A DNA stretch of 64,000 nucleotides from positions 4,876 to 68,875 of IMG/VR virus record IMGVR_UViG_3300020185_000041; one strand, given 5' to 3'. Position numbers and translations under genes: made by a program. This DNA comes from a virus. A model generated the notes under the pieces. It saw only the letters and a list, made by a program, of their open reading frames with translations. It searched no databases and was not told where the DNA came from. This document shows, in pieces, positions 1 through 64,000 of the stretch. Within the stretch, counting starts at the first letter, position 1; each line of letters opens with the position of its first letter.

Positions 1-114
1 CTAGGTGAATCAAGACCTCTCTCCGATCCATCAAAAGCATCGGAGTATGCTAAAAACAGCAGAGTCCCAATAAGCAAGCCCTTAGGTACTGGTCTTCACC
101 CTCGAAACAGGTAA
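1..114 (+). CDS. 3' end of an upstream gene (partial, unknown)
   Basis: Frame 1 is open from base 1 to TAA 112-114, which overlaps the terminase ATG (TAATG coupling). Confidence 0.45.
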   Translation, partial: LGESRPLSDPSKASEYAKNSRVPISKPLGTGLHPRNR

Positions 115-1880
115 TGGAAGATAAAACTAAACAGCTTGAGGATCTTATCCGTATCGATCCTGAGGTTTGGTTCAGTACATTTGCGGTAATCAAGGACAAA
201 CGGGGTAGGGATATTAAGCCCAAGCCGAATACCTTGCAGAAACGAATGTTCAATCATTATCGAAAATGTCAGATCGAGGATAAACCGTGCAAAATGATCA
301 TATTAAAGCCTCGTCAAAAGGGTGCTAGCACCTGCGCTCAGGCTTTGACATATCACCACATGCGCAAACATGCGACCCTTGCCGGATCCTTGATGGGTGA
401 TATCAGTGGAACTTCGGATAAAGTTTTTGAGATCTATCGTCGCTATGCTGAGAATGACTTATTTCCTTGGGAATCTAATGGAGCGGCTAGCGTATTGGAC
501 GGTGGATCCTTGGTTGATTTGATTAAATTAAGAAGCGGTAGTATTTATGGTAAAGAAACCGCGGGATCCAAAAATGCTGGTCGATCTGGTACCATTCAGG
601 TTGGTAATATGACGGAGGTTGCATTCTGGCCTATGCAGGGTGAAAGAGACCCTGCTCTTGGATATTTGCAGAGTTTATATGACGGTGACAATTTATCCTT
701 GGTTGTCGCAGACTCTACCCCTAATGGCCCGGCCGGTTGGTTTTATCGTACCTGGGTGCAAGACAATGAATGGGCGAAGATATTCGCTGCATGGTTTGAA
801 TTTGAGGACTCCATAGTCCCATTTGAAACTGATGAACATAAACAAGACTTCATTGATACCATGACGGAGGATGAAAAGTCTGAAATGGAACGCTTTGAAG
901 TAAATTATGAACAATTGCATTGGCGTCGTCGTGTTCTCCAGGACAAATGCAATGGGGACATTAGTAAATTTCGTCAGGAATATCCTAGTGATCCTGAAGA
1001 ATGTTTCTTAATGAGTTCTCGTCCAAGATTTCACACTGCAAATCTTGATAAAATGATCAAGGCCAGCGCTAATGTAACCAGTAAAATTGGAACTCTTACC
1101 CTTCAGGGCGAAGGAAAGACCTCTAGCTTTCTTCCTGATCGTGCGGGCTCTTGGAAAATCTACGAAGAACCTGAGCATGACTCCAAATATTTAATCTCTG
1201 CGGATACATGTACCGGGGAAGACCAACAAACCCAAGGAATCTCTGCAGATCCTGACTACCACAGCGTACAAATTTGGAAAGCCCCCTTTGAAGACTGGCA
1301 TGGTAACTGGCATGTCCCCCGTTTGGTCGCGATTCACCATAGTCGTTTGGACATTGGAATCTTGGCCCAGGAGGTTGAAGCCGCATCAAAATGGTATGGT
1401 GATGCATTTATCATCCCTGAGGTTAATAATTCTGGTCTGGCATTGTTAAAGTACCTGCTCGATATGGGATTATCTGTATATCGCCGTAGAAAATTTAATG
1501 ATTCCATGGGTATGGTTGAAAAGAGCTATGGCTGGTCCACTGATAAAATTACTCGAAAGACAATTATTGATCATTTGGCCGCTGAATTGATCGAAGAAAA
1601 TTTAGATATCCCGGATGAAGATGTACTTCGCGAGATGAAAACCTTTGTAATTAATGATCGTGGCAAGCCTGAAGCTGCTCCCGGCCATCATGACGACCAT
1701 GTCCTAGCTACAGCCATTGCATTGTATAACATCGATAGTGCATCGACATACAAGAGCCCGAAAAAGAAGAAGATTACTAATCGCATGCTTCATAAAAACC
1801 CTAGCCTTCTATGTCCTGACGGCTTCATGCGCGTGCCTCTCAATGCATTGAAGAAGAATTACAAGCGGTTGAGACCATAA
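114..1880 (+). CDS. terL: Terminase large subunit
   Basis: Walker A-like IILKPRQKGAST, Walker B-like GNMTEVAFW, DSTPNG coupling motif, RNase H-like nuclease half (LISADT, IPEVNN, HDDHVLATAIA). Confidence 0.93.
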   Translation: MEDKTKQLEDLIRIDPEVWFSTFAVIKDKRGRDIKPKPNTLQKRMFNHYRKCQIEDKPCKMIILKPRQKGASTCAQALTYHHMRKHATLAGSLMGDISGTSDKVFEIYRRYAENDLFPWESNGAASVLDGGSLVDLIKLRSGSIYGKETAGSKNAGRSGTIQVGNMTEVAFWPMQGERDPALGYLQSLYDGDNLSLVVADSTPNGPAGWFYRTWVQDNEWAKIFAAWFEFEDSIVPFETDEHKQDFIDTMTEDEKSEMERFEVNYEQLHWRRRVLQDKCNGDISKFRQEYPSDPEECFLMSSRPRFHTANLDKMIKASANVTSKIGTLTLQGEGKTSSFLPDRAGSWKIYEEPEHDSKYLISADTCTGEDQQTQGISADPDYHSVQIWKAPFEDWHGNWHVPRLVAIHHSRLDIGILAQEVEAASKWYGDAFIIPEVNNSGLALLKYLLDMGLSVYRRRKFNDSMGMVEKSYGWSTDKITRKTIIDHLAAELIEENLDIPDEDVLREMKTFVINDRGKPEAAPGHHDDHVLATAIALYNIDSASTYKSPKKKKITNRMLHKNPSLLCPDGFMRVPLNALKKNYKRLRP

Positions 1881-1897
1881 TACCCCGGATCTACCCT
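1862..1897 (+). promoter_or_regulatory. Putative late promoter (CAAGCGGTTG box; TTGAGA-17-TACCCT)
   Basis: Member of a repeated CAWNCGRTTG motif family; 43 nt before ATG 1905. Confidence 0.65.
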
Positions 1898-1904
1898 TTC
1901 GCTT

Positions 1905-4274
1905 ATGGCAGAGAAAACCCGCGAAGAATTTCTAGCAGAGTTCGCAAAAAATATTTTTGACGAAACTTATTTCAGCACATTTACCGACGACAATGCTTTT
2001 TTTGATGCGGCGAAGTACCTTAAGGACAACGGTATTCCGGTATCCGAGTTAGACAAGCAGTTTAAAAAGCTTCAACAAAAGTATGTAGGTTCCAGGCCGC
2101 GGGCTAAAGACAATCTGTTCGACATTATCGGTTCCGAGTACGGAAGATCCGAGGTTAAGGGTATGCGAGATCGTTTCGGTTTTGACTCTACTAAAGAGTT
2201 TAACTCTCGAACCGAAGCTCGCAAAGAAGAGAAAGCGGCGGAAGCGCTAGAAGAACAGCCCGCCGAACCTGCCGAGGTAGCCGAAGCGGTCGAGCCTCAG
2301 GCAGAAGCAGTGCAAGCCGCTCCAAAAGAGCAAGTAGATGTAGACCAAGGACCTACTTTAGAAAATCCAGCCGGTCTTGCCGCTATGGCGGACAATCTTG
2401 GCGCTAGATTTCGCGACCCTAGGATAAAAAGTATACCGGCAATACAGCGCCGGAACATGGAAAAAGCCCTTAACGCCCAAGCGTTAAGAGGTATAGATGA
2501 GGATATCGCAAAAAAAAGACGGGAAGACCGCACCCAAAAAATATTTGACGACCGGGACGCCGATTTAAAAGAAGCTTGGGCACGAAGCCGCACCGGTAGA
2601 AGAACAGGTCTTACTTTTGATGAGCTTGATGCGGATACCCAAGCAGATATGCGCAACAGGTATAACGATAGCCGCGAGGCAGGAGCTTATTCGGACGAAA
2701 AGTACGAAGCGTACAAAGAAAATACTAAAGATCCTTTGGAAAAAGAGTATGAGCGTAAACTCAAAGCATTGCAGGAGAGTCGTGCATTACCCCCTCAAGA
2801 TCCTTTTATTGAAGAGACTAAGACCGACGCTATGTTTACGCAGCCCAGAGGTCCGGAATCCTTCGAAATGGATCCAGCTGCAGCTGCATCCGCAAGCGCT
2901 TTCTATGACAACGCGGTGAAAAGGGCCGCAAGCCTGGAAGATCCAGCTGCATCCGCAAACGCTTTCTATGACAACGCGGTGAAAAGGGCCGCAAGCCTGG
3001 AAGGTATGCCTCCTAGTGAATCAGGTTATTCATCAGCAGATTCAAAACCTTTTCAAGTAGATACAACATCTAAAGATAAATTTGGTCCTCGTAGAGAGTA
3101 TACATTTACAGATCCTACTAGGCCTGAAAAGCCTGTAGCTCCCGAATCGTTTGAATTATTCATGCCTCCTAGTGAATCAGGTTATTCATCAGCAGATTCA
3201 AAACCTTTTCAAGTAGATACAACATCTAAAGATAAATTTGGACCCCGTAGAGAGTATGTGTTTACAGATCCTACGAGGCCTCAAAAGCCAATAGCACCTG
3301 AATCGTTTGAATTATTCATGCCTCCTAACGAAGCAGGTTATTCATCAGCAGATTCAAAACCTTTTCAAGTAGATACAACATCTAAAGATAAATTTGGTCC
3401 TCGTAGAGAGTATATGTTTACAGATCCTACTAGGCCGGAGAAACCTATAGCTTCCGAATCATTTGAATTATTCATGCCTCCTAGTGAAGCAGGTTATTCA
3501 TCATCAGATTCAAAACCTTCTCCGGTAGATACAACATCTAAAGATCCGACAGCCGCCGCAAACGCTTTCTATGACAACGCGGTGAAAAGGGCCGCAAGCC
3601 TGGAAGGTATGCCTCCTAGTGAATCAGGTTATTCATCAGCAGATTCAAAACCTTCTCCGGTAGATACAACATCTAAAGATAAATTTGGTCCTCGTAGAGA
3701 GTATACATTTACAGATCCTACTAGGCCGGAGAAACCTATAGCTTCCGAATCATTTGAATTATTCATGCCTGAAGCTAACCCGGGTAAAAGCCTTACGTCT
3801 CAGCAGCCTACTTTGGACGAGCCGGTATCAGTACCTCCTTCGCAAGATTCGCTTAAACCCAAACCTGCATATACCGCTGAAAATGCACAGCAAGATTACG
3901 ACGAGATCAAAGCTATGCGTGACATGGAAGAAGCGAAGCGAATTAGTCAGCTTAATTCTCAGATTCAATTGACCAACATGCAGAAATCTAAGGCTCAGAA
4001 TATTGCAGATACTAAAGCTTATCACAACCAGACCGCACCAACCTACGGTAAACGAAATGACGGCACTTACGGGATTATGCACGACCCCCGCAGCCCTCAA
4101 GCAATGAAAGAGCGCTCCGTCGTTATGCAGGGTATAAACAACTCTAAATCAGGTGATCCTATGCAAGACTGGATGGACTCAAGAAAAGAAGAGGACGAGC
4201 GTAAGCGTAGGCAGCAAAAATTCGTATCTCAGTCGAAGGCTAGTCCGTTTTACAATAAAAGTATTTTCGGGTAA
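1905..4274 (+). CDS. Hypothetical virion/ejection protein with internal tandem repeats
   Basis: 789-aa ORF between terL and the giant protein; low-complexity, charged; modular repeats at 2870-3770. Confidence 0.7.
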   Translation: MAEKTREEFLAEFAKNIFDETYFSTFTDDNAFFDAAKYLKDNGIPVSELDKQFKKLQQKYVGSRPRAKDNLFDIIGSEYGRSEVKGMRDRFGFDSTKEFNSRTEARKEEKAAEALEEQPAEPAEVAEAVEPQAEAVQAAPKEQVDVDQGPTLENPAGLAAMADNLGARFRDPRIKSIPAIQRRNMEKALNAQALRGIDEDIAKKRREDRTQKIFDDRDADLKEAWARSRTGRRTGLTFDELDADTQADMRNRYNDSREAGAYSDEKYEAYKENTKDPLEKEYERKLKALQESRALPPQDPFIEETKTDAMFTQPRGPESFEMDPAAAASASAFYDNAVKRAASLEDPAASANAFYDNAVKRAASLEGMPPSESGYSSADSKPFQVDTTSKDKFGPRREYTFTDPTRPEKPVAPESFELFMPPSESGYSSADSKPFQVDTTSKDKFGPRREYVFTDPTRPQKPIAPESFELFMPPNEAGYSSADSKPFQVDTTSKDKFGPRREYMFTDPTRPEKPIASESFELFMPPSEAGYSSSDSKPSPVDTTSKDPTAAANAFYDNAVKRAASLEGMPPSESGYSSADSKPSPVDTTSKDKFGPRREYTFTDPTRPEKPIASESFELFMPEANPGKSLTSQQPTLDEPVSVPPSQDSLKPKPAYTAENAQQDYDEIKAMRDMEEAKRISQLNSQIQLTNMQKSKAQNIADTKAYHNQTAPTYGKRNDGTYGIMHDPRSPQAMKERSVVMQGINNSKSGDPMQDWMDSRKEEDERKRRQQKFVSQSKASPFYNKSIFG
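2870..3770 (+). repeat. In-frame mosaic tandem repeats (three module types, about 141-nt main unit)
   Basis: Near-identical DNA copies encoding MPPSESGYSSADSKPFQVDTTSKD (5x), KFGPRREYxFTDPTRPxKPxAxESFELF (4x), AxAFYDNAVKRAASLE (3x). Confidence 0.9.
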
Positions 4275-4288
4275 AACCGCATTAGACT

Positions 4289-7200
4289 ATGTCCATGTTC
4301 GACGAGCTAGATCTCGGAGCTAAAGACTACAGCGGTAAGGGCGAAGGCTCTGGCTTTGAAAAGTTTTTAAGTAAACCAAGTCCCCGACCATACCAACCTT
4401 TTGGCGGACCTATGCAGCAGGCTTACCAGCCGCAACCCGAGCCCGTTGACTACAGCTATGGAGAAGCACCCGTTGACCAAGGACCTACGTTTTACGACGA
4501 TTTAGATGCATACGAGCAGCTAAAGAATGGGCATAAGCAGATTAGTCAGTTTTCACGCGAAAACTCTAAATCCGCTAAGCGGTATGAAGACTTGTACGGA
4601 GAATTCATGGACAATGAGTTCAAACCTTTCTTTGAAAGCGTTGGAGGTTTTGGAGACTTTGAGTCTGATGACGAATATATCTCCGCGGTTGATGAAATAT
4701 ATAAGTCCAATCTCAAGGCATCTCAGCAGGAGGACGGTTGGCTTGGGGCCTCTGACGAAAAAACTAGGGCATTAGAGGGTTTAAAGAATTTTCAGCAGTG
4801 GGATCACCCCAACGGTATGCGGGCCAAGTTCCTCAGGCTAAAAGCCGAAAAGGATAAGCGTCGAGAAGTTGCCGATAGAGCTAAAGATGAAGAGTTTAAA
4901 TTCTTCGAACAGCTGACAAACATTTCTATCCCAGCCCGCGAGGCATTGGACGAATCTCTTAAGTCTCGTAATAAAGCTCCAGGTAGCGCCAAAAAGATGA
5001 ACGAAATGCTCGACGGCATGAGCTGGGAGCAGCCTATCGTCGGATACGACGGGGAGGTACAAAATTTAGAAAGCGTAGATCCGAGAGCAAAGATCAATCC
5101 GGCCATCGGATATGACGGTCAGGGTAATAAATCTAGCAAAGCTCAGAAAGAGCGAGTTGCTGCAGCTATGCGCGGAGATATCAAAGGCGTATTATCAAGA
5201 AGGCAGCATATCGCCAAAGGGCGCCAGCTTAGGGACAAAGGATTTTTCTTTTCCGAATCTGGATTGCTTGACGGCAGACCCATAGGCATGAGCCGTCGCG
5301 ATGTCGATTTACTCGATATTGATGATATGCGTAAGGCTGGCATGACTAGCTTCCAGGGCAAACCATTGGACCAGGCTATGGCTGATCTTGGTGGTGAAGA
5401 GCGTTTGGAAATGGCTAAGGTCATGCAATCTGTATACTCGACAAAGAGTAATTACGAAGACGCTCAGTTAAAATTTCTTAAAGCGGCGGGCGGTCCTAAA
5501 GCTGACAAGTTGCGCGATGCTATGGAAGCTGCGCGTGAAGATATGCAAAAGACTATTGGTCTGGCTGCTAGCTATGGTCTGGACAACGAATTGTTCGAAC
5601 AGGCAGAGACTACTGGCTGGCTCTCGGCTATGGGCAATGCTGTTCAGCGTGGTGCTCTGATGAGCGAGATGAGTAATTATACTCCTGACTTTCTGACTAA
5701 TACATTGGATGCGGATGAGATGCAGCGATTTATCGAAATCGCATCGGAGATCGAGAAACTCCCGACTAGCTCCACGATGAAGCGTGTCAAAGAGACTAAG
5801 TCTGATGGCTTTCTCGATGCTATGGGAAATCTATTATTTGATAATCCCGCTGCGATTCCCGAAATGTTCGTGGAGTCACTATCATCATTTCTGCCTAGCA
5901 CAATTAAATGGCTTCTTCCATCGGCTGCTGCTGGTGCAGCGGCGGGAACAATTGTTGCTCCCGGCGCAGGAACCGCGGCCGGTGCCGCAATTGGTGCTCG
6001 TGCATCCTGGGGTGTCGCATCATTTGTACTTGAAGCCTCCGGCATGGCACTTGAAGGCATGCAGGAATTAAACATCGACTGGAAGAATCCAAAAGTCTTT
6101 GCCGCTGCCTGGACGAACGAGAGCATACGGAGCAAGATTCAAAAGAAGATGGTACAGAAGGGCACACCTATCGCCATCGCTGACATGCTTACTGGTATGA
6201 TGGCTGGCAAGGTTATGGGCGTAGTTAACCATACCGGCAACGCCGTGTTCAAAGGTGGTAAGCTTTTAAATAAGGAAGCATTTAATGCGGCCAATGGAGC
6301 TGTCCCGAGGTTTAAGCTCATGCAAAAGACCCGCAATGCTGCGGCTGAGCTCGGTGCAGACTCTTTCATGGGTATGTCCGGGGAATATCTCGGACAATGG
6401 GCAAGCAAAGAACCTGGCGAAGATTGGGACTGGGATGCTATCGCTGCTGAAGGATTGGTCGGAGTTGGCCCTGGAGCTGTTGGCGCTGCACTTGAAATGC
6501 GCGGCCCGCGAGCTAATTACTTTGGCAATGCACCTATCGATATTACTGGAGAAACTCAGACAGAGACTGGATCAACAGGTACAGTAAACCGTGCCGGATA
6601 TCAGGCGAATTACCAAACCTTTAACGATCCCGAATCCATGATGGCTCATTTCGAGGATGTTGTCCCTCAGGGCACAACTCCCGAGGATCAGGATCGTAGG
6701 GCTGCCTCGCTAGACTTTACCCGTCGCTGGGTTACTACCATGTTTAAGATTCGTCCCGAAGCAATGGCTGGATTGAAGGTAGTAATTAGCGACCGTACTC
6801 CTGATGCAAATCTTAAAAATCGTGGAACTTTTGAATCTCGGGACGGTAATAACATCATCTATTTAAACGAGAAAGAATTCGCACAGGATCCCATGGGTGC
6901 AATGCTTCACGAATCTGGTCACTTCGCCCGCATCATGATGCTCAAAGACGAAGAGCTCACGAAGCTATGGGGCGGATTAAAAGAGGGTGAACAGCTCGAC
7001 GCTTATACTCAATACTATACAAAGGACTATGAGCGCAGCTTCGAGGAGCATGATGAAAAGACTCAGAAAAAGATCCGTCGTGCATTTAATAAGACTGATA
7101 ATGAAGTCCTCGCGGAAGAGTGGTTTTCTTACCAGTGGGCAAGAGTTCTTAATTCAAATTACAAACCTGACAAATCTGTTAAAGGTCTTGAAAAGTTCTA

Positions 7201-10200
7201 TTCCGGGTTAGTTCGTCCATTATTCGCAGAGTTTACTGGGAGCGAAAAAGCAGCGGGTGATAAGAAGGGCAATGAATTCATGCTCGATGAGCAAATCCGA
7301 CAGTTCTTGGAGGATGGATTTACTCCTAGCATGCAGACCGAGATCGATAATGCTCAGGCTCAGCGAGATGCTCTTGGAGCTTTGTATGAAGAAGGTCTAC
7401 CTACTCAAAAAGAGTCAAACCGAGTAGGTAAGGCTAGAAGCAAAATACCTGGCCAGCTTCAGAAAAAGCTAAAGGCCATGGGCCTCGCGCCAAAGAAAGC
7501 GGCCCAAATGGCTAGAACATTAAACGCCATGGCGGGGGAGAAGATTTTGTCTACGGATCCATCGTTCTATACAAACATGGAGCGCGGATCCCTGAAAGCC
7601 GCTGGCGCTGATATTGAGGAGGGTAAACCAGAATCTGAAAAAAGGCCTGAGAATCAGGATCCGATGTTTATAGAATCAGCAGAAGGTCTAGCAAATGTAG
7701 AATCTGTTACAACTTTTGAAAAAGGGAGACCCAAGACTTATGAAAGTAAATCAGATAAAGAATCTCCTCGTGCTCAAGGAAGTAACCGTAAACAAGCTAG
7801 TCGTCCAGGAGCAGAGCCATACTTCGCTTCAGGCAGAGATTATGGCAGAGTTAAAGATAAGCTGGAAAAAGTTGAGAGTAAACGAGACAGGCCGTCAGCT
7901 AAAAAGACTCTCAAGAAAACAAAGAATTTAAGCAAGGATACGCTGAAGAGACAGGCAGAATCGCTCGAGAAAAAAGCACTAAACGATAGAGTCAGGCTTG
8001 CTAAAAAATCAGGGGAGGTTAATAGACGCAAAACAGCAGTTCAAGCCCGCGACGCGGAGATGAAAAGGTTGGATTTGTTGCTCAAGAATATGAGCAAGTC
8101 CGACAGGATTAAACTCGGGCAAGCGATTAACGCCGCAAAAAACGCTTTCCCCGACATTGAGACCTTAGACCGTAAGCTTGATGCCGCTATGGACGAGCTA
8201 GGTCCCGAAGCCTCCTCCGGTCAGATTATATCCAGACTTTTAAATCTGGAGGAGCTTACAGAGCTCGCCCCTCGGTCGTTTACTAAAGAGATGCGTAAAC
8301 TCCTCCAGGAATCACGAGGCAAGCTCGCGAGCAATGAGGATATTGAAGATGTATCGTTCGAAATTACCGATGAAATACTCGATATTAAAGAACAGCTTAG
8401 AACACGAGTTGATGAGATTGATAAGCAGATCGCTAGCCTTCAAAAAGGCGCAAGCCAAAAGCCAAAAGCCGCAAGCCAAAAGCCGGAGGCCGGAGAGACA
8501 ACAGTTGAGGCCGAAATTGACGCACTGAAAAATGCACGAAAGTTAGTAAAAACATACCTCGAAGCAGTAGCACCTGAAGAGTTGAGTATTGAGTGGAAAG
8601 ACATCCCCGCTCACGCAATTTTCTACGCTTCTAACGGTAAGAAGTATTCAGCAGAGCCTATGACTTTAGGACAGCTTGCCGATCGCCGGGACGGATTTAA
8701 GAAAGGACAACTTTACTACAAGAACAGCAAGGGCGAACTCGTTGAGGCCAAAAATGAAAGTCGTACCGGGCAAGAGATTTTATGGGACCATATTTCCAAG
8801 TTTGATATCGAACAAACCGGTAAGACAACAGACTTTGGATATACTAAAGACGGTGAACTGATAAAGCCTAGAAAGTACGAGCTTATATTGGAAGCGGTTA
8901 AGGCTTCGGCATACTTCCGTAAATCTGCAGCTCCTAAAAAAGACGGCGGCGTGGGAGCGGATCCCATGGGCGTCGCACGGTTTGAGAAAACAGGGCAGGG
9001 TCAATCATCTCCCAAAGGCTATGCCCGGAAAGACCCGCAAGGCTTCGAAGTTTCTTCTACGGCGAATACTAATATCGGAAAAGCTTTCAGCGCATTTAAC
9101 GCTAAACTTTCAGACGGTAAATCCATCGAGTATCATTATCAGGTTAATGTAAAAGGGTATCCCAGCATTAAAGCGGGCAAAGGTAAGCCGCCTAAGGACA
9201 CAAGTATAGATAGCTACGGGGAATACAAAAAACTTTGGGAGCGATTTGCTAAAGAAAACCCTAAAAAGATCAAAGCTCTAAAAAAAGCGGCTGCAGGCCG
9301 TGTTCTTACAGATCGCTATGCTACAACCGAAGTTAATCAGGCCAGAGCTTTATACGAGATACTGGCGGAACCTAGCAACAGAGAAGCCCAAAAAGGATAC
9401 CCCGCAGGCTATCAATCTAATAAAGGTACAAATTACGCAGCGCTTATCGCATCTCGTTTAGGCATTCTAAATTCCATGAAGCCGTTATCGAACGATCCTA
9501 GCCCTAGTGAAATATTGGCTTTGAAGATGGCTAATGGTCGAGCACTTGAATTGTTGGGAGATCCTACTGAGACTGAGAGAGATTTTAATAAAGCTATTTA
9601 TATAGCACTCCTTGAGGAATTGGGTGTTGAGCAAAGCGGTATGCTTAGTGACCCCGTACTCGTAGAAGAGAGAGATTACGCAGAGACCGAGGAGTATACT
9701 AGAGGTGCTCTGGAGAAAATATCAAACGGTACACCTGTCGTAGCTGCGATAGCGGGTATTCCAAGCACTTCAAAACGCCAAGCTTTTCAAAGACAAGTTC
9801 GTGATGACGACGCCGCGTCTGCTCAGACCGAAATTGTAGAGTCTAAAAAGATGGATCGTCCGGACGAGACAAACCCTGTCTGGGAAGAGTATGGAAAGAA
9901 GGGCCAAGAAAAAGCGGCGCCTGAAATTAAAAGAAAAGGGACTAGTGAGGTCGTATTAAATATTAACGGTCTCAAAGTACCTTCAGCTAGAGCTTACAAA
10001 GCCCGCAGGCCAGACGAAGATTTAGATAAACCCGTACCAGAAACCGAGCAGCACCAATCCTTTACTAGAGGAAAAGTTTATGAAACTTTTGACGTTGTAA
10101 CCTCTTTTGCCGAGGGGCGTACTAAAAGAGAGGTCGCTAAGTTTAATAAAAACCGGACTAACATTCAAAAGTCTGAAGAGTTACCGACTAATCCGATATC

Positions 10201-13200
10201 TATCGAGCGTGAAAATGCTGACCTGTTATCAACTACTGACATTAACGCGGCTGAGTTTGCCGAGTGGTATATGTCCGGAAAGCCTGAGTCGCAGATGGAA
10301 GATTTGCAACTTGTTCCGTCTTCCAAAAATAATCAGCAAGCTAAAGGTGGTTTAGGCGAAGGTTTTTTACCGTATGTATTCTTAGATTTCGCTCGAGCTA
10401 TGTACAAAAAACTAGGGCTCATAGGTATAGCTGCGGAAACTATGGAGCAAGCTCGCGAAGCTGAAAAAGCCGCGGCTAAGAGTGAAAAGGGTAAGTATAG
10501 CAATTTTAAATGGAATCTTGAACAAGGCGCACTTCTTGAAAACGGAAAGATCAATCCCAAACAAAAGATTTTCACTAAGCCTGCGGATCGCATGACCCCG
10601 GTTGGAATGGCGATTATCGCTAAGCCGATTGTACAAGCAGTAATCGATGCTCGTGGTGTAGATATTTACAATCAAATAGATAGGAGCGCTTCAGTTTTAT
10701 TGCAGCGAGATATCGATAGGGCTGAGCAAGAGGGTAGTCGCGAGAGTCTACAGGATGGAGCCTTTGTTGAACGGGGTGAGGAGATGCAAGAGCTTGGAGC
10801 TGTTACCCAAGATATTTTTAATCCTGACAGCGAGACTTTATCTCAAGAAGATGCTAAGAAAGGTGTAGTCTCCGCTGCGGAGAAAGCTCTAGATGAAAAT
10901 CCGGATGTTCTTAAAAATAAAGACTCAGTAAGCGACGAGCTGCTTGAAGAATTGTATTACTCAAGCACTTCTAACGACCTTACTAATGCGGCAGAAAAAG
11001 AGCTTCAACGACGAGGAATTAAAGCTTTGTATGTTGTTCGAGAAGAAACTGCAGACCAGCTCAATAAAATTCTCAACTCCGACGCCGGCACAGGTGTTTG
11101 GTATCGTGGTGATACTGCGGGGAGAACAAAAGGTCTTATAAATTTAGCCCCCAACTATGAAACTTCACTAGGTTATGCAAGGGGCGGTTATATGGACGAG
11201 GAGGCGTTTGACCTTGATGGTGATGCAATGAATGCCGAAGCCTCCAAAAATACAAAAGCATTCCGTCCGCAAATTAAGAAAACGTTAGACCTTATTAAGA
11301 GTGCCGAAGACAGAAAGGTTTTAGGGTCTTTGGATGATATGGGTTATCGTTGGGCTAAGTCAGCCATAAAGATGATACGAGATCTCGAGGAGTACCCTAA
11401 TTGGTGGGCGAATACAAAGCCCAATGCTCAAGAAGCGTGGGAAAAAGCCTTAATACCGCAGCTTAAAAAACTTGGCTACGACTCTATTTTGTTCAGAGAC
11501 GATTACCACGACACTTTAGCTGTCTTTGATGTTTCTCAGCTTAAACCAGTATCCCCCAAGACCCTCAACTCCGACGCCAAGATTTTAACCAGCGACGCAG
11601 ACCCAAATCTTGCGAAAGCAACCTTGCTTGGTCGGATCGCGGGCGATAGCGAGCTGATCAAAGAATTTAAGGAATGGGCCGGAGGTAAAAAGCAAAGCCT
11701 GAGCAAAGGTAGTCTTAAAATGGATCTGGTAGACCGTGCAGACCCGCTTAATCAATTAAACAAATTATTCCTTAAAGGATTTGAAGCTGTCGGACTGGAC
11801 AGTTCGAACCCGCTATATAAAGCATTAAATGTTTATGGTAAATACTACCAGTTCTTCGGCGAGGGTGATAACAGCGTAGAGCAAGCTAGACTTGAATATT
11901 ACGAGCCTATGATGGAGCTCATGCGCGAGTATAATGTCGACGAAAAGAAAATTGGGGAGTACCTAAACGCCCGGGCAGCCCCGAGTAGAAACTTACAAAT
12001 CGAAGCTAAAGCTTTGGAAGCTCTAAAGGAGATGGAAAAAGATCCAGAAGGCCCCAAAAGCGAGAAGTATAAAAAGATTGAGAAGTTTTTCTTTAATACG
12101 ACTGAAGATGGTAAACGTACAATCAAGCGAGACTCGGGAATTAGTACTGAGACTGCGCTCAAGGTTGTGGCTGAGATGGAGAAAGAGCCTAGGTTCGTAG
12201 AGTTCTTAGACAAGTTTCTTATAAAATATTATAAGATGAACAAGGAAGGTTTAACTACGCTTGCTAGCACAGGTATGATCGGCCAAGACACTGTTTCAAA
12301 AGAGGGTATAAATGAAGTTGAGGCTATGAGAAAAGCGATGTCCCGCTTTGATTTTAAAGGGGGTAAAGCTGATAAGTACGGTAATAAATATAAATCTAAA
12401 GTATCTGCACTTGAGGATAATTATTCTTACTCTCCACTCCAGGGATTCGAAGGAGAGACCGAGAATTTCTACGAGCAAGAAGCAGCCTGGGAAGAGTTTG
12501 GCGCAGGATCAAATGCAACAGGAAAAGGGTTTGATCAGAAGAAAAGCGATCTAATCCTACAAGGCGCTTTTGGTAGGTATAAGTCAGGCGCACCTGACCC
12601 ATCATTGACTTTAGGAAATTCTTTTAGGCAGCATATCTCTAGCGCCATTCTAGCTCAAAAAAATACAGTGGCTCAGAAATTTGGTATGGTTTACGGAATG
12701 ATGCGTGCCGTAATTTACGACAAAGACGGTAACGAACATTTCAATGCGAACCGGCTTACTGAAGAGGATAAGAATGATCCGATATACCAAGCATACGAAG
12801 AACTAATTAAATTAAAAGAGCCCGGTAATGAGACCGCTTTTAAAAACCTAAAATCTGAGTTCGACCAAATTTTTGACCCGAAAGGTTTTGAAGAATCTGA
12901 AACGGTGACCCAATACGAACTACATCAAACAGGAGAGATTGGAATTGTTCGCCGCGAGATGAGTCAAAAATTTAAGAATGATCCGACAGCGTTTACCTAT
13001 CGAAGAAACGGGATTCCCCAATTCATAAAATTCACAAGCAAAAGCGAAGGTCTTAGGATGGCGGATACAATGAAGAATTTAAGGTATGAGAATTTACCCC
13101 AGATCCTTCAGGGCTTTAATACAGTGACTCGTGGAATGGCCCAGATGTTTACCTCAGCCAATCCGGCTTTCATACTACCCAACTTCTTTCGAGATGTTGC

Positions 13201-14929
13201 AACTGCCGCGATTCATTTAGGTGAAGATGATAAAAAGGTTCTAATCAAAGACGCATTAAACTTTAAGAATCTTAGCGGTTTCATGAAAGAAATCTATAAG
13301 GTTGAACAAAAGATCCATAAAGGAATCAATCCGAACACTAAAGATAAAGAGATCATGAATCTCTTAGCATCTGGAGACCCGAAAAAGATACTAGCGTCCG
13401 GAAACCGTCAGGCCATGTTCCAATACTTTAAAGAGGCTGGTGGTAAGGTTGGATATTTTAGGCACGAATCTCTCCCTGAGAAGATTAAACAGATACAAAA
13501 AGATCTTAAAGGTAAGAAGGGATGGACAAAGAAAGGATGGAAAGGAATGTGGCAGACCATAGATTCTATGAACACTGCCGTGGAAAACTCCATCCGTGCA
13601 TCTACATTTTGGGCAGCGATTAAGGATGGAAGATCTACTGACGAAGCAGCTCACATCTCAAGAAATGTAACCGTCGACTTTAATCAAAAGGGCAACCTCA
13701 CACAGACCTTTGGCGCACTCTATGTATTCTTTGGTGCTTCGGTAAATTCCATGCATAGATTTTATAGGACCTTAAGTCGCAGGACTCCGGCCCAAAGAGC
13801 AGCTCTTATTGGTGGAATGGCCAGTGCTGCACTTATCGTAAATCTGTTTAATCGATTAATGGACGACGATGAGGACGAAGAGATTCCAGACTACGACACT
13901 ATTAGCACATATAAAAGAGATACTAATTTTATTCTTCCTGTACCCGCTGGTCTTCCTGACTTCTTTAACGACGAGAAAGATACTGGATACTTCAGTCTGC
14001 CACTTCCCTTAGGTTACAATTTATTTTGGACAATGGGTCAGGTCATGGGAGATATGGTCGCAAAGAATGTATTTAATAGGGGAGGGATGGGCTTCTTTGG
14101 TAGTGCTACTCGTGTACAAGAAAGTTTCTTAAATGCATTCAATCCCGTTGGCGGTGCTAGTTTAATAACAGCAGCATTTCCAACAGCCGTTACTCCTCTT
14201 GTTGAATTGTACGCGAATAAAAACTTCATGAATAAACCGATCCGCTATGCTGATCGTCCATTCGAAGTACCTAAACCCGCACATATGCAGGATCCTAGGA
14301 GTACACCGGATCACTGGACTAAACTATCCCGATCGATCAATGAATTCATGGGTGGTAGCGATGATGTAAAAGGTTCGCTCGCGGGCATGATGGGTAAAAA
14401 CCCATTATACTACAATTCTGACGAGGATATAGAATTTGATATCTCAGGTAATCAGATGAAACATTTACTTTACGGATATCTTGGTGGTCCTGGTCAGATA
14501 GCTGACACTCTATTTGGTGGTATGTTTTCTGCAGCCAAAGGAGATTTATCCGTGAAAAACATTGGTGACATCCCAGTAGCTAATCGTTTCATGCGAGCCA
14601 CGACCTACGGATCTGCGACCCGCAACTCATTTCTTAATCTGCGTGACGCTACCAAGAATGCCGAGAAGGTTATCAAGTCTGCAAAGATTATAGGACCGAA
14701 GGTTTATACCACCGCACTGAACGACAATAAAAAACTCTTACAACTATCATCGCAGATTAGTGCATTTGATAAACAGAAGAACAAGATGCGCAGACTGAAA
14801 AAACAGATCGAATCTTCTAAGGCGTTGTCTGATAACCAGAAAACGCAACGGGTGGACGAGTTGCAGAAGAAAGAGTTAACTCTTATGATTGCGGTCATAA
14901 AGAAAGCTCAGGCTCTCGGAATTTCATAA
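4289..14929 (+). CDS. Giant polyvalent (ejection) protein: Ala/Gly hydrophobic segment, zincin-like peptidase, NADAR-like domain, ADP-ribosyltransferase-like domain, LPD38-like C-terminus
   Basis: 3546 aa; HESGH...EEWF (about 6900-7130); FEVSS...FSAFNAKL..GKSIE..YQ..KG (9040-9370); WYRG...GYDSI...LAVFD (11095-11550); NFFRD, VDFNQKG, LYVFF, YFSLPLPLGY motifs typical of LPD38-ended proteins. Confidence 0.8.
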   Translation: MSMFDELDLGAKDYSGKGEGSGFEKFLSKPSPRPYQPFGGPMQQAYQPQPEPVDYSYGEAPVDQGPTFYDDLDAYEQLKNGHKQISQFSRENSKSAKRYEDLYGEFMDNEFKPFFESVGGFGDFESDDEYISAVDEIYKSNLKASQQEDGWLGASDEKTRALEGLKNFQQWDHPNGMRAKFLRLKAEKDKRREVADRAKDEEFKFFEQLTNISIPAREALDESLKSRNKAPGSAKKMNEMLDGMSWEQPIVGYDGEVQNLESVDPRAKINPAIGYDGQGNKSSKAQKERVAAAMRGDIKGVLSRRQHIAKGRQLRDKGFFFSESGLLDGRPIGMSRRDVDLLDIDDMRKAGMTSFQGKPLDQAMADLGGEERLEMAKVMQSVYSTKSNYEDAQLKFLKAAGGPKADKLRDAMEAAREDMQKTIGLAASYGLDNELFEQAETTGWLSAMGNAVQRGALMSEMSNYTPDFLTNTLDADEMQRFIEIASEIEKLPTSSTMKRVKETKSDGFLDAMGNLLFDNPAAIPEMFVESLSSFLPSTIKWLLPSAAAGAAAGTIVAPGAGTAAGAAIGARASWGVASFVLEASGMALEGMQELNIDWKNPKVFAAAWTNESIRSKIQKKMVQKGTPIAIADMLTGMMAGKVMGVVNHTGNAVFKGGKLLNKEAFNAANGAVPRFKLMQKTRNAAAELGADSFMGMSGEYLGQWASKEPGEDWDWDAIAAEGLVGVGPGAVGAALEMRGPRANYFGNAPIDITGETQTETGSTGTVNRAGYQANYQTFNDPESMMAHFEDVVPQGTTPEDQDRRAASLDFTRRWVTTMFKIRPEAMAGLKVVISDRTPDANLKNRGTFESRDGNNIIYLNEKEFAQDPMGAMLHESGHFARIMMLKDEELTKLWGGLKEGEQLDAYTQYYTKDYERSFEEHDEKTQKKIRRAFNKTDNEVLAEEWFSYQWARVLNSNYKPDKSVKGLEKFYSGLVRPLFAEFTGSEKAAGDKKGNEFMLDEQIRQFLEDGFTPSMQTEIDNAQAQRDALGALYEEGLPTQKESNRVGKARSKIPGQLQKKLKAMGLAPKKAAQMARTLNAMAGEKILSTDPSFYTNMERGSLKAAGADIEEGKPESEKRPENQDPMFIESAEGLANVESVTTFEKGRPKTYESKSDKESPRAQGSNRKQASRPGAEPYFASGRDYGRVKDKLEKVESKRDRPSAKKTLKKTKNLSKDTLKRQAESLEKKALNDRVRLAKKSGEVNRRKTAVQARDAEMKRLDLLLKNMSKSDRIKLGQAINAAKNAFPDIETLDRKLDAAMDELGPEASSGQIISRLLNLEELTELAPRSFTKEMRKLLQESRGKLASNEDIEDVSFEITDEILDIKEQLRTRVDEIDKQIASLQKGASQKPKAASQKPEAGETTVEAEIDALKNARKLVKTYLEAVAPEELSIEWKDIPAHAIFYASNGKKYSAEPMTLGQLADRRDGFKKGQLYYKNSKGELVEAKNESRTGQEILWDHISKFDIEQTGKTTDFGYTKDGELIKPRKYELILEAVKASAYFRKSAAPKKDGGVGADPMGVARFEKTGQGQSSPKGYARKDPQGFEVSSTANTNIGKAFSAFNAKLSDGKSIEYHYQVNVKGYPSIKAGKGKPPKDTSIDSYGEYKKLWERFAKENPKKIKALKKAAAGRVLTDRYATTEVNQARALYEILAEPSNREAQKGYPAGYQSNKGTNYAALIASRLGILNSMKPLSNDPSPSEILALKMANGRALELLGDPTETERDFNKAIYIALLEELGVEQSGMLSDPVLVEERDYAETEEYTRGALEKISNGTPVVAAIAGIPSTSKRQAFQRQVRDDDAASAQTEIVESKKMDRPDETNPVWEEYGKKGQEKAAPEIKRKGTSEVVLNINGLKVPSARAYKARRPDEDLDKPVPETEQHQSFTRGKVYETFDVVTSFAEGRTKREVAKFNKNRTNIQKSEELPTNPISIERENADLLSTTDINAAEFAEWYMSGKPESQMEDLQLVPSSKNNQQAKGGLGEGFLPYVFLDFARAMYKKLGLIGIAAETMEQAREAEKAAAKSEKGKYSNFKWNLEQGALLENGKINPKQKIFTKPADRMTPVGMAIIAKPIVQAVIDARGVDIYNQIDRSASVLLQRDIDRAEQEGSRESLQDGAFVERGEEMQELGAVTQDIFNPDSETLSQEDAKKGVVSAAEKALDENPDVLKNKDSVSDELLEELYYSSTSNDLTNAAEKELQRRGIKALYVVREETADQLNKILNSDAGTGVWYRGDTAGRTKGLINLAPNYETSLGYARGGYMDEEAFDLDGDAMNAEASKNTKAFRPQIKKTLDLIKSAEDRKVLGSLDDMGYRWAKSAIKMIRDLEEYPNWWANTKPNAQEAWEKALIPQLKKLGYDSILFRDDYHDTLAVFDVSQLKPVSPKTLNSDAKILTSDADPNLAKATLLGRIAGDSELIKEFKEWAGGKKQSLSKGSLKMDLVDRADPLNQLNKLFLKGFEAVGLDSSNPLYKALNVYGKYYQFFGEGDNSVEQARLEYYEPMMELMREYNVDEKKIGEYLNARAAPSRNLQIEAKALEALKEMEKDPEGPKSEKYKKIEKFFFNTTEDGKRTIKRDSGISTETALKVVAEMEKEPRFVEFLDKFLIKYYKMNKEGLTTLASTGMIGQDTVSKEGINEVEAMRKAMSRFDFKGGKADKYGNKYKSKVSALEDNYSYSPLQGFEGETENFYEQEAAWEEFGAGSNATGKGFDQKKSDLILQGAFGRYKSGAPDPSLTLGNSFRQHISSAILAQKNTVAQKFGMVYGMMRAVIYDKDGNEHFNANRLTEEDKNDPIYQAYEELIKLKEPGNETAFKNLKSEFDQIFDPKGFEESETVTQYELHQTGEIGIVRREMSQKFKNDPTAFTYRRNGIPQFIKFTSKSEGLRMADTMKNLRYENLPQILQGFNTVTRGMAQMFTSANPAFILPNFFRDVATAAIHLGEDDKKVLIKDALNFKNLSGFMKEIYKVEQKIHKGINPNTKDKEIMNLLASGDPKKILASGNRQAMFQYFKEAGGKVGYFRHESLPEKIKQIQKDLKGKKGWTKKGWKGMWQTIDSMNTAVENSIRASTFWAAIKDGRSTDEAAHISRNVTVDFNQKGNLTQTFGALYVFFGASVNSMHRFYRTLSRRTPAQRAALIGGMASAALIVNLFNRLMDDDEDEEIPDYDTISTYKRDTNFILPVPAGLPDFFNDEKDTGYFSLPLPLGYNLFWTMGQVMGDMVAKNVFNRGGMGFFGSATRVQESFLNAFNPVGGASLITAAFPTAVTPLVELYANKNFMNKPIRYADRPFEVPKPAHMQDPRSTPDHWTKLSRSINEFMGGSDDVKGSLAGMMGKNPLYYNSDEDIEFDISGNQMKHLLYGYLGGPGQIADTLFGGMFSAAKGDLSVKNIGDIPVANRFMRATTYGSATRNSFLNLRDATKNAEKVIKSAKIIGPKVYTTALNDNKKLLQLSSQISAFDKQKNKMRRLKKQIESSKALSDNQKTQRVDELQKKELTLMIAVIKKAQALGIS

Positions 14930-14935
14930 TAGTTC

Positions 14936-16963
14936 ATGAAGGAATCAAACCTTAAGTTAAACAAGAAACAGGAAGAAAAACTCGTCGAGTATACGCTCGA
15001 ACGGGTCAGACAACTTAAGGAGGATAACCGCGAACGTATTGAGACGGATAAGATCTCTTGGAAGACATATCATAACGATCGTACAGACCGTGTGTCATAC
15101 GATGGTATATTTAGTCACTCGAATCTTTCAGTACCCATGACTTCTCTTGTCGTAGATCATTTCATGGCACGGGCCGAGGATGAGATAACCGGGACGAGTC
15201 CCTACTTTAAATTCGAAGCCCAGGGAGCGAGCGACCTGGAAACTGCCGAGGGATACGACAAGTATTTCAACTGGAAGATTGAGGATCAAGCAAAGACACG
15301 CGAGCGTCTTGAAGAATCATATCTTCATTTATTTATCCAACGTGCATTAGTTCTTAAGTCTACATATCGCGAAGATATATCCGTGTGGTATGATTATGAG
15401 CGTAATGGCTTGTTCAATAATCAAACAGGTGCATTTGAAGAGATACCCGGCGAAGGACCAATCATTGAAGGAGAATCTCAATTCATTCCCGAAATCAATC
15501 CTTTGACCGGAGAAACAGAACTTCGACTTGCGACCGATCCAAGTTTCCAGATGATCCCTGGAGTTCATGAATTTCAACCCTTACCTCAAGGGGTTCCCAC
15601 CCAACAGGTAAAGTACAGAGGTCCAAGGTCGGAGGTCATAGACTCAGACCGTTTCCTTTGCCCGAGTACCGCAGAATCTGTGGACGAGGCTGACATCGTT
15701 GTAGAATTGTACGACAAAGATTTAAAATGGGTTCGTGACATGTTCATGAATCGGGACTGGATATCATTTCCTGATTATTTAAACCTCATGAAAAAGGATG
15801 CAAATCCAAGGTCGGAGACGCAGGAAAACGAGGAGAGAAAAGAAAACTTATCTTTTGATTCCGATGAAAATCCAGTCGTTCCAATTATTGAATGTTGGAT
15901 TAAACGAGATGTTCTTGGAACTGGAACACCTCAGGAATTTTGCATCTTTATAGATACCGAGACTGAAAAGCCTATCTATTATGAATATGTTGCGAAACTA
16001 ACTCCTGATAACAAAGTTCCATATACCGCAGTTTCCATCGGGAAAGAGCGGAACAAGTGGTGCGGCGACAGTTTGCCCGAAAGAATTCGTAGCTTCCAAG
16101 AATATGTAGACCGCCAATTTAATTCTCAGAGCTATCGTAATGAACTCGCTGCTAATCCGATCATTGGAATTAATGCTCAAGCTGTAGAGGACGAGCCTGA
16201 AGATGTTGAGCTCCATGCCGGAAAGATTTTTGAATTAAAGGATCAATATAGCATTGATGACTTTATAAACTTTGCCGCTGTCCCCAATGTCGATGTCCGA
16301 ACTCAAGACTTGATTGATTTTGTATTTGGAATTGTCCAGCTCTGGCTCGGAGTTTCTAATATGGCACAGGGAGATTATCAGGCATTAGCTCCTGCAAATA
16401 CAGCAACAGGAGTGGAAGCAACCCTTCGCGAGGCGTCTAAGATTGGTCGTCGTTGGATGCGTCGAATTGTTCGTGGTTTTGAAGAGCACTTGACCAAACT
16501 CGTTCAGGTAACAATGGCAACGATCGATGAGGAAGAAGTATTTGAATATATGGAAGGTGATGTTCGTGCCTTTGGCGTGATGTCCCCAGAAGCAATTCGT
16601 GATATCGGAATAAATGTTCGAGTCATGCTGTCTCAGGACCAAGGTCAACGGGCTATTGAAAAAGCCAATCTCGCATTGCAGACACAAGACAGATACTTCC
16701 AATCTCCTCCAGAGATGCGTCCTTTCATGCGTCCTATGCTTAAACGCATTCTTGATGCTATGGGATTCGAGAAGACCGATGAATTTTTACCTCCAGAAGC
16801 TCCTGCCGATCCAAAGAGCGAAGCAGAGATTGCCAAGATGCTTGGTGACAATGCCGCACAGGGAGAGGGTGGGGAAAGCCCAGCTCCAAGGGATGGCGTA
16901 TCCGCCGTCGCAAGTGGTATGGGTAATAGTAATCCCCAAGGAATGAATCAATATCAGCAATAA
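14936..16963 (+). CDS. Portal protein (podovirus-type)
   Basis: 675 aa; LGVSNMAQG...TATGV motif and helical architecture typical of P22/N4-like portals; lies in the head module. Confidence 0.82.
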   Translation: MKESNLKLNKKQEEKLVEYTLERVRQLKEDNRERIETDKISWKTYHNDRTDRVSYDGIFSHSNLSVPMTSLVVDHFMARAEDEITGTSPYFKFEAQGASDLETAEGYDKYFNWKIEDQAKTRERLEESYLHLFIQRALVLKSTYREDISVWYDYERNGLFNNQTGAFEEIPGEGPIIEGESQFIPEINPLTGETELRLATDPSFQMIPGVHEFQPLPQGVPTQQVKYRGPRSEVIDSDRFLCPSTAESVDEADIVVELYDKDLKWVRDMFMNRDWISFPDYLNLMKKDANPRSETQENEERKENLSFDSDENPVVPIIECWIKRDVLGTGTPQEFCIFIDTETEKPIYYEYVAKLTPDNKVPYTAVSIGKERNKWCGDSLPERIRSFQEYVDRQFNSQSYRNELAANPIIGINAQAVEDEPEDVELHAGKIFELKDQYSIDDFINFAAVPNVDVRTQDLIDFVFGIVQLWLGVSNMAQGDYQALAPANTATGVEATLREASKIGRRWMRRIVRGFEEHLTKLVQVTMATIDEEEVFEYMEGDVRAFGVMSPEAIRDIGINVRVMLSQDQGQRAIEKANLALQTQDRYFQSPPEMRPFMRPMLKRILDAMGFEKTDEFLPPEAPADPKSEAEIAKMLGDNAAQGEGGESPAPRDGVSAVASGMGNSNPQGMNQYQQ

Positions 16964-16969
16964 TTATTT

Positions 16970-17173
16970 ATGAGAAAGTACAAAAACGGAAAAACTAAGG
17001 AGCCTAGAATCGAGCAAACCCGTGCGATCGAGCGTAGAACTAGCGCTAACCACGAAACCGTCGAGCAACAGTTCGGATCAGGCTTCCCAAAATTTGGATC
17101 CTCTCTCGGAGTATCTTTTGATGGAGCTGTTGGAAAGATTTCCAAGACCAAGCGCGCTAAATCTGTAGGATGA
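16970..17173 (+). CDS. Small basic hypothetical protein
   Basis: 67-aa ORF; its stop overlaps the next ATG (ATGA). Confidence 0.6.
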   Translation: MRKYKNGKTKEPRIEQTRAIERRTSANHETVEQQFGSGFPKFGSSLGVSFDGAVGKISKTKRAKSVG

Positions 17174-17460
17174 GCGATCTTGTTGTCTTCGATCAACTCG
17201 CGGACATAAAAAAATTAACGGTCGATGAAGCTTTTATCCATCTTGAAAAACGCTTTCAAAAGGAGCGAGCAAGATACCTCTCCCGTATGCTTGATAAAGA
17301 TACGCAGCCGGAGGAAACTATCCAGATTAAATCGATCATTAACGCACTTGAGGGCTTATCGCCTCTGGCTCTTGCGGAGAAAGTATTAAAGATCGAGGCT
17401 AAGAATCGTAAGGTTAAACATCCTGAATTGTTCAAGACTAGACGCAACCCAACCGGTTGA
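17170..17460 (+). CDS. Hypothetical protein (post-portal small helical protein)
   Basis: 96-aa ORF, translationally coupled. Confidence 0.7.
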   Translation: MSDLVVFDQLADIKKLTVDEAFIHLEKRFQKERARYLSRMLDKDTQPEETIQIKSIINALEGLSPLALAEKVLKIEAKNRKVKHPELFKTRRNPTG

Positions 17461-17521
17461 TCGTTGTAACGCACAAACCTATTTTATCCTTATATAACCC
17501 AAACCTTAAAATATTTTTACT

Positions 17522-17854
17522 ATGGCTAATATAAATGTAACTTGGACCCCTGTAACAGGTTCAACCGATATCGATTCTTACGAAGTATATGTGTGTGACG
17601 GAACCTCCTCAGGTCATTTCGCCAACGCAGCCGCTCTTCAAACTAAGCTCGACGCGATTCAAGGCGGAGCATCCGTATCGTCTCAAGGACTTGAGCTTAT
17701 TGAAAGCATCACCGACCTTACCGCAACATCCACAGCTCATTCAATAACGGGTACTGGATCTTCGGTAAATTATCACTTCGGTATCGCAGCAAAAAACCAA
17801 GGCGGCTTTAAAGTTGAAGACGACACTGCTGTCTTCATGCTTCCCGTAACCTAA
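17522..17854 (+). CDS. Stand-alone fibronectin type III-like protein apparently lacking strand A
   Basis: Starts directly at a B-strand-like INVTW, then IDSYEVYV (C) and NYHFGIAAKNQGG (F strand, YxFxVxAxNxxG pattern). Confidence 0.7.
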   Translation: MANINVTWTPVTGSTDIDSYEVYVCDGTSSGHFANAAALQTKLDAIQGGASVSSQGLELIESITDLTATSTAHSITGTGSSVNYHFGIAAKNQGGFKVEDDTAVFMLPVT

Positions 17855-17867
17855 CACCCTTTGACCT

Positions 17868-18041
17868 ATGCCCCTCGTCTCAAGATGGGGCTCCAAGGTC
17901 ACTTCGGTACCTGCCCGCGAGCCCAAGGCCAACAGCCCGAAGCCAATAACTTTAACTGCTCGGCCTATACCCGTTGACCTAGAGTCAAAGGCCGAAAGCC
18001 TTGGGTCTTTGGTCGGCAGGCCTATCCCGAAAAAACCCTAA
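17868..18041 (+). CDS. Small Pro/Lys-rich hypothetical protein (57 aa, not in ORF track)
   Basis: ATG 17868 to TAA 18041 fills the gap between neighbouring genes. Confidence 0.55.
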   Translation: MPLVSRWGSKVTSVPAREPKANSPKPITLTARPIPVDLESKAESLGSLVGRPIPKKP

Positions 18042-18044
18042 ACC

Positions 18045-18959
18045 ATGAAGTACGGAAAGGCTGTAAAAAAAGCTAAGGCGGCACGCTCTGACCATCGAAA
18101 GGCCAAACTTCCATTGGTTACATCGAGAAGACCTAAGTTAGACCCTGCTAGTTTCGTAACTGTCGAACGCCAGCACGATCCGCTCGGTCGTTTTGGCGCA
18201 TCTTTGGGTACTATATTTTTTGATTCCGACGGTGATGGGTCTGAGGATACCTATGGTAGAAGAAGAAGGGTTGGATCTGTTGGTGGAGTATTAGAAGTTC
18301 CCACCTTTGGACCTATCGCTCCCCCGGTCTCTGGCCCAACCAATCTTTTAGCTGCCGAAATTCTTTCCGCTCCGGCCTCTGGCCCTAGCTCTTTAATCGC
18401 ATCGATTGTCGCCCCGGCTAATGGCCCGACTAGCTTAGATGCATCCGTCAATTCTCCAATTGCTGGCCCGACAGGATTAGGCGCCTCCGTTAATGCCCCG
18501 GCTAATGGCCCAACAGGCTTAAATGCATTTGAAGGAATTCCAGACGCACCTGTTTCCGGCCCAACGGGTTTAGGTGCATCCGTCATTGCTCCGGCTAACG
18601 GCCCAACGGGTTTAGGTGCATCCGTCATTGCTCCGGCTAATGGCCCGACAGGGCTAGGCGCATCCGAAGTGTTTACCGCGCCAGCTAACGGCCCGACGGG
18701 ATTAGGCGCATCCGTTAATGCTCCGGCCGAAGGTCCTACAGGGTTAGGCGCTGCTGAAGTGTTTACCGCTCCGGCTAGTGGCCCGACCGGTCTATCTGCG
18801 GCAAAGCTTACGCTTAATATTACTATCGAAGCGAATCAGGAAACCATCGTTGCTAAGACTACCGAGCCGGCCGGAACCATTGAATATGCTTCGGATGTCG
18901 GATATCTCTTTATATATGATGGAACCCAATGGCGCCATACTGACGGGGGTAACAGCTAA
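18045..18959 (+). CDS. Virion fibre-associated protein with 11 P-x-x-GP-T-G-L-x-A repeats and a C-terminal fibre attachment module
   Basis: Repeats at about 18320-18805; C-terminal GTIEYASDVGYLFIYDGTQW. Confidence 0.8.
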   Translation: MKYGKAVKKAKAARSDHRKAKLPLVTSRRPKLDPASFVTVERQHDPLGRFGASLGTIFFDSDGDGSEDTYGRRRRVGSVGGVLEVPTFGPIAPPVSGPTNLLAAEILSAPASGPSSLIASIVAPANGPTSLDASVNSPIAGPTGLGASVNAPANGPTGLNAFEGIPDAPVSGPTGLGASVIAPANGPTGLGASVIAPANGPTGLGASEVFTAPANGPTGLGASVNAPAEGPTGLGAAEVFTAPASGPTGLSAAKLTLNITIEANQETIVAKTTEPAGTIEYASDVGYLFIYDGTQWRHTDGGNS

Positions 18960-18966
18960 CTAAGCC

Positions 18967-19272
18967 GTGGGAGATATAAAAATATTTAATTCCGCTGGAG
19001 AGAACGATAACGAAAATACTATAACCTCTTCTGGATCGTCTGTCGGCCGAGTAAAAGATTTATATTTACTAAAATCTGAAATGGTTGAGCTTGAAGAAAA
19101 GGTTGTGACTAATACCACAAACGTGGAAAACATTACATCTGGCGCACCTGTAGAGATGGACACCTTGAAGGAAGTTGCTGACTCTCTGGACCTTGGATCA
19201 TTTTTAGATGCTTTGAACGGCCCAAAACCAGCCGCAGGCCCCTCAAATATTCAAGCAGTTCAAGTACCGTAA
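18967..19272 (+). CDS. Short fibre-like protein (GAPxxxDTLKEVA motif)
   Basis: GAPVEMDTLKEVADSL resembles a common tail-fibre motif; C-terminus PAAGPSNIQA is one copy of the repeat peptide. Confidence 0.65.
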   Translation: MGDIKIFNSAGENDNENTITSSGSSVGRVKDLYLLKSEMVELEEKVVTNTTNVENITSGAPVEMDTLKEVADSLDLGSFLDALNGPKPAAGPSNIQAVQVP

Positions 19273-19325
19273 AAAAGTTCATCCATCCGATTGAGAACTA
19301 TTAAATAACAAGGAATATATAGAAC

Positions 19326-19838
19326 ATGCCCAGCATTTTAGAAGCCTTAGGAACCTCTTTAAGCGGAAAGCTCGGAGAAAAATTAAATCTTGCCGGTGGT
19401 ACTCTTACCGGTCCTTTAATTGTTCCCGAACCTACCGCTGCAAATCATGTAGCAACTAGTAGTCAAGTAACCACTCTTGAATCTGCTATTGGAAATTATG
19501 GAGACTTTGTAGCAAGTACTGCAGATGTTACCGTTTCAATCTTTGATACCGCAGAAAATATCCAAGCGCGGTCAGGCGATCCAAAAGGTACCGTTGCAGT
19601 AGCTAGCGATACAAGCGCAGTATATTATTATAAAGGCGTCTGGATATTATCCGACATTGCAAACATTCAAGCAGACAGCATTGCAGCCGCATTAACTCTT
19701 AATATTTCTGGTGATACAGAAAGTAACATCCGGTCGCGAAGTGGAGATGCAACCGGTACCGTGATGTACGGAACAGATTCCGACAAGCTATACATCTTCG
19801 ACGGATCCGAATGGCACGAATATCAACCCGAAGCATAA
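19326..19838 (+). CDS. Tail-fibre-related protein with two attachment modules
   Basis: KLNLAGGTLTGPL..PTAANHVAT fibre motif; two R-S-G-D-x-x-G-T...Y modules. Confidence 0.7.
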   Translation: MPSILEALGTSLSGKLGEKLNLAGGTLTGPLIVPEPTAANHVATSSQVTTLESAIGNYGDFVASTADVTVSIFDTAENIQARSGDPKGTVAVASDTSAVYYYKGVWILSDIANIQADSIAAALTLNISGDTESNIRSRSGDATGTVMYGTDSDKLYIFDGSEWHEYQPEA

Positions 19839-19847
19839 TACTTTAGA

Positions 19848-20750
19848 ATGAGCGACATTAATACATACGCAGACGAAGCCGCAATTGCCGGTCTTAGCCC
19901 AATCAACGGGGATCTCGTACTTAATCAGGCGGACAGTTCTTTATACCTCTGCACCAATGCAGACGCTACCGGGATATCTCGCTGGAAAAAATTTGCGAAT
20001 GATTCTGCCGAAGCACCTAGCTTCTCAAGTAGTGCATTAAAGTTCGACGGTATTGATGACATAGCTACTGTATCGGGTAGTAGCACAGATATAGGAGCTA
20101 TGTCCCTTTGGTTTAAACCTACCGACGAGATAACAACGAGTTCGAGTCAGGCAGTTTTAATGCACACACAAAACTCCGGAATTTTTTCGGTTCGTCTCAA
20201 TTTTTCTGGCAGTTTAATAACTTTTTATACCTCTAGTTCTTCCAATGCCGTACATTTTAACCCCACAACTTACAACAATAATATACCTACCGGTCAGGTA
20301 GCAGTACCGAATTCTTTTGCAGCAGGTACTTGGCAGCATTTTGTTTTAAACTACGACTCAACCGCGGGATACCAAATATATCTTAACGGTCAGAATGTTA
20401 CCACCGCTAGCAAGCCATCAGTCGCTAAGACTGCTAGCTCCTATTTCGGAATAACAAGACCTCCAGGATATCCGTGGCAAAATTTCTTTAAAGGTTCGAT
20501 AGATGATTTCGCTGTGTGGGATAGTGGTCTTACTTCATCTGAGATACAGAGCATATTTAATGGAACTCCTGGTACGGTTGAATCGGGTAAACCAAATGAT
20601 ATTAGCGGGTTGAGTATAACACAGCCCGATTACTACTATCTAATGGGTGATGCTTCGGGCGACACTGTAAGCGCTTGCGTAAACACTAAAGCAACATCTG
20701 CGGATCTTACTTTCGCTAACACACAATCTTTCGACTCCGAGGTCTTATAA
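19848..20750 (+). CDS. LamG/ConA-like lectin domain protein (receptor-binding candidate)
   Basis: LKFDGIDD, SLWFKP, WQHFVL, IYLNG, FKGSIDDFAVWD, LTSSEI. Confidence 0.85.
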   Translation: MSDINTYADEAAIAGLSPINGDLVLNQADSSLYLCTNADATGISRWKKFANDSAEAPSFSSSALKFDGIDDIATVSGSSTDIGAMSLWFKPTDEITTSSSQAVLMHTQNSGIFSVRLNFSGSLITFYTSSSSNAVHFNPTTYNNNIPTGQVAVPNSFAAGTWQHFVLNYDSTAGYQIYLNGQNVTTASKPSVAKTASSYFGITRPPGYPWQNFFKGSIDDFAVWDSGLTSSEIQSIFNGTPGTVESGKPNDISGLSITQPDYYYLMGDASGDTVSACVNTKATSADLTFANTQSFDSEVL

Positions 20751-20752
20751 AT

Positions 20753-20995
20753 ATGAATATTAAATACGTCATCGTAGACAGCAGTGATATAGGGAATATG
20801 GATTTTAATAGCCTGCTTCAAAAATCTGAACTCTCGCTAAGATATTCGTCAGACCAGTCTAAGTTTATCGTAAAGCATGTAGGTGAAACTCCTGATTTTT
20901 TAAGCGGGTACGAGAGCCTTAACTCCGCTCAAATTTTAAGTGTGGTTAAAACATCTGAGTGGTCACCTGTAAATCCCGAGGAGGAGAATATTTAA
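20753..20995 (+). CDS. Small protein following a LamG gene (possible chaperone)
   Basis: 80-aa ORF; LRYS.D.SKFIVK...TP.FL pattern. Confidence 0.65.
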   Translation: MNIKYVIVDSSDIGNMDFNSLLQKSELSLRYSSDQSKFIVKHVGETPDFLSGYESLNSAQILSVVKTSEWSPVNPEEENI

Positions 20996-20997
20996 TC

Positions 20998-22578
20998 ATG
21001 GCAACACTTCAAACAACTGAAACCCGTCCATCCGGCGATTCTCATGCCGACGGAAAAGCATATTTCGAAACAAACACCAATAAGATGCTTGTCTGGAATG
21101 CAACCGCAGGCGCATGGATCGAGCTCGATTCCGATGACACCGGCGCGGTCTACGAAAACCGTTGGGGCTCGAGCTTTGATGGAGGTGGTGACATACTCAA
21201 TTGCGGTAATATTAGTGCAATAAACTCTGCGTCTAATGTTACAATTTCATGCTGGATAAAAGCAGACTCGTTCCCTCACAGTACATTCAACTCTATATGG
21301 GGAGGAGGTCAAGCTGGTGGCCACGCATCGCGGTTTTGGTTAAATGCTAATTCTAGTCGCTTAAACATCTATAACGGAAGTACTCAAAACTTTTCGTTTT
21401 CTACGACTGTGTCTACAGGGACTTGGTATCATACCGCAGTTGTTATAAGTGGCTCAAGTAATTTAAGTGTTTATCTAAACGGCTCACAACTTGGTTCAAC
21501 AGTTACTACTTTTAATAGTTTAACATCACAGAGTGGTGATAACTTTCAGATAGCGGGAAATCCTACTTACGTTCCGTATTTTTGGGATGGCCTAATAGAT
21601 GAAGTAGCTGTGTGGGACTCCGCATTATCCTCCCAAGATATATCAAAAATTTACAATGGAACTGCTCCAAACGGAGTACCTGTGGATCTAACCAACTCAG
21701 CCTCATACGATACCGATCGCACATCCAATCTTAAAGGATACTGGAGAATGGGAGATGATTCAAATGATACAGCAACCTCAGGCGGATCCATCGCAACCAT
21801 AACCGATTCAAGCGGAAATGGAAATGATGCAACCCAGAGCGATGTTACTAAACAGCCTACATTCAAGGCGCTTGATTCATCGACTACATCGCTTAGCTTT
21901 GATGGCTCTGATGACTCTTTTGCATTTGCCGGTTCACAGGATATTCAGCTTGATCAAACCTATACCGCTTGCAGTTGGTTTAAAGTCAACAGTATCACTT
22001 CTACATCATCTCCAAGAGGGCTTATTACTTGGGGGTCGGCAAGTGCAGGTAGGGGTAGGGGACTTTACATAACGGGGTCAAAAGTCGGTTCTTTTGGTTA
22101 TCAAGCATTGTATAATTTAGACAGCATTTCTACTATTTCTACGGGTGTGTGGTACCACGTCGCAGCTACTTATGATGGCACCACATTAAAGTTGTATGTA
22201 AACGGAACGCTAGACAGCACAAGGACTCTTAATCTACCGAGTTTCACTTATACAATGACTCACATTGGAGAGTTATACTACAGTCAAAGCAATACCTACA
22301 GGCATTTTGACGGTTCTATGGATGAGCTTGCACTTTTTAATACTGCTCTATCCGCATCAGATGTCTCCTCTCTAGCAGCATCTCGCGGAGCTCATATCGT
22401 AAATGATTTAAGCTTAAGCCCTGTTGCATATTACCGCATGGGAGAAGATGACAGCTTAACCGATGGACAGACCGGAATATCTGAAATTACTGATGCATCC
22501 GGAAATGGAAATCCTGCAACTCAGAGCGATGTTACACGCCAGCCTACAGCTAGCGTTGAGCCTATAATCTACGTGTAA
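20998..22578 (+). CDS. Double LamG/ConA-like lectin domain protein
   Basis: Two LamG repeats (WYHTAV..YLNG..GLIDEVAVW; WYHVAATYDG..YVNG..GSMDELALF), each followed by Y(W/Y)RMG; start moved to ATG 20998. Confidence 0.87.
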   Translation: MATLQTTETRPSGDSHADGKAYFETNTNKMLVWNATAGAWIELDSDDTGAVYENRWGSSFDGGGDILNCGNISAINSASNVTISCWIKADSFPHSTFNSIWGGGQAGGHASRFWLNANSSRLNIYNGSTQNFSFSTTVSTGTWYHTAVVISGSSNLSVYLNGSQLGSTVTTFNSLTSQSGDNFQIAGNPTYVPYFWDGLIDEVAVWDSALSSQDISKIYNGTAPNGVPVDLTNSASYDTDRTSNLKGYWRMGDDSNDTATSGGSIATITDSSGNGNDATQSDVTKQPTFKALDSSTTSLSFDGSDDSFAFAGSQDIQLDQTYTACSWFKVNSITSTSSPRGLITWGSASAGRGRGLYITGSKVGSFGYQALYNLDSISTISTGVWYHVAATYDGTTLKLYVNGTLDSTRTLNLPSFTYTMTHIGELYYSQSNTYRHFDGSMDELALFNTALSASDVSSLAASRGAHIVNDLSLSPVAYYRMGEDDSLTDGQTGISEITDASGNGNPATQSDVTRQPTASVEPIIYV

Positions 22579-22599
22579 AATTTTTAAAAATTAAATATC

Positions 22600-22872
22600 A
22601 TGGCAACAAAATATAAATTGTTTAGCACTCCTGAGGAGTATCAGTCAAAGCGTTCAGAAATAGAAGCATTTCACAATCTTCCTGATGGAAAAGGTTCTGA
22701 AACCTATGGTGTAGATCAGCTAATGGTTGATAATCCAGAACATGCAGATTATGGATTATTTATTTTCCCGGTTTTAACCGAAGGAAAATGGAAATGTGAT
22801 GATCAATTCGAAGCTTCCGAGCTTGTTGATCACGATTCTTCCTGGGCGAAGCCTCAAGAAGAACCCGTATAA
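22600..22872 (+). CDS. Hypothetical protein following a LamG gene
   Basis: 90-aa ORF. Confidence 0.65.
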   Translation: MATKYKLFSTPEEYQSKRSEIEAFHNLPDGKGSETYGVDQLMVDNPEHADYGLFIFPVLTEGKWKCDDQFEASELVDHDSSWAKPQEEPV

Positions 22873-22875
22873 CTC

Positions 22876-23082
22876 TTAAGCGGGGGTTGTATTAACTACG
22901 ACCCAAGACCCTGAGCCTAAGTACATATACAGTTTATCCGTATCTGTTCCTAGAGCCATACATCCCACAGGATCTTCGCTCCTACTTTTAATTTGGGCCT
23001 CTGTATCGATTATTCGAACGAGGCCCTTTTTACTTTCGACCATAAGCCGAACTGCTGTCCCGATATTTGCTACTAAGCTCAT
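22876..23082 (-). CDS. Mini fibre-module protein on the opposite strand
   Basis: QIKSRSEDPVGCMALGTDTDKLYMY matches the modules in 19326..19838. Confidence 0.7.
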   Translation of the reverse strand: MSLVANIGTAVRLMVESKKGLVRIIDTEAQIKSRSEDPVGCMALGTDTDKLYMYLGSGSWVVVNTTPA

Positions 23083-23261
23083 TCGAAGGATACCCCCAGA
23101 CTATTTTCTACATCGTTTGCGAGGTATCGAATGACGCGAGAATTAACAAGTTTTCGTTCCCATCCATATTGTTTCGCCCATCGACGAACAGTACCGGAAG
23201 AGACATCCATCTTTTCCCTGATGATTCTTGGCGAAAGATATCGAATTTCTTTTGCGACCAT
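23079..23261 (-). CDS. Small winged-HTH (excisionase/AlpA-like) DNA-binding protein
   Basis: YLSPRIIREKMDVSSGTVRRWA...RVIRYLANDV pattern. Confidence 0.7.
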   Translation of the reverse strand: MVAKEIRYLSPRIIREKMDVSSGTVRRWAKQYGWERKLVNSRVIRYLANDVENSLGVSFE

Positions 23262-23429
23262 TTCCGATTAGTAACGATTATGAGCGCTTCTTGCGACCGG
23301 TTGGAAAACGGTAGCATCCGATTGAAAAAGCGCGCGGGTAGGCGGATTATAGGAGCACAAAGACTAGGGGGAGGAATACAAAACCCTTTTTTTAACTAAA
23401 CCAAAAATAACCCAGAATATATACATACT

Positions 23430-24551
23430 ATGTCAAACATTCTTTCACAAATCGGTGCATCCGTAAAAACCAAGGTCGACGGCGTTCAGTCAAACGTTGA
23501 AGCCGAAGCAACCGCTCGCGCGGCTGCAATCGCTGCAGAAGCAGCGGCTCGCGGAACAGCAAACACAACCTTACAAGCCAACATCGACGCAGAAGCTGCC
23601 TCAGCTCGCTCCGCAGAATCTGCTAATGCTACCGCAATTTCCTCCGAGGAATCCGCACGTATCGCAGCAGTAACTGGTGAAGCTAGCGCAAGAACCTCGG
23701 CGGATACTACTCTTCAAGGAAATATTGATGCAGAAGAAACCGCAAGAATTGCAGCTGACGCTACTCTTACTACCAATCTTGCATCTGAAATCACTGATCG
23801 CCAAACCGCAGTAACCGGTGAAGCTGCCGCACGTGCATCTGCTGATACCACCCTTCAAGGTAATGTTGATGCTGAAGAAACTGCTCGTATTGCAGCTGAC
23901 GCTACTCTTACTACCAATCTCACATCGGAAATCTCTGATCGTCAGACTGCAGTATCTAGTGAAGCAAGCACCCGTGCATCTGCTGATACCGCACTTCAAG
24001 GTGAAATTGACACCGAAGAAGCCGCTCGTATCGCTGCTGACGCAACTCTTACTACTAATCTCGCATCTGAAATCTCCGATCGTCAGACCGCAGTATCTGG
24101 TGAGGCTACTCTTCGTTCAAACGCTGACGCTGCATTAGACGCTGCAAAAGCTAACATTTCTGGCGCAAGCTTTACTGGACCGGTTAACGGAACTGATTTG
24201 GTACTTAGCGGTAATCTTACCGTGCAAGGTACTACCACCAGTCTCGAAACAACCAACTCCCAAGTTAAAGACTCGATCATGCTCTTAAATGACGGAGCTG
24301 CAGGCAGCGCTAACAACGGAAACGATGTTGGATTGATCATGGAGCGCGGAAGCTCTGAGGACAATGTTGCATTGGTATTCGACGAAGGTGAAGACAAATT
24401 CGTATGCTACAAAACTTCAGCTACCGCTGCTTCGACCGACATCTCTGGTGACGACTCAAGCGCTGAGCTTATGGACATCAAAGTTAACGATGTATTCATC
24501 GGATCTGACAACCTTGGTTCCTTGGCACAGTTTGTAGCCGCTCTCGGATAA
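23430..24551 (+). CDS. Coiled-coil (fibritin-like) fibre protein
   Basis: Repeated (E)ETARIAADATLTTNLASEI.DRQTAV.GEA.AR.SADTTLQGNID; then LSGNLTVQGTTT...D.GL..ERG. Confidence 0.8.
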   Translation: MSNILSQIGASVKTKVDGVQSNVEAEATARAAAIAAEAAARGTANTTLQANIDAEAASARSAESANATAISSEESARIAAVTGEASARTSADTTLQGNIDAEETARIAADATLTTNLASEITDRQTAVTGEAAARASADTTLQGNVDAEETARIAADATLTTNLTSEISDRQTAVSSEASTRASADTALQGEIDTEEAARIAADATLTTNLASEISDRQTAVSGEATLRSNADAALDAAKANISGASFTGPVNGTDLVLSGNLTVQGTTTSLETTNSQVKDSIMLLNDGAAGSANNGNDVGLIMERGSSEDNVALVFDEGEDKFVCYKTSATAASTDISGDDSSAELMDIKVNDVFIGSDNLGSLAQFVAALG

Positions 24552-24590
24552 AAATTCCTCCCTACACTACCAGACATTCATGACTTGAAC

Positions 24591-24623
24591 GGGGGTCGGA
24601 GGGCTATCTCTCCGGCCCCTTTT
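24591..24623 (+). terminator. Rho-independent terminator
   Basis: GGGGTCGGAGGG-ctat-CTCTCCGGCCCC followed by TTTT. Confidence 0.75.
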
Positions 24624-24628
24624 CATCT

Positions 24629-25066
24629 ATGCGATTATTTACAACAGTTCTAGTCCTCGTTGCGATCTATATAATCGCAGCCATGACTTCGTCGTGTAGC
24701 ATGAAGACCTTTGCACCAACCGCCCTGGGGGCTGTTGGTGGAGGAGTGGGCGCACTCGGAGGCCCGGGAACAGCATTTGCTGGAGCGGGTCTAGGAGCTG
24801 CCGCGGGGCAGATAATAAAAGAAAGTGATACCGTTCAATCTCAGGCTGAAAAGCTAAAAGCTTTAAGCGAGGGAGATGTATCAAAATTGGTAGAGCTTAA
24901 ACTCAAAGAAGAACGCGGATGGTTCGAGAAGATGATAAATGGGGTGTACGACATCCTAATGATCGCAGCCCTGGCGATGGTCCTATACGTGGTATTCAAT
25001 TTCTGGCACGGGCGGAAGCTCGTGCAAAACATAAAGAAAAGTACAAACAGTTTTTTCGACACATGA
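24629..25066 (+). CDS. Membrane (lipo)protein with glycine zipper (possible spanin/lysis function)
   Basis: N-terminal hydrophobic signal with Cys, GxxxG zipper, C-terminal TM helix. Confidence 0.6.
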   Translation: MRLFTTVLVLVAIYIIAAMTSSCSMKTFAPTALGAVGGGVGALGGPGTAFAGAGLGAAAGQIIKESDTVQSQAEKLKALSEGDVSKLVELKLKEERGWFEKMINGVYDILMIAALAMVLYVVFNFWHGRKLVQNIKKSTNSFFDT

Positions 25067-25230
25067 TAACAATGATTACGGACAACGCAGCAATACTAGG
25101 ATGGGCCGGCACAGTCGCCACGATTTCTATCGGTCAATGGAACGAGGCAATCGCTTGCATATGCGGTGTCGTTACTACGGTATACATGATTACCAAACTG
25201 ATTAATTTAATTCGAAACAAGAAAGACTGA
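25063..25230 (+). CDS. Holin-like small membrane protein
   Basis: 55 aa, hydrophobic segments, basic C-terminus, two in-frame Met (MITM). Confidence 0.5.
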   Translation: MITMITDNAAILGWAGTVATISIGQWNEAIACICGVVTTVYMITKLINLIRNKKD

Positions 25231-25233
25231 ATC

Positions 25234-25374
25234 ATGGCATTTAAACATTGCGAAGGTTGCCCAGAAAAAAAGAAAGCTCTGTGTGCAAAATTTAGAACCT
25301 GCTTATCTGAAAAAGGAAAAGGGAAAGCTAAGAAGGGCGAGAAAAAGCCTGTTAAAAAAGGTACCTACGGATAA
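25234..25374 (+). CDS. Small Cys/Lys-rich protein (46 aa, not in ORF track)
   Basis: MAFKHCEGCPEKKKALCAKFRTC... Confidence 0.55.
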   Translation: MAFKHCEGCPEKKKALCAKFRTCLSEKGKGKAKKGEKKPVKKGTYG

Positions 25375-25426
25375 GTCCCGTTTCCAACCGGTTACATATT
25401 TGTAGCCCAATGTATATCTTCGCGGT

Positions 25427-26497
25427 ATGGAAACATCTACCGCGGAGGTTCACTCCCCGCAAATTGAAGAGGAACAGTTCAGCATTGAGAATGCGTCAAC
25501 CGACGATATTCGTAATGCATTAGGAGTAACGCCGGAGACCAACGACCCGCAACCTGAGACCGTAGCCGAGGAGCAAATCCCGGAGACTGAGACCGTAGGC
25601 CAAGAGTCGCAAGTCGAAGAACTTCAGCCGGAAGCAGAGGCATTAGCCCCTGAGTCCGAGATTGGAGAAACCGAAGAGGAGAAGCTCGGGAAGAGACGAA
25701 TCCGTCCCCGTAACGAGTTAGATCAGCAAGTCATCGACCTTTACAGGTCTGAGGGCTTTGGAGGATCCTTCGCCGACGCATCCCGAATAATTTACGGACA
25801 AACTGCCGAACCTGTATCTCAATCTATTTCGCCCAATCAGGAGCAAGTCGAGGCGTCCGAGCCCGACCCAATCAGTGGCATCGATAAAGAATCTGACGAA
25901 ATTCGCGCATCCATTCTGGAGCTTGAAGGATCAGTCGAGAAAGCAGCAGAAGATCTAGAGACCACCGAAGCACTTAGGCTTCAGCGTGAGATCATGAAAA
26001 AAGAACTTCAACTGCAAAACTTGACTCTCCGTAAACAGCAAGTGGAGCAAGAAAGAGAGCAGCAAGTTTATCAATCCCATCGTTCTAAAGCGATGGATAG
26101 CCGCGACAGAGTCTACAATCGATTTCCTCAGCTGCAGGATAAACAATCCGTTTATCGTAAACAGTTTGATGATTTCGTATCGCAGGCTCAGTCCGACCCC
26201 GACTACGCCGCAGTCTTTGAATCACCACGATGGCCAGAACTCATAGCAAGCGAATTTGCTTCGATTAACCCGATGCAGCAGGCACCGCAGGCTCAGCCCG
26301 CTCCAGCTCCTCAGGTTCCTCAGCAAACCGCTCCGCAAATGGGTACACAGGCCAAAGTATTGACGACTGGGACTACGGCACAACCTGTAAACACTCCGGC
26401 TACCCCCGAAGGTTTACTCCAACAGCTTCCCAATATGAATACTAAAGATATTTATTCGCTATTAGGATCCGCTGGAGGAGCACAGCCAAGAAGGTAG
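25427..26497 (+). CDS. Capsid scaffolding protein
   Basis: Acidic N-terminus, coiled coil, Pro/Gln tail; immediately upstream of the MCP. Confidence 0.75.
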   Translation: METSTAEVHSPQIEEEQFSIENASTDDIRNALGVTPETNDPQPETVAEEQIPETETVGQESQVEELQPEAEALAPESEIGETEEEKLGKRRIRPRNELDQQVIDLYRSEGFGGSFADASRIIYGQTAEPVSQSISPNQEQVEASEPDPISGIDKESDEIRASILELEGSVEKAAEDLETTEALRLQREIMKKELQLQNLTLRKQQVEQEREQQVYQSHRSKAMDSRDRVYNRFPQLQDKQSVYRKQFDDFVSQAQSDPDYAAVFESPRWPELIASEFASINPMQQAPQAQPAPAPQVPQQTAPQMGTQAKVLTTGTTAQPVNTPATPEGLLQQLPNMNTKDIYSLLGSAGGAQPRR

Positions 26498-26536
26498 TTA
26501 GGAGTACTAAAACCTAATCTTAAATAAATAAATAAA

Positions 26537-28000
26537 ATGGCTGAAAAACAAATCCCAGCATCTCCAAATCCATTCGTTCAAACAAGCGATAACAATCTTG
26601 CGAATGTTGATTTGCTAACTAACACTACTTCCTATCAAGGTCTTCTTGATGGTCCTAATTCCGACTTGCGTTCACGCCTCTGGTCCGAGCTTGTAACTCG
26701 CGACGCGAGAGAGAAAAATGTATTCGCAAAGTTCATCGGCGGCGAAGGAAGCGGTAAACCAATCACTGAAAAACGCGATCTTAGCGCAGGCGGATCTGAC
26801 AAGATTACTTTCACAACTGTTGCTCCTATCCGTGGACAAGGTGTACGTGGTGAAGAAATCTTAAAGAATGCTACCGATACTCTTGATTTCGGAACATTCT
26901 CCGTTGAAATCGATCTCGTTCGTCACGCTGTTTCCTGGACCCAAGTCCTGAAACTTATGAGATTCACCGGTAAGACCATTGACCAGCTTTCAGCTGAAGT
27001 CATGTCCGAGTGGATGTCCCGTACCGAGCAAGACCAAATTCAATATGCATTGCGTCAAATCTGCACCGCTAAAGGATCTTCAAATATTCTTTCCGGATAC
27101 GGAACAGGAGCAGGCAAAGAGCTTAAATATGTTGACGGCTTAAGCACCGACATCATCCAAGAAGCTAAGCAAGCACTTATCGCCAATGGCGCTGAGCCAA
27201 TGAACACTGGTGGAGACGAAAACCAAGAAATTCCTGGTTACTTGTTCTTCGCACCAGACGCATGCTTACGCCCATTGCGCTCTGATCCCGACTACTTGGA
27301 AGCAATTACTCAAGCCGACAGCCGTGGGCCAGAGAACAAATTGTTTTCCGGAAGCTATGCTAAATGGGACAACAACATAATTGCTAACCATAATGTTCTT
27401 ATCGACACCGCTCGTGGACGCCAAGGTTCTCCATTACTCCCTACCTTCTACAACTTCGCACCTATCACTGACGTGACCGGTGGAATTGGTGGAACTGACG
27501 GAGACTACATGGCTAACTTCCGTGGTGTATCCATTAACATCCCTGGTGGCGGAGGAGAAACCTTCGCAGTAGATTCCGGAACTCATTATGTTCTAGGTAT
27601 CGACGCACAAAGCGGTGAGTACAAACTCTACAGCTATGAAGCATCTGCAGCTACTGTTAGCAGCACCGGTGCTTTGACCGAAGTAGGATTCGGAACCAAG
27701 ACTGGCGACGCATTCGCAGAAGGTTCCTTATTCGTTCAAGCTAATTCGATCGGAACTCCTATCGGATACGCACTTGCGATGGGTAAAGACGCTATGTACT
27801 TCGCTAAAGGCAAGATCTACGGTGAACAAATCTTCCATTACGACGACTTCGCCAACAGTGGAAACGAAGCTCATTTGAGCGCTGTTGGTGTTCAGTCCGT
27901 CTACGGTATGGCTGCTCGCAAGGACACACGTGGTCGCGTTCCTTCCGTACAACTCATCGAAGTTGTTCGTCAGGTTCCTGGCTTATCGCTGTCTCAATAG
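26537..28000 (+). CDS. Major capsid protein (N4-gp56/DUF4043-like)
   Basis: DLSAGGSDKITF...G.GVRGEE.L....TL.F....V.ID.VRHAV pattern; strong codon bias; followed by a terminator. Confidence 0.85.
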   Translation: MAEKQIPASPNPFVQTSDNNLANVDLLTNTTSYQGLLDGPNSDLRSRLWSELVTRDAREKNVFAKFIGGEGSGKPITEKRDLSAGGSDKITFTTVAPIRGQGVRGEEILKNATDTLDFGTFSVEIDLVRHAVSWTQVLKLMRFTGKTIDQLSAEVMSEWMSRTEQDQIQYALRQICTAKGSSNILSGYGTGAGKELKYVDGLSTDIIQEAKQALIANGAEPMNTGGDENQEIPGYLFFAPDACLRPLRSDPDYLEAITQADSRGPENKLFSGSYAKWDNNIIANHNVLIDTARGRQGSPLLPTFYNFAPITDVTGGIGGTDGDYMANFRGVSINIPGGGGETFAVDSGTHYVLGIDAQSGEYKLYSYEASAATVSSTGALTEVGFGTKTGDAFAEGSLFVQANSIGTPIGYALAMGKDAMYFAKGKIYGEQIFHYDDFANSGNEAHLSAVGVQSVYGMAARKDTRGRVPSVQLIEVVRQVPGLSLSQ

Positions 28001-28046
28001 TCAGTTCTATGCCGGCTAGGATTTCTACAATCCAACCCTAAAACTT

Positions 28047-28083
28047 GGCCCCCCGTCCTGAATATTGGGCGGGGGGCTTTTTA
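28047..28083 (+). terminator. Rho-independent terminator after the MCP
   Basis: GCCCCCCGTCC...GGGCGGGGGGC followed by a T run. Confidence 0.8.
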
Positions 28084-28099
28084 TATAACAAATAAAGTC

Positions 28100-28399
28100 A
28101 TGAAAATTATAATTATTGGTAAGAGAGATCAAATGGGCACGACGCCATCCATTCGCGTAAAAGGAATGAGCCAGGTGCGATACAATTTTATATGGGATAA
28201 GGAAATTAGACATTATGCCTATGAGCCTAAGAATCAAAAAGAGGTAGATGATATCTTTCGGACTCAGGGAAGACTTTATAAAACCATGTTCTTTTCCGTT
28301 TGGCTTGCTCCCGAGCCTGAGGCCGAGGCCAAAGACCCGAAGCCAAAGGCCAAAGGTCGCAAGAAGCAACCGGTAGAGAAAGAAATACAGCCTGCGTAA
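28100..28399 (+). CDS. Hypothetical protein
   Basis: 99-aa ORF after the MCP. Confidence 0.65.
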   Translation: MKIIIIGKRDQMGTTPSIRVKGMSQVRYNFIWDKEIRHYAYEPKNQKEVDDIFRTQGRLYKTMFFSVWLAPEPEAEAKDPKPKAKGRKKQPVEKEIQPA

Positions 28400-28408
28400 T
28401 ATGTTACA

Positions 28409-29161
28409 ATGGCCGCCATTACATATTTAGATCTAAAAGATCAGCTTGCGTCCATGCTGGGTGCGAGCGAAGTTTCTGATCTTCCACCTATTGACCAGAA
28501 GCGTGTTGGTATGTGCGTAAACCAAGCATACCGCGAATGCTATCTTCCAATTGATGGGAAGCGTCCAATGTGGGCACAGAAACGATTCGAAGTATCATTT
28601 CCAGAAGGTATTCCTGGGGTACAACTATCATCAAATATTGTATCTGTTGATAAGATTCCTGAGCTCTTAGGAGAGGGACCGCTCTCTCCAATGAAAGGAC
28701 CGGAGGATGAGATCCGTGCGCGTGCAATATTTAGTTGGGACTTTCGAGCACCAAGCGGGAGAGGTTTAAACTTTCCACAATTTAAAGATAATGAACCCGA
28801 GGTCGGTCGTCCAATCTGGTACTATTTAGATAGCCGAAATCAGGGAGAGGATGGAAAAGTAATCCCTCGATTATATCTCTATCCAATTCCTGATAAAGCA
28901 TATGAGGTTGAATTCTTTGCTAATGTTCTACCTTCCGAGCTTGAACTAGATACCGATGAACCACGCATGCCATCTGATACTGTATGGGATATACTATTTC
29001 CTATCGCACAGGCTAAGATGCTCGCGGATCCAAGGTACAATGGAGATAACCGGGAAGTCTTAATGCGAATAGGGGAGGAAGCTAGGAAAAGACTTAGGAC
29101 TTTGGTCTCACCTCAAAAGCATAAAGGTTCTCTTCGTTTAACCAAGCGTCCGGGCTGGTAA
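28409..29161 (+). CDS. Head-tail adaptor protein
   Basis: TYLDLKDQLA..L...VNQAY...; GRP.WY..; LYLYPIPD; D.DEP.MP pattern of podovirus adaptors. Confidence 0.75.
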   Translation: MAAITYLDLKDQLASMLGASEVSDLPPIDQKRVGMCVNQAYRECYLPIDGKRPMWAQKRFEVSFPEGIPGVQLSSNIVSVDKIPELLGEGPLSPMKGPEDEIRARAIFSWDFRAPSGRGLNFPQFKDNEPEVGRPIWYYLDSRNQGEDGKVIPRLYLYPIPDKAYEVEFFANVLPSELELDTDEPRMPSDTVWDILFPIAQAKMLADPRYNGDNREVLMRIGEEARKRLRTLVSPQKHKGSLRLTKRPGW

Positions 29162-29165
29162 GTAT

Positions 29166-30467
29166 ATGAGCAGAGACCTGACAATCAGGCTGCTCGGCCG
29201 TCCGCAGGTATCTTCTGATAAGCGTACCGGGTTTAGCAAAGTATCTCGTCGCTATGTCGTCCAAGGCCCACGGGCTACACTTGCTGGTATTGTTGATTCT
29301 ACAAACCCGTTGTTCTTACCTTATGGAAGTACGGACGAAGAATTTACAGATTACTATTTAATCGAGCAGACTCTCGCTCCTGCGAGCGGCACGCTTGATA
29401 AAGCATATCTTGTTCGCGAATTTTTACAGATTAGTACAAGTGCGATTCAAGAGGCGTATACACAGACCAATGATTTGATTCGTGTGCGCAAACGCTTCGC
29501 TGTTCTTCGTAATAATGATACGGCTCTCGGATATGGAACATTGTGGGATTCTGTAAATGATAAGCATCCGATAACAAATTCATCATACATTGATCCATGG
29601 GAGTATGCACCTAGCTGGATAAAATCTTCAGCGCCAGGATCAAAGAATTATAATGTCGACAATGCGGATACTGATCATGGATTTACGGATACTCCGAAGG
29701 TCGGATCCGGAAGCCTTGGAACATTTGCCGGAGCTATTGCGAGCTCAGGGAATTGGATGGAAGGATATTCTGTAATGACCCAAGCTGGTTCCGGACTAGA
29801 TGTATGGACGGTTGAATGGGTAACGCATGCCGCACCATACTGGATTCTCGGTACTGGGAGCGGGAATAGGCGCAGAACTTCTTCCGTTAATGTTGTAGGC
29901 TTTGACGGTAACGGCCTGTACACCTCGGAATCCCTAGCATCTTCTGGAAGTGTTTCTTACACGACTCGGGCAATGACATATAACTTTTTTGTGCGGGCTA
30001 ATTCGATCCCATCGAATCTCGCGGAGATTGGTGGTGGATCTGCATCTGTATCTTTTAGCCCAACCGTCAGCTATGATTACGCCGTTACAGATAAAGAAGA
30101 TAAAACAACTTACTTTAGAAACATTATTAAAAATAGCGTTTGGGGCGGGAACAATTCTTTGTCTATTGACGGTAAGAATGTTGGCTCTGTTTCTGGAAAC
30201 TCCTTAATTCTTGACTTTACTGCGGAGCCCTCTGGTGAAGCCGGTTCTGGTGGAGTGATACCTTTTAAAGACTCCGATCACGCAAACTTTAGAGGCGCTC
30301 TCGTTAAATCTATAAAAGGAAACATCTCTTGGACTATGACCAAAGCAGGCTATAGCTGGTCCTCCAACTCAGGAACTTTCGGCCAAACAAAAACATCAAT
30401 CGCTCCTCTATTTTCAAAAGGATCTGAGAAGATCTGGAAGGTAGCCATTACATATGTTGGAGGATGA
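29166..30467 (+). CDS. Virion structural protein (tail)
   Basis: 433-aa beta-rich ORF in the tail cluster. Confidence 0.65.
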   Translation: MSRDLTIRLLGRPQVSSDKRTGFSKVSRRYVVQGPRATLAGIVDSTNPLFLPYGSTDEEFTDYYLIEQTLAPASGTLDKAYLVREFLQISTSAIQEAYTQTNDLIRVRKRFAVLRNNDTALGYGTLWDSVNDKHPITNSSYIDPWEYAPSWIKSSAPGSKNYNVDNADTDHGFTDTPKVGSGSLGTFAGAIASSGNWMEGYSVMTQAGSGLDVWTVEWVTHAAPYWILGTGSGNRRRTSSVNVVGFDGNGLYTSESLASSGSVSYTTRAMTYNFFVRANSIPSNLAEIGGGSASVSFSPTVSYDYAVTDKEDKTTYFRNIIKNSVWGGNNSLSIDGKNVGSVSGNSLILDFTAEPSGEAGSGGVIPFKDSDHANFRGALVKSIKGNISWTMTKAGYSWSSNSGTFGQTKTSIAPLFSKGSEKIWKVAITYVGG

Positions 30468-33345
30468 TCAAAAGTTTGAAGAGCTCGAATCTAAGCTCGC
30501 AGCTTTAAGCTCGCAGGTCGAAGACCTTGAGCAAGAGACCGAAGTCGATCCGTTCTTCGAGGACGATGTTCGTAGGGTAATAGACGATTTTAAAAGCCGT
30601 GAGCTCGCAGGTCTTGAGTCGGAGGACGAAGATTTTGATGATGATGATGACTCTAGCTCGGATGATTTTATAAGCGTTCAGACTACAGCAGGTCCAAGCT
30701 TTAAAACTCATTGGATTGCTCCGACATCCTGCGGAAATATGACCCGCGACCTTGCTCGCGATGCCTTTGTCAAAGGAGCCGCGGATAGATATGGTACTAG
30801 CCAGCAAGTAAACAACGGGGATGTTCTTATTTTACTATGCCGCGAGGCTGTGGCCGAAGAGCCGGAAGAGGGTAGCGAGGCTGAGGAGCCGGAGCCCCCC
30901 AAGAAAATATGTAGATATGTTGGGTTGGCTTATAATACATTAATTCATCCAGCCTCTACCGAGCCACCTAGCGAGACCGAAGAACTAATTTCTGCACCGG
31001 TTGGAAACTATGAAATATTTGTATGGAGCTCATGCGAATGCTCGGATGAGCCTGCAGAAACCGTTGTTCTCACGTCCATATTTGAAGAATCTACCGGGTC
31101 AACATCCAATGGAAACTATGCGAGCATTGGAGCTGACGAATCTCCAGACATGTCAAACGCTGACGGGTTATTGACTGAAGCTTCTCTAAGAAAAAGCGAA
31201 TATACAGACAGTTCTAATTTAGCCAAAGGACTGTCTAACACGCTATCTAAAAACGATGCCGGCTACAAAGCTCAGCTTGTACAGCTATCCAAGGATCTTA
31301 GCAGATACCATCTAGATCAAAAAAAGAATCCGCTGAATTTTGAAGCTGATAAGACAAATCTAAACTCTCATGGATTTGGTTCGGATCTTTTTGTATCCAA
31401 AAATCTAGAGCTTTCGAACGGAGAGTGCGGTAATCTTGAAACTGTAAGTATATCAGGAGAAACCTTTGACTTAGCTTTGCTTAAAGAAGGTACTCCTAGC
31501 TTAGCTTCTACTTTTCTTTCAACAGCAAAAATTAGCTTAGGTACTGCCGTAAGTATTGGCGGAACATTTAATTTAGATGTCTACGACACTAATCCAGTAT
31601 CGTTAGGATCTGACTTGGGATTAGTTACAGGAAGCACAGTATTCCTTCCGGTTATTTCGGAGACGAATGCGGATGAAATTGCTAATGCTGATACTATAGA
31701 TTCGCAGGCGTTTAGCTTAACAGGTGCTAATGTTTCCTCAGATAGCTCTGGTGTAACTGTATCTATTGGAACATCTGCTAGCACAATAGCTGCAAACTAC
31801 TCCTCCGGTTTATTGACGCACAAAGATGATCCAAATGTCAGTCCTGGTAGTATCAGTTTTACTATACCCAATGCTTCGGGCGGGACGGACGGGACGAGCG
31901 ACAACTACACACCTAATCTATTTAAAGCCTCAGTAAATAGTGGTACCGCGTCCGAGTTTTACGAAAAAAGCGTGTCTATATTTTCAAGCAGCGATGCATT
32001 AATCAACTTTGTAGACGGTGTCGCGGTATCGCTTTCTAACCCGTCGTATACTCGTATAAGCGGGCTATCTTTAGATGCATCTAATAAAGACGGAACTGTA
32101 GATGCTACAAAGCTATCCGATATATCAGTTCGTGGAGTGTACGATGTAATCTATGAGTCTGAGGAGACGGGGGATGCTCGATACTACATAGATTACATAT
32201 ATCAAGATATTACTCTTACTATTCAGAGCGGGTTGGTTACGCAGACAGAACTCGGATCTTTGACAACGGAATCAAAAGGCCCTATAAATGTACCGGGAGC
32301 AGATTTAAAATATGGTTGCGATCCCGAATATGGCTGTCAGCCAGATCCTGCTGGTGAGTTTTTTGATTCCTCATGCGGCTCAGTGTGCGAGTCTGAAGAG
32401 TTAATTCTTTCCTACAGGCCTTCAAATATTTGGATATATACAGAATCGTCATATGAAAATGGAGAGTTTTGTTTTAACCTTGAATCATCTCATGAATCAA
32501 CTCCGGCTGGTGCGGATTTACAAAACCAATTTTATACGAATGGCGGTCATTTAAAGGCTCAAAAGATTGCGGGTAAAAAAGTCGATAATTTCTATGTAAA
32601 CAATGTTCTAATTCCGGAAAACACTATTTATTATGCGGAGAAAGATCCGTACGATGTATGTAATGCTGTACGGTTTGAACATTCATTTAGAAGGTACCGC
32701 GAAAATATATTAGACGATGGTTCAAGATGTTGGACTTTTATTTCCGAACATATATACATGCCTGGGCAAGGAGACGATAGAACTGTAATATGTACTAATA
32801 ATGGGCGAGTAGTTTCTAAATTAGATGCCCTCGGTATAAATGTTCCCGAGTATCAAGTTAACAATTTACCTATCGGTCAGGACTTTTATGTCGATAGCAC
32901 AACAGGAGATTACAACGGAATTTCTATTCAATCTACGGCACCTGGAAATACGGAAAATCCACCGCTCGGCGAATGTTCAACAGCGGCTCAAATAGATTAT
33001 CAAGCAAGCGGGAATTCTACCCCATCTGAAATAGACCATGAAGATACAATAGTATATCCTAAAACTACATCGACTACAGATGTAAATGTAAAGTTAACAC
33101 TTCCGAGCGACGGGTATATAGGCCGCTCGGGTTTGAGCGCCCTATATCTAGGTTTTACAAATTCTGACGGGTCTAAACTAGAAAATCTGGAAGCTTACCC
33201 TTATCGAGATGACGAATTAAGGGGCAAACCGGTAGAATTCACTATTCGTATACCCGAAGGAAGTACGTCTTTAACATACGAAATTAAACTGTCTCCTATA
33301 GGCCTTCCGCCCGAATCATTTATTCTTCACTTAACTTCGCAATAA
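30454..33345 (+). CDS. Large acidic tail/spike protein
   Basis: 963 aa, Ser/Thr/Asp-rich with Cys clusters. Confidence 0.6.
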   Translation: MLEDDQKFEELESKLAALSSQVEDLEQETEVDPFFEDDVRRVIDDFKSRELAGLESEDEDFDDDDDSSSDDFISVQTTAGPSFKTHWIAPTSCGNMTRDLARDAFVKGAADRYGTSQQVNNGDVLILLCREAVAEEPEEGSEAEEPEPPKKICRYVGLAYNTLIHPASTEPPSETEELISAPVGNYEIFVWSSCECSDEPAETVVLTSIFEESTGSTSNGNYASIGADESPDMSNADGLLTEASLRKSEYTDSSNLAKGLSNTLSKNDAGYKAQLVQLSKDLSRYHLDQKKNPLNFEADKTNLNSHGFGSDLFVSKNLELSNGECGNLETVSISGETFDLALLKEGTPSLASTFLSTAKISLGTAVSIGGTFNLDVYDTNPVSLGSDLGLVTGSTVFLPVISETNADEIANADTIDSQAFSLTGANVSSDSSGVTVSIGTSASTIAANYSSGLLTHKDDPNVSPGSISFTIPNASGGTDGTSDNYTPNLFKASVNSGTASEFYEKSVSIFSSSDALINFVDGVAVSLSNPSYTRISGLSLDASNKDGTVDATKLSDISVRGVYDVIYESEETGDARYYIDYIYQDITLTIQSGLVTQTELGSLTTESKGPINVPGADLKYGCDPEYGCQPDPAGEFFDSSCGSVCESEELILSYRPSNIWIYTESSYENGEFCFNLESSHESTPAGADLQNQFYTNGGHLKAQKIAGKKVDNFYVNNVLIPENTIYYAEKDPYDVCNAVRFEHSFRRYRENILDDGSRCWTFISEHIYMPGQGDDRTVICTNNGRVVSKLDALGINVPEYQVNNLPIGQDFYVDSTTGDYNGISIQSTAPGNTENPPLGECSTAAQIDYQASGNSTPSEIDHEDTIVYPKTTSTTDVNVKLTLPSDGYIGRSGLSALYLGFTNSDGSKLENLEAYPYRDDELRGKPVEFTIRIPEGSTSLTYEIKLSPIGLPPESFILHLTSQ

Positions 33346-33346
33346 T

Positions 33347-36300
33347 ATGCCAAACTACGAATATCAAACTACTGTATCTTTGGGTGGTGAGTATAAAGAA
33401 AAAGCCCCAAGGAAAGAAGGCTTTACCACATATGTAAACGGTACCGTGGATGTTACAACTCCTGGTGAGTATGTAATTACATACACCCACTTAAAACCTG
33501 AGCCGTTTAAATCTATAACTGAGTCTAGATTAGTTACCGTATCTAATGAAGGTTCTTTAGATGATACGCCTGAGCCTATTGTCCATCTATATGGAAATAG
33601 TGTTGAAACTATTAGCCGAGGCCAAGAATTTGTAGATCCTGGTGCTTATGCACTTAGTCATCCAAATGCTCTAAGTAGTGATGCATCAAATTTAGTTGTT
33701 AAAACTGTATCCTCTGTAGAAGAAAATAGTTGGTCGTCCCAACCAGTTGGGAACTACACAATTTTATACTATGCGGTATCAGAAGGAAAGCGCGTAGGAT
33801 TTGCCGCTAGAACAGTTATTATAGAAGTAGGCCCGACCTTGCTAGAGTTGTACGGCTGTTCGAGACTGTATATAGAATATCCAGAAGACGGTACTGTGCC
33901 TATATATGCCGGTGTGGACTATTCTGAAAGCGGTTCGCATATTACTAAAGATGCAGGCTATAATATTGAGGGATCTGACTACGATTTAAAAATATTTGTA
34001 AAGCGAGAAAGTGGTGGGAACTCGTATATTGTTACACCTGATAATATATTTTTTACAGGCGACCCGGATTTTAGTCAGACTTTCAATATTTACTACTCGG
34101 TTACAACTTCTTCAGGCGTTCAGAAACTAGCTATTAGAGAAGTTACTATGGTTAAGCCTGGAGAAACTGATGGAAGCATTTTATCTGGTTTAGCATTTCA
34201 AGAAGAATCTGATGACGGATGTGCAGATGTTGCGCCAATAACCTCAGAAGATACAGAATACGATGATTTGTTTGATGAACTTGGAGATGCTATAAATGAC
34301 GATCCTGATTTAACAATTGGAGAGGATTTACCAGAGCCAGAAACTAATAATTCTCTAGTAGTTCTTTGTGCGGGAGATACTGCATATAATGGAAATATTT
34401 TTCCAAGTTCTTGGACTTCAAACCCTGGAAAGATTCCAGAAACTATTGTAGAAACTCATTATACACCCGCGAATCCCACGGGGTGGGATCTTTGGTGGAG
34501 GACAAAAACTGGTATGGTATTGCCAGGAGATACTGAGCAGACCGAATGGTTTGCAGAAAAAGGTACTATACCTTGGAGACTTCATAAAGTTCATAGCGAA
34601 ACAAAAGTTACATACTCCTATGGACTGGGGGCTGGAGTAGTATTTTTTAGAAACCCATCAAAAGATTTTATATTTTCTACACTTGAACCATACTACGACG
34701 CTGCTGGAAATCGAATTGGTGATATATTCTACGGATTTTATGGCGCGCATATATTTACCGAAGAATATGGATGGACGACCAATCAAACTAAGAATAGTGG
34801 CACATTATTTAATAGTGGAACTTATTGGGGTAAATCAGCTAGTTCTGTTACCCGTGTAACACAAGAGCTCAAAGACCACCATATGGAGGTACTCTCATCA
34901 GGAGATCATCAATATACAGACGATGGACAACCCTTGCGCGTTCTTAGCGATCCAAACAGTAATACGCTAACCTCTGGTCGTTATGCAGGTGTTGTATTTA
35001 ACTCGCACCCTTTATGGCATGCTTTTCAAATATCTATAAATACGCAAGATACAGGCACTGTTGCGGGTGAAGATGTTATTAGTCTTAGATGGTTTGATAG
35101 AGCTGGTGGGAGAGATGTTAGTTCTTATTGCGACTATTATATCCCCAATTCTGACCCTCCCACTCTTCCTCTATTTTGTAATACTACTCGCGATAATTAT
35201 TTAGGGTTTGATGGTTTTAATCCTTATTCAGGTCATGAGTATACACCCGCCGGTCCTATTCCTGGATGCCTTGTTGAAGTTACATGGACCGATAATCCTT
35301 ATTACAATACTTCACATCCTAATAATACAACTAATTACTCCAATATTCACCCTGGGTTTGATCACTTTTCGGCAGAATTCGAACAGTTTGTCTACTGGTT
35401 TTTAAAAGAAATTTACGAGGATGAGGTGCTCTATGTAAACAATAGGGGTGATCAAAGCTGGGTGCGCATTGATTCGGAAAACCCTACAATGAATAAGTTC
35501 ACCGGTTTAAAAGGTACATATTCTTGGAATCATTGGAGTGTTGCGCACCTCAGTGGTGGTGGTGAAGTTACACAGTGGGGGCTTAGATATATCAGTAATT
35601 TTAAAGCAGGCACCCGAATAATAGAAGATGACCCCGATAACAGCTTGGACAGTCTACCTGCTGGTCAAAACTACTATAAAGGTCTCGCTGTCTGGGATAA
35701 ATCTAGTGCAGGAAATGCTTGGGCAAATCCACAAGTTAATCCAGCTCAAGCGGTTCCGGTATACCCGCTAATATCCGGTAATTTAGACTATTCGGTACCT
35801 CACACAATTAATCCATGCACCCCACCTCCTCCATCCCTTCCTCTATTTTGTAATACTACAATTGATCCATATGAAGGATACGACGGAAATAATTCGTTCG
35901 CATACACACCGGGAGGCACCGTTCCTGCAATCCTTCTTGAAATTACATGGACGGATAATCCTTATCAAGGAAATCATACTTGGTCCTTGTATAAGTACTC
36001 CAACATCTCCCCGCATACCAACTATTTCGATATGCATGGCTCTGAAACTAAATGGCTTTTGAGAGAAATTTACGAGGATAAGGTGCTTTATATTAGTCTT
36101 AGTGGAGAGCAACGTTTTGTAACGATTGATCCGGGCGATCCTACAATGAATAAGTTCGTGGGTAGTAGAGGTACATATTCTTGGAATCATTGGAGTATGG
36201 CTTTCTACGAGGGTGTTCTTTATGGTCATAAATACCTTAGTAATTTTGAGACCGGTACTCGAATATTAGAAGATGACATTGATAACAGCTTGGGTAGTCT

Positions 36301-36490
36301 GGATCATTCAGGCCCGCATCAGGGTCAACAGTACTATAAAGGTCTCTTAGCCTTTGATAGAACCAATTCTTGTTGGGCGGATCCACAAAATAATCCCTCT
36401 AAAACGCTAAAGACATATCCGTACGGTGCTGTCGTATTCGATACTCCGCATACATACTTCATTAATGAAACAATTAATCCATGCACATAA
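33347..36490 (+). CDS. Tail protein with DUF5011-type Ig-like domains and a duplicated C-terminal domain
   Basis: GTVDVTTPGEYVITY, P...LYG......G.EFVDPGA; two about 220-aa copies LPLFCNTT...TINPCT. Confidence 0.75.
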   Translation: MPNYEYQTTVSLGGEYKEKAPRKEGFTTYVNGTVDVTTPGEYVITYTHLKPEPFKSITESRLVTVSNEGSLDDTPEPIVHLYGNSVETISRGQEFVDPGAYALSHPNALSSDASNLVVKTVSSVEENSWSSQPVGNYTILYYAVSEGKRVGFAARTVIIEVGPTLLELYGCSRLYIEYPEDGTVPIYAGVDYSESGSHITKDAGYNIEGSDYDLKIFVKRESGGNSYIVTPDNIFFTGDPDFSQTFNIYYSVTTSSGVQKLAIREVTMVKPGETDGSILSGLAFQEESDDGCADVAPITSEDTEYDDLFDELGDAINDDPDLTIGEDLPEPETNNSLVVLCAGDTAYNGNIFPSSWTSNPGKIPETIVETHYTPANPTGWDLWWRTKTGMVLPGDTEQTEWFAEKGTIPWRLHKVHSETKVTYSYGLGAGVVFFRNPSKDFIFSTLEPYYDAAGNRIGDIFYGFYGAHIFTEEYGWTTNQTKNSGTLFNSGTYWGKSASSVTRVTQELKDHHMEVLSSGDHQYTDDGQPLRVLSDPNSNTLTSGRYAGVVFNSHPLWHAFQISINTQDTGTVAGEDVISLRWFDRAGGRDVSSYCDYYIPNSDPPTLPLFCNTTRDNYLGFDGFNPYSGHEYTPAGPIPGCLVEVTWTDNPYYNTSHPNNTTNYSNIHPGFDHFSAEFEQFVYWFLKEIYEDEVLYVNNRGDQSWVRIDSENPTMNKFTGLKGTYSWNHWSVAHLSGGGEVTQWGLRYISNFKAGTRIIEDDPDNSLDSLPAGQNYYKGLAVWDKSSAGNAWANPQVNPAQAVPVYPLISGNLDYSVPHTINPCTPPPPSLPLFCNTTIDPYEGYDGNNSFAYTPGGTVPAILLEITWTDNPYQGNHTWSLYKYSNISPHTNYFDMHGSETKWLLREIYEDKVLYISLSGEQRFVTIDPGDPTMNKFVGSRGTYSWNHWSMAFYEGVLYGHKYLSNFETGTRILEDDIDNSLGSLDHSGPHQGQQYYKGLLAFDRTNSCWADPQNNPSKTLKTYPYGAVVFDTPHTYFINETINPCT

Positions 36491-36535
36491 TGCCAAGCGA
36501 TTGCTACACAATGAGAAAGCGGGGAGTATAAGGCG

Positions 36536-39500
36536 GTGAGGTTTTTCCGGATACCATCCTTCACCGGGATCGAAGCGCATCGCGATGACGCCGATCGCGG
36601 CTCCCTTCGTTTAGTCGAGGGTTGCTTACCGCACGGGCCGGGCGGTTTGCGTAGCGGTCCTGTGTGGAACAAGATCGGCGATGTTCAATATGTCGCGGAT
36701 GGTGACCAAAATAAAATATCTTCCGCAGATGATGGATTAGGAAATTCTATAGTCTTTGTATCCCGACAGAACGAGGTTCACGATATAGCACTATTAACCA
36801 CTGAACATACCGAGCTAGAATCTTTCACAGAGCAGGAAGAATTTACATTTGAAAATCCATCGCTTTATACCGCTGGTCCTGCAAATATTACTCCAATAGG
36901 TAATAAACTTTATGCCGTCGGAGACGGGAGTAATGGATCAATATTTGTAGGTAAAGGCCCGGACGATACTTTTGAAGTTTTTCCAGACGAAAGTTTATAC
37001 AGTCAAGAATGGTCAAGGTTTCCAAAATGTCAGTTCTTTGTTCAAGGGCCTAAGAAAACAATCTTTGCAGCAGGCAATCCAGATAAACCATTAACCGTAT
37101 ACATATCAGAGCCTGCAGGCCTGACCTCTCCGTATCGAGATACTCCTTACAGTACTGAGGATACAACCTATAACCAGGGCGTTCTTTCGACCGTCGACAT
37201 TTTAGGTTCGAATGCGAGCAAAATAACCGCACTTTCAACCCGAGGAGATCAAGTAGTAGTACATACGGACAAAGGATGTCATCTTCTATATGCACCAGCT
37301 CCAGACCAAGCAAATACCGGATATCGTGTTGAACAAGCACCAGCGACTAACTTCTCAGCAGCTGTAAATTCAAAAGTTGTTTCCCGAGCATCTGGATCAT
37401 TGACATATTGGGTAGGGCACGACGGCCAAGTTTACAAGGATGAGGCCGCAAGTCGTGGGTCGGAGGACTTAAGAAGTCGCGCTGATGAAGACCAAGCAAA
37501 CTGGAAAAGTAAGGGCGTATGGGAAGATGAATTACCTACAGACCTTACTAAATCTTTTGCTCTGTACTCCCCACAGACCGGGATGTACTGGTTCTTTGTA
37601 GAGTCCGAGGAAAAAAAAACTTTTGATCTAATTCCAAGAACCCCGTTGAGGGGGCCTAGGAATTTAATAGCTCGTATACTAGCCCCGTTTTTCGGACCAA
37701 CAAACCTAGAGGCAGTAATCCTTCCGCCAGAGGTTGGGCCCACAAATTTAGAGGCTGAAGTTCTTCCGCCAGAAGTTGGACCAACAAACCTAGATGCAGA
37801 AGTTTTACCACCAACTGAAGGGCCTACAAATTTAGAAGCTTTAGTACTTCCGCCGGAGGTTGGACCTACAAATCTAGAAGCTATAATTCTACCACCAGAG
37901 GTTGGACCTACAAATTTAGATGCAGAAGTTTTACCACCAGAAGTCGGACCTACAAATTTAGATGCTGAAGTTCTCCCGCCAGAAGTAGGACCTACAAATC
38001 TAGAAGCTATAATTCTACCGCCAGAAGTCGGACCTACAAACCTAGAGGCAGTAATTCTCCCGCCAACTGAAGGTCCTACAAATTTAGATGCAGAAGTTTT
38101 ACCGCCAGAGGTTGGACCTACAAATTTAGAGGTAGTAATTCTCCCGCCAGAGGTTGGACCTACAAATTTAGAAGCTATAATTCTCCCTCCAACTGAGGGT
38201 CCTACCAATTTAGAGGCAGTAATTCTCCCTCCAGAAGTCGGACCTACAAACCTAGATGTAGTAATTCTCCCGCCAGAGGTTGGACCTACAAATTTAGAAG
38301 CTATAATTCTACCGCCGGAGATTGGGCCTACAAATTTAGATGCGCTAGTACTTCCGCCGCAAGTCGGGCCAACTAATTTGCAGGCTGTTGAACTACTAGG
38401 TCCTTTCTTCGCTAATGTTGAAAATGTTGTCGGAGGGTGGAATTTAACCGGGTATTCTTCAGTAAAAAATACAGGTAACTGGACATCGTTTTTAAATTCC
38501 TACAATTTAAGAAATAATACTGGAACACCTGTGACTTTAAGTGTTCGGGCAGAAGTTGACAGCCAACTCGTTGACGCACATTTCCACAAAATATACATAC
38601 CGCAAGAGGTTATATTTAATCCCGATATCGATGATCCTTACTGGGATTCTGTAAACCGTTGGTACTATAAATCTGAGGTTGACGGTTTAACATATAATCA
38701 AGATGCAACCGTTGAAATAATATGGGCCGCATCAGCCGTAGCTCCTTACTTAGGACCAACAAATTTACAAGCTTCTATACCCGACGATTTTACCCCTGAA
38801 CCAGAAAGTAAATATATTGTCGTAGAAATATCTGAAGAGGGTACAAACCTTGATGACTTCAACGGTTGGCAAAGTAATGAGCTCGGATACAGCGATCCTG
38901 GAGGTTTACTCACAGTTGAAGAAACTAGATACCTTGGGACTACGAGCGAAAAATCCGGAGTAAAACACAATGTCGGAGCTCAAAGAATAGAAATCGGAGG
39001 GAGGAACGGGCATCTTAATTCCGTATATCATCCAGGAATTCTTGTAAGAAATGATAACGGATATTTTATGAATGGATCCGCTTACACCATGTCCGCTGTG
39101 GCTAATGAAGGTTGGTCGTTTACGGGCTGGGATATTAAGCACCTAAACACTACTCCAGAGTCTGAAAGGCTTGGTACTGCTGCGGGCGAAGTGCAAATTG
39201 TTAGTGGTGCTTTAGACAACCCTACAGATCTCACTCTTTTAGTAACTGACCATACAAACTATATAACCGTAAAAGCTGAATTTATTGACCTCGCCCCCGA
39301 CGCTGATGAAGTGCCCGATCCCGGAAACAAATATAACTTAGAAAATTGCGAGTGTGTAAGCGATAGCGGGTCTGGATTGGGAGACTTTGACACGCTCCAG
39401 GAGTGCGAAGATTGGAAAGCAGCAACTACTTTTAACTGTGTAGACGGGGAGTGTGTAGAAGATGATATGCAAATGGGTACATATTCAAGCTGCGCAGATT

Positions 39501-39622
39501 GCCAAGCAGCTTGCGGATCCGGCGGGTCTGATCCATGCGATGACATAGCTTTCGATTATGATATAAATTGTACACACATCGGACCCGACATGGGCGTTAA
39601 AACTCAATGCGACTGCCAATAA
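36536..39622 (+). CDS. Nozzle/tail-stabilisation-like N-terminal part fused to 17 tandem PPEVGPTNLEA repeats and Cys-rich C-terminal domains
   Basis: GTG start; N-terminal F.GI....D...G.L..V.G......G.L pattern and propeller-like strands; repeats at 37640-38390. Confidence 0.7.
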   Translation: MRFFRIPSFTGIEAHRDDADRGSLRLVEGCLPHGPGGLRSGPVWNKIGDVQYVADGDQNKISSADDGLGNSIVFVSRQNEVHDIALLTTEHTELESFTEQEEFTFENPSLYTAGPANITPIGNKLYAVGDGSNGSIFVGKGPDDTFEVFPDESLYSQEWSRFPKCQFFVQGPKKTIFAAGNPDKPLTVYISEPAGLTSPYRDTPYSTEDTTYNQGVLSTVDILGSNASKITALSTRGDQVVVHTDKGCHLLYAPAPDQANTGYRVEQAPATNFSAAVNSKVVSRASGSLTYWVGHDGQVYKDEAASRGSEDLRSRADEDQANWKSKGVWEDELPTDLTKSFALYSPQTGMYWFFVESEEKKTFDLIPRTPLRGPRNLIARILAPFFGPTNLEAVILPPEVGPTNLEAEVLPPEVGPTNLDAEVLPPTEGPTNLEALVLPPEVGPTNLEAIILPPEVGPTNLDAEVLPPEVGPTNLDAEVLPPEVGPTNLEAIILPPEVGPTNLEAVILPPTEGPTNLDAEVLPPEVGPTNLEVVILPPEVGPTNLEAIILPPTEGPTNLEAVILPPEVGPTNLDVVILPPEVGPTNLEAIILPPEIGPTNLDALVLPPQVGPTNLQAVELLGPFFANVENVVGGWNLTGYSSVKNTGNWTSFLNSYNLRNNTGTPVTLSVRAEVDSQLVDAHFHKIYIPQEVIFNPDIDDPYWDSVNRWYYKSEVDGLTYNQDATVEIIWAASAVAPYLGPTNLQASIPDDFTPEPESKYIVVEISEEGTNLDDFNGWQSNELGYSDPGGLLTVEETRYLGTTSEKSGVKHNVGAQRIEIGGRNGHLNSVYHPGILVRNDNGYFMNGSAYTMSAVANEGWSFTGWDIKHLNTTPESERLGTAAGEVQIVSGALDNPTDLTLLVTDHTNYITVKAEFIDLAPDADEVPDPGNKYNLENCECVSDSGSGLGDFDTLQECEDWKAATTFNCVDGECVEDDMQMGTYSSCADCQAACGSGGSDPCDDIAFDYDINCTHIGPDMGVKTQCDCQ
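37640..38392 (+). repeat. 42-bp (14-aa) in-frame tandem repeat array
   Basis: 17 GPTNL copies plus a degenerate GPRNL; synonymous variation between units. Confidence 0.95.
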
Positions 39623-39777
39623 TGAACACAGAAAACGAAAAACCTAAGCCCGAGCCAGAGAAATCGAAAGGTCTTGGAGACTCAATTAAAAAAGTAACCA
39701 ACAAGCTTGGTATAAAACAGTGCGGAGGTTGTAAGCGTAGGCAGGCAACTCTTAACAAATATTTCCCTTACAAATAA
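39622..39777 (+). CDS. Small CxxC protein (GLGD...GIKQCGGCKRRQ..LN)
   Basis: 51-aa ORF coupled on both sides by TAATG overlaps. Confidence 0.7.
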   Translation: MNTENEKPKPEPEKSKGLGDSIKKVTNKLGIKQCGGCKRRQATLNKYFPYK

Positions 39778-40457
39778 TGAGCGATTCAATTGAAGCCGCG
39801 GCTAAGCCGTCAAAATATAAAGCCTACTGTTTTACCGAACGGAGTAGTTCACTCGCAGGGCCATTCCCGCTAGATGTAACCGCTCTCGCTATCAAGGACA
39901 ACTCATCAGAGGTTTACTGTATTTCAGAGGAGAAAGAGATTCTTAAATCTGATCTCTTAGATTTAAACGATCCGGTATTTCAAAAAGTATCAGACCCTAT
40001 AGATACAACCGCTAATTTTGATCCTTATACACAGACAGGAATTGTAGCCAATAAAGATGGCTCGTTTTTATACCGTGGAAAATATCTACCCAGTCCATTT
40101 ACAGATGCAAGCGTAGGGAAGGGCACCATATCGGATCCTTTATGGTTTAAAGACTGCTACCTTTCGATCGCAGAAACAAACTGGATGCATTTCGGATCTG
40201 AATCAGCGGAGAAAGAGGTTTATCGAATAGACCTTTCGTTCCATACAAATTCAATCGGACATGCTTGGCTATATATTCAAAACGATTCAGGTAAAGTATC
40301 CGGGCAGTACAAAGGACCGATCAAAGAGATCGTAAAAGTATTTACCAATCTGCGCGGTCGAAGATTTAAACTTAAACTATTTGTAGCAACCCATGAAAAT
40401 TATCCATGGGCGATGCGCGAAATGGCAGTTGGTTACAACATAGGAAAATCGTTCTAG
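39777..40457 (+). CDS. Probable C-terminal part of the nozzle-like protein
   Basis: ETNWMHFG...K..YRIDL...RGRRFKLKL......W......VGY ending is typical of nozzle C-termini. Confidence 0.6.
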   Translation: MSDSIEAAAKPSKYKAYCFTERSSSLAGPFPLDVTALAIKDNSSEVYCISEEKEILKSDLLDLNDPVFQKVSDPIDTTANFDPYTQTGIVANKDGSFLYRGKYLPSPFTDASVGKGTISDPLWFKDCYLSIAETNWMHFGSESAEKEVYRIDLSFHTNSIGHAWLYIQNDSGKVSGQYKGPIKEIVKVFTNLRGRRFKLKLFVATHENYPWAMREMAVGYNIGKSF

Positions 40458-40459
40458 CG

Positions 40460-40588
40460 ATGCACAATGTCCAACGCGAGATCTATTGGATTGTCGTGAT
40501 GGTCATGTTCTTCCTGGAGCGCGAAGCAATCCTAGACATTATGTTCATGCTCATAAAGCTGGCCATAATTTGGTCAGGCAGCCCATAA
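40460..40588 (+). CDS. Small membrane protein
   Basis: 42 aa, hydrophobic. Confidence 0.45.
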   Translation: MHNVQREIYWIVVMVMFFLEREAILDIMFMLIKLAIIWSGSP

Positions 40589-41737
40589 CGCTTTGATCTT
40601 ATCGTTAGCCATGACATCGGCGTAACTATCGTTAGTCGTACTTGCATCTGCATGTCTCAGGAACTTTTGAGATATGTAAATTCCTTCAGTCGTAGCTATA
40701 TAAGATCCAAACAATTTTCTTAATTCGTGCAATGGACTGGATCGCTCCCACCCAATTGATCGAAGCTTTTTAATTAAATCGTCAAAGAGTACCCGTCCAT
40801 AATCCGCTCGGGTATCAATTAATAAATCATCGCCCGACGCTTTATTCAAAATCGATTTAGCGATCACCTTGCTGCCAAGAGTAAAACCTTCATGCCCACC
40901 TTTCGGCCTGAAATCTCTATCCGCAGCCACAGTAATGCGAGCCCGATCACCGTCTAAATCAAACCATTCTCTACGACAATGAAATGCTTCGTTTCTACGC
41001 AACCCGAAATGTAAGCTCAATCCAAGCATCGTAAATATGTCGCCCTCTGACTCAGAAAATAGAGTAAATGTTTTTTCAATCAGATCTTCAGCTGGTAGAT
41101 GGTACTGCTTTTTTAGTTTCTTGTAGAACTCTTCAGATCTAATCGCTTCAACGAATGCCATATCATAATCTTTGAATATACGAGGCCGGGCAAAGATAGC
41201 CTTAACCTGACGCATGAGACTGTTGACCGTTCGCTTACGACTTGCGATCTTTGACTCATCCCTAATGCCCGAAAGCGCTTGGTTTTTATATTCTCGGATA
41301 AAATCCTCGTCGATTAGAGACAGATCAAAACTGTCGTCCGGAACTTTTCCGATGACTTGTTTAATCAACCGAGTAATCGCCTGTCTATATCCGGTCAATG
41401 TCGTATCGGTAATTCCTGCGGACACTTGATTCATTTCTAAGGCCTCAAGACATTGGCCTAAGGTCGGAGGTTTAGGCTTGGTCAATGCGAATGCTTTTTT
41501 ATTATACATCTCTTGAACCTCACGGAATGGGTGAAGGATCAAATGTGCTCGTATTTGATCTGCCAGATCGAGCGCTTTTGATTTGTCCAAACCGAGCGGG
41601 AAGTATCTGGATTTTCCAGCTACCTGGGCTTTATAATTCCACCCTCCGTTTTGGCTGCGTTTATATATTCGAGTGCCGGTTTTAGATTTGGCTCTCAGTG
41701 ATGTACCTGATTTGTACCTGCGTGGTGTGTGATTCAT
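40574..41737 (-). CDS. int: Tyrosine integrase
   Basis: Catalytic set GLRRNE (R), PKGG (K), LHELRK (HxxR), LRH, DSY (Y); N-terminal arm-binding-like beta domain. Confidence 0.93.
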   Translation of the reverse strand: MNHTPRRYKSGTSLRAKSKTGTRIYKRSQNGGWNYKAQVAGKSRYFPLGLDKSKALDLADQIRAHLILHPFREVQEMYNKKAFALTKPKPPTLGQCLEALEMNQVSAGITDTTLTGYRQAITRLIKQVIGKVPDDSFDLSLIDEDFIREYKNQALSGIRDESKIASRKRTVNSLMRQVKAIFARPRIFKDYDMAFVEAIRSEEFYKKLKKQYHLPAEDLIEKTFTLFSESEGDIFTMLGLSLHFGLRRNEAFHCRREWFDLDGDRARITVAADRDFRPKGGHEGFTLGSKVIAKSILNKASGDDLLIDTRADYGRVLFDDLIKKLRSIGWERSSPLHELRKLFGSYIATTEGIYISQKFLRHADASTTNDSYADVMANDKIKALWAA

Positions 41738-41938
41738 ATCACTACATTTTGTGTATTCTCTCATTTTGTCTAGGGTTTTTGCATAAACACCCTACAACTA
41801 GTGCTTTATATCAAATTTTGAATCCAGCGCGTCTACCAATTCCGCCATCCGGGCAAGTTGTTGATATTCAGCAAGTTGACAATGGTGTGTTGCAATGTTA
41901 TACTGTTAAAAATGGCAATATGTACCTGATTTGTACCT
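41701..41938. mobile_element. attP: attP region: tRNA-Leu core, 19-bp arm-type repeats, IHF-type site
   Basis: ATGTACCTGATTTGTACCT at 41701-41719 and 41920-41938; WATCAANNNNTTR match (minus strand) at 41854-41866. Confidence 0.82.
41815..41854 (-). other. 5' half of tRNA-Leu(CAA) (attP core)
   Basis: GCCCGGATGGCGGAATTGGTAGACGCGCTGGATTCAAAAT; tRNA similarity ends just after the anticodon loop. Confidence 0.85.
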
Positions 41939-41961
41939 ACTGCAACAAAAATGGAGGGATT

Positions 41962-42240
41962 ATGAAGGATTGGTTAGAAGCTCAAAAGGCTAGTGAAAAT
42001 GATATGTTAAACGCTGTATCTTTGCAGGCAAAAGAAATTGCTGAGGAGTTAATTCCACAGGTTCGATTGTGTGCATTAGAGAATGAAATGACTGCCGATA
42101 TTATTTTTCGGGTGCATTTCGAATTCGATAAGGCGAGCACTGATATCTGGTCGGAAGGAGTTGTTGAATTCCCCGCCAAACAATCGGTATCTACAGCTTT
42201 TAGAATCGATGCCGAAAAAGAAGAAGCAGAAAAGTCCTGA
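41962..42240 (+). CDS. Hypothetical protein
   Basis: GGAGGG upstream of ATG 41962. Confidence 0.6.
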   Translation: MKDWLEAQKASENDMLNAVSLQAKEIAEELIPQVRLCALENEMTADIIFRVHFEFDKASTDIWSEGVVEFPAKQSVSTAFRIDAEKEEAEKS

Positions 42241-42520
42241 GCCAAGCAAGGTCCTAGAAAAACTAGGGCTTTCAGCAGATGAAGTTCGGGCGGCGTTTTC
42301 TTTAGAGACTCCAGAGTCTCAAAAGCCTAGGAAAAAAGGATACCTATTCCTGGCGGATCAAAAGAAAATGAAAAAGCGAATGCGGTTCTATTCAAATATG
42401 ATCTTCGCTCGATTCGAGGCCGGTCACAGTCCAACTATCATAGCAGGCATTCTCGGGGTCTCCGAGGAAACCGTGCGTGTCCGCTTGCGTCGTAACGGCT
42501 ATTTCTCCGTGCCCCGTTAA
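42209..42520 (+). CDS. HTH domain protein
   Basis: GHSPTIIAGILGVSEETVRVRL. Confidence 0.7.
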   Translation: MPKKKKQKSPEPSKVLEKLGLSADEVRAAFSLETPESQKPRKKGYLFLADQKKMKKRMRFYSNMIFARFEAGHSPTIIAGILGVSEETVRVRLRRNGYFSVPR

Positions 42521-42931
42521 TAAATCCCAACGATCGCGAAAGCGTTCGTACTGCCCAACAGAGTTTTCGGCAGTAGGGTAGAGCCACATGCTAACCGACT
42601 TAAGCTCGGGGCATGGAACGATGTACCAGATGTCAGGATCGACATGAGCTACAACAATATCGATGCGATCGCAATCGATCGCTTTCTTGCTGCTGTTCCC
42701 GGTGCCCGCGGTGATTTTATACCGAGCAGTCTTCCACTTTTTAACAGGTGTCTTAGTTCCTTTAATCTGAACCCGCAGAACTTCGTTTGCGTGATTCATG
42801 ACAAGCATGTCCTGAGGCAACCCTTCCTCGATCGGACTAAAAGCGTGAAGCCCGTGCTCAAGACATTTGAGCACGAACCTCTGCTCGAACAAGGTGCCGA
42901 GCGCTTTCATTTCGGATTTAGCCATTTCCAA
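42392..42931 (-). CDS. PD-(D/E)XK endonuclease
   Basis: GTLFE..F; QDMLV; RVQIKGT; DIVVA...WYIVP. Confidence 0.8.
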   Translation of the reverse strand: MEMAKSEMKALGTLFEQRFVLKCLEHGLHAFSPIEEGLPQDMLVMNHANEVLRVQIKGTKTPVKKWKTARYKITAGTGNSSKKAIDCDRIDIVVAHVDPDIWYIVPCPELKSVSMWLYPTAENSVGQYERFRDRWDLLTGHGEIAVTTQADTHGFLGDPENACYDSWTVTGLESSEDHI

Positions 42932-45014
42932 AAATCTTCCAGCCGTATTGAACTTGATCGCTACGACCTACCCAATCAAAGCCTTTTGATGTCATGTGAC
43001 TCAACCCCCAGCCTAGCTTCTTCGGGTTGAGCTCCTTGAGAAGTACTCGATTATTTTCATTAGCCGATAGAACAACCATCAACTCGGAACAAGTACCTTC
43101 CCAGGCATCGTCCCCGAGCGTTGCTCTGAACATAGCCAGAATCTCGATGATGTGGCTGTAGCGACTATCGGCCTTCGCAATCGCTTCAAGGCCCGGATTG
43201 ATGTATGCTTGGACTCCAAACCGTACGTCAAAGCGCTCTTGTGGAATCTCGTAGTCCAAAAGCCAACGGGCAAAGGCCGGAAGCTCTTTGGATATGACAT
43301 CCTTAATACCGGGAAAGAAATCATACCCGTCACGGCATTTGAAGACCATGAGTTTGTCCTTAATGCTCATGTCCAAATCAGGGAGAAGGCGCATCGATAC
43401 CGGGTCATCATTCAGTGTGCAGCTAATCCGTCCGCGCCAAAATACACGACCCGACTTCTTGAACTTACCATTGATCAGAAAGGTGTCATTCGCGATGTGC
43501 TCCTTGAGCTTTGCTGTAAAAGCTGTGTGCATCGCATTACTCGCGCTCGGAGCCTCGTCGTCAACGAGCCAAGCACCATACTCAAACAAATGCTCAGTCC
43601 ATTCTGATTTACCGGTTAAATAATCTGATGCCTTGATCCCGCCACCAAATAACTTTCCAAGAACCTGCGTATTGAAAAATGTTTTTCCGCAGTTCGGAGG
43701 ACCAACAAGGAAGTGTGCATGCCCACGCTTAGGCTTTCCAGCGTGAGCGTTCGAATAAGAATAGGCTAACCAATCCAATTCATGATTAATCTGCTCCTCA
43801 CCTAGCATGTAATTCATCCACTTCCAGATCTCGGGGAAATCCTTTTCGGGAGTAACCTCAAAATCGGTTGGGGTAATAGGTTGTACCCTTGCCGTGTTGA
43901 AATACCTACGGTTTTCATGAGTTACAATCGGGCTCTTAATAAAACAAAAAGGAAGACCCGCCTCTACTCGTTTGCCAGTAATGATTGAGTGCAATGCTCG
44001 CTTGCTCTCGGATACATTCTCGCTCCGTCCAGGTCGTGAGCTAAGATCGTTTCGACATTGGAGGTCTAGAAGACATTCTTCCTTATTATTTACAAAGAAT
44101 CCACCAGACCCGTCCTGAACATAATAGTTTTTTCCATCGAACCAATAGCCATCAATCGCTTTACCAATCCGTCCAACTTCAAACTGACGGACAAATGCAG
44201 GGCTCAGAACCTCGCTCCATGTATAGAAACCTTTCGCCATGTTGAACACTTGCATGCCTGTATCGCGCACGATCGCAGAATTAGTAGTCTTGTGCTGTCC
44301 GCCCGGATCCCAAAAGGTGGGTCCGCGAGAGCCTTCCACAAATTCTCCAGGCCATTGATGATCAGGCCAAGCCCGCTCGACCTCTTCGAATACGGTGTTC
44401 AATGGAATCTCAGGACCTTGTCCACGAAAGTCAGCGGATTTAGATGTTTCATACTGCCAGAAATGTAGCATGTCTGCACTGATCCGTGACTTCGGACTGA
44501 CAGGTCTCCAATCTCCACCATGCAGAAGATAATGCTGCTTCTCAAAGTTTCCTAGATCAAAGCCCCGAGCAATCGCGTCCCGTCCCTCAAGCTTCAGTTC
44601 TTTGGCCAAACGCTTCAGGAATCGTGTATTGCTCTGAGATCCATGCATGAACAAGGGGGACTCGAAAAACCAAACCGCATGAATTCCACCCGAATAGCTT
44701 CGGCTGATATAATTGACTGGATATTCATGATCGATCAATCGACGGACAATCTCTTCAAACTGTTCATCCGTAAATCTAGCATCCCAATCGGCTGATACCC
44801 CGTGCAAAAATCTGACCGGGTTATTGCTCGATACTCGCTGGTTAGGGTCAATCCCTTCACAGGTACTATAAGCTAGATACCTTGTGCTCGGCCTGGCCGC
44901 CCATTGTTTATATTCGTTGCTATCCCTAAATTCTGGGAGCTCAAAATCAACCTCCCATGGTTTGCGCTTTGATACTTGGCTAGCGCTTAAATTAGGTATT
45001 GTAAATAAGTCCAT
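42918..45014 (-). CDS. Primase-helicase (SF3/D5-like C-terminal NTPase)
   Basis: ADWD and SYSGGIHAVW primase-like motifs; GPPNCGKT Walker A; VDDE Walker B. Confidence 0.85.
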   Translation of the reverse strand: MDLFTIPNLSASQVSKRKPWEVDFELPEFRDSNEYKQWAARPSTRYLAYSTCEGIDPNQRVSSNNPVRFLHGVSADWDARFTDEQFEEIVRRLIDHEYPVNYISRSYSGGIHAVWFFESPLFMHGSQSNTRFLKRLAKELKLEGRDAIARGFDLGNFEKQHYLLHGGDWRPVSPKSRISADMLHFWQYETSKSADFRGQGPEIPLNTVFEEVERAWPDHQWPGEFVEGSRGPTFWDPGGQHKTTNSAIVRDTGMQVFNMAKGFYTWSEVLSPAFVRQFEVGRIGKAIDGYWFDGKNYYVQDGSGGFFVNNKEECLLDLQCRNDLSSRPGRSENVSESKRALHSIITGKRVEAGLPFCFIKSPIVTHENRRYFNTARVQPITPTDFEVTPEKDFPEIWKWMNYMLGEEQINHELDWLAYSYSNAHAGKPKRGHAHFLVGPPNCGKTFFNTQVLGKLFGGGIKASDYLTGKSEWTEHLFEYGAWLVDDEAPSASNAMHTAFTAKLKEHIANDTFLINGKFKKSGRVFWRGRISCTLNDDPVSMRLLPDLDMSIKDKLMVFKCRDGYDFFPGIKDVISKELPAFARWLLDYEIPQERFDVRFGVQAYINPGLEAIAKADSRYSHIIEILAMFRATLGDDAWEGTCSELMVVLSANENNRVLLKELNPKKLGWGLSHMTSKGFDWVGRSDQVQYGWKIFGNG

Positions 45015-45540
45015 ATGTTTCCACCTCTTCGATTTTGCTGTCTACTTCCAATTCTAGATCGGTCTCGTAGCAGCTTAAGTTATTAATTGTTCCGTGTATA
45101 AAATTCTCAGACACTCCCGCCTCGGATATGTGAGTATCATTGTTCTCGTCTAGTTTAGTCCGCCTGACTTCAAGAATTGTACCGCCGATCTCTCGTATGA
45201 ACTCAGCCTCATTATCGAAGCGTACATCATCGATCACCGTTTTTACATGCGGGTTTATCCGTCTTCTCATCGCGGTAATCCACACATCCTGAGCAATCAT
45301 ATTCCTCGCAAATTCAGTACCTAGAAGTTGCATGATTTCGCGTGGGCTCTTCCCATACTCATCAAGCTTGATTTCTTTTAATACCGGATCATTAAGCTCA
45401 GAATCACGAAGACCCATAGCTCGAAGCATGTCTTTAATAGGACTTGCAAAGCTAAGAACTTCGTATCCGTATTTGCGTTCAAGTATTCGTGCGACAGAAC
45501 TTTTTCCGCACCCTTTTCCACCAGCTAACCCTATAATCAT
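44992..45540 (-). CDS. Deoxynucleoside monophosphate kinase
   Basis: IIGLAGGKGCGKS, SFASPIK, PREIMQLLGTE, DDVRFDNE, HISE. Confidence 0.92.
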   Translation of the reverse strand: MIIGLAGGKGCGKSSVARILERKYGYEVLSFASPIKDMLRAMGLRDSELNDPVLKEIKLDEYGKSPREIMQLLGTEFARNMIAQDVWITAMRRRINPHVKTVIDDVRFDNEAEFIREIGGTILEVRRTKLDENNDTHISEAGVSENFIHGTINNLSCYETDLELEVDSKIEEVETYGLIYNT

Positions 45541-47438
45541 TTCGTGTACTCCTTTGAGATGATCGCATCGCTGCTGAGTGGTACATCTTTCATCCACTCC
45601 GGCCCGGTCATCATGATTTTTTGAATTTCGTTTTTTATCTCCTCAGCGTTCTCCTCTTCTACCTCAACGACGACTTCATCATGAACATGCAAAACAACGT
45701 CATACCCACCATCGTAGAGATTTTTTAGAATGAACCCGAAGCAGTCCCTCGCAAGCGCTTGGACAGAATTTTGAAACAAGTTAGCACCGTACATTTTTGT
45801 CCGTCTGATGCTTCCCTTCTGAGTTGCACAGGTAACTCCGTCCGGTTCATGACGACAGCGGAAATAATTTAATGTCCGTCCGCTCGGGATTTCTATTTTA
45901 AAATCATCACCTTCATTAGCAGAGGTCTTCAGACGCTTATCTAAATTCTTCCAAGAGGATGTAATCTTTGGGTTTTTGTCCCGGAAATCTTGAACCTGAA
46001 TGTATGCATTAACCCATTGGCGACGCTCGTCTGCACTTAAGTTAGAATAGGCCGAGAACTTACCCGGCTGATACTTCTTGGCAAATTCCTGGAATCTTAA
46101 TTCGTCCTGACGGCTGAAGCTGGAATCTAGAATCTGGGTCTGTCCATATGCCTTAACTGTCTCGGCAAATTTAAACCATCCACTCCCGTATCCAAGTTGA
46201 AGAACACGAACCTTAGCCAAAAGATAGAGCTCGGGATCTTCATCCTTTAATTTTCCACCAGTCCATCCCATTGTCTGACGAGCGTGCGCTTCATACGGGC
46301 TCATGCCTTTGGACACGAGCTCAAGGAAATCATCATCGCCAGCGAGGAATGCAGTCAATCTCGGCTCGATTTGAGATAAATCAGATATGACTAAGGTCTT
46401 TCCTTTGGCCGGGGATACGACATTACGAATGTTAACTCCGTATTTAGTATCCCGTGGCATATTCTGTACATTGAAGCCGGCGTCACCTGACCATCTTCCG
46501 GTAGCATCTGCTCCGAAATATTTCAGATTGTAACTCATGCGACCTTCGTCAGTTAATCTATCCTTAACAGATTTGGTCCTCTGCAAGTGCATGTTTATGC
46601 GATTATAATTTTGCATGGCGGATACAAAGGTGAGCTTGTCTCCATGCTCTTTGATCCAATCGGCTAGCTCTTCGCTGTCCTTGGCGAGGCTCTTAGGAGG
46701 TTCTACACCAGCCTTGCGGCACTCAATTGCCATAGCTTTCTTAGAATAGACAACATACTCCTTCTTGGTATCCGGATCGATCTCTCCATACCATGGAAGA
46801 CTGGTCTTAGCCTCGAATAAATGTCCTTCTAATTTATCTACTCCGTCTTCTACCTTTCGTAGATCAACAGGCAATCCGCGATAAGCCATTGTCCGTGTTT
46901 GATGGGACAACAGTCTTTCGGTCTCAGGCCAAAGGGGCCAAAGCTTTTCCCAGATTTGATATGTGTATTTCGCATCGTCCAGGGCGTACTGAAGGACAGC
47001 TTTGCTTTCATCCATGGCAATCATGTCATCCCATGTCTTACCCTTCATGTTATTGCGGACCTCTTTGTCCATGGATACGCCAAGGATTTCCTTAGCCGAG
47101 CCCTTTAGGTTTCTTTGATATTGAAAATATACGCACATATCTGCCGTGCAGACCCATGAAACATCAATGTCGGGTATGATCCCGAGCTCCTGGCAACGCT
47201 CAAAACAGCGCTGATCGAATGATGCGTTGTGTGCGATAAAAGTATAGCCTTCGAATTTCTTCCAATCCTTAAATTCATCGGTTCGCCCGACATAACTATG
47301 TTCGGGGCTCCATATTGAAACTAGATAGGCATCGAATTCTGGGTGATGCACGTACTGGTAGGTGCTACTACCTTGGATGCTATAGTCCTTCGAATAAAAG
47401 GTTTCAAAGTCTAATGCTGCAAATTTTTGTTTACTCAT
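45537..47438 (-). CDS. polA: DNA polymerase family A with 3'-5' exonuclease
   Basis: LDFET, AHNASFD, YALDD, TGRWS, DLSQIEPR, K...LQLGYG, VHDE. Confidence 0.93.
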   Translation of the reverse strand: MSKQKFAALDFETFYSKDYSIQGSSTYQYVHHPEFDAYLVSIWSPEHSYVGRTDEFKDWKKFEGYTFIAHNASFDQRCFERCQELGIIPDIDVSWVCTADMCVYFQYQRNLKGSAKEILGVSMDKEVRNNMKGKTWDDMIAMDESKAVLQYALDDAKYTYQIWEKLWPLWPETERLLSHQTRTMAYRGLPVDLRKVEDGVDKLEGHLFEAKTSLPWYGEIDPDTKKEYVVYSKKAMAIECRKAGVEPPKSLAKDSEELADWIKEHGDKLTFVSAMQNYNRINMHLQRTKSVKDRLTDEGRMSYNLKYFGADATGRWSGDAGFNVQNMPRDTKYGVNIRNVVSPAKGKTLVISDLSQIEPRLTAFLAGDDDFLELVSKGMSPYEAHARQTMGWTGGKLKDEDPELYLLAKVRVLQLGYGSGWFKFAETVKAYGQTQILDSSFSRQDELRFQEFAKKYQPGKFSAYSNLSADERRQWVNAYIQVQDFRDKNPKITSSWKNLDKRLKTSANEGDDFKIEIPSGRTLNYFRCRHEPDGVTCATQKGSIRRTKMYGANLFQNSVQALARDCFGFILKNLYDGGYDVVLHVHDEVVVEVEEENAEEIKNEIQKIMMTGPEWMKDVPLSSDAIISKEYTK

Positions 47439-47544
47439 TTGTGGTGTGATTTGGTGTGTGGTTAAAAGCTCCGCGGTGTGGGAGGGCAGGGGATTGCCCC
47501 GCCCTCCGTATTCTCACACCACATGAGATTAGCTGTCCTATGAA

Positions 47545-48261
47545 TCAGCTAAAATCCTTGAGCCATTCGACGAACTTTTTGTCGTGTCTAGATCCCTTGC
47601 GAAGCTTAGGAGCATGGACGACATTGTTCCCGGCTTTTACCTTTTGAGTAGTAAGCTGGAACGATCCGACATTGATGCCGTCACGATAATACATTTTCGC
47701 AGCCGTAAAGATAGGTACCGCAGCATGCTTATATGCAGTTCCTTTAATTCTCCAGATTGCGAAGGCATAATTATTCCCGTCGAATTCGAATGGAAAGTTA
47801 GTTGGATCCTCGCCCTTAATGCAGACAAGTGCATCAGCGATTGGTTTCCAGCTCGCCGGTGTGCCATCCGCCCAGACGAAGGTAGCTTCCGGATCTGCTT
47901 CGAGTACCTCAGCCTTGCTGTTAAAGATCCGTGGAATCTCGCCGGAATCCCATTCGATATTCTCTTCGAACATCTTACCGATCCGGCAGACAGTAATCTC
48001 TACATCGCTCGTTCCATCACTAATATCGAACTCGCCATCGAGAACGATGGTTCCTTTCTTGAATGTCTCAGACAGCGCGCCAACACCCTGAGCAATTTGC
48101 AGCTTAGGAAAGCTGATATCGCTAGCATCGAAGTCACCCACCAATCCCGCGCCGGGCTGAATCGTCAATGATGCAGTAGGACTGCCCTCAATGATGTCAC
48201 CGCTCGCGTTTGTTAATGCAGTCTCTTCGGACTGCTTTTCTGATAATGCTGTTTTAGCCAT
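47545..48261 (-). CDS. Putative single-stranded DNA-binding protein
   Basis: DISFPKLQIAQ motif and position between nuclease and polymerase. Confidence 0.55.
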   Translation of the reverse strand: MAKTALSEKQSEETALTNASGDIIEGSPTASLTIQPGAGLVGDFDASDISFPKLQIAQGVGALSETFKKGTIVLDGEFDISDGTSDVEITVCRIGKMFEENIEWDSGEIPRIFNSKAEVLEADPEATFVWADGTPASWKPIADALVCIKGEDPTNFPFEFDGNNYAFAIWRIKGTAYKHAAVPIFTAAKMYYRDGINVGSFQLTTQKVKAGNNVVHAPKLRKGSRHDKKFVEWLKDFS

Positions 48262-48325
48262 TTTATATCTCCTTTTATTATTTGTTATTGTATTGTATGT
48301 GAAATGTTATACACGGAATTCAAAA

Positions 48326-49171
48326 CTAAAGGTTTCTACTTTTCCGTAAATATGGACTCCGATCCCGATCCTCTTCTGCTGGCAATATTCCTGACTCTTC
48401 AAGGCTCGATTCTATAGTGCCCCGAGCGGTCTTCTTTTCTCCGCGAGGTAATTTCTCTGAGTATTTCTTAGCAAGCTTCGGAAGGCTAATATCGCAAGCA
48501 TTCATGAATTCATCAGGGCTGAGCAAATGTTCAACCGCATCGTATGCACCTTGAGTATCTTCAATCTTCAAGCTAGCAGTTCGATAATGTAGATCGTACC
48601 CTGGAATCTCTTCACCCTGTTCGACCGCCAATTTTGTTGCCTGTTTCTTTGCAGCAGCCTGCCATTTATCCACAACCTGTGCGACATTGAGCATCTTGGC
48701 TAGGACGACAGGATTCTCAACATTTTCCGGGCTGTAACTATCCCATAGGCTCATCTCAAAGTCTTCAACACTCGCGCTATATTTCTTAGCCAATGGAAGC
48801 ATCTTTTCAGATAGGGCAGGGCATGAAAGTTTGTGCTTACAGTACCTACAACCTTCGGTATTAGGTATCGCTTCGGCGGTCTCAAGCTCGGCCTTTTCAA
48901 CTATCATGTTTATGCGCAGTCGAATATCTTCCATGTCCGAACGGCTATAATCATGAGTCAATACCTCATCACGGCGCGGTATTATAAAATGAACCGTAGC
49001 AGTCTGTAACTCTGGGAATTTATCCATGACCCCAAGAAGATACGCCTGCCCCTGTATGTTCACATCAGCATCGTCAATTTCTCCAACGCCGAATTTAAAA
49101 TCAACCAAGTCAACATGAGTACCTTTAATGATTACTCGATCAACTGTTCCAAATATCTTGTCGCTACTCAT
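48326..49171 (-). CDS. Cas4-like/DUF2800 PD-(D/E)XK exonuclease, C-terminal part
   Basis: FGTVD...DFKFG...Q..AY; CRYC.....CP; GEEIPGY; GGAGG upstream of ATG. Confidence 0.85.
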   Translation of the reverse strand: MSSDKIFGTVDRVIIKGTHVDLVDFKFGVGEIDDADVNIQGQAYLLGVMDKFPELQTATVHFIIPRRDEVLTHDYSRSDMEDIRLRINMIVEKAELETAEAIPNTEGCRYCKHKLSCPALSEKMLPLAKKYSASVEDFEMSLWDSYSPENVENPVVLAKMLNVAQVVDKWQAAAKKQATKLAVEQGEEIPGYDLHYRTASLKIEDTQGAYDAVEHLLSPDEFMNACDISLPKLAKKYSEKLPRGEKKTARGTIESSLEESGILPAEEDRDRSPYLRKSRNL

Positions 49172-49358
49172 ACCAAGCCTCCAGGTTATCTTTTAATAAT
49201 CTCATTAATTCTTTTTCCATTTTGAATGCGTACACAGGTAGCACATCGTCAGGAGTATTAATATAAAGCCCGTCAACGCGCCGTATAATCCCAGAAGCCA
49301 ACACAGGACTTCGATCAAAGAGAAGGACAAGTCGATATCCATCGTTACTCTCCTCCAT
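49164..49358 (-). CDS. Small ORF inserted between the two nuclease halves
   Basis: 64 aa, overlaps both neighbours. Confidence 0.6.
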   Translation of the reverse strand: MEESNDGYRLVLLFDRSPVLASGIIRRVDGLYINTPDDVLPVYAFKMEKELMRLLKDNLEAWYE

Positions 49359-49617
49359 GACGAATGGTTGTTCGTAATTCTTTATAGATATCATCTGCGG
49401 CATCCTCCAAGGGTTGAATATAATCAAGGCAGGATACGACCAATCGAATCTGCTCGTCGTTTAAACCATCCATATTTCCGGTCTCTGCAGCCGAGTGAAG
49501 CATCGTACCTTCCTCAGCAAATATGTTGGTCTCATTACTGCTTCTATAGCTAGGGCAGATCTCTACATATTTTAATGTGCTCGGCCCGAGCTCATGATGT
49601 TCTTCAGGACTGCTCAC
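49345..49617 (-). CDS. Cas4-like/DUF2800 exonuclease, N-terminal part
   Basis: HHELGPS......CP.......AEEGTMLH..AE; GTG start. Confidence 0.8.
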   Translation of the reverse strand: MSSPEEHHELGPSTLKYVEICPSYRSSNETNIFAEEGTMLHSAAETGNMDGLNDEQIRLVVSCLDYIQPLEDAADDIYKELRTTIRHGGE

Positions 49618-49795
49618 TATTAAATACCTCCGATATTGCCCAGTCATTGGGGATTATTTCTTGGTCGACAGTCACAGGATGAAAGCCGGCGGCCACAAGC
49701 AAACCTTTCACAGCAATTAAGACCTGATCAAGGGCACAGTCGTCTGCGATATCCGCACTAAATTCAGCACCTAGATTCTCAATTGTTATCTTCAT
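49604..49795 (-). CDS. Hypothetical protein
   Basis: MKITIEN...KGLLVAAGFHPVTV; start reassigned to ATG 49795. Confidence 0.6.
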   Translation of the reverse strand: MKITIENLGAEFSADIADDCALDQVLIAVKGLLVAAGFHPVTVDQEIIPNDWAISEVFNSEQS

Positions 49796-50045
49796 CGCTC
49801 GCCTCCTCCTTATCTCCGTACTTCTCAACAAACTCCTCAAGCCCACGACGAATAGCGATCTCAGCATATTCATCATCGGTAGCAATCTCTTTACCCCATG
49901 ATACGAGCATGGCCTTGGTATCATCCTCCATTTCAAGGTCCATATGGGTGTACATTTCATCCCAAGTCTTACCAATTCGAATGACCGGAAGATCGCCCTT
50001 CATGATCTCTGATAACTCCGCCTTTTTTTCCGCATCCATAGTCAT
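49779..50045 (-). CDS. Hypothetical protein (paralogue of 53496..53750)
   Basis: Shared HxxLExxDD...L..xG.E...IR.GL.E pattern. Confidence 0.65.
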   Translation of the reverse strand: MTMDAEKKAELSEIMKGDLPVIRIGKTWDEMYTHMDLEMEDDTKAMLVSWGKEIATDDEYAEIAIRRGLEEFVEKYGDKEEASDEDNN

Positions 50046-50384
50046 CTATTTAGCCTCCCCGTCTTTGTCGCGTTTACTATCTATTGCTTTAGCCAGCATT
50101 AAAAGCATGCCGTGGATCTGTTTAACCTCTTGCTGCAAATGCATGATTTGAAGTTCTTGAAAAGCAGTATAAGTAACCGCGCTATCTCGCTCGGGTTTAA
50201 TCTTTTCTTCGTGCTCGGTCATCTCATTGATGCGAGTCCGTAGCTCTTCAAGCTGCTCCTTGTGCTCGTCAGGTAATTCGCTCAGGGTATCTATTACCCG
50301 GTTCTTACTCTCGACTAATAATTCATCCAAGCCAACTTCTTCAGGCTCTTCAGATGGTTCAAAAAAATCTGGATTAAATCTCAT
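50046..50384 (-). CDS. Hypothetical coiled-coil protein
   Basis: Start reassigned to ATG 50384, which follows a CACACACCAT motif. Confidence 0.65.
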   Translation of the reverse strand: MRFNPDFFEPSEEPEEVGLDELLVESKNRVIDTLSELPDEHKEQLEELRTRINEMTEHEEKIKPERDSAVTYTAFQELQIMHLQQEVKQIHGMLLMLAKAIDSKRDKDGEAK

Positions 50385-50574
50385 AATGGTGTGTGGGTTT
50401 TTAGGTTTTGCCCAGTTGCAGCCGGGCGATTTGTTAAGTGTTATACATATGCAGAACAAATGCAATTATAAAAATGGTCTTTCTAAAGGTTTTTCTTCTT
50501 TGGCCAAAAGTCGACGGCTGAAGGTTAAAAGTTTTTTAATTAGGTGGTATATTTTATATTTCATAATTTAATAA

Positions 50575-50650
50575 TGGAGCTCCCAATCAGATTCGAACTG
50601 ATGACCCCATCCTTACCATGGATGTGCTCTACCAACTGAGCTATGGGAGC
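50575..50650 (-). tRNA. tRNA-Thr(GGT)
   Basis: GCTCCCATAGCTCAGTTGGTAGAGCACATCC-ATGGTAA-GGATG...GTTCGAATC...GGGAGCTCCA; full cloverleaf with encoded CCA. Confidence 0.95.
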
Positions 50651-50661
50651 GAATTTAAATT

Positions 50662-50737
50662 TGGTGGAGCCAGACGGGATCGAACCGACGACCTCCTGAA
50701 TGCAAATCAGGCGCTCTTCCAACTGAGCTATGGCCCC
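50662..50737 (-). tRNA. tRNA-Ala(TGC)
   Basis: GGGGCCATAGCTCAGTTGGAAGAGCGCCTGA-TTTGCAT-TCAGG...GTTCGATCC...GGCTCCACCA. Confidence 0.95.
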
Positions 50738-50772
50738 AAGGTGTTTCATGATATCAGAAGTGCAGCAAAGTG

Positions 50773-52089
50773 CTATAGGATCGGGTTGAGCTCATCATCA
50801 TTAATGAGATCTAAATTATCGAGCTTACGCTTAACCAATTTGCAGACGCGCATCTCAACTGTTCCTTCCGCAAACACAATCTTTTGAACAGCAGGACTCT
50901 TAGCTCCGGCTCGATGAATCCGTCCAAGAGTCTGTTTGAAATCAATCGCAGAAAAGGTAGGGGATATCAAAGATACCCGAGGATGATTGCCATTTATATC
51001 GTGCAAAGAAACGCCAGTTCCTCCCGCTTGAATTGTACATATCATGATTCGGGCAGCATCATTTTGAAATCCTAAGCATTGAAGCTCACGCTCAGTCTCT
51101 GTCTGTCCGCCATGAATCATTCGAATTTCACACAGACCAGCAAGCCGACGAAGCAAAACTTCCATGGTCTCACGAAAATTTACAAAGATTGCTACGCTAT
51201 TTCCAGACTCATACGCATCCCGGGCAAGCTCTTCAAATAATGGAACCTTTAACAATTCAATTTCCTGACGAGCACGAAGCTGAGCAACCAATGGATTATC
51301 AGTATCAGTATATTTCTTACCTTCGAGCGCAGTTAATTCAGCCTTCAAATCACTATAGATCAAATCAATGTCAGAACGGCCGGAAATATCATATCCCTGG
51401 GCAATGATATTAGAATTAGGAAAGGCACCGGGGGGCAGGTCTGCAATTTTGATCCTGCTCCCCCGAGCACCATTCTTATATATATGATCATGTAAGCGTT
51501 TGAGAACTGCTTTGGATCCTTTGAACTCAAGGCCTCCAAACAATCCACGCTTACAACCATTTTTAAGCGACCAACGCCACCAACCCTTATCATCATGCAG
51601 ATCGAGAACATAACCCAGTGCTCTCATCTCTGTAGGATTGGTACAACTAGTCGCACCTAGACAAAGTATATTTAAGCCAGCACGCTTTGCCGCTATCATC
51701 ATCTTTGCATTCTTGGATTTATTCCCTTTGCATCGATGGTCCTCATCAAATATGACCAAGGCCTTCTTGGGATTAAGAAGCCATTTAGACCCGTCATAAA
51801 ACTCGGTACTTCCACGAATCATTTTCTCGTAGGTATAGGCATGCTGATCAGTAGGCTCATAGCCATAGCTAAGCATCGTATCTTTCCAGCTCGGGACAAC
51901 GGACTTAGGACAAAGGACGAAGGGCACAAGCCCCATCTTCTTAGCCAAATAAAGCGCGACAAAGGTCTTACCGGTTCCGGTATCAGATCCATCCTTAGCA
52001 TAGCCATGATTAAGCAGCGAAGTCATTAAGACTTTCGCATGAAAAATCTGCCAATCAAATAGAGTCGGGGTAGTAGACTGTTGGGTCAT
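50773..52089 (-). CDS. SNF2-like superfamily 2 helicase
   Basis: DTGTGKT, FDEDH, GAT, AGGTGVSL, QTLGRIHRAG. Confidence 0.9.
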   Translation of the reverse strand: MTQQSTTPTLFDWQIFHAKVLMTSLLNHGYAKDGSDTGTGKTFVALYLAKKMGLVPFVLCPKSVVPSWKDTMLSYGYEPTDQHAYTYEKMIRGSTEFYDGSKWLLNPKKALVIFDEDHRCKGNKSKNAKMMIAAKRAGLNILCLGATSCTNPTEMRALGYVLDLHDDKGWWRWSLKNGCKRGLFGGLEFKGSKAVLKRLHDHIYKNGARGSRIKIADLPPGAFPNSNIIAQGYDISGRSDIDLIYSDLKAELTALEGKKYTDTDNPLVAQLRARQEIELLKVPLFEELARDAYESGNSVAIFVNFRETMEVLLRRLAGLCEIRMIHGGQTETERELQCLGFQNDAARIMICTIQAGGTGVSLHDINGNHPRVSLISPTFSAIDFKQTLGRIHRAGAKSPAVQKIVFAEGTVEMRVCKLVKRKLDNLDLINDDELNPIL

Positions 52090-52400
52090 CGCCTTTATGT
52101 TCTGTTAATCCGTTTATCCAATCCGACTCCTCTAAATCCTCGCGCATATTAATGCTTCGAATAAGCCGCCATAATTTACGAAGCGCAGCCTCTTCAATCT
52201 GACGAACACGCTCACGGGTAACTCCCATGACGGTGCCAATCTCTTCAAGAGTATAGCTGCGATTCTCATTAGGTTCGTACAAGCTTTCACTACCATCTTT
52301 CTCAAGCAGTGTACGCTCACGAAGCATGAACTCGCGCAATCGCTGATCAGCATCGGTAGCATCGAAATCAAATTGAGATTCAATACGAGCACGCAATTCA
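52055..52400 (-). CDS. Sigma-70 region 4 domain protein (start uncertain)
   Basis: YTLEEIGTVMGVTRERVRQIEEAALRKL. Confidence 0.8.
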
Positions 52401-52409
52401 TCCTGAGAT

Positions 52410-52622
52410 TTAGGCTGCGGCTTGGGCTTGGGTTTTTTGGTACGCTTTGCGGAGCCTTTGGACTTCTTGCATGATGATTTTGAATTCTTCCGCCGGTATT
52501 TCTTTCGTAGTAAACCGGCATCCGCAAGAAGGGCATGAACGACGTCGTCGGGTATACCGCTTATTGGCTGGCCGACGGGTTTCTTTGGTGTATGTATCTG
52601 TTCCACACTTAGGACAATTCAT
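52410..52622 (-). CDS. NrdR-N-terminal-like zinc ribbon protein
   Basis: MNCPKCG.....ETR.......RRRRSCPSCGCRFTTKE. Confidence 0.85.
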   Translation of the reverse strand: MNCPKCGTDTYTKETRRPANKRYTRRRRSCPSCGCRFTTKEIPAEEFKIIMQEVQRLRKAYQKTQAQAAA

Positions 52623-52625
52623 TGG

Positions 52626-52859
52626 TTATACCGTACGCTCTTGAAAGCGTGTGCTCCCTTTACGAATCTCGCTACGAATGTAATCGAGATCAGCAGGACG
52701 AGAAGATACAAGCGCCCGGTCAGCATCGACATAAAGCGCGCTCCCCGAGGTTGCCTTTTTTAATCGAGTCTCGAACGCATTCATGCGATCAAGAAGCCCT
52801 TCCACTACAACCTCTAGTTGTTCCATTTTATTTTCTAATATTTCCGCCGACATTTTCAT
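52626..52859 (-). CDS. Hypothetical protein
   Basis: 77-aa ORF in the operon. Confidence 0.6.
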   Translation of the reverse strand: MKMSAEILENKMEQLEVVVEGLLDRMNAFETRLKKATSGSALYVDADRALVSSRPADLDYIRSEIRKGSTRFQERTV

Positions 52860-52868
52860 TTTATATTT

Positions 52869-53054
52869 CTATTTGTAATTTTTTTGGTGATTGAAATCTA
52901 TGCAGGGCGCACGATCATTATCGATGATCCGTGCCATCTGCTTATAAACTTCGGATACATGCTCCGGGCCTTTGGCCGATAGCTCGTCAAGCCAACGCTC
53001 CAAGCGCATGAGAATAAGGTTATATTCCCGATCGGTATAAAGATCCTCGCTCAT
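52869..53054 (-). CDS. Hypothetical protein
   Basis: 61-aa ORF, ATGA coupled. Confidence 0.55.
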   Translation of the reverse strand: MSEDLYTDREYNLILMRLERWLDELSAKGPEHVSEVYKQMARIIDNDRAPCIDFNHQKNYK

Positions 53055-53296
53055 GCCGCATCGATGAGATTCATGACCTCATCATAGGATTCTAAAACAT
53101 TGACCATCTCAGGGCGGACAACCTTAGCAGTATCAAGCATGGCTACAGGCATGCCCGAAAATATTATTGTACTCTTTACTCCAGCCCGATTCTTATCCTC
53201 CGGGATATTGACCGGCAGGACCATGGCAATATGCCTCGGGTTGACAGCCAAAGGTCGTTGGCTGGAGTTCGTAAGCTTTATGAATTTTTCTGTCAT
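53051..53296 (-). CDS. Hypothetical protein (FlbD-like small beta fold)
   Basis: FIKLT.....L.VNPRHI..V.......ST.I......V.ESY.EV...I pattern. Confidence 0.65.
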   Translation of the reverse strand: MTEKFIKLTNSSQRPLAVNPRHIAMVLPVNIPEDKNRAGVKSTIIFSGMPVAMLDTAKVVRPEMVNVLESYDEVMNLIDAA

Positions 53297-53495
53297 ATGG
53301 TGTGTGGGTTATTGATTTTAAGATCCCCGGTTGCAGCCGGGGCATGCCTCATGCATGTTCCACCAATGTATACACAATGTTATACACCAGTCAAACAGTT
53401 ATTCAAAAAAATGTTAGTGCTCCCTCATTGATACACAAATAAGTTTATCAATCATTTTTCTAACCTTTGAGGCGCAAAGGGCCGAAGCCCTTTAT

Positions 53496-53750
53496 CTAAG
53501 CGGAATCCCGACGAGCAATTCGTTCAATCAATCCGGCACGGATGCCCGAGGATAATAAATCAACCTCAGAAAATACCTCGCTGCCGTACTTAATAAGCTG
53601 CCCAGCAAGATCATCATCAATCTCCAATTCCAAATGATATGGACGAGGAGCCCCATCCTCATGATCAATCCGGATGACATCAATTGATCCAACAATCTCA
53701 TGCCCGGTACGCCCATCTATTCTAGACTCTTCTACTATATTATCGTTCAT
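53496..53750 (-). CDS. Hypothetical protein (paralogue of 49779..50045)
   Basis: Shared motif with 49779..50045. Confidence 0.6.
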   Translation of the reverse strand: MNDNIVEESRIDGRTGHEIVGSIDVIRIDHEDGAPRPYHLELEIDDDLAGQLIKYGSEVFSEVDLLSSGIRAGLIERIARRDSA

Positions 53751-53949
53751 AATTTAAAAATACATAGATCGGCGTGTCCTCCCCGACATAAGCCCCATCT
53801 ATATTATACCAAAAATAATCCACCGCATCCTCATGCGTCATATCATCGCGAACAACCAAGGTCTCTATCATAGCATCCGCATCATAGATCGCTCGGTCCT
53901 TCGAATCCTTGCCAATTAGGCAGCTATCAAATCCATCAGCGGTAATCAT
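53740..53949 (-). CDS. Conserved phage hypothetical protein
   Basis: ADGFD...IG.....IYD...M...L...DM..EDA.DYF.YNI.GAYVG..TP. Confidence 0.75.
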   Translation of the reverse strand: MITADGFDSCLIGKDSKDRAIYDADAMIETLVVRDDMTHEDAVDYFWYNIDGAYVGEDTPIYVFLNYER

Positions 53950-54006
53950 AAAATATCAGCTAGAAACATGGAGACTATTAATACGCAAAATAGAACTGCC
54001 CAGAGC

Positions 54007-54465
54007 TCAAGCATCGCGATTCAATTTCCAATCCATGATCATTACAGCATCCGCATTGGCGTTAGTAATTTTAAGACCGGGATATAATCGCGCAGCATTA
54101 TCTTTAATCGTACGCTTGCGATCAGTATATCCCATCTTAGGCTTCAACCCCCGCAAGCCTTTCTGCCATTCCCGAGGCTTAACTAATTCGACCGGAAAGC
54201 GACGAGCCCGCAATGCTCCAACCAAGAATCCAAAATTATACCCAAGCTTAAATGAACTAGCATTACTAGTCATAGAGGAAACATAGGCCGGTACGTCTTC
54301 GACAATCGCAGTATATCCAGCGGGATTTATAGGATCCAAAAATTCTAAGAACTCAGTCTCAGTCCTCCAGGCATATACAGACATATCATCGCTGTTAGGC
54401 GCAAGCCATGCCCATCCACCGGATACGCCTGGGTCAAAGGCCAACAGCCCTCGGCCGGAGGTCAT
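54007..54465 (-). CDS. RuvC-like Holliday junction resolvase
   Basis: AFDPGVSGG, IVEDV, FKLG.NFG, VKP.EWQK, ADA. Confidence 0.88.
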   Translation of the reverse strand: MTSGRGLLAFDPGVSGGWAWLAPNSDDMSVYAWRTETEFLEFLDPINPAGYTAIVEDVPAYVSSMTSNASSFKLGYNFGFLVGALRARRFPVELVKPREWQKGLRGLKPKMGYTDRKRTIKDNAARLYPGLKITNANADAVMIMDWKLNRDA

Positions 54466-54599
54466 TGGTCGCGGAGGTATAAGGTCACTGCCTTGCGCAC
54501 AAGTTGACTAGGTGTAGTAACCTCAACTTCTGCCTGCTTCTTCAACGCTTCCACTAAGGAGGATTCAACCCGTATATTTAACTGCGTATCTTTCGACAT
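54462..54599 (-). CDS. RHH (CopG/Arc-like) regulator, 45 aa (not in ORF track)
   Basis: MSKDTQLNIRVESSLVEALKKQAEVEVTTPSQLVRKAV. Confidence 0.8.
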   Translation of the reverse strand: MSKDTQLNIRVESSLVEALKKQAEVEVTTPSQLVRKAVTLYLRDQ

Positions 54600-54755
54600 T
54601 CAACTGTTATACATTACATAGTCATTGTTATGCAACTGGTTGGAATTGCACTATTCAACGGGGATGCACTAGGTGTAGTACAAAAAGTCAATAAATATTT
54701 TGCAAAGCACTACATTTTGTGTATACATTGTTATACACCACACACCCTAATCCCT

Positions 54756-55037
54756 ATGAAAAATACAAAAAAAAGTAAAAAACCCCCCTCAAAATCGCTC
54801 GGTCTAGACCGGGAGCATAAAGACATAACCTGTGCCGTAAGACTTCCAAGGTCGATGTACGAGGCCTTAGGTCAATGCGCGAAGGTCGAAAATACTTCGC
54901 TCTCGGACGTAATTCGCGAGGCTCTGGTCGAAAAAATGAGCCAAGTCGAAGAGAAGGAAAGACAGCGTGTTTTAAAAGAGGCTGAATACGAGGCGCGACT
55001 CCGTGAGCTTGGTGTTGACCCTCGGAAGACAGCCTGA
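54756..55037 (+). CDS. RHH (CopG-like) regulator
   Basis: TCAVRLPRSMYEAL...AKVENTSLSDVIREAL; start moved to ATG 54756. Confidence 0.8.
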   Translation: MKNTKKSKKPPSKSLGLDREHKDITCAVRLPRSMYEALGQCAKVENTSLSDVIREALVEKMSQVEEKERQRVLKEAEYEARLRELGVDPRKTA

Positions 55038-55129
55038 GGCCTTTTAGGCCCCTTCCTGCGCCTCGAACCGGTGTTCCCGTCGATATGTGGACAGGTACAG
55101 GTTCGAAAGTCTCAGGTCGGAGGTCGGAG

Positions 55130-55425
55130 GTATCAAATATGGTTCCTACTCGAACCTCGAAAGTAAAAGCATTTTCATAAGTCGTTGATAATCAACATAG
55201 CTACAAATGCAATATGGTTTTATGGTTTTATATTTAATATTCTATAGAAAGTATATATTATATATAGGGGATGGAGGATACCCTCCCCGGTGGGGCTCCC
55301 CCAGGTCACAGGGTAAAACATAAACCATAAACCATAAAACCATATTTCTTTCGTAAGTACTTGAATATCAAGCACTCGTAAATATGGTTTCACTTTTTTG
55401 AGGCGGTTTGATACCATATTTGGGC
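55130..55425. other. Putative replication origin
   Basis: Non-coding; inverted arrays of ATGGTTT / AAACCAT around an AT-rich core; IHF-type site at 55178-55190. Confidence 0.55.
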
Positions 55426-55609
55426 AAAATAGAACCCTAAGCTGGTATATTTACTTAAACCAACTAAGTTTGGATTTAGCGACCATTATGAGTGTGGTCG
55501 GCCAATCGATATGTGGTAATTTTGAGTAAACTACCAAAACATAGCCGTTATCGTGATCCGCAAACACATGAGTATGAGTTGCGAACTCCGGCTTTTGACC
55601 TAAGTCCAC

Positions 55610-55873
55610 TTACTTGCGTTTTTTAGGAGCAGCCTTTTTCTTTGGTCTGGAAAAGCTTCTATTTTTGCTTTTTGAAACGACTCTTAGATTCTTTGATCTA
55701 TTGTCTGCGGTGTTTCGATTCTTATGATCGACATCTTTGCCGTCACCTTTTCGAGCACGCCCAGCTTTTACCATTTTTGACCTCGCACTATTTCGCTGAG
55801 CCCTTCGCTTCTTTTGCTTTGGTTTAGCGTGGTACGTTTTGTACTCTTTCTTATAGTTCCGTGGTGCTGGCAT
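55610..55873 (-). CDS. Small HNH endonuclease-like protein
   Basis: RNYKKEY...KGDGKDVDHK...N...NLRV......NR. Confidence 0.8.
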   Translation of the reverse strand: MPAPRNYKKEYKTYHAKPKQKKRRAQRNSARSKMVKAGRARKGDGKDVDHKNRNTADNRSKNLRVVSKSKNRSFSRPKKKAAPKKRK

Positions 55874-55993
55874 GTTATACATATTCGAGCAATGTTCTAC
55901 TAGTATCAATCGAATGTGCGCCGAGTGTATAACATCGTTGAATTGCTTGTTAACACTTGCAACTACTAAACTTTAACTCATTTCCTTTGACCT

Positions 55994-56212
55994 ATGAAAA
56001 AGAAACCATCGACTTCGGATGTTATCCGGGTCTCCGTAACAATGGAGAGAGAGTTAAAGCAGAAATACGCCCGGCTTGCTGTTGAACTCGACCTTTCATT
56101 CTCTCAATTAGTGCGTTACTCCCTTCGCCGTGTTGCCGATGGCTTTGAGGATTTCAATAGCATTGAAAAGCGTAACAGAAATCAAGCTGATGGACATGAT
56201 ATGTCCACCTAA
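55994..56212 (+). CDS. RHH regulator
   Basis: IRVSVTMERELKQK...LA.ELDLSFSQLVRYSL. Confidence 0.75.
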   Translation: MKKKPSTSDVIRVSVTMERELKQKYARLAVELDLSFSQLVRYSLRRVADGFEDFNSIEKRNRNQADGHDMST

Positions 56213-56591
56213 CATGATATAAAAAGATGGGGCCAAGCCTGCAAGCTTGACCCCGTGCATCAGTCTAACCACACACCATATGTTGCTATCAGATACAACC
56301 CCCGAAATAGTTTGTAAAATACCCCCCGTCAACCGCATTCGATCGGCTAGCAACTATCATACATTTGCTGGGGGTCACTGCCATTGGCTAGCAACTATCA
56401 TGCATTTGCATGGTATTGTCCAAATATACAGCTCTCAGTAAGCCAACCTACCATTACAATATGTGATCTGTATGCTGTGTGGGTGCTGGGTTGTTGCTTG
56501 GGTTTGGTATGCTGCGTTCGTTGCCGTGTTGCTAGATTTCATATTGTGAAGTTCGAGGCATTGGGTCTCGGGCAAGTAACCAAATGTAACC

Positions 56592-57452
56592 ATGAAAATG
56601 TGTAAAAATAAAATGCAAAGCCTACAAACAAGTAGACCAAAAGGTACCTTCAAAATTCGTGACACACATCCCACAGATCCAAACTACATCTTTATAGCTT
56701 GGAGAGCAGACCGTAGATATAACGAATACTGGAGACTAAAAAGTAACAACCACCTAACCAAAATAAGCGATCGTTACAAAAACAGAATTCTTCAAACAAG
56801 TACACAAACAAATAAACCTATAGGTACTTTCAAACGCAAAGACCCTCATCCAACTGTACCAAATCTTTTCTTCCAATCATGGAACCACAAAAAAAATCAA
56901 GAACGCTGGGCTACACAAAAAACATTAGATCACGAAGATCAAAGAAAATCTAATTGGGTACAAAAAATTGGAAAAGAAAAGAAAAAAGAAAAATATGCAA
57001 ACGACCCAAAATACAAAGAACATATTAAAGAAGTTAGTAGAAGAAACAAAGCTAAACCAAAAAACAGAGCCCAAGCTAACAAAACAGAAAAAAAGCGTAG
57101 ACTTAGACTTGGTAAAAAACATCTCCAAGCCGTTCAAAAAAGAGCAATGGCTAAAAATCCAGAACACTACCAAGAAATGGCTAGGATCAATTCTCTTAAA
57201 TATAACTACAGAAGAGGGGTTAATAATCGTATATTAACTAAAAATCAAAAAAAAGAAATGCGTGTAGTATATACTCAAGCAAGACGCATATCTAAATGCT
57301 TACAAATACCGTTCGATGTAGATCACATAATACCACTAAGTAAAAGCGGTCTTCACGAACCTACTAATATCCAACCAGTACCGTCTTCATGGAACAGATC
57401 TAAACAAAACAAACACTGCGAACCTTGGACTGCCTGGCAACAAGCCGCATAA
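56592..57452 (+). CDS. HNH homing-type endonuclease with duplicated N-terminal motif
   Basis: GTFK.(R/K)D.HPT.PN x2; VDHIIPLSKSGLHEPTNIQ...WNRSK. Confidence 0.85.
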   Translation: MKMCKNKMQSLQTSRPKGTFKIRDTHPTDPNYIFIAWRADRRYNEYWRLKSNNHLTKISDRYKNRILQTSTQTNKPIGTFKRKDPHPTVPNLFFQSWNHKKNQERWATQKTLDHEDQRKSNWVQKIGKEKKKEKYANDPKYKEHIKEVSRRNKAKPKNRAQANKTEKKRRLRLGKKHLQAVQKRAMAKNPEHYQEMARINSLKYNYRRGVNNRILTKNQKKEMRVVYTQARRISKCLQIPFDVDHIIPLSKSGLHEPTNIQPVPSSWNRSKQNKHCEPWTAWQQAA

Positions 57453-57468
57453 CCAACCACACACCATA

Positions 57469-57531
57469 ATGACATACGACATATTGATACTGATCATACC
57501 GTGGGCCTTCGCTCTCTACATCATTAACTAA
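57469..57531 (+). CDS. 20-aa hydrophobic micro-protein
   Basis: MTYDILILIIPWAFALYIIN, preceded by CACACACCAT. Confidence 0.5.
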   Translation: MTYDILILIIPWAFALYIIN

Positions 57532-57543
57532 CCACACACCATC

Positions 57544-57663
57544 ATGAAAGAACTACTAGAAGAACTACAAACACTTCAAGCCCGCCTCAAAAATGCAGGT
57601 GGAGGCAAGATCACTATCACATCAACCAACTTCGACATCAGGCTAGGACCTGAACATGAATAA
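57544..57663 (+). CDS. 39-aa early protein
   Basis: Preceded by CACACACCAT. Confidence 0.55.
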   Translation: MKELLEELQTLQARLKNAGGGKITITSTNFDIRLGPEHE

Positions 57664-57679
57664 CTAACCGCACACCAAA

Positions 57680-57898
57680 ATGCAAATAACACTAACACCG
57701 AATCTAACAATGTCCGTAATAAACGGCGGCAGTAGCTACTCAGACCACAACTCAGTTGAAATAGGATTCCCAAGCAAAGAAATTCCGGAGCTAAATCCAT
57801 ACAAAGTAGGCGATGGTGATCCAAGAGAATCAGTCTACTCCGATGTACCGCTAAGCGTACTTGCACTAATAATCAACAAATACCACACACCATCATGA
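57680..57898 (+). CDS. Hypothetical early protein
   Basis: 72 aa; SVEIGFPS...VY.DVP. Confidence 0.65.
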   Translation: MQITLTPNLTMSVINGGSSYSDHNSVEIGFPSKEIPELNPYKVGDGDPRESVYSDVPLSVLALIINKYHTPS

Positions 57899-58473
57899 TC
57901 GACTATAAAAACCCGCAAAAATTCACTCGCTCAGTAGGCGAGCTCACAGAATTCTTGCTATGGACAACCGTTACTCCAGGTAAAAAATCATCAACCATAA
58001 CACCCAGATTCAACAAACTTATTGAAGAAGAGCCTGCAACTAGTGTTATACGCTCGCATGGCAATCGTATACGCTCGTTACTCAAAAAAAATGGTATCGG
58101 TCAATACGAACGCTTAATCAAATGCTGGCAAACTATCGGCTTTGGCGAGCTTGATGGCGTACGCATTCGATCAGGTGACTTCCTTCGAAATGCGACCAGA
58201 GAGCAGCTAACTATCATCCCCGGCCTAGGACTCAAAACTGCATCCTTCTACATGGTAAATACCAGACCCTGGGCAGAAGTAGCTGTTCTAGATGTACACA
58301 TACTTCGCTGGCTTGCTCGAGAATTCCCCAAATATCCAGTACCTGAACAAACGCCTCAAGATCCAGACGAATATGCTCGTCTTGAAGCTATGTTCCTAGG
58401 TGCTTCATGCAAATTCAACATGTCTCCTGCAGATCTTGACATCGAACTATGGAAAGAATCCGCAGCAGCATAA
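57895..58473 (+). CDS. HhH-GPD superfamily DNA glycosylase-like protein
   Basis: L..IPGLGLKTASF...AVLDVHILRWL...Y..LE..F. Confidence 0.82.
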   Translation: MIDYKNPQKFTRSVGELTEFLLWTTVTPGKKSSTITPRFNKLIEEEPATSVIRSHGNRIRSLLKKNGIGQYERLIKCWQTIGFGELDGVRIRSGDFLRNATREQLTIIPGLGLKTASFYMVNTRPWAEVAVLDVHILRWLAREFPKYPVPEQTPQDPDEYARLEAMFLGASCKFNMSPADLDIELWKESAAA

Positions 58474-58509
58474 ACAACAACCAAATAACTAATAAAAATC
58501 ACACACCAT

Positions 58510-58893
58510 ATGCATCGACAAAAACTACTACAACTACTCAAAAGTTTCGGATCTAAAATCTTTTGGGTGCAATATATAAAAGTAGATGGAACCTATCGTG
58601 AAGATAATGTCAGACTATCTGTACGCAAACATGTCAAGGGTAAGGGCAAGAGCCCAAGCAAACCAACCAACGACATCATTACTGCGTATAGAATGTTCAA
58701 TATATCTGGTCATGAATTCACAGGATATCGTCCATCAAATAAACAATATTTCAGCTTAAAACTGTCAAATATTGTTCAAGTAAAGTGTGGTGGGCACACT
58801 TACAAAATCGTTCCCGAACCAATCAGAGATCTTATTGATCTATCTGATTCGTTCAAAACCGTAGATGACAATGTCATCGCAATATCAGCATAA
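58510..58893 (+). CDS. Hypothetical SH3-like phage protein
   Basis: IF.V.YIK.DGT.R....R..V.K..KG pattern. Confidence 0.65.
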   Translation: MHRQKLLQLLKSFGSKIFWVQYIKVDGTYREDNVRLSVRKHVKGKGKSPSKPTNDIITAYRMFNISGHEFTGYRPSNKQYFSLKLSNIVQVKCGGHTYKIVPEPIRDLIDLSDSFKTVDDNVIAISA

Positions 58894-58917
58894 AAATAAA
58901 CACACACCATATAACAA

Positions 58918-59709
58918 ATGAAAATAAATAAATCACACGCAGTCGACTACGAGACTATCATCCAATCAGCAACGCCCCAAGCTACCAATACTTGGCGTCC
59001 TGTACCTCATTCAGATGTAATGAATACGGTTATTGAAGAAGCGTTACACCGTGATCTCAATGTTCGTGAGATCAAGTATCAACTCGTTGATGTCTATGAC
59101 AAAAAAGTACGCCAACCATATCAAGATATGTTCGCTACCATGTTCATGGAATCCAGTAATGGATCCTTCGAAAACATGCTTGGTATTCGTAACAGTCATA
59201 ACCAACGCTTCGGTGCCGCTGCCTGTTCAGGTTCCCGTGTCATCGTATGTAGTAATATGATCTTCTCTGGTGAACATATTATCAGCAGTAAACATACAAA
59301 AAATGTACACGCTAACTTTAATAACCGTGTATCAAGTATGTTCGATAATATTATCAATAACTGGACCAGTCAGGAACATAGATACGACGGTTACAAAGAT
59401 ACTACTATCAGCAATAATGAGGTATATCGAATCGTTGGTGAAGCCTGTCGTAACAACCAAGCAATACCAGCCGGTAAACTTAATAAAGTAATTGATGAGT
59501 ATGAATCACCATCTCACGACGACTTTGAACCTGGTAATGCATGGTCGTTGTTCAATGCGTTTACGGAAATATATAAGGAATGTCCAACCAGTATTGCAGA
59601 CTCTGCAAAGCGTGGCATAGCATTGCACAGTATATTCGATACTCATTGTTCAGATGCAATCGAAACTCGTCAGCCTGAAAAACTTCAAACCTTGCTAGCG
59701 TTAAATTAA
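58918..59709 (+). CDS. DUF932/DUF945-like protein
   Basis: T.TW.PVPH, GIRNSH, G.RVIVCSN.IF.G, KHT, WSLFNAFTE. Confidence 0.82.
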   Translation: MKINKSHAVDYETIIQSATPQATNTWRPVPHSDVMNTVIEEALHRDLNVREIKYQLVDVYDKKVRQPYQDMFATMFMESSNGSFENMLGIRNSHNQRFGAAACSGSRVIVCSNMIFSGEHIISSKHTKNVHANFNNRVSSMFDNIINNWTSQEHRYDGYKDTTISNNEVYRIVGEACRNNQAIPAGKLNKVIDEYESPSHDDFEPGNAWSLFNAFTEIYKECPTSIADSAKRGIALHSIFDTHCSDAIETRQPEKLQTLLALN

Positions 59710-59883
59710 CCTACGGGTTGCATTAAAGATCCTTAGCAATCGTAAAAAACATACACCTGCCGAGATCGCAGAAGCTAATAGCACTGCTGAAATCTATAAC
59801 TCGTTGCGTATCTGCCCAAAGTGCAAACAACGCATCGTTTACTACGAACAATACAAATTAGGGGGCTGTCCCCCCTGCATACA

Positions 59884-60654
59884 ATGGAAATACAAAATAA
59901 AATTACATGGAATGTAGGTAACGCAAAGTTACCAAAACGCATTATCCATCTATCATTACCGTCTGGTCATACATGTCCTGCGGCAGACAAATGTCTGTCC
60001 AGGGCTGATATGATTACGGGTAAAATCAAAGACGGTCCTAATACTGAATTCAGATGTTATGCGGCTTCAATGGAAGCTATGTATAAAAATCTGCGCAATC
60101 AGCGTTGGAGCAATCTAATCAAACTAAAAAACCAATCTCGAAAAAGAACATTCGAGATTCTTAATGCGTCACTCAAACGAGTACACGATAATTACATCAA
60201 TGATCACGGACAACGACCTTTCATTCGTGCTCATGTAGGTGGTGACTTCTTCAATAAAAGTTACTTCCTAGCATGGATGGATCTAGCAACTAAATATGCT
60301 CCTACATGGTTCTATGCGTATACCAAACGCTTAGACCTATGGACTACACTAACTGACCAAATACCTAGCAACTTCGAGCTCAATGCAAGTTATGGCGGTA
60401 AATACGATCAACTAATTGATCGATATGACCTCAAGTCTGCTCGTGTCGTATATAGTCACAAAGAAGCTGAAAAACTTGGTCTAGAAATAGATCAAGACGA
60501 CAGCCACGCATATACTCGTGGCCCCAGCTTCGCCCAACTCATTCACGGTACTCAACCAAAAGGATCGTGTGCAAGTAAAGCTCTAACCCAACTAAAAGAT
60601 CATGGATGGACAGGATATAATAAGCGTTCCAAGAGCGTGCAGAAAACGCATTGA
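59884..60654 (+). CDS. Gene product 88 (gp88)-like protein
   Basis: SLPSGHTCP...C..CYA; RAHVGGDF; FYAYTK. Confidence 0.8.
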   Translation: MEIQNKITWNVGNAKLPKRIIHLSLPSGHTCPAADKCLSRADMITGKIKDGPNTEFRCYAASMEAMYKNLRNQRWSNLIKLKNQSRKRTFEILNASLKRVHDNYINDHGQRPFIRAHVGGDFFNKSYFLAWMDLATKYAPTWFYAYTKRLDLWTTLTDQIPSNFELNASYGGKYDQLIDRYDLKSARVVYSHKEAEKLGLEIDQDDSHAYTRGPSFAQLIHGTQPKGSCASKALTQLKDHGWTGYNKRSKSVQKTH

Positions 60655-61279
60655 ATCGTTCTTTGCTACAATCGATAACGACACAGTTGATCGCTACAAA
60701 ACTGATTGGCAAACTATCATGCCTAAATCAGATCGTGAGCATATCAATCGTTATCGGTTTGCATACTGTACGGTTCATACAAGCTGGGCAAATAGCTGCG
60801 ATCAATACAATGCAATTAAGCGTACCAATGCAGATACAACATACAATTCTCTGCATCGTATGCTTAAAAACAGTCAAGGTGGCATGTATCAAATCAAAGC
60901 TACCGGTATTGATAATCTACAGTATCTATGGCGTAGACACCGCAACTTGTTCACTCCACAACCAGACAACTGGCAATCGTGGCGTAACAAACTTGCAAAA
61001 ATGCTCAAGAAACTAGGATTGGCAAAAACATCATTCGCTATCGAAATGATCAAACCGCTCGATGCACAAATAATATGTATTGATCGACACATGTTCAAAG
61101 CCTTCGGCTGGGAAGATGTCGATCGTGCTGCTTCACCCGCTCAGTACACATACTACGAAGATTACTGGAATGAATTGTCTAACTCATACGGCATACCACC
61201 AGTTATCTCCCGTAACTTGTTCTGGGATAAAATACAAAAACAAGACAGCTCAATGTATTGGGCAAAATATCTAAACTAA
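60602..61279 (+). CDS. Second HhH-GPD superfamily glycosylase-like protein
   Basis: WRNKLA..LKKLGLAKTSFAIEM..P......CIDRHM. Confidence 0.72.
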   Translation: MDGQDIISVPRACRKRIESFFATIDNDTVDRYKTDWQTIMPKSDREHINRYRFAYCTVHTSWANSCDQYNAIKRTNADTTYNSLHRMLKNSQGGMYQIKATGIDNLQYLWRRHRNLFTPQPDNWQSWRNKLAKMLKKLGLAKTSFAIEMIKPLDAQIICIDRHMFKAFGWEDVDRAASPAQYTYYEDYWNELSNSYGIPPVISRNLFWDKIQKQDSSMYWAKYLN

Positions 61280-61299
61280 TAATCAAACACACACACCAT

Positions 61300-62295
61300 A
61301 TGAAAAATATATCATACTCATTCGGAAACAGTTCCGTATTCATATTCGATCATCAAAATAACAAACCAATCGAAATTACTAACGACCGTATCAACTACAA
61401 AAGTATTCTTGATGCAATTAAAGATGACAACGAACAACAAGTTCGCGACCTCATGGACGAATCCCAAGTCCTATGCAATATGACCAACGGTCGTGTTCGT
61501 GTAACAGGTGATCAAGTCTTCTTAGACGGTAACGAGATTCATACAGCCGAAGCCAAAAAGCTTACTGATCTAATTGCAGAAGGTCATACTAATCTAGATC
61601 GCTGGTTTCGGTTCATCGAAAAACTGCATGCCAATCCAAGTTATCGTTGTCGTCAACAAGCCTATAACTTCATCACACATACTGGTATGTGCATGACTGA
61701 AGAAGGTAATCTTATTGGTTACAAAGGCGTACAAGATGACTACTACAGCAAGTATGGCAACACGCAGAACACTATCATTGAAGGCGTAGTTAACAAATCC
61801 GGTCAGATTCTAAATACTGTAGGATCTACAATCGAAATGCCACGCATGAATGTAGATGACGATCCAAACAACGGTTGCTCATCCGGTCTACATGTAGGTT
61901 CACATGACTACGCAGACAGCTGGGCATCTGGAGACGGTAAACTACTAATTGTAGAGTACAGTCCAGCTGACATTGTATCTGTGCCTAATGAATGCAACTT
62001 CGGTAAGCTTCGTGTATGCAAATACAAAGTCATTGACGAATCTACAAACCGCCAAGTTCTTAACGACGGTGCGTTCGGTCACGAAACAGACGAACTTATC
62101 GAACTATTCGACTACATAGAAGACAATGCAGAACATAACTCAATCTGGCTCAGTCAAGTTCAAGAAGAATTCCCTGAAGCAGACATTGATATGATCATGG
62201 ATGCTATCCGTAATCATAGCGAATACAGAGTGCAACTATCCTTCAATACACACCACAATGACTGGTCTATTATGCTGACCGAAAAGTCATTCTAA
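61300..62295 (+). CDS. rIIB: rIIB-like protein
   Basis: NPS......Y.F; G.LIGYKGV..DY; MPR..VDDDP...CSSGLHVGS..YA; P.D.VSVP......KLRVCKY. Confidence 0.88.
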   Translation: MKNISYSFGNSSVFIFDHQNNKPIEITNDRINYKSILDAIKDDNEQQVRDLMDESQVLCNMTNGRVRVTGDQVFLDGNEIHTAEAKKLTDLIAEGHTNLDRWFRFIEKLHANPSYRCRQQAYNFITHTGMCMTEEGNLIGYKGVQDDYYSKYGNTQNTIIEGVVNKSGQILNTVGSTIEMPRMNVDDDPNNGCSSGLHVGSHDYADSWASGDGKLLIVEYSPADIVSVPNECNFGKLRVCKYKVIDESTNRQVLNDGAFGHETDELIELFDYIEDNAEHNSIWLSQVQEEFPEADIDMIMDAIRNHSEYRVQLSFNTHHNDWSIMLTEKSF

Positions 62296-62351
62296 TCTTA
62301 TCCACACACCATATGACCTGAGCATGTCTATAATCTGCTCCTCTTATTATT

Positions 62352-64000
62352 ATGAAGCTATCAACAGATAAACAACAGTATCAAACCAACATTACTAAAG
62401 CCGCTGACTTCGGCATCGAAGAATCTGACCTATCCCACATCATGGGCATACTCAGATCTCAAATCTATTCCGACAAATTACTCGCAGTCATTCGTGAATA
62501 TTCTACCAACGCAGTAGATGCTAATATCGAAGCAGGTAAAGATGCATCCATCAATGTAAAACTACCGTCACTAAACGATTCAACACTATCATTCCGCGAT
62601 TACGGCTATGGCTTAACTGATGAAGAAGTATGCCAGCTCTATGTCAAATACGGTGCAAGTACCAAGCGTAACAGTAACGACTATACCGGTTGCCTAGGTA
62701 TCGGCTGCAAAGCTGGCTTCGCATATGGCGACAGCTTCCAAGTTATTAGTTATACAACTAATAAAATAACTACTTGGCTAGCACGCATTGATGAATCCAA
62801 GCGTGGTACAATAAGTATGCTTAACAGCACAGAAAATACTACTGGTACTACAGGTACAGAAGTTCGTGTAACTATTAGAAAACAAGACATTGATGATTGC
62901 ATAAGCAAAGCCAAAAAATTCTTCAAATACTGGCGTACAAAACCAATCATTAACTGCGAGTTACCTAAATTAGAGATCTTCGAATCAACAGATGACTGGG
63001 CAATTACCAAAGAATCTCAAAGACCTTACCACTATCGAAACCATCGCAATGCATTCGTTGTAATGGGTAACATTTGCTATCCATTAAGTGCAGACTCAGC
63101 AAACATAACCGGTAAAGGTTCAGCGTTAATTCAATGCAGTAATGTTATATTCTATGCACCTCTTGGTTCACTAGATATCGCTGCTAATCGTGAGTCTCTT
63201 GAATATACAGACAGAACACGCAATGCACTTGTTGCTATGTCTAATAATATGCTCATTGATCTAGCAACCAGACTATCAAAACTTGTTGCTAATGAACCCA
63301 GCCGTATCAATGCGAGTATCAAATCATTTCATTATGACGATGATTTACCTGGAGGTATTATACAACAGATCAAAGCTAATGCTCAGTGGCAAGGTCAAGA
63401 ACTAATATCTACTGTCTCACTGCCTAAAGGACATACAGCCGTTAGACACTTCCGTAAAAAGAAAAGCTGGCGATCAGAAGACTATGTATTCAATAAAGAT
63501 AAAGATATTAGCGGGTTCGGACTGCGTGCTAACATGACTATCTGTGTACACAATACAGATGAAATACCGTTAGCTAATGCAACTCGTAGAATTCGTACAC
63601 TTCAAGCTAACAAAGGTAACAACAATGAAGACACATTCGTGGTTATTCCAGAAGCAGCTCTCAACAATATCACACCCAAGTTAGAATATGCTGACTACAC
63701 TGATCTAATTGATATCACACCCATGCCTGCCAATCGTACTATCATCACTAAATCAGATGGTACTACAGAAACAGTAAAACCCGTGCGTATCAATGTATGC
63801 CATGTCAAACCAGCAACACTCAAATCTGAGCGCCTTACTGAAGAACAAGATCCAGTTAAATGCGACATCACTGACAAGTATGTATATGTCCCACTTGATC
63901 GCTTCGACTGGCAAGGCCATGGCGATATGCTTGAGAACTTAGGTGATCTACAAGCTGCAATTAAATTCATGTGTGTAGAAAATAAGATTCCTGTACTAAA
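62352..64000 (+). CDS. rIIA: rIIA-like protein (GHKL ATPase N-terminus), runs off the window
   Basis: IYSDKLLAVIREYSTNAVDA; RDYGYGL; YGASTKRNSN...G.LGIG.K; VMGNI.YP; LDIAANRESL.Y. Confidence 0.88.
   Translation, partial: MKLSTDKQQYQTNITKAADFGIEESDLSHIMGILRSQIYSDKLLAVIREYSTNAVDANIEAGKDASINVKLPSLNDSTLSFRDYGYGLTDEEVCQLYVKYGASTKRNSNDYTGCLGIGCKAGFAYGDSFQVISYTTNKITTWLARIDESKRGTISMLNSTENTTGTTGTEVRVTIRKQDIDDCISKAKKFFKYWRTKPIINCELPKLEIFESTDDWAITKESQRPYHYRNHRNAFVVMGNICYPLSADSANITGKGSALIQCSNVIFYAPLGSLDIAANRESLEYTDRTRNALVAMSNNMLIDLATRLSKLVANEPSRINASIKSFHYDDDLPGGIIQQIKANAQWQGQELISTVSLPKGHTAVRHFRKKKSWRSEDYVFNKDKDISGFGLRANMTICVHNTDEIPLANATRRIRTLQANKGNNNEDTFVVIPEAALNNITPKLEYADYTDLIDITPMPANRTIITKSDGTTETVKPVRINVCHVKPATLKSERLTEEQDPVKCDITDKYVYVPLDRFDWQGHGDMLENLGDLQAAIKFMCVENKIPVL

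Follow-up and report, generated by a model that had tools for sequence, protein, structure and literature searches.

Rope-and-bead fibers have been solved by cryo-EM for phages GP4, Bas63 and A1002 (PMC12609058, PMC13730344). As described in excerpts of these two reports, the class comprises the chain-like fibers of the podophages GP4, VP1 and A1002 and the collar-whisker complex of the myophages Bas63 and Sf14. In Bas63 and GP4, rope proteins run through the "incomplete sandwiches" of small subunits and complete them, like "beads on a string" (PMC12609058), and in A1002, 11 fiber dimers dock onto gp39, the nozzle-rope protein, by an augmented beta-sheet (PMC13730344). The rope is a separately encoded protein in GP4 (PMC13730344), an extension of the collar protein in Bas63 and a fusion to half of a split nozzle in A1002 (gp39). 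The number of docking sites per rope also differs between the solved phages (2, 5 and 11).

The window analyzed here is a 64,000-nt stretch of the record IMGVR_UViG_3300020185_000041 (4,876 to 68,875), in which all coordinates are given. It originates from an uncultured marine short-tailed phage (podovirus), and no cultured relative was found for the capsid, nozzle-like or FnIII genes of this lineage. The system that it encodes probably represents a new form of the phage fibers recently described as "beads on a rope". The initial annotation knew of no described phage system like this one, a statement that is out of date in view of the reports on Bas63 and GP4 (PMC12609058) and on A1002 (PMC13730344).

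Organization of the FnIII–array cassette

The ORF listing of the window contains all four ORFs named in the initial annotation, as they were described there, and gives the gene order portal, small ORFs, FnIII, 57-aa ORF and rope. The last three form a conserved cassette, in which the FnIII gene is followed by the 57-aa ORF and by the gene of the array protein. The 57-aa ORF, which the initial annotation had missed, has 31 invariant columns among 6 loci. It is fused to the array protein in L004-L008, L012/L038, L010, L033, L036 and L067-L070 and is likely the anchoring module of the rope. Its DNA is almost identical in L002, L011 and L012, where the FnIII genes differ. The features are:

17522..17854, + strand: FnIII-like protein of 110 aa, starting at strand B, proposed bead (Pfam fn3, AF2, family alignment)
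17868..18041, + strand: proline-rich 57-aa ORF, start MPLVSRWGS, likely anchoring module of the rope (conservation, fusions)
18045..18959, + strand: candidate rope protein of 304 aa, with a conserved basic N-terminal part, an array and a C-terminal hairpin module (ORF, family alignment)
18321..18809, + strand: array of 11 units of the type APANGPTGLGASVx, spaced by 14, 16 or 17 residues
18967..19272, + strand: 101-aa protein with a single unit as C-terminal tag (nt 19225-19266)
19326..19838: 170-aa protein, highly conserved
36536..39622, + strand: 1028-aa protein with a nozzle-like N-terminal part, an array and C-terminal domains, resembling a nozzle-rope protein
37640..38395, + strand: array of 1 degenerate and 17 tandem units of the type PPEVGPTNLEAxxL, spaced by exactly 14 residues throughout
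38741..38782, + strand: isolated unit APYLGPTNLQASIP between the C-terminal domains of the 1028-aa protein

In common with the solved phages, the window has a candidate separate rope gene and a candidate nozzle-like rope fusion. The rope would lie C-terminal to the nozzle-like part, whereas in A1002 it is the N-terminal portion of gp39 that is described as carrying the fiber dimers. For the first 370 aa of the 1028-aa protein, the nearest family-bearing ESM-Atlas cluster is PF11134 (Phage_stabilise; score 0.94), which is a lead only.

The FnIII-like protein starts at strand B

The 110-aa protein matches Pfam fn3 (PF00041) with 25.9 bits (cutoff 25, E=1.1e-5). Its residues 4-97 align with positions 16-75 of the 84-position profile, so that the strand-A part of the profile is left without a counterpart. 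Such a match at E<=0.01 was obtained for 28 of 47 family members. An in-frame TAA is located five codons 5′ of the ATG, and no strand A can therefore be provided in cis. The AlphaFold2 monomer model (pLDDT 87.3, pTM 0.81, 47-row alignment) displays six strands (residues 2-4, 19-25, 57-63, 73-75, 82-92 and 95-97/104-109) and an inserted helix at residues 36-47; the first 10 residues have a pLDDT of 68. The G strand is present (95-97 and 104-109), and what separates the protein from the seven-strand A-B-E/C-C′-F-G sandwich of fn3 is the absence of strand A.

Structural comparison with the PDB by VIA-align gave only FnIII domains among the best 50 matches (Z-scores of 5.5-6.3 over 73-83 residues), and mostly FnIII domains among the best 50 of a wider search. 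Over both searches, the FnIII matches have Z-scores of 5.2-6.5, rmsd values of 2.5-3.4 Å and 73-84 aligned residues; since these Z-scores are below 8, the fold likeness counts only jointly with the Pfam match. In single-domain FnIII chains, the alignments start at around residue 10-19 of the chain.

The approximately 70 distinct members of the family all begin with M-A-N-I-x-x-x-W at residue 1. No N-terminal extension was found in any of them, distant members also starting at the B strand, and in a library-wide profile search the full-length matches are 80-120 aa long with residue 1 at profile position 1. Strand A is truly missing across the whole family, which extends what the initial annotation had read from the window's protein. 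The N-terminal B strand is the best-conserved element (0.83, versus 0.46-0.49 for strand E and the flanking loops; 70 members). Proteins of 333 and 619 aa in three loci (L067, L069 and L070) also begin with a strand-A-less FnIII domain, a position in sequence that suggests a docking domain.

In comparison, the solved beads are described as dimers of 140-171 aa with an N-terminal helix, a small sheet and a sandwich, whereas the candidate bead of the window is a 110-aa FnIII-like protein devoid of strand A. Its sequence found no PDB match to GP4 Fiber-1, Bas63 gp5 or A1002 gp40-41, and the bead entries of these phages are not among the best 50 matches listed by either VIA-align search.

The 14-residue units

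The unit, with the motif PxxGP(T/S)xLxA, is confined to three ORFs in a six-frame scan of the window. Recounting returned the numbers given in the initial annotation: 11 units in 18045..18959, 19 in 36536..39622 (17 in tandem at residues 387-611, a degenerate one, GPRNL, at 373 and an isolated one at 740) and a single C-terminal one in 18967..19272. With Tandem Repeats Finder, arrays of period 42 are located at 18411-18666 and 37694-38343. The tandem arrays of 11 and 18 units, on a separate and on a nozzle-like protein, would represent extended docking sites.

Several properties of the units argue for such a role with the FnIII protein as the bead. Four positions are strongly conserved (P(-3) 96%, S/T(+2) 87%, L/I(+4) 96% and A(+6) 81%), and the spacing is exactly 14 residues in 139/177 intervals; the other spacings within arrays are insertions only (15-19), none being below 14 residues. 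The number of units is 13, 19 or 23 in the large protein and its homologues, and ranges among relatives from 2 to 14 in the gene adjoining FnIII. In one locus (L036), the array motif is altered to PASGLDIDSAS and the tag of the 101-aa homologue is altered likewise. The C-terminal tag of the 101-aa protein is retained in L001, L002 and L011; its absence from the homologue in L033/L034 counts against the bead role. Array-bearing relatives of the 304-aa protein are rare, only 31 being found among 5.8 billion proteins.

The nearly perfect tandem repetition of 14 residues, with as many as 23 sites among relatives, sets the candidate rope apart from the described ropes. The excerpts on GP4, Bas63 and A1002 make no mention of sequence repeats in the rope (PMC12609058, PMC13730344), and in the A1002 main text the word "repeat" occurs 0 times. 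The single-unit tags on other proteins are also a feature of the window system, unlike these three phages.

The conserved positions of the unit match those kept in real FnIII A strands, such as "PTGLSV...LDW" and "VPTNLSA...LDW", where PTGLSV and PTNLSA precede a B-strand W, and this favors the bead role. In L067, a unit-like motif stands immediately before a sandwich-like "FLQWKY" stretch, following an FnIII domain. Two results point the other way: when 22 real FnIII domains are scored with a PSSM of the complete 14-mer, their A-strand regions do not exceed random windows (p=0.54), and the enrichment of the core motif (7/12 matches) stems from 2 proteins only.

Linkage of the FnIII gene and the arrays

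The co-occurrence of strand-A-less FnIII genes with arrays, on which the initial annotation proposed to check its reading, was found from both sides. Starting from FnIII, 29 loci including the window were collected, 4 of them without usable downstream DNA. Among the 25 scored, 23 have 2-14 units within 1.5 kb downstream (<=1.5 kb), with FnIII identities to the window down to 28%. The motif pattern detects no array in the remaining, divergent loci L042 and L050, which speaks against the bead role. From the array side, the FnIII gene is located just upstream in 14/14 loci found via the 57-aa ORF and likewise in 4/4 loci found via a different array protein (P0121). The window compares with GP4, Bas63 and A1002 in having a small incomplete-sandwich gene next to the candidate rope gene. 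When the structural genes of phages keep their order, this does not on its own mean contact.

Within the cassette, FnIII varies most and is exchanged most freely. The rope genes of L002 and L011 are identical, but the FnIII protein has an identity of 73% to that of the window in L002 and of 47% in L011; FnIII and rope have therefore not tightly co-evolved, a point against the bead role.

Proposed architecture of the appendage

This region may encode a chain-like, rope-and-bead appendage of the uncultured podovirus. The PxxGP(T/S)xLxA arrays would be extended rope segments, one of them a separately encoded protein (18045..18959) and another fused to the nozzle-like protein (36536..39622), and the single units would be docking tags on further virion proteins. 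The 110-aa protein, an apparently incomplete beta-sandwich, would most likely be the bead: each unit would take the empty place of strand A, next to the conserved B strand at the N-terminus, and the sandwich would thereby be completed. FnIII subunits would then align along the rope, the number of units setting the length of the fiber. We give even chances to the arrays being the ropes and the strand-A-less FnIII protein being the bead.

The FnIII protein is presumably part of the virion and presumably binds the units, in a stoichiometry that we can only suppose; one monomer per unit is a guess, and the solved rope fibers carry dimers. Since the monomer is modeled confidently without a partner, it need not be unstable alone, which also counts against the bead role.

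Periodic proline- and glycine-rich repeats are common in phage fibers. The arrays might be autonomous extended spacers, or shafts that assemble by themselves (as proline-rich linkers or with a fibrous fold), in either case with no bound subunit, and FnIII an unrelated decoration or assembly factor encoded in the same gene block. The confident in silico fold of FnIII alone, the occurrence of one rope with different FnIII types and the negative whole-unit PSSM result all suit this explanation. A plain linker, though, would not fix P, GP, S/T, L/I and A across unrelated proteins, nor keep a strict 14-residue minimum, alter its motif in two proteins together or place single units as terminal tags. 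The nozzle-like host protein would, by analogy with A1002 as described in the excerpt (PMC13730344), be hexameric, which would argue against a trimeric shaft, and the linkage to a strand-A-less FnIII, seen from both sides, would have to be coincidental. We consider spacers or shafts unlikely, at about one chance in five.

A collar role is slightly less probable still. FnIII would here serve as a collar or anchor, comparable to the Ig-like collars of GP4 and Bas63, binding once to the 57-aa module or the rope N-terminus, and the units would be filled by another bead, for instance the 170-aa protein (19326..19838). According to the excerpt, the independent rope of GP4 interlocks with an Ig-like collar, and the collar of Bas63 itself bears the rope (PMC12609058); the order of the window's genes from portal to rope would fit. 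In many loci the 57-aa module is where the array protein begins, and an invariant P-x-P-x-T-L-T-A-like stretch within the module would suit a collar contact. The 170-aa protein is sized like the solved beads, and its identity is 70-85% among loci whose FnIII proteins share only 28-41%. On the other hand, no relative of the 170-aa family was detected among solved structures, and it is FnIII strand A that the unit motif fits. FnIII is also the sole recognized incomplete sandwich in the cassette and the sole family match in the window, and its variability and free exchange suit an exposed bead better than a structural ring.

Least probable, at about one in ten, is that the open FnIII edge is closed otherwise, by homo-oligomerization via the N-terminal strand or by a capsid or portal protein that augments the sheet, in the manner of other decoration proteins, with the units binding another partner: the invariant N-terminus says that the edge matters without naming its contact, and the first residues of Bas63 whisker dimers are described as giving reciprocal sheet augmentation (PMC12609058), yet the likeness of the units to FnIII A strands and the strict two-way adjacency of the genes would be left unexplained.

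Fold complementation as a possible building principle

In chaperone-usher pilins, the missing C-terminal G strand is made up for by the following pilin, identical or related, which donates its N-terminal extension. The initial annotation drew on this analogy, which holds for the mechanism only: an Ig-like subunit minus one strand would be completed by another polypeptide to give a non-covalent fiber. The missing strand is the N-terminal A instead of the C-terminal G, a separate scaffold carries the arrays that are the candidate donors, and there is no chaperone or usher. In the tandem beta-zipper, bacterial fibronectin-binding proteins add an edge strand to complete, covalently linked F1 modules. 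There too, a repeated, otherwise disordered peptide array gives one strand per small beta-sandwich module; in the window, by contrast, the modules would be separate subunits, each with an unfilled place in its core. On the virion, the result would be an FnIII/Ig-like rod, as with Hoc-like decoration proteins and Ig-like fiber repeats. Those rods are single chains with G-to-A linkers, whereas here a short gene and a peptide track would form the rod non-covalently.

With the rope-and-bead architecture proposed above, fold complementation might itself be the building principle, which we hold somewhat short of an even chance. The unit would supply the core strand A of a free FnIII monomer, and a 110-aa gene with a track of 2 to 23 copies would make a length-programmable poly-FnIII rod. 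The unit would likewise be a universal docking tag for proteins with an N-terminal strand-A-less FnIII or a terminal unit, a natural non-covalent tag-and-catcher system of phage virions.

Should FnIII beads indeed be threaded on the arrays, the newly recognized rope-and-bead principle would cover a second bead fold, unrelated to the first, as well as a lineage of uncultured marine phages. It would be the first case in which the docking sites of a rope can be read from sequence as a periodic repeat, so that fiber length and site number may be predicted from metagenomes, and protein engineers would gain a natural split-FnIII pair, a 110-aa body and a 14-residue strand. Threading of beads on arrays would explain both the variation in repeat number and the FnIII allele swaps at exact gene borders, which would offer the phage a cheap change of appendage reach and surface.

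Genomic Setting

The window covers the greater part of a virus record of 68,875 bases. The following genes place the appendage block in its setting:

14936..16963, portal gene (phrog_1216)
26537..28000, major head protein gene (phrog_334)
28409..29161, adaptor-like ORF
minus strand, integrase-like ORF

In Pfam, the adaptor-like ORF matches the adaptor protein of the podophage SU10 at a score below the cutoff (E = 1.9e-5, 25.6 bits versus 27), which points to a podovirus tail of SU10's general type. In tblastn searches against 50,697 GenBank phage records, no match was found for the FnIII, capsid and 170-aa proteins or for the nozzle-like part of the large protein, and the predicted rope protein gave only rows at E 0.2–0.4. 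A PHROGs search assigned no family to the FnIII, rope or large proteins, and an Rfam search revealed no RNA family within 17400-18200.

Arrays and Their 14-Residue Unit

The arrays are built of tandem 14-residue units, PxxGP(T/S)xLxA, resembling strand A of an FnIII domain. A recount agrees with the numbers of the initial annotation: 11 units in the rope protein (18045..18959, 304 aa); 17 tandem units, one degenerate and one isolated in the 1028-aa large protein (36536..39622); and a single unit, or tag, at the C-terminus of the 101-aa protein (18967..19272). The period-42 repeats in the array DNA were confirmed with Tandem Repeats Finder. Across 22 array proteins, the spacing is exactly 14 residues in 139 of 177 unit intervals and is altered within arrays only by insertions (15–19), never falling below 14. 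The conserved positions of the unit are P(-3), G-P, S/T(+2), L/I(+4) and A(+6). The number of units in the large protein differs among relatives (13, 19 or 23). At the related locus L036, PASGLDIDSAS takes the place of the array motif, and the tag on the homologue of the 101-aa protein is altered likewise. A collection of 5.8 billion proteins contains no more than 31 proteins of comparable length with an array, and the arrays are therefore regarded as a lineage-specific invention.

Genuine FnIII domains among the proteins examined start with PTGLSV or PTNLSA, and the B-strand W follows about 12 residues on. A count of the core motif, which replaced a test with a PSSM of the whole unit, placed 7 of 12 core matches in such domain starts versus a background of 3.4%, in two proteins only; with the whole-14-mer PSSM, the A-strand regions of real FnIII domains were not enriched (p = 0.54).

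The triple beta-spiral, the shaft type of the adenovirus fiber, was set aside as a separate rival model for the arrays, as the hydrophobic pattern of the unit lacks the alternation of that repeat. Just past the portal region of another related locus, an ORF (L064:1102-1821) encodes a 4-unit array protein, whose N-terminus resembles that of a small ORF of the window (16970..17173).

The FnIII Protein Starts at Strand B

The Pfam fn3 profile matches the FnIII protein (17522..17854, 110 aa) with a score that narrowly exceeds the curated cutoff. The match extends over no more than profile positions 16–75 of 84, which places the start of strand B at residue 4 of the protein. An in-frame TAA is located 5 codons 5' of the ATG. 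The AlphaFold2 model obtained with a 47-row alignment (pLDDT 87.3), which supersedes a single-sequence run (pLDDT 35.7), contains six strands plus an inserted helix, the first ten residues showing the lowest confidence (68). The best 50 rows of a VIA-align comparison with this model are all FnIII domains (Z 5.5–6.3). In single-domain FnIII chains, the alignment begins at about residue 10–19, so that strand A has no counterpart in the FnIII protein. Foldseek against the PDB returned nothing at E ≤ 0.001, and its best rows are FnIII domains at E of about 0.1.

The search of 5.8 billion proteins revealed 49 related clusters of 80–121 aa, and searching 1.84 billion representatives with the family profile gave 45 matches. 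In the latter, all full-length family members are 80–120 aa long and begin at residue 1, and longer proteins were matched in the F–G part alone. Among the 45 matches, neither an N-terminal extension or fusion nor a Rosetta-stone fusion, with a unit preceding the FnIII body, was found. Conservation within the family is highest in the N-terminal B strand (0.83 versus 0.46–0.49 for strand E and its loops; about 70 distinct members). At L050:5001-5714, an 89-aa FnIII-like gene, likewise beginning at strand B, lies directly 5' of the homologue of 39777..40457, which has two strand-A-like motifs at its N-terminus.

Linkage of the FnIII and Array Genes

An ORF absent from the initial annotation separates the FnIII gene from the array gene:

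17868..18041, 57-aa ORF

It is highly conserved (31 invariant columns in six loci) and in many relatives is part of the array protein, as its N-terminus. The ~180 nt past the FnIII stop (17855-18041), which encode it, are near-identical in the related loci L002, L011 and L012. Despite this near-identical downstream DNA, their FnIII genes are only 45–73% identical to that of the window, and the sharp mosaic border falls exactly at the FnIII stop codon.

It had been proposed that each unit docks one copy of the FnIII protein by strand complementation, and the two genes are indeed found together. Linkage was tabulated for 29 loci including the window, four of which end before usable downstream DNA; in 23 of the 25 scored loci, 2–14 units follow downstream of the FnIII gene at a distance of up to 1.5 kb. 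This linkage holds down to 28% FnIII identity, and the exceptions (L042 and L050) are the most divergent, shorter members. Arrays are likewise accompanied by an FnIII gene just upstream, in all 14 loci found via the 57-aa ORF and in all four found via a different array protein, P0121; P0122 led to no viral locus.

Proteins of 333 and 619 aa (L067:4260-5258, L069:1840-3696 and L070:3910-4908) also have a strand-A-less FnIII domain at their N-terminus, with a stop codon directly 5' of their ATG. The domain is directly followed by a unit-like motif and then by a further sandwich-like stretch. These proteins may represent cargo docking by the same strand-A principle.

Comparison with Known Rope Fibers

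Two articles describe ropes carrying docked subunits in phages. The collar of myophage Bas63 has a rope domain bearing whisker dimers "such as beads on a string", and in GP4 the rope is an independent protein with five dimers (PMC12609058). [quoted passage not shown] The mechanism of the initial annotation therefore has a solved precedent, although this precedent, as described in these articles, includes neither an FnIII bead nor a periodic rope. The solved beads are also unlike the strand-A-less FnIII bead proposed here in architecture. No article on donor-strand complementation in connection with bacteriophage and FnIII came up in a literature search, and a broader search found the rope principle only in these two articles. 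The rope-and-bead system proposed here is not categorically new.

The Large Protein and Its Neighbors

Among named ESM-Atlas clusters, the phage stabilization (nozzle-type) family comes nearest to the first 370 residues of the 1028-aa protein (score 0.94), a lead only, which fits a nozzle-rope reading; the ESM Atlas provided leads only and no structure. PDB sequence searches gave no meaningful match. The queries were profiles of the FnIII, rope and 170-aa families, together with the single sequences of the 170-aa protein, 39777..40457 and the 1028-aa protein, the last both in full and as its nozzle-like part. A weak PDB sequence row, "neck fiber gp82N" (E = 0.25), was lost in the profile search and was discarded.

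A run of nine A (37611-37619) where the nozzle-like part meets the array is kept in all eight homologous loci examined (L015, L018 and L026-L031), and nearby synonymous sites vary among them. A frameshift at this run would yield a rope-less form.

The 170-aa protein (19326..19838) shows 70–85% identity across loci where the FnIII protein is only 28–41% identical to the window's, and few parts of the appendage block are conserved as strongly. A short hairpin-like motif of the type G-T-x-x-Y-x-x-D-x-x-x-L-[FY]-I-[FY]-D-G-x-x-W recurs at the rope C-terminus, in two copies within the 170-aa protein and N-terminally in two LamG-domain proteins. The following stretches contain it:

18810-18959, stretch with the motif
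19326-19838, stretch with the motif
19848-20750, stretch with the motif
20959-22578, stretch with the motif
22876-23082, minus strand, stretch with the motif

This motif probably serves for attachment too, as a second and separate module.

Is the FnIII Protein the Bead?

The arrays are likely to be ropes docking small subunits. Provided that they are, the strand-A-less FnIII protein has a good chance of being the bead. As each of these two steps carries that degree of confidence, the full statement, with the arrays as ropes and the FnIII protein as the predicted bead, comes out at about an even chance. A predicted complex between the FnIII family and residues 168–211 of the rope family, run without controls, gave ipSAE values of 0.27, 0.35 and 0.30 versus a mark of 0.32 and was given no weight on either side of the binding question.

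Two main rivals are to be weighed against the FnIII protein as bead. In the first, it has a collar-like role and another protein is the bead, the 170-aa protein being a possible alternative. In the second, the arrays are autonomous and the FnIII protein is unrelated to them; the gene linkage stands against this rival. Counting against an FnIII bead in general are the different architecture of the solved beads, the monomer model, predicted with confidence without a partner, the free exchange of FnIII alleles on an unchanged rope, and the two exception loci.

With the FnIII protein as the predicted bead, this system would add a second bead fold to the known rope fibers. Also new relative to these fibers would be docking sites that are legible in the rope sequence, unit tags on several virion proteins, and the occurrence of the system in an uncultured marine lineage.
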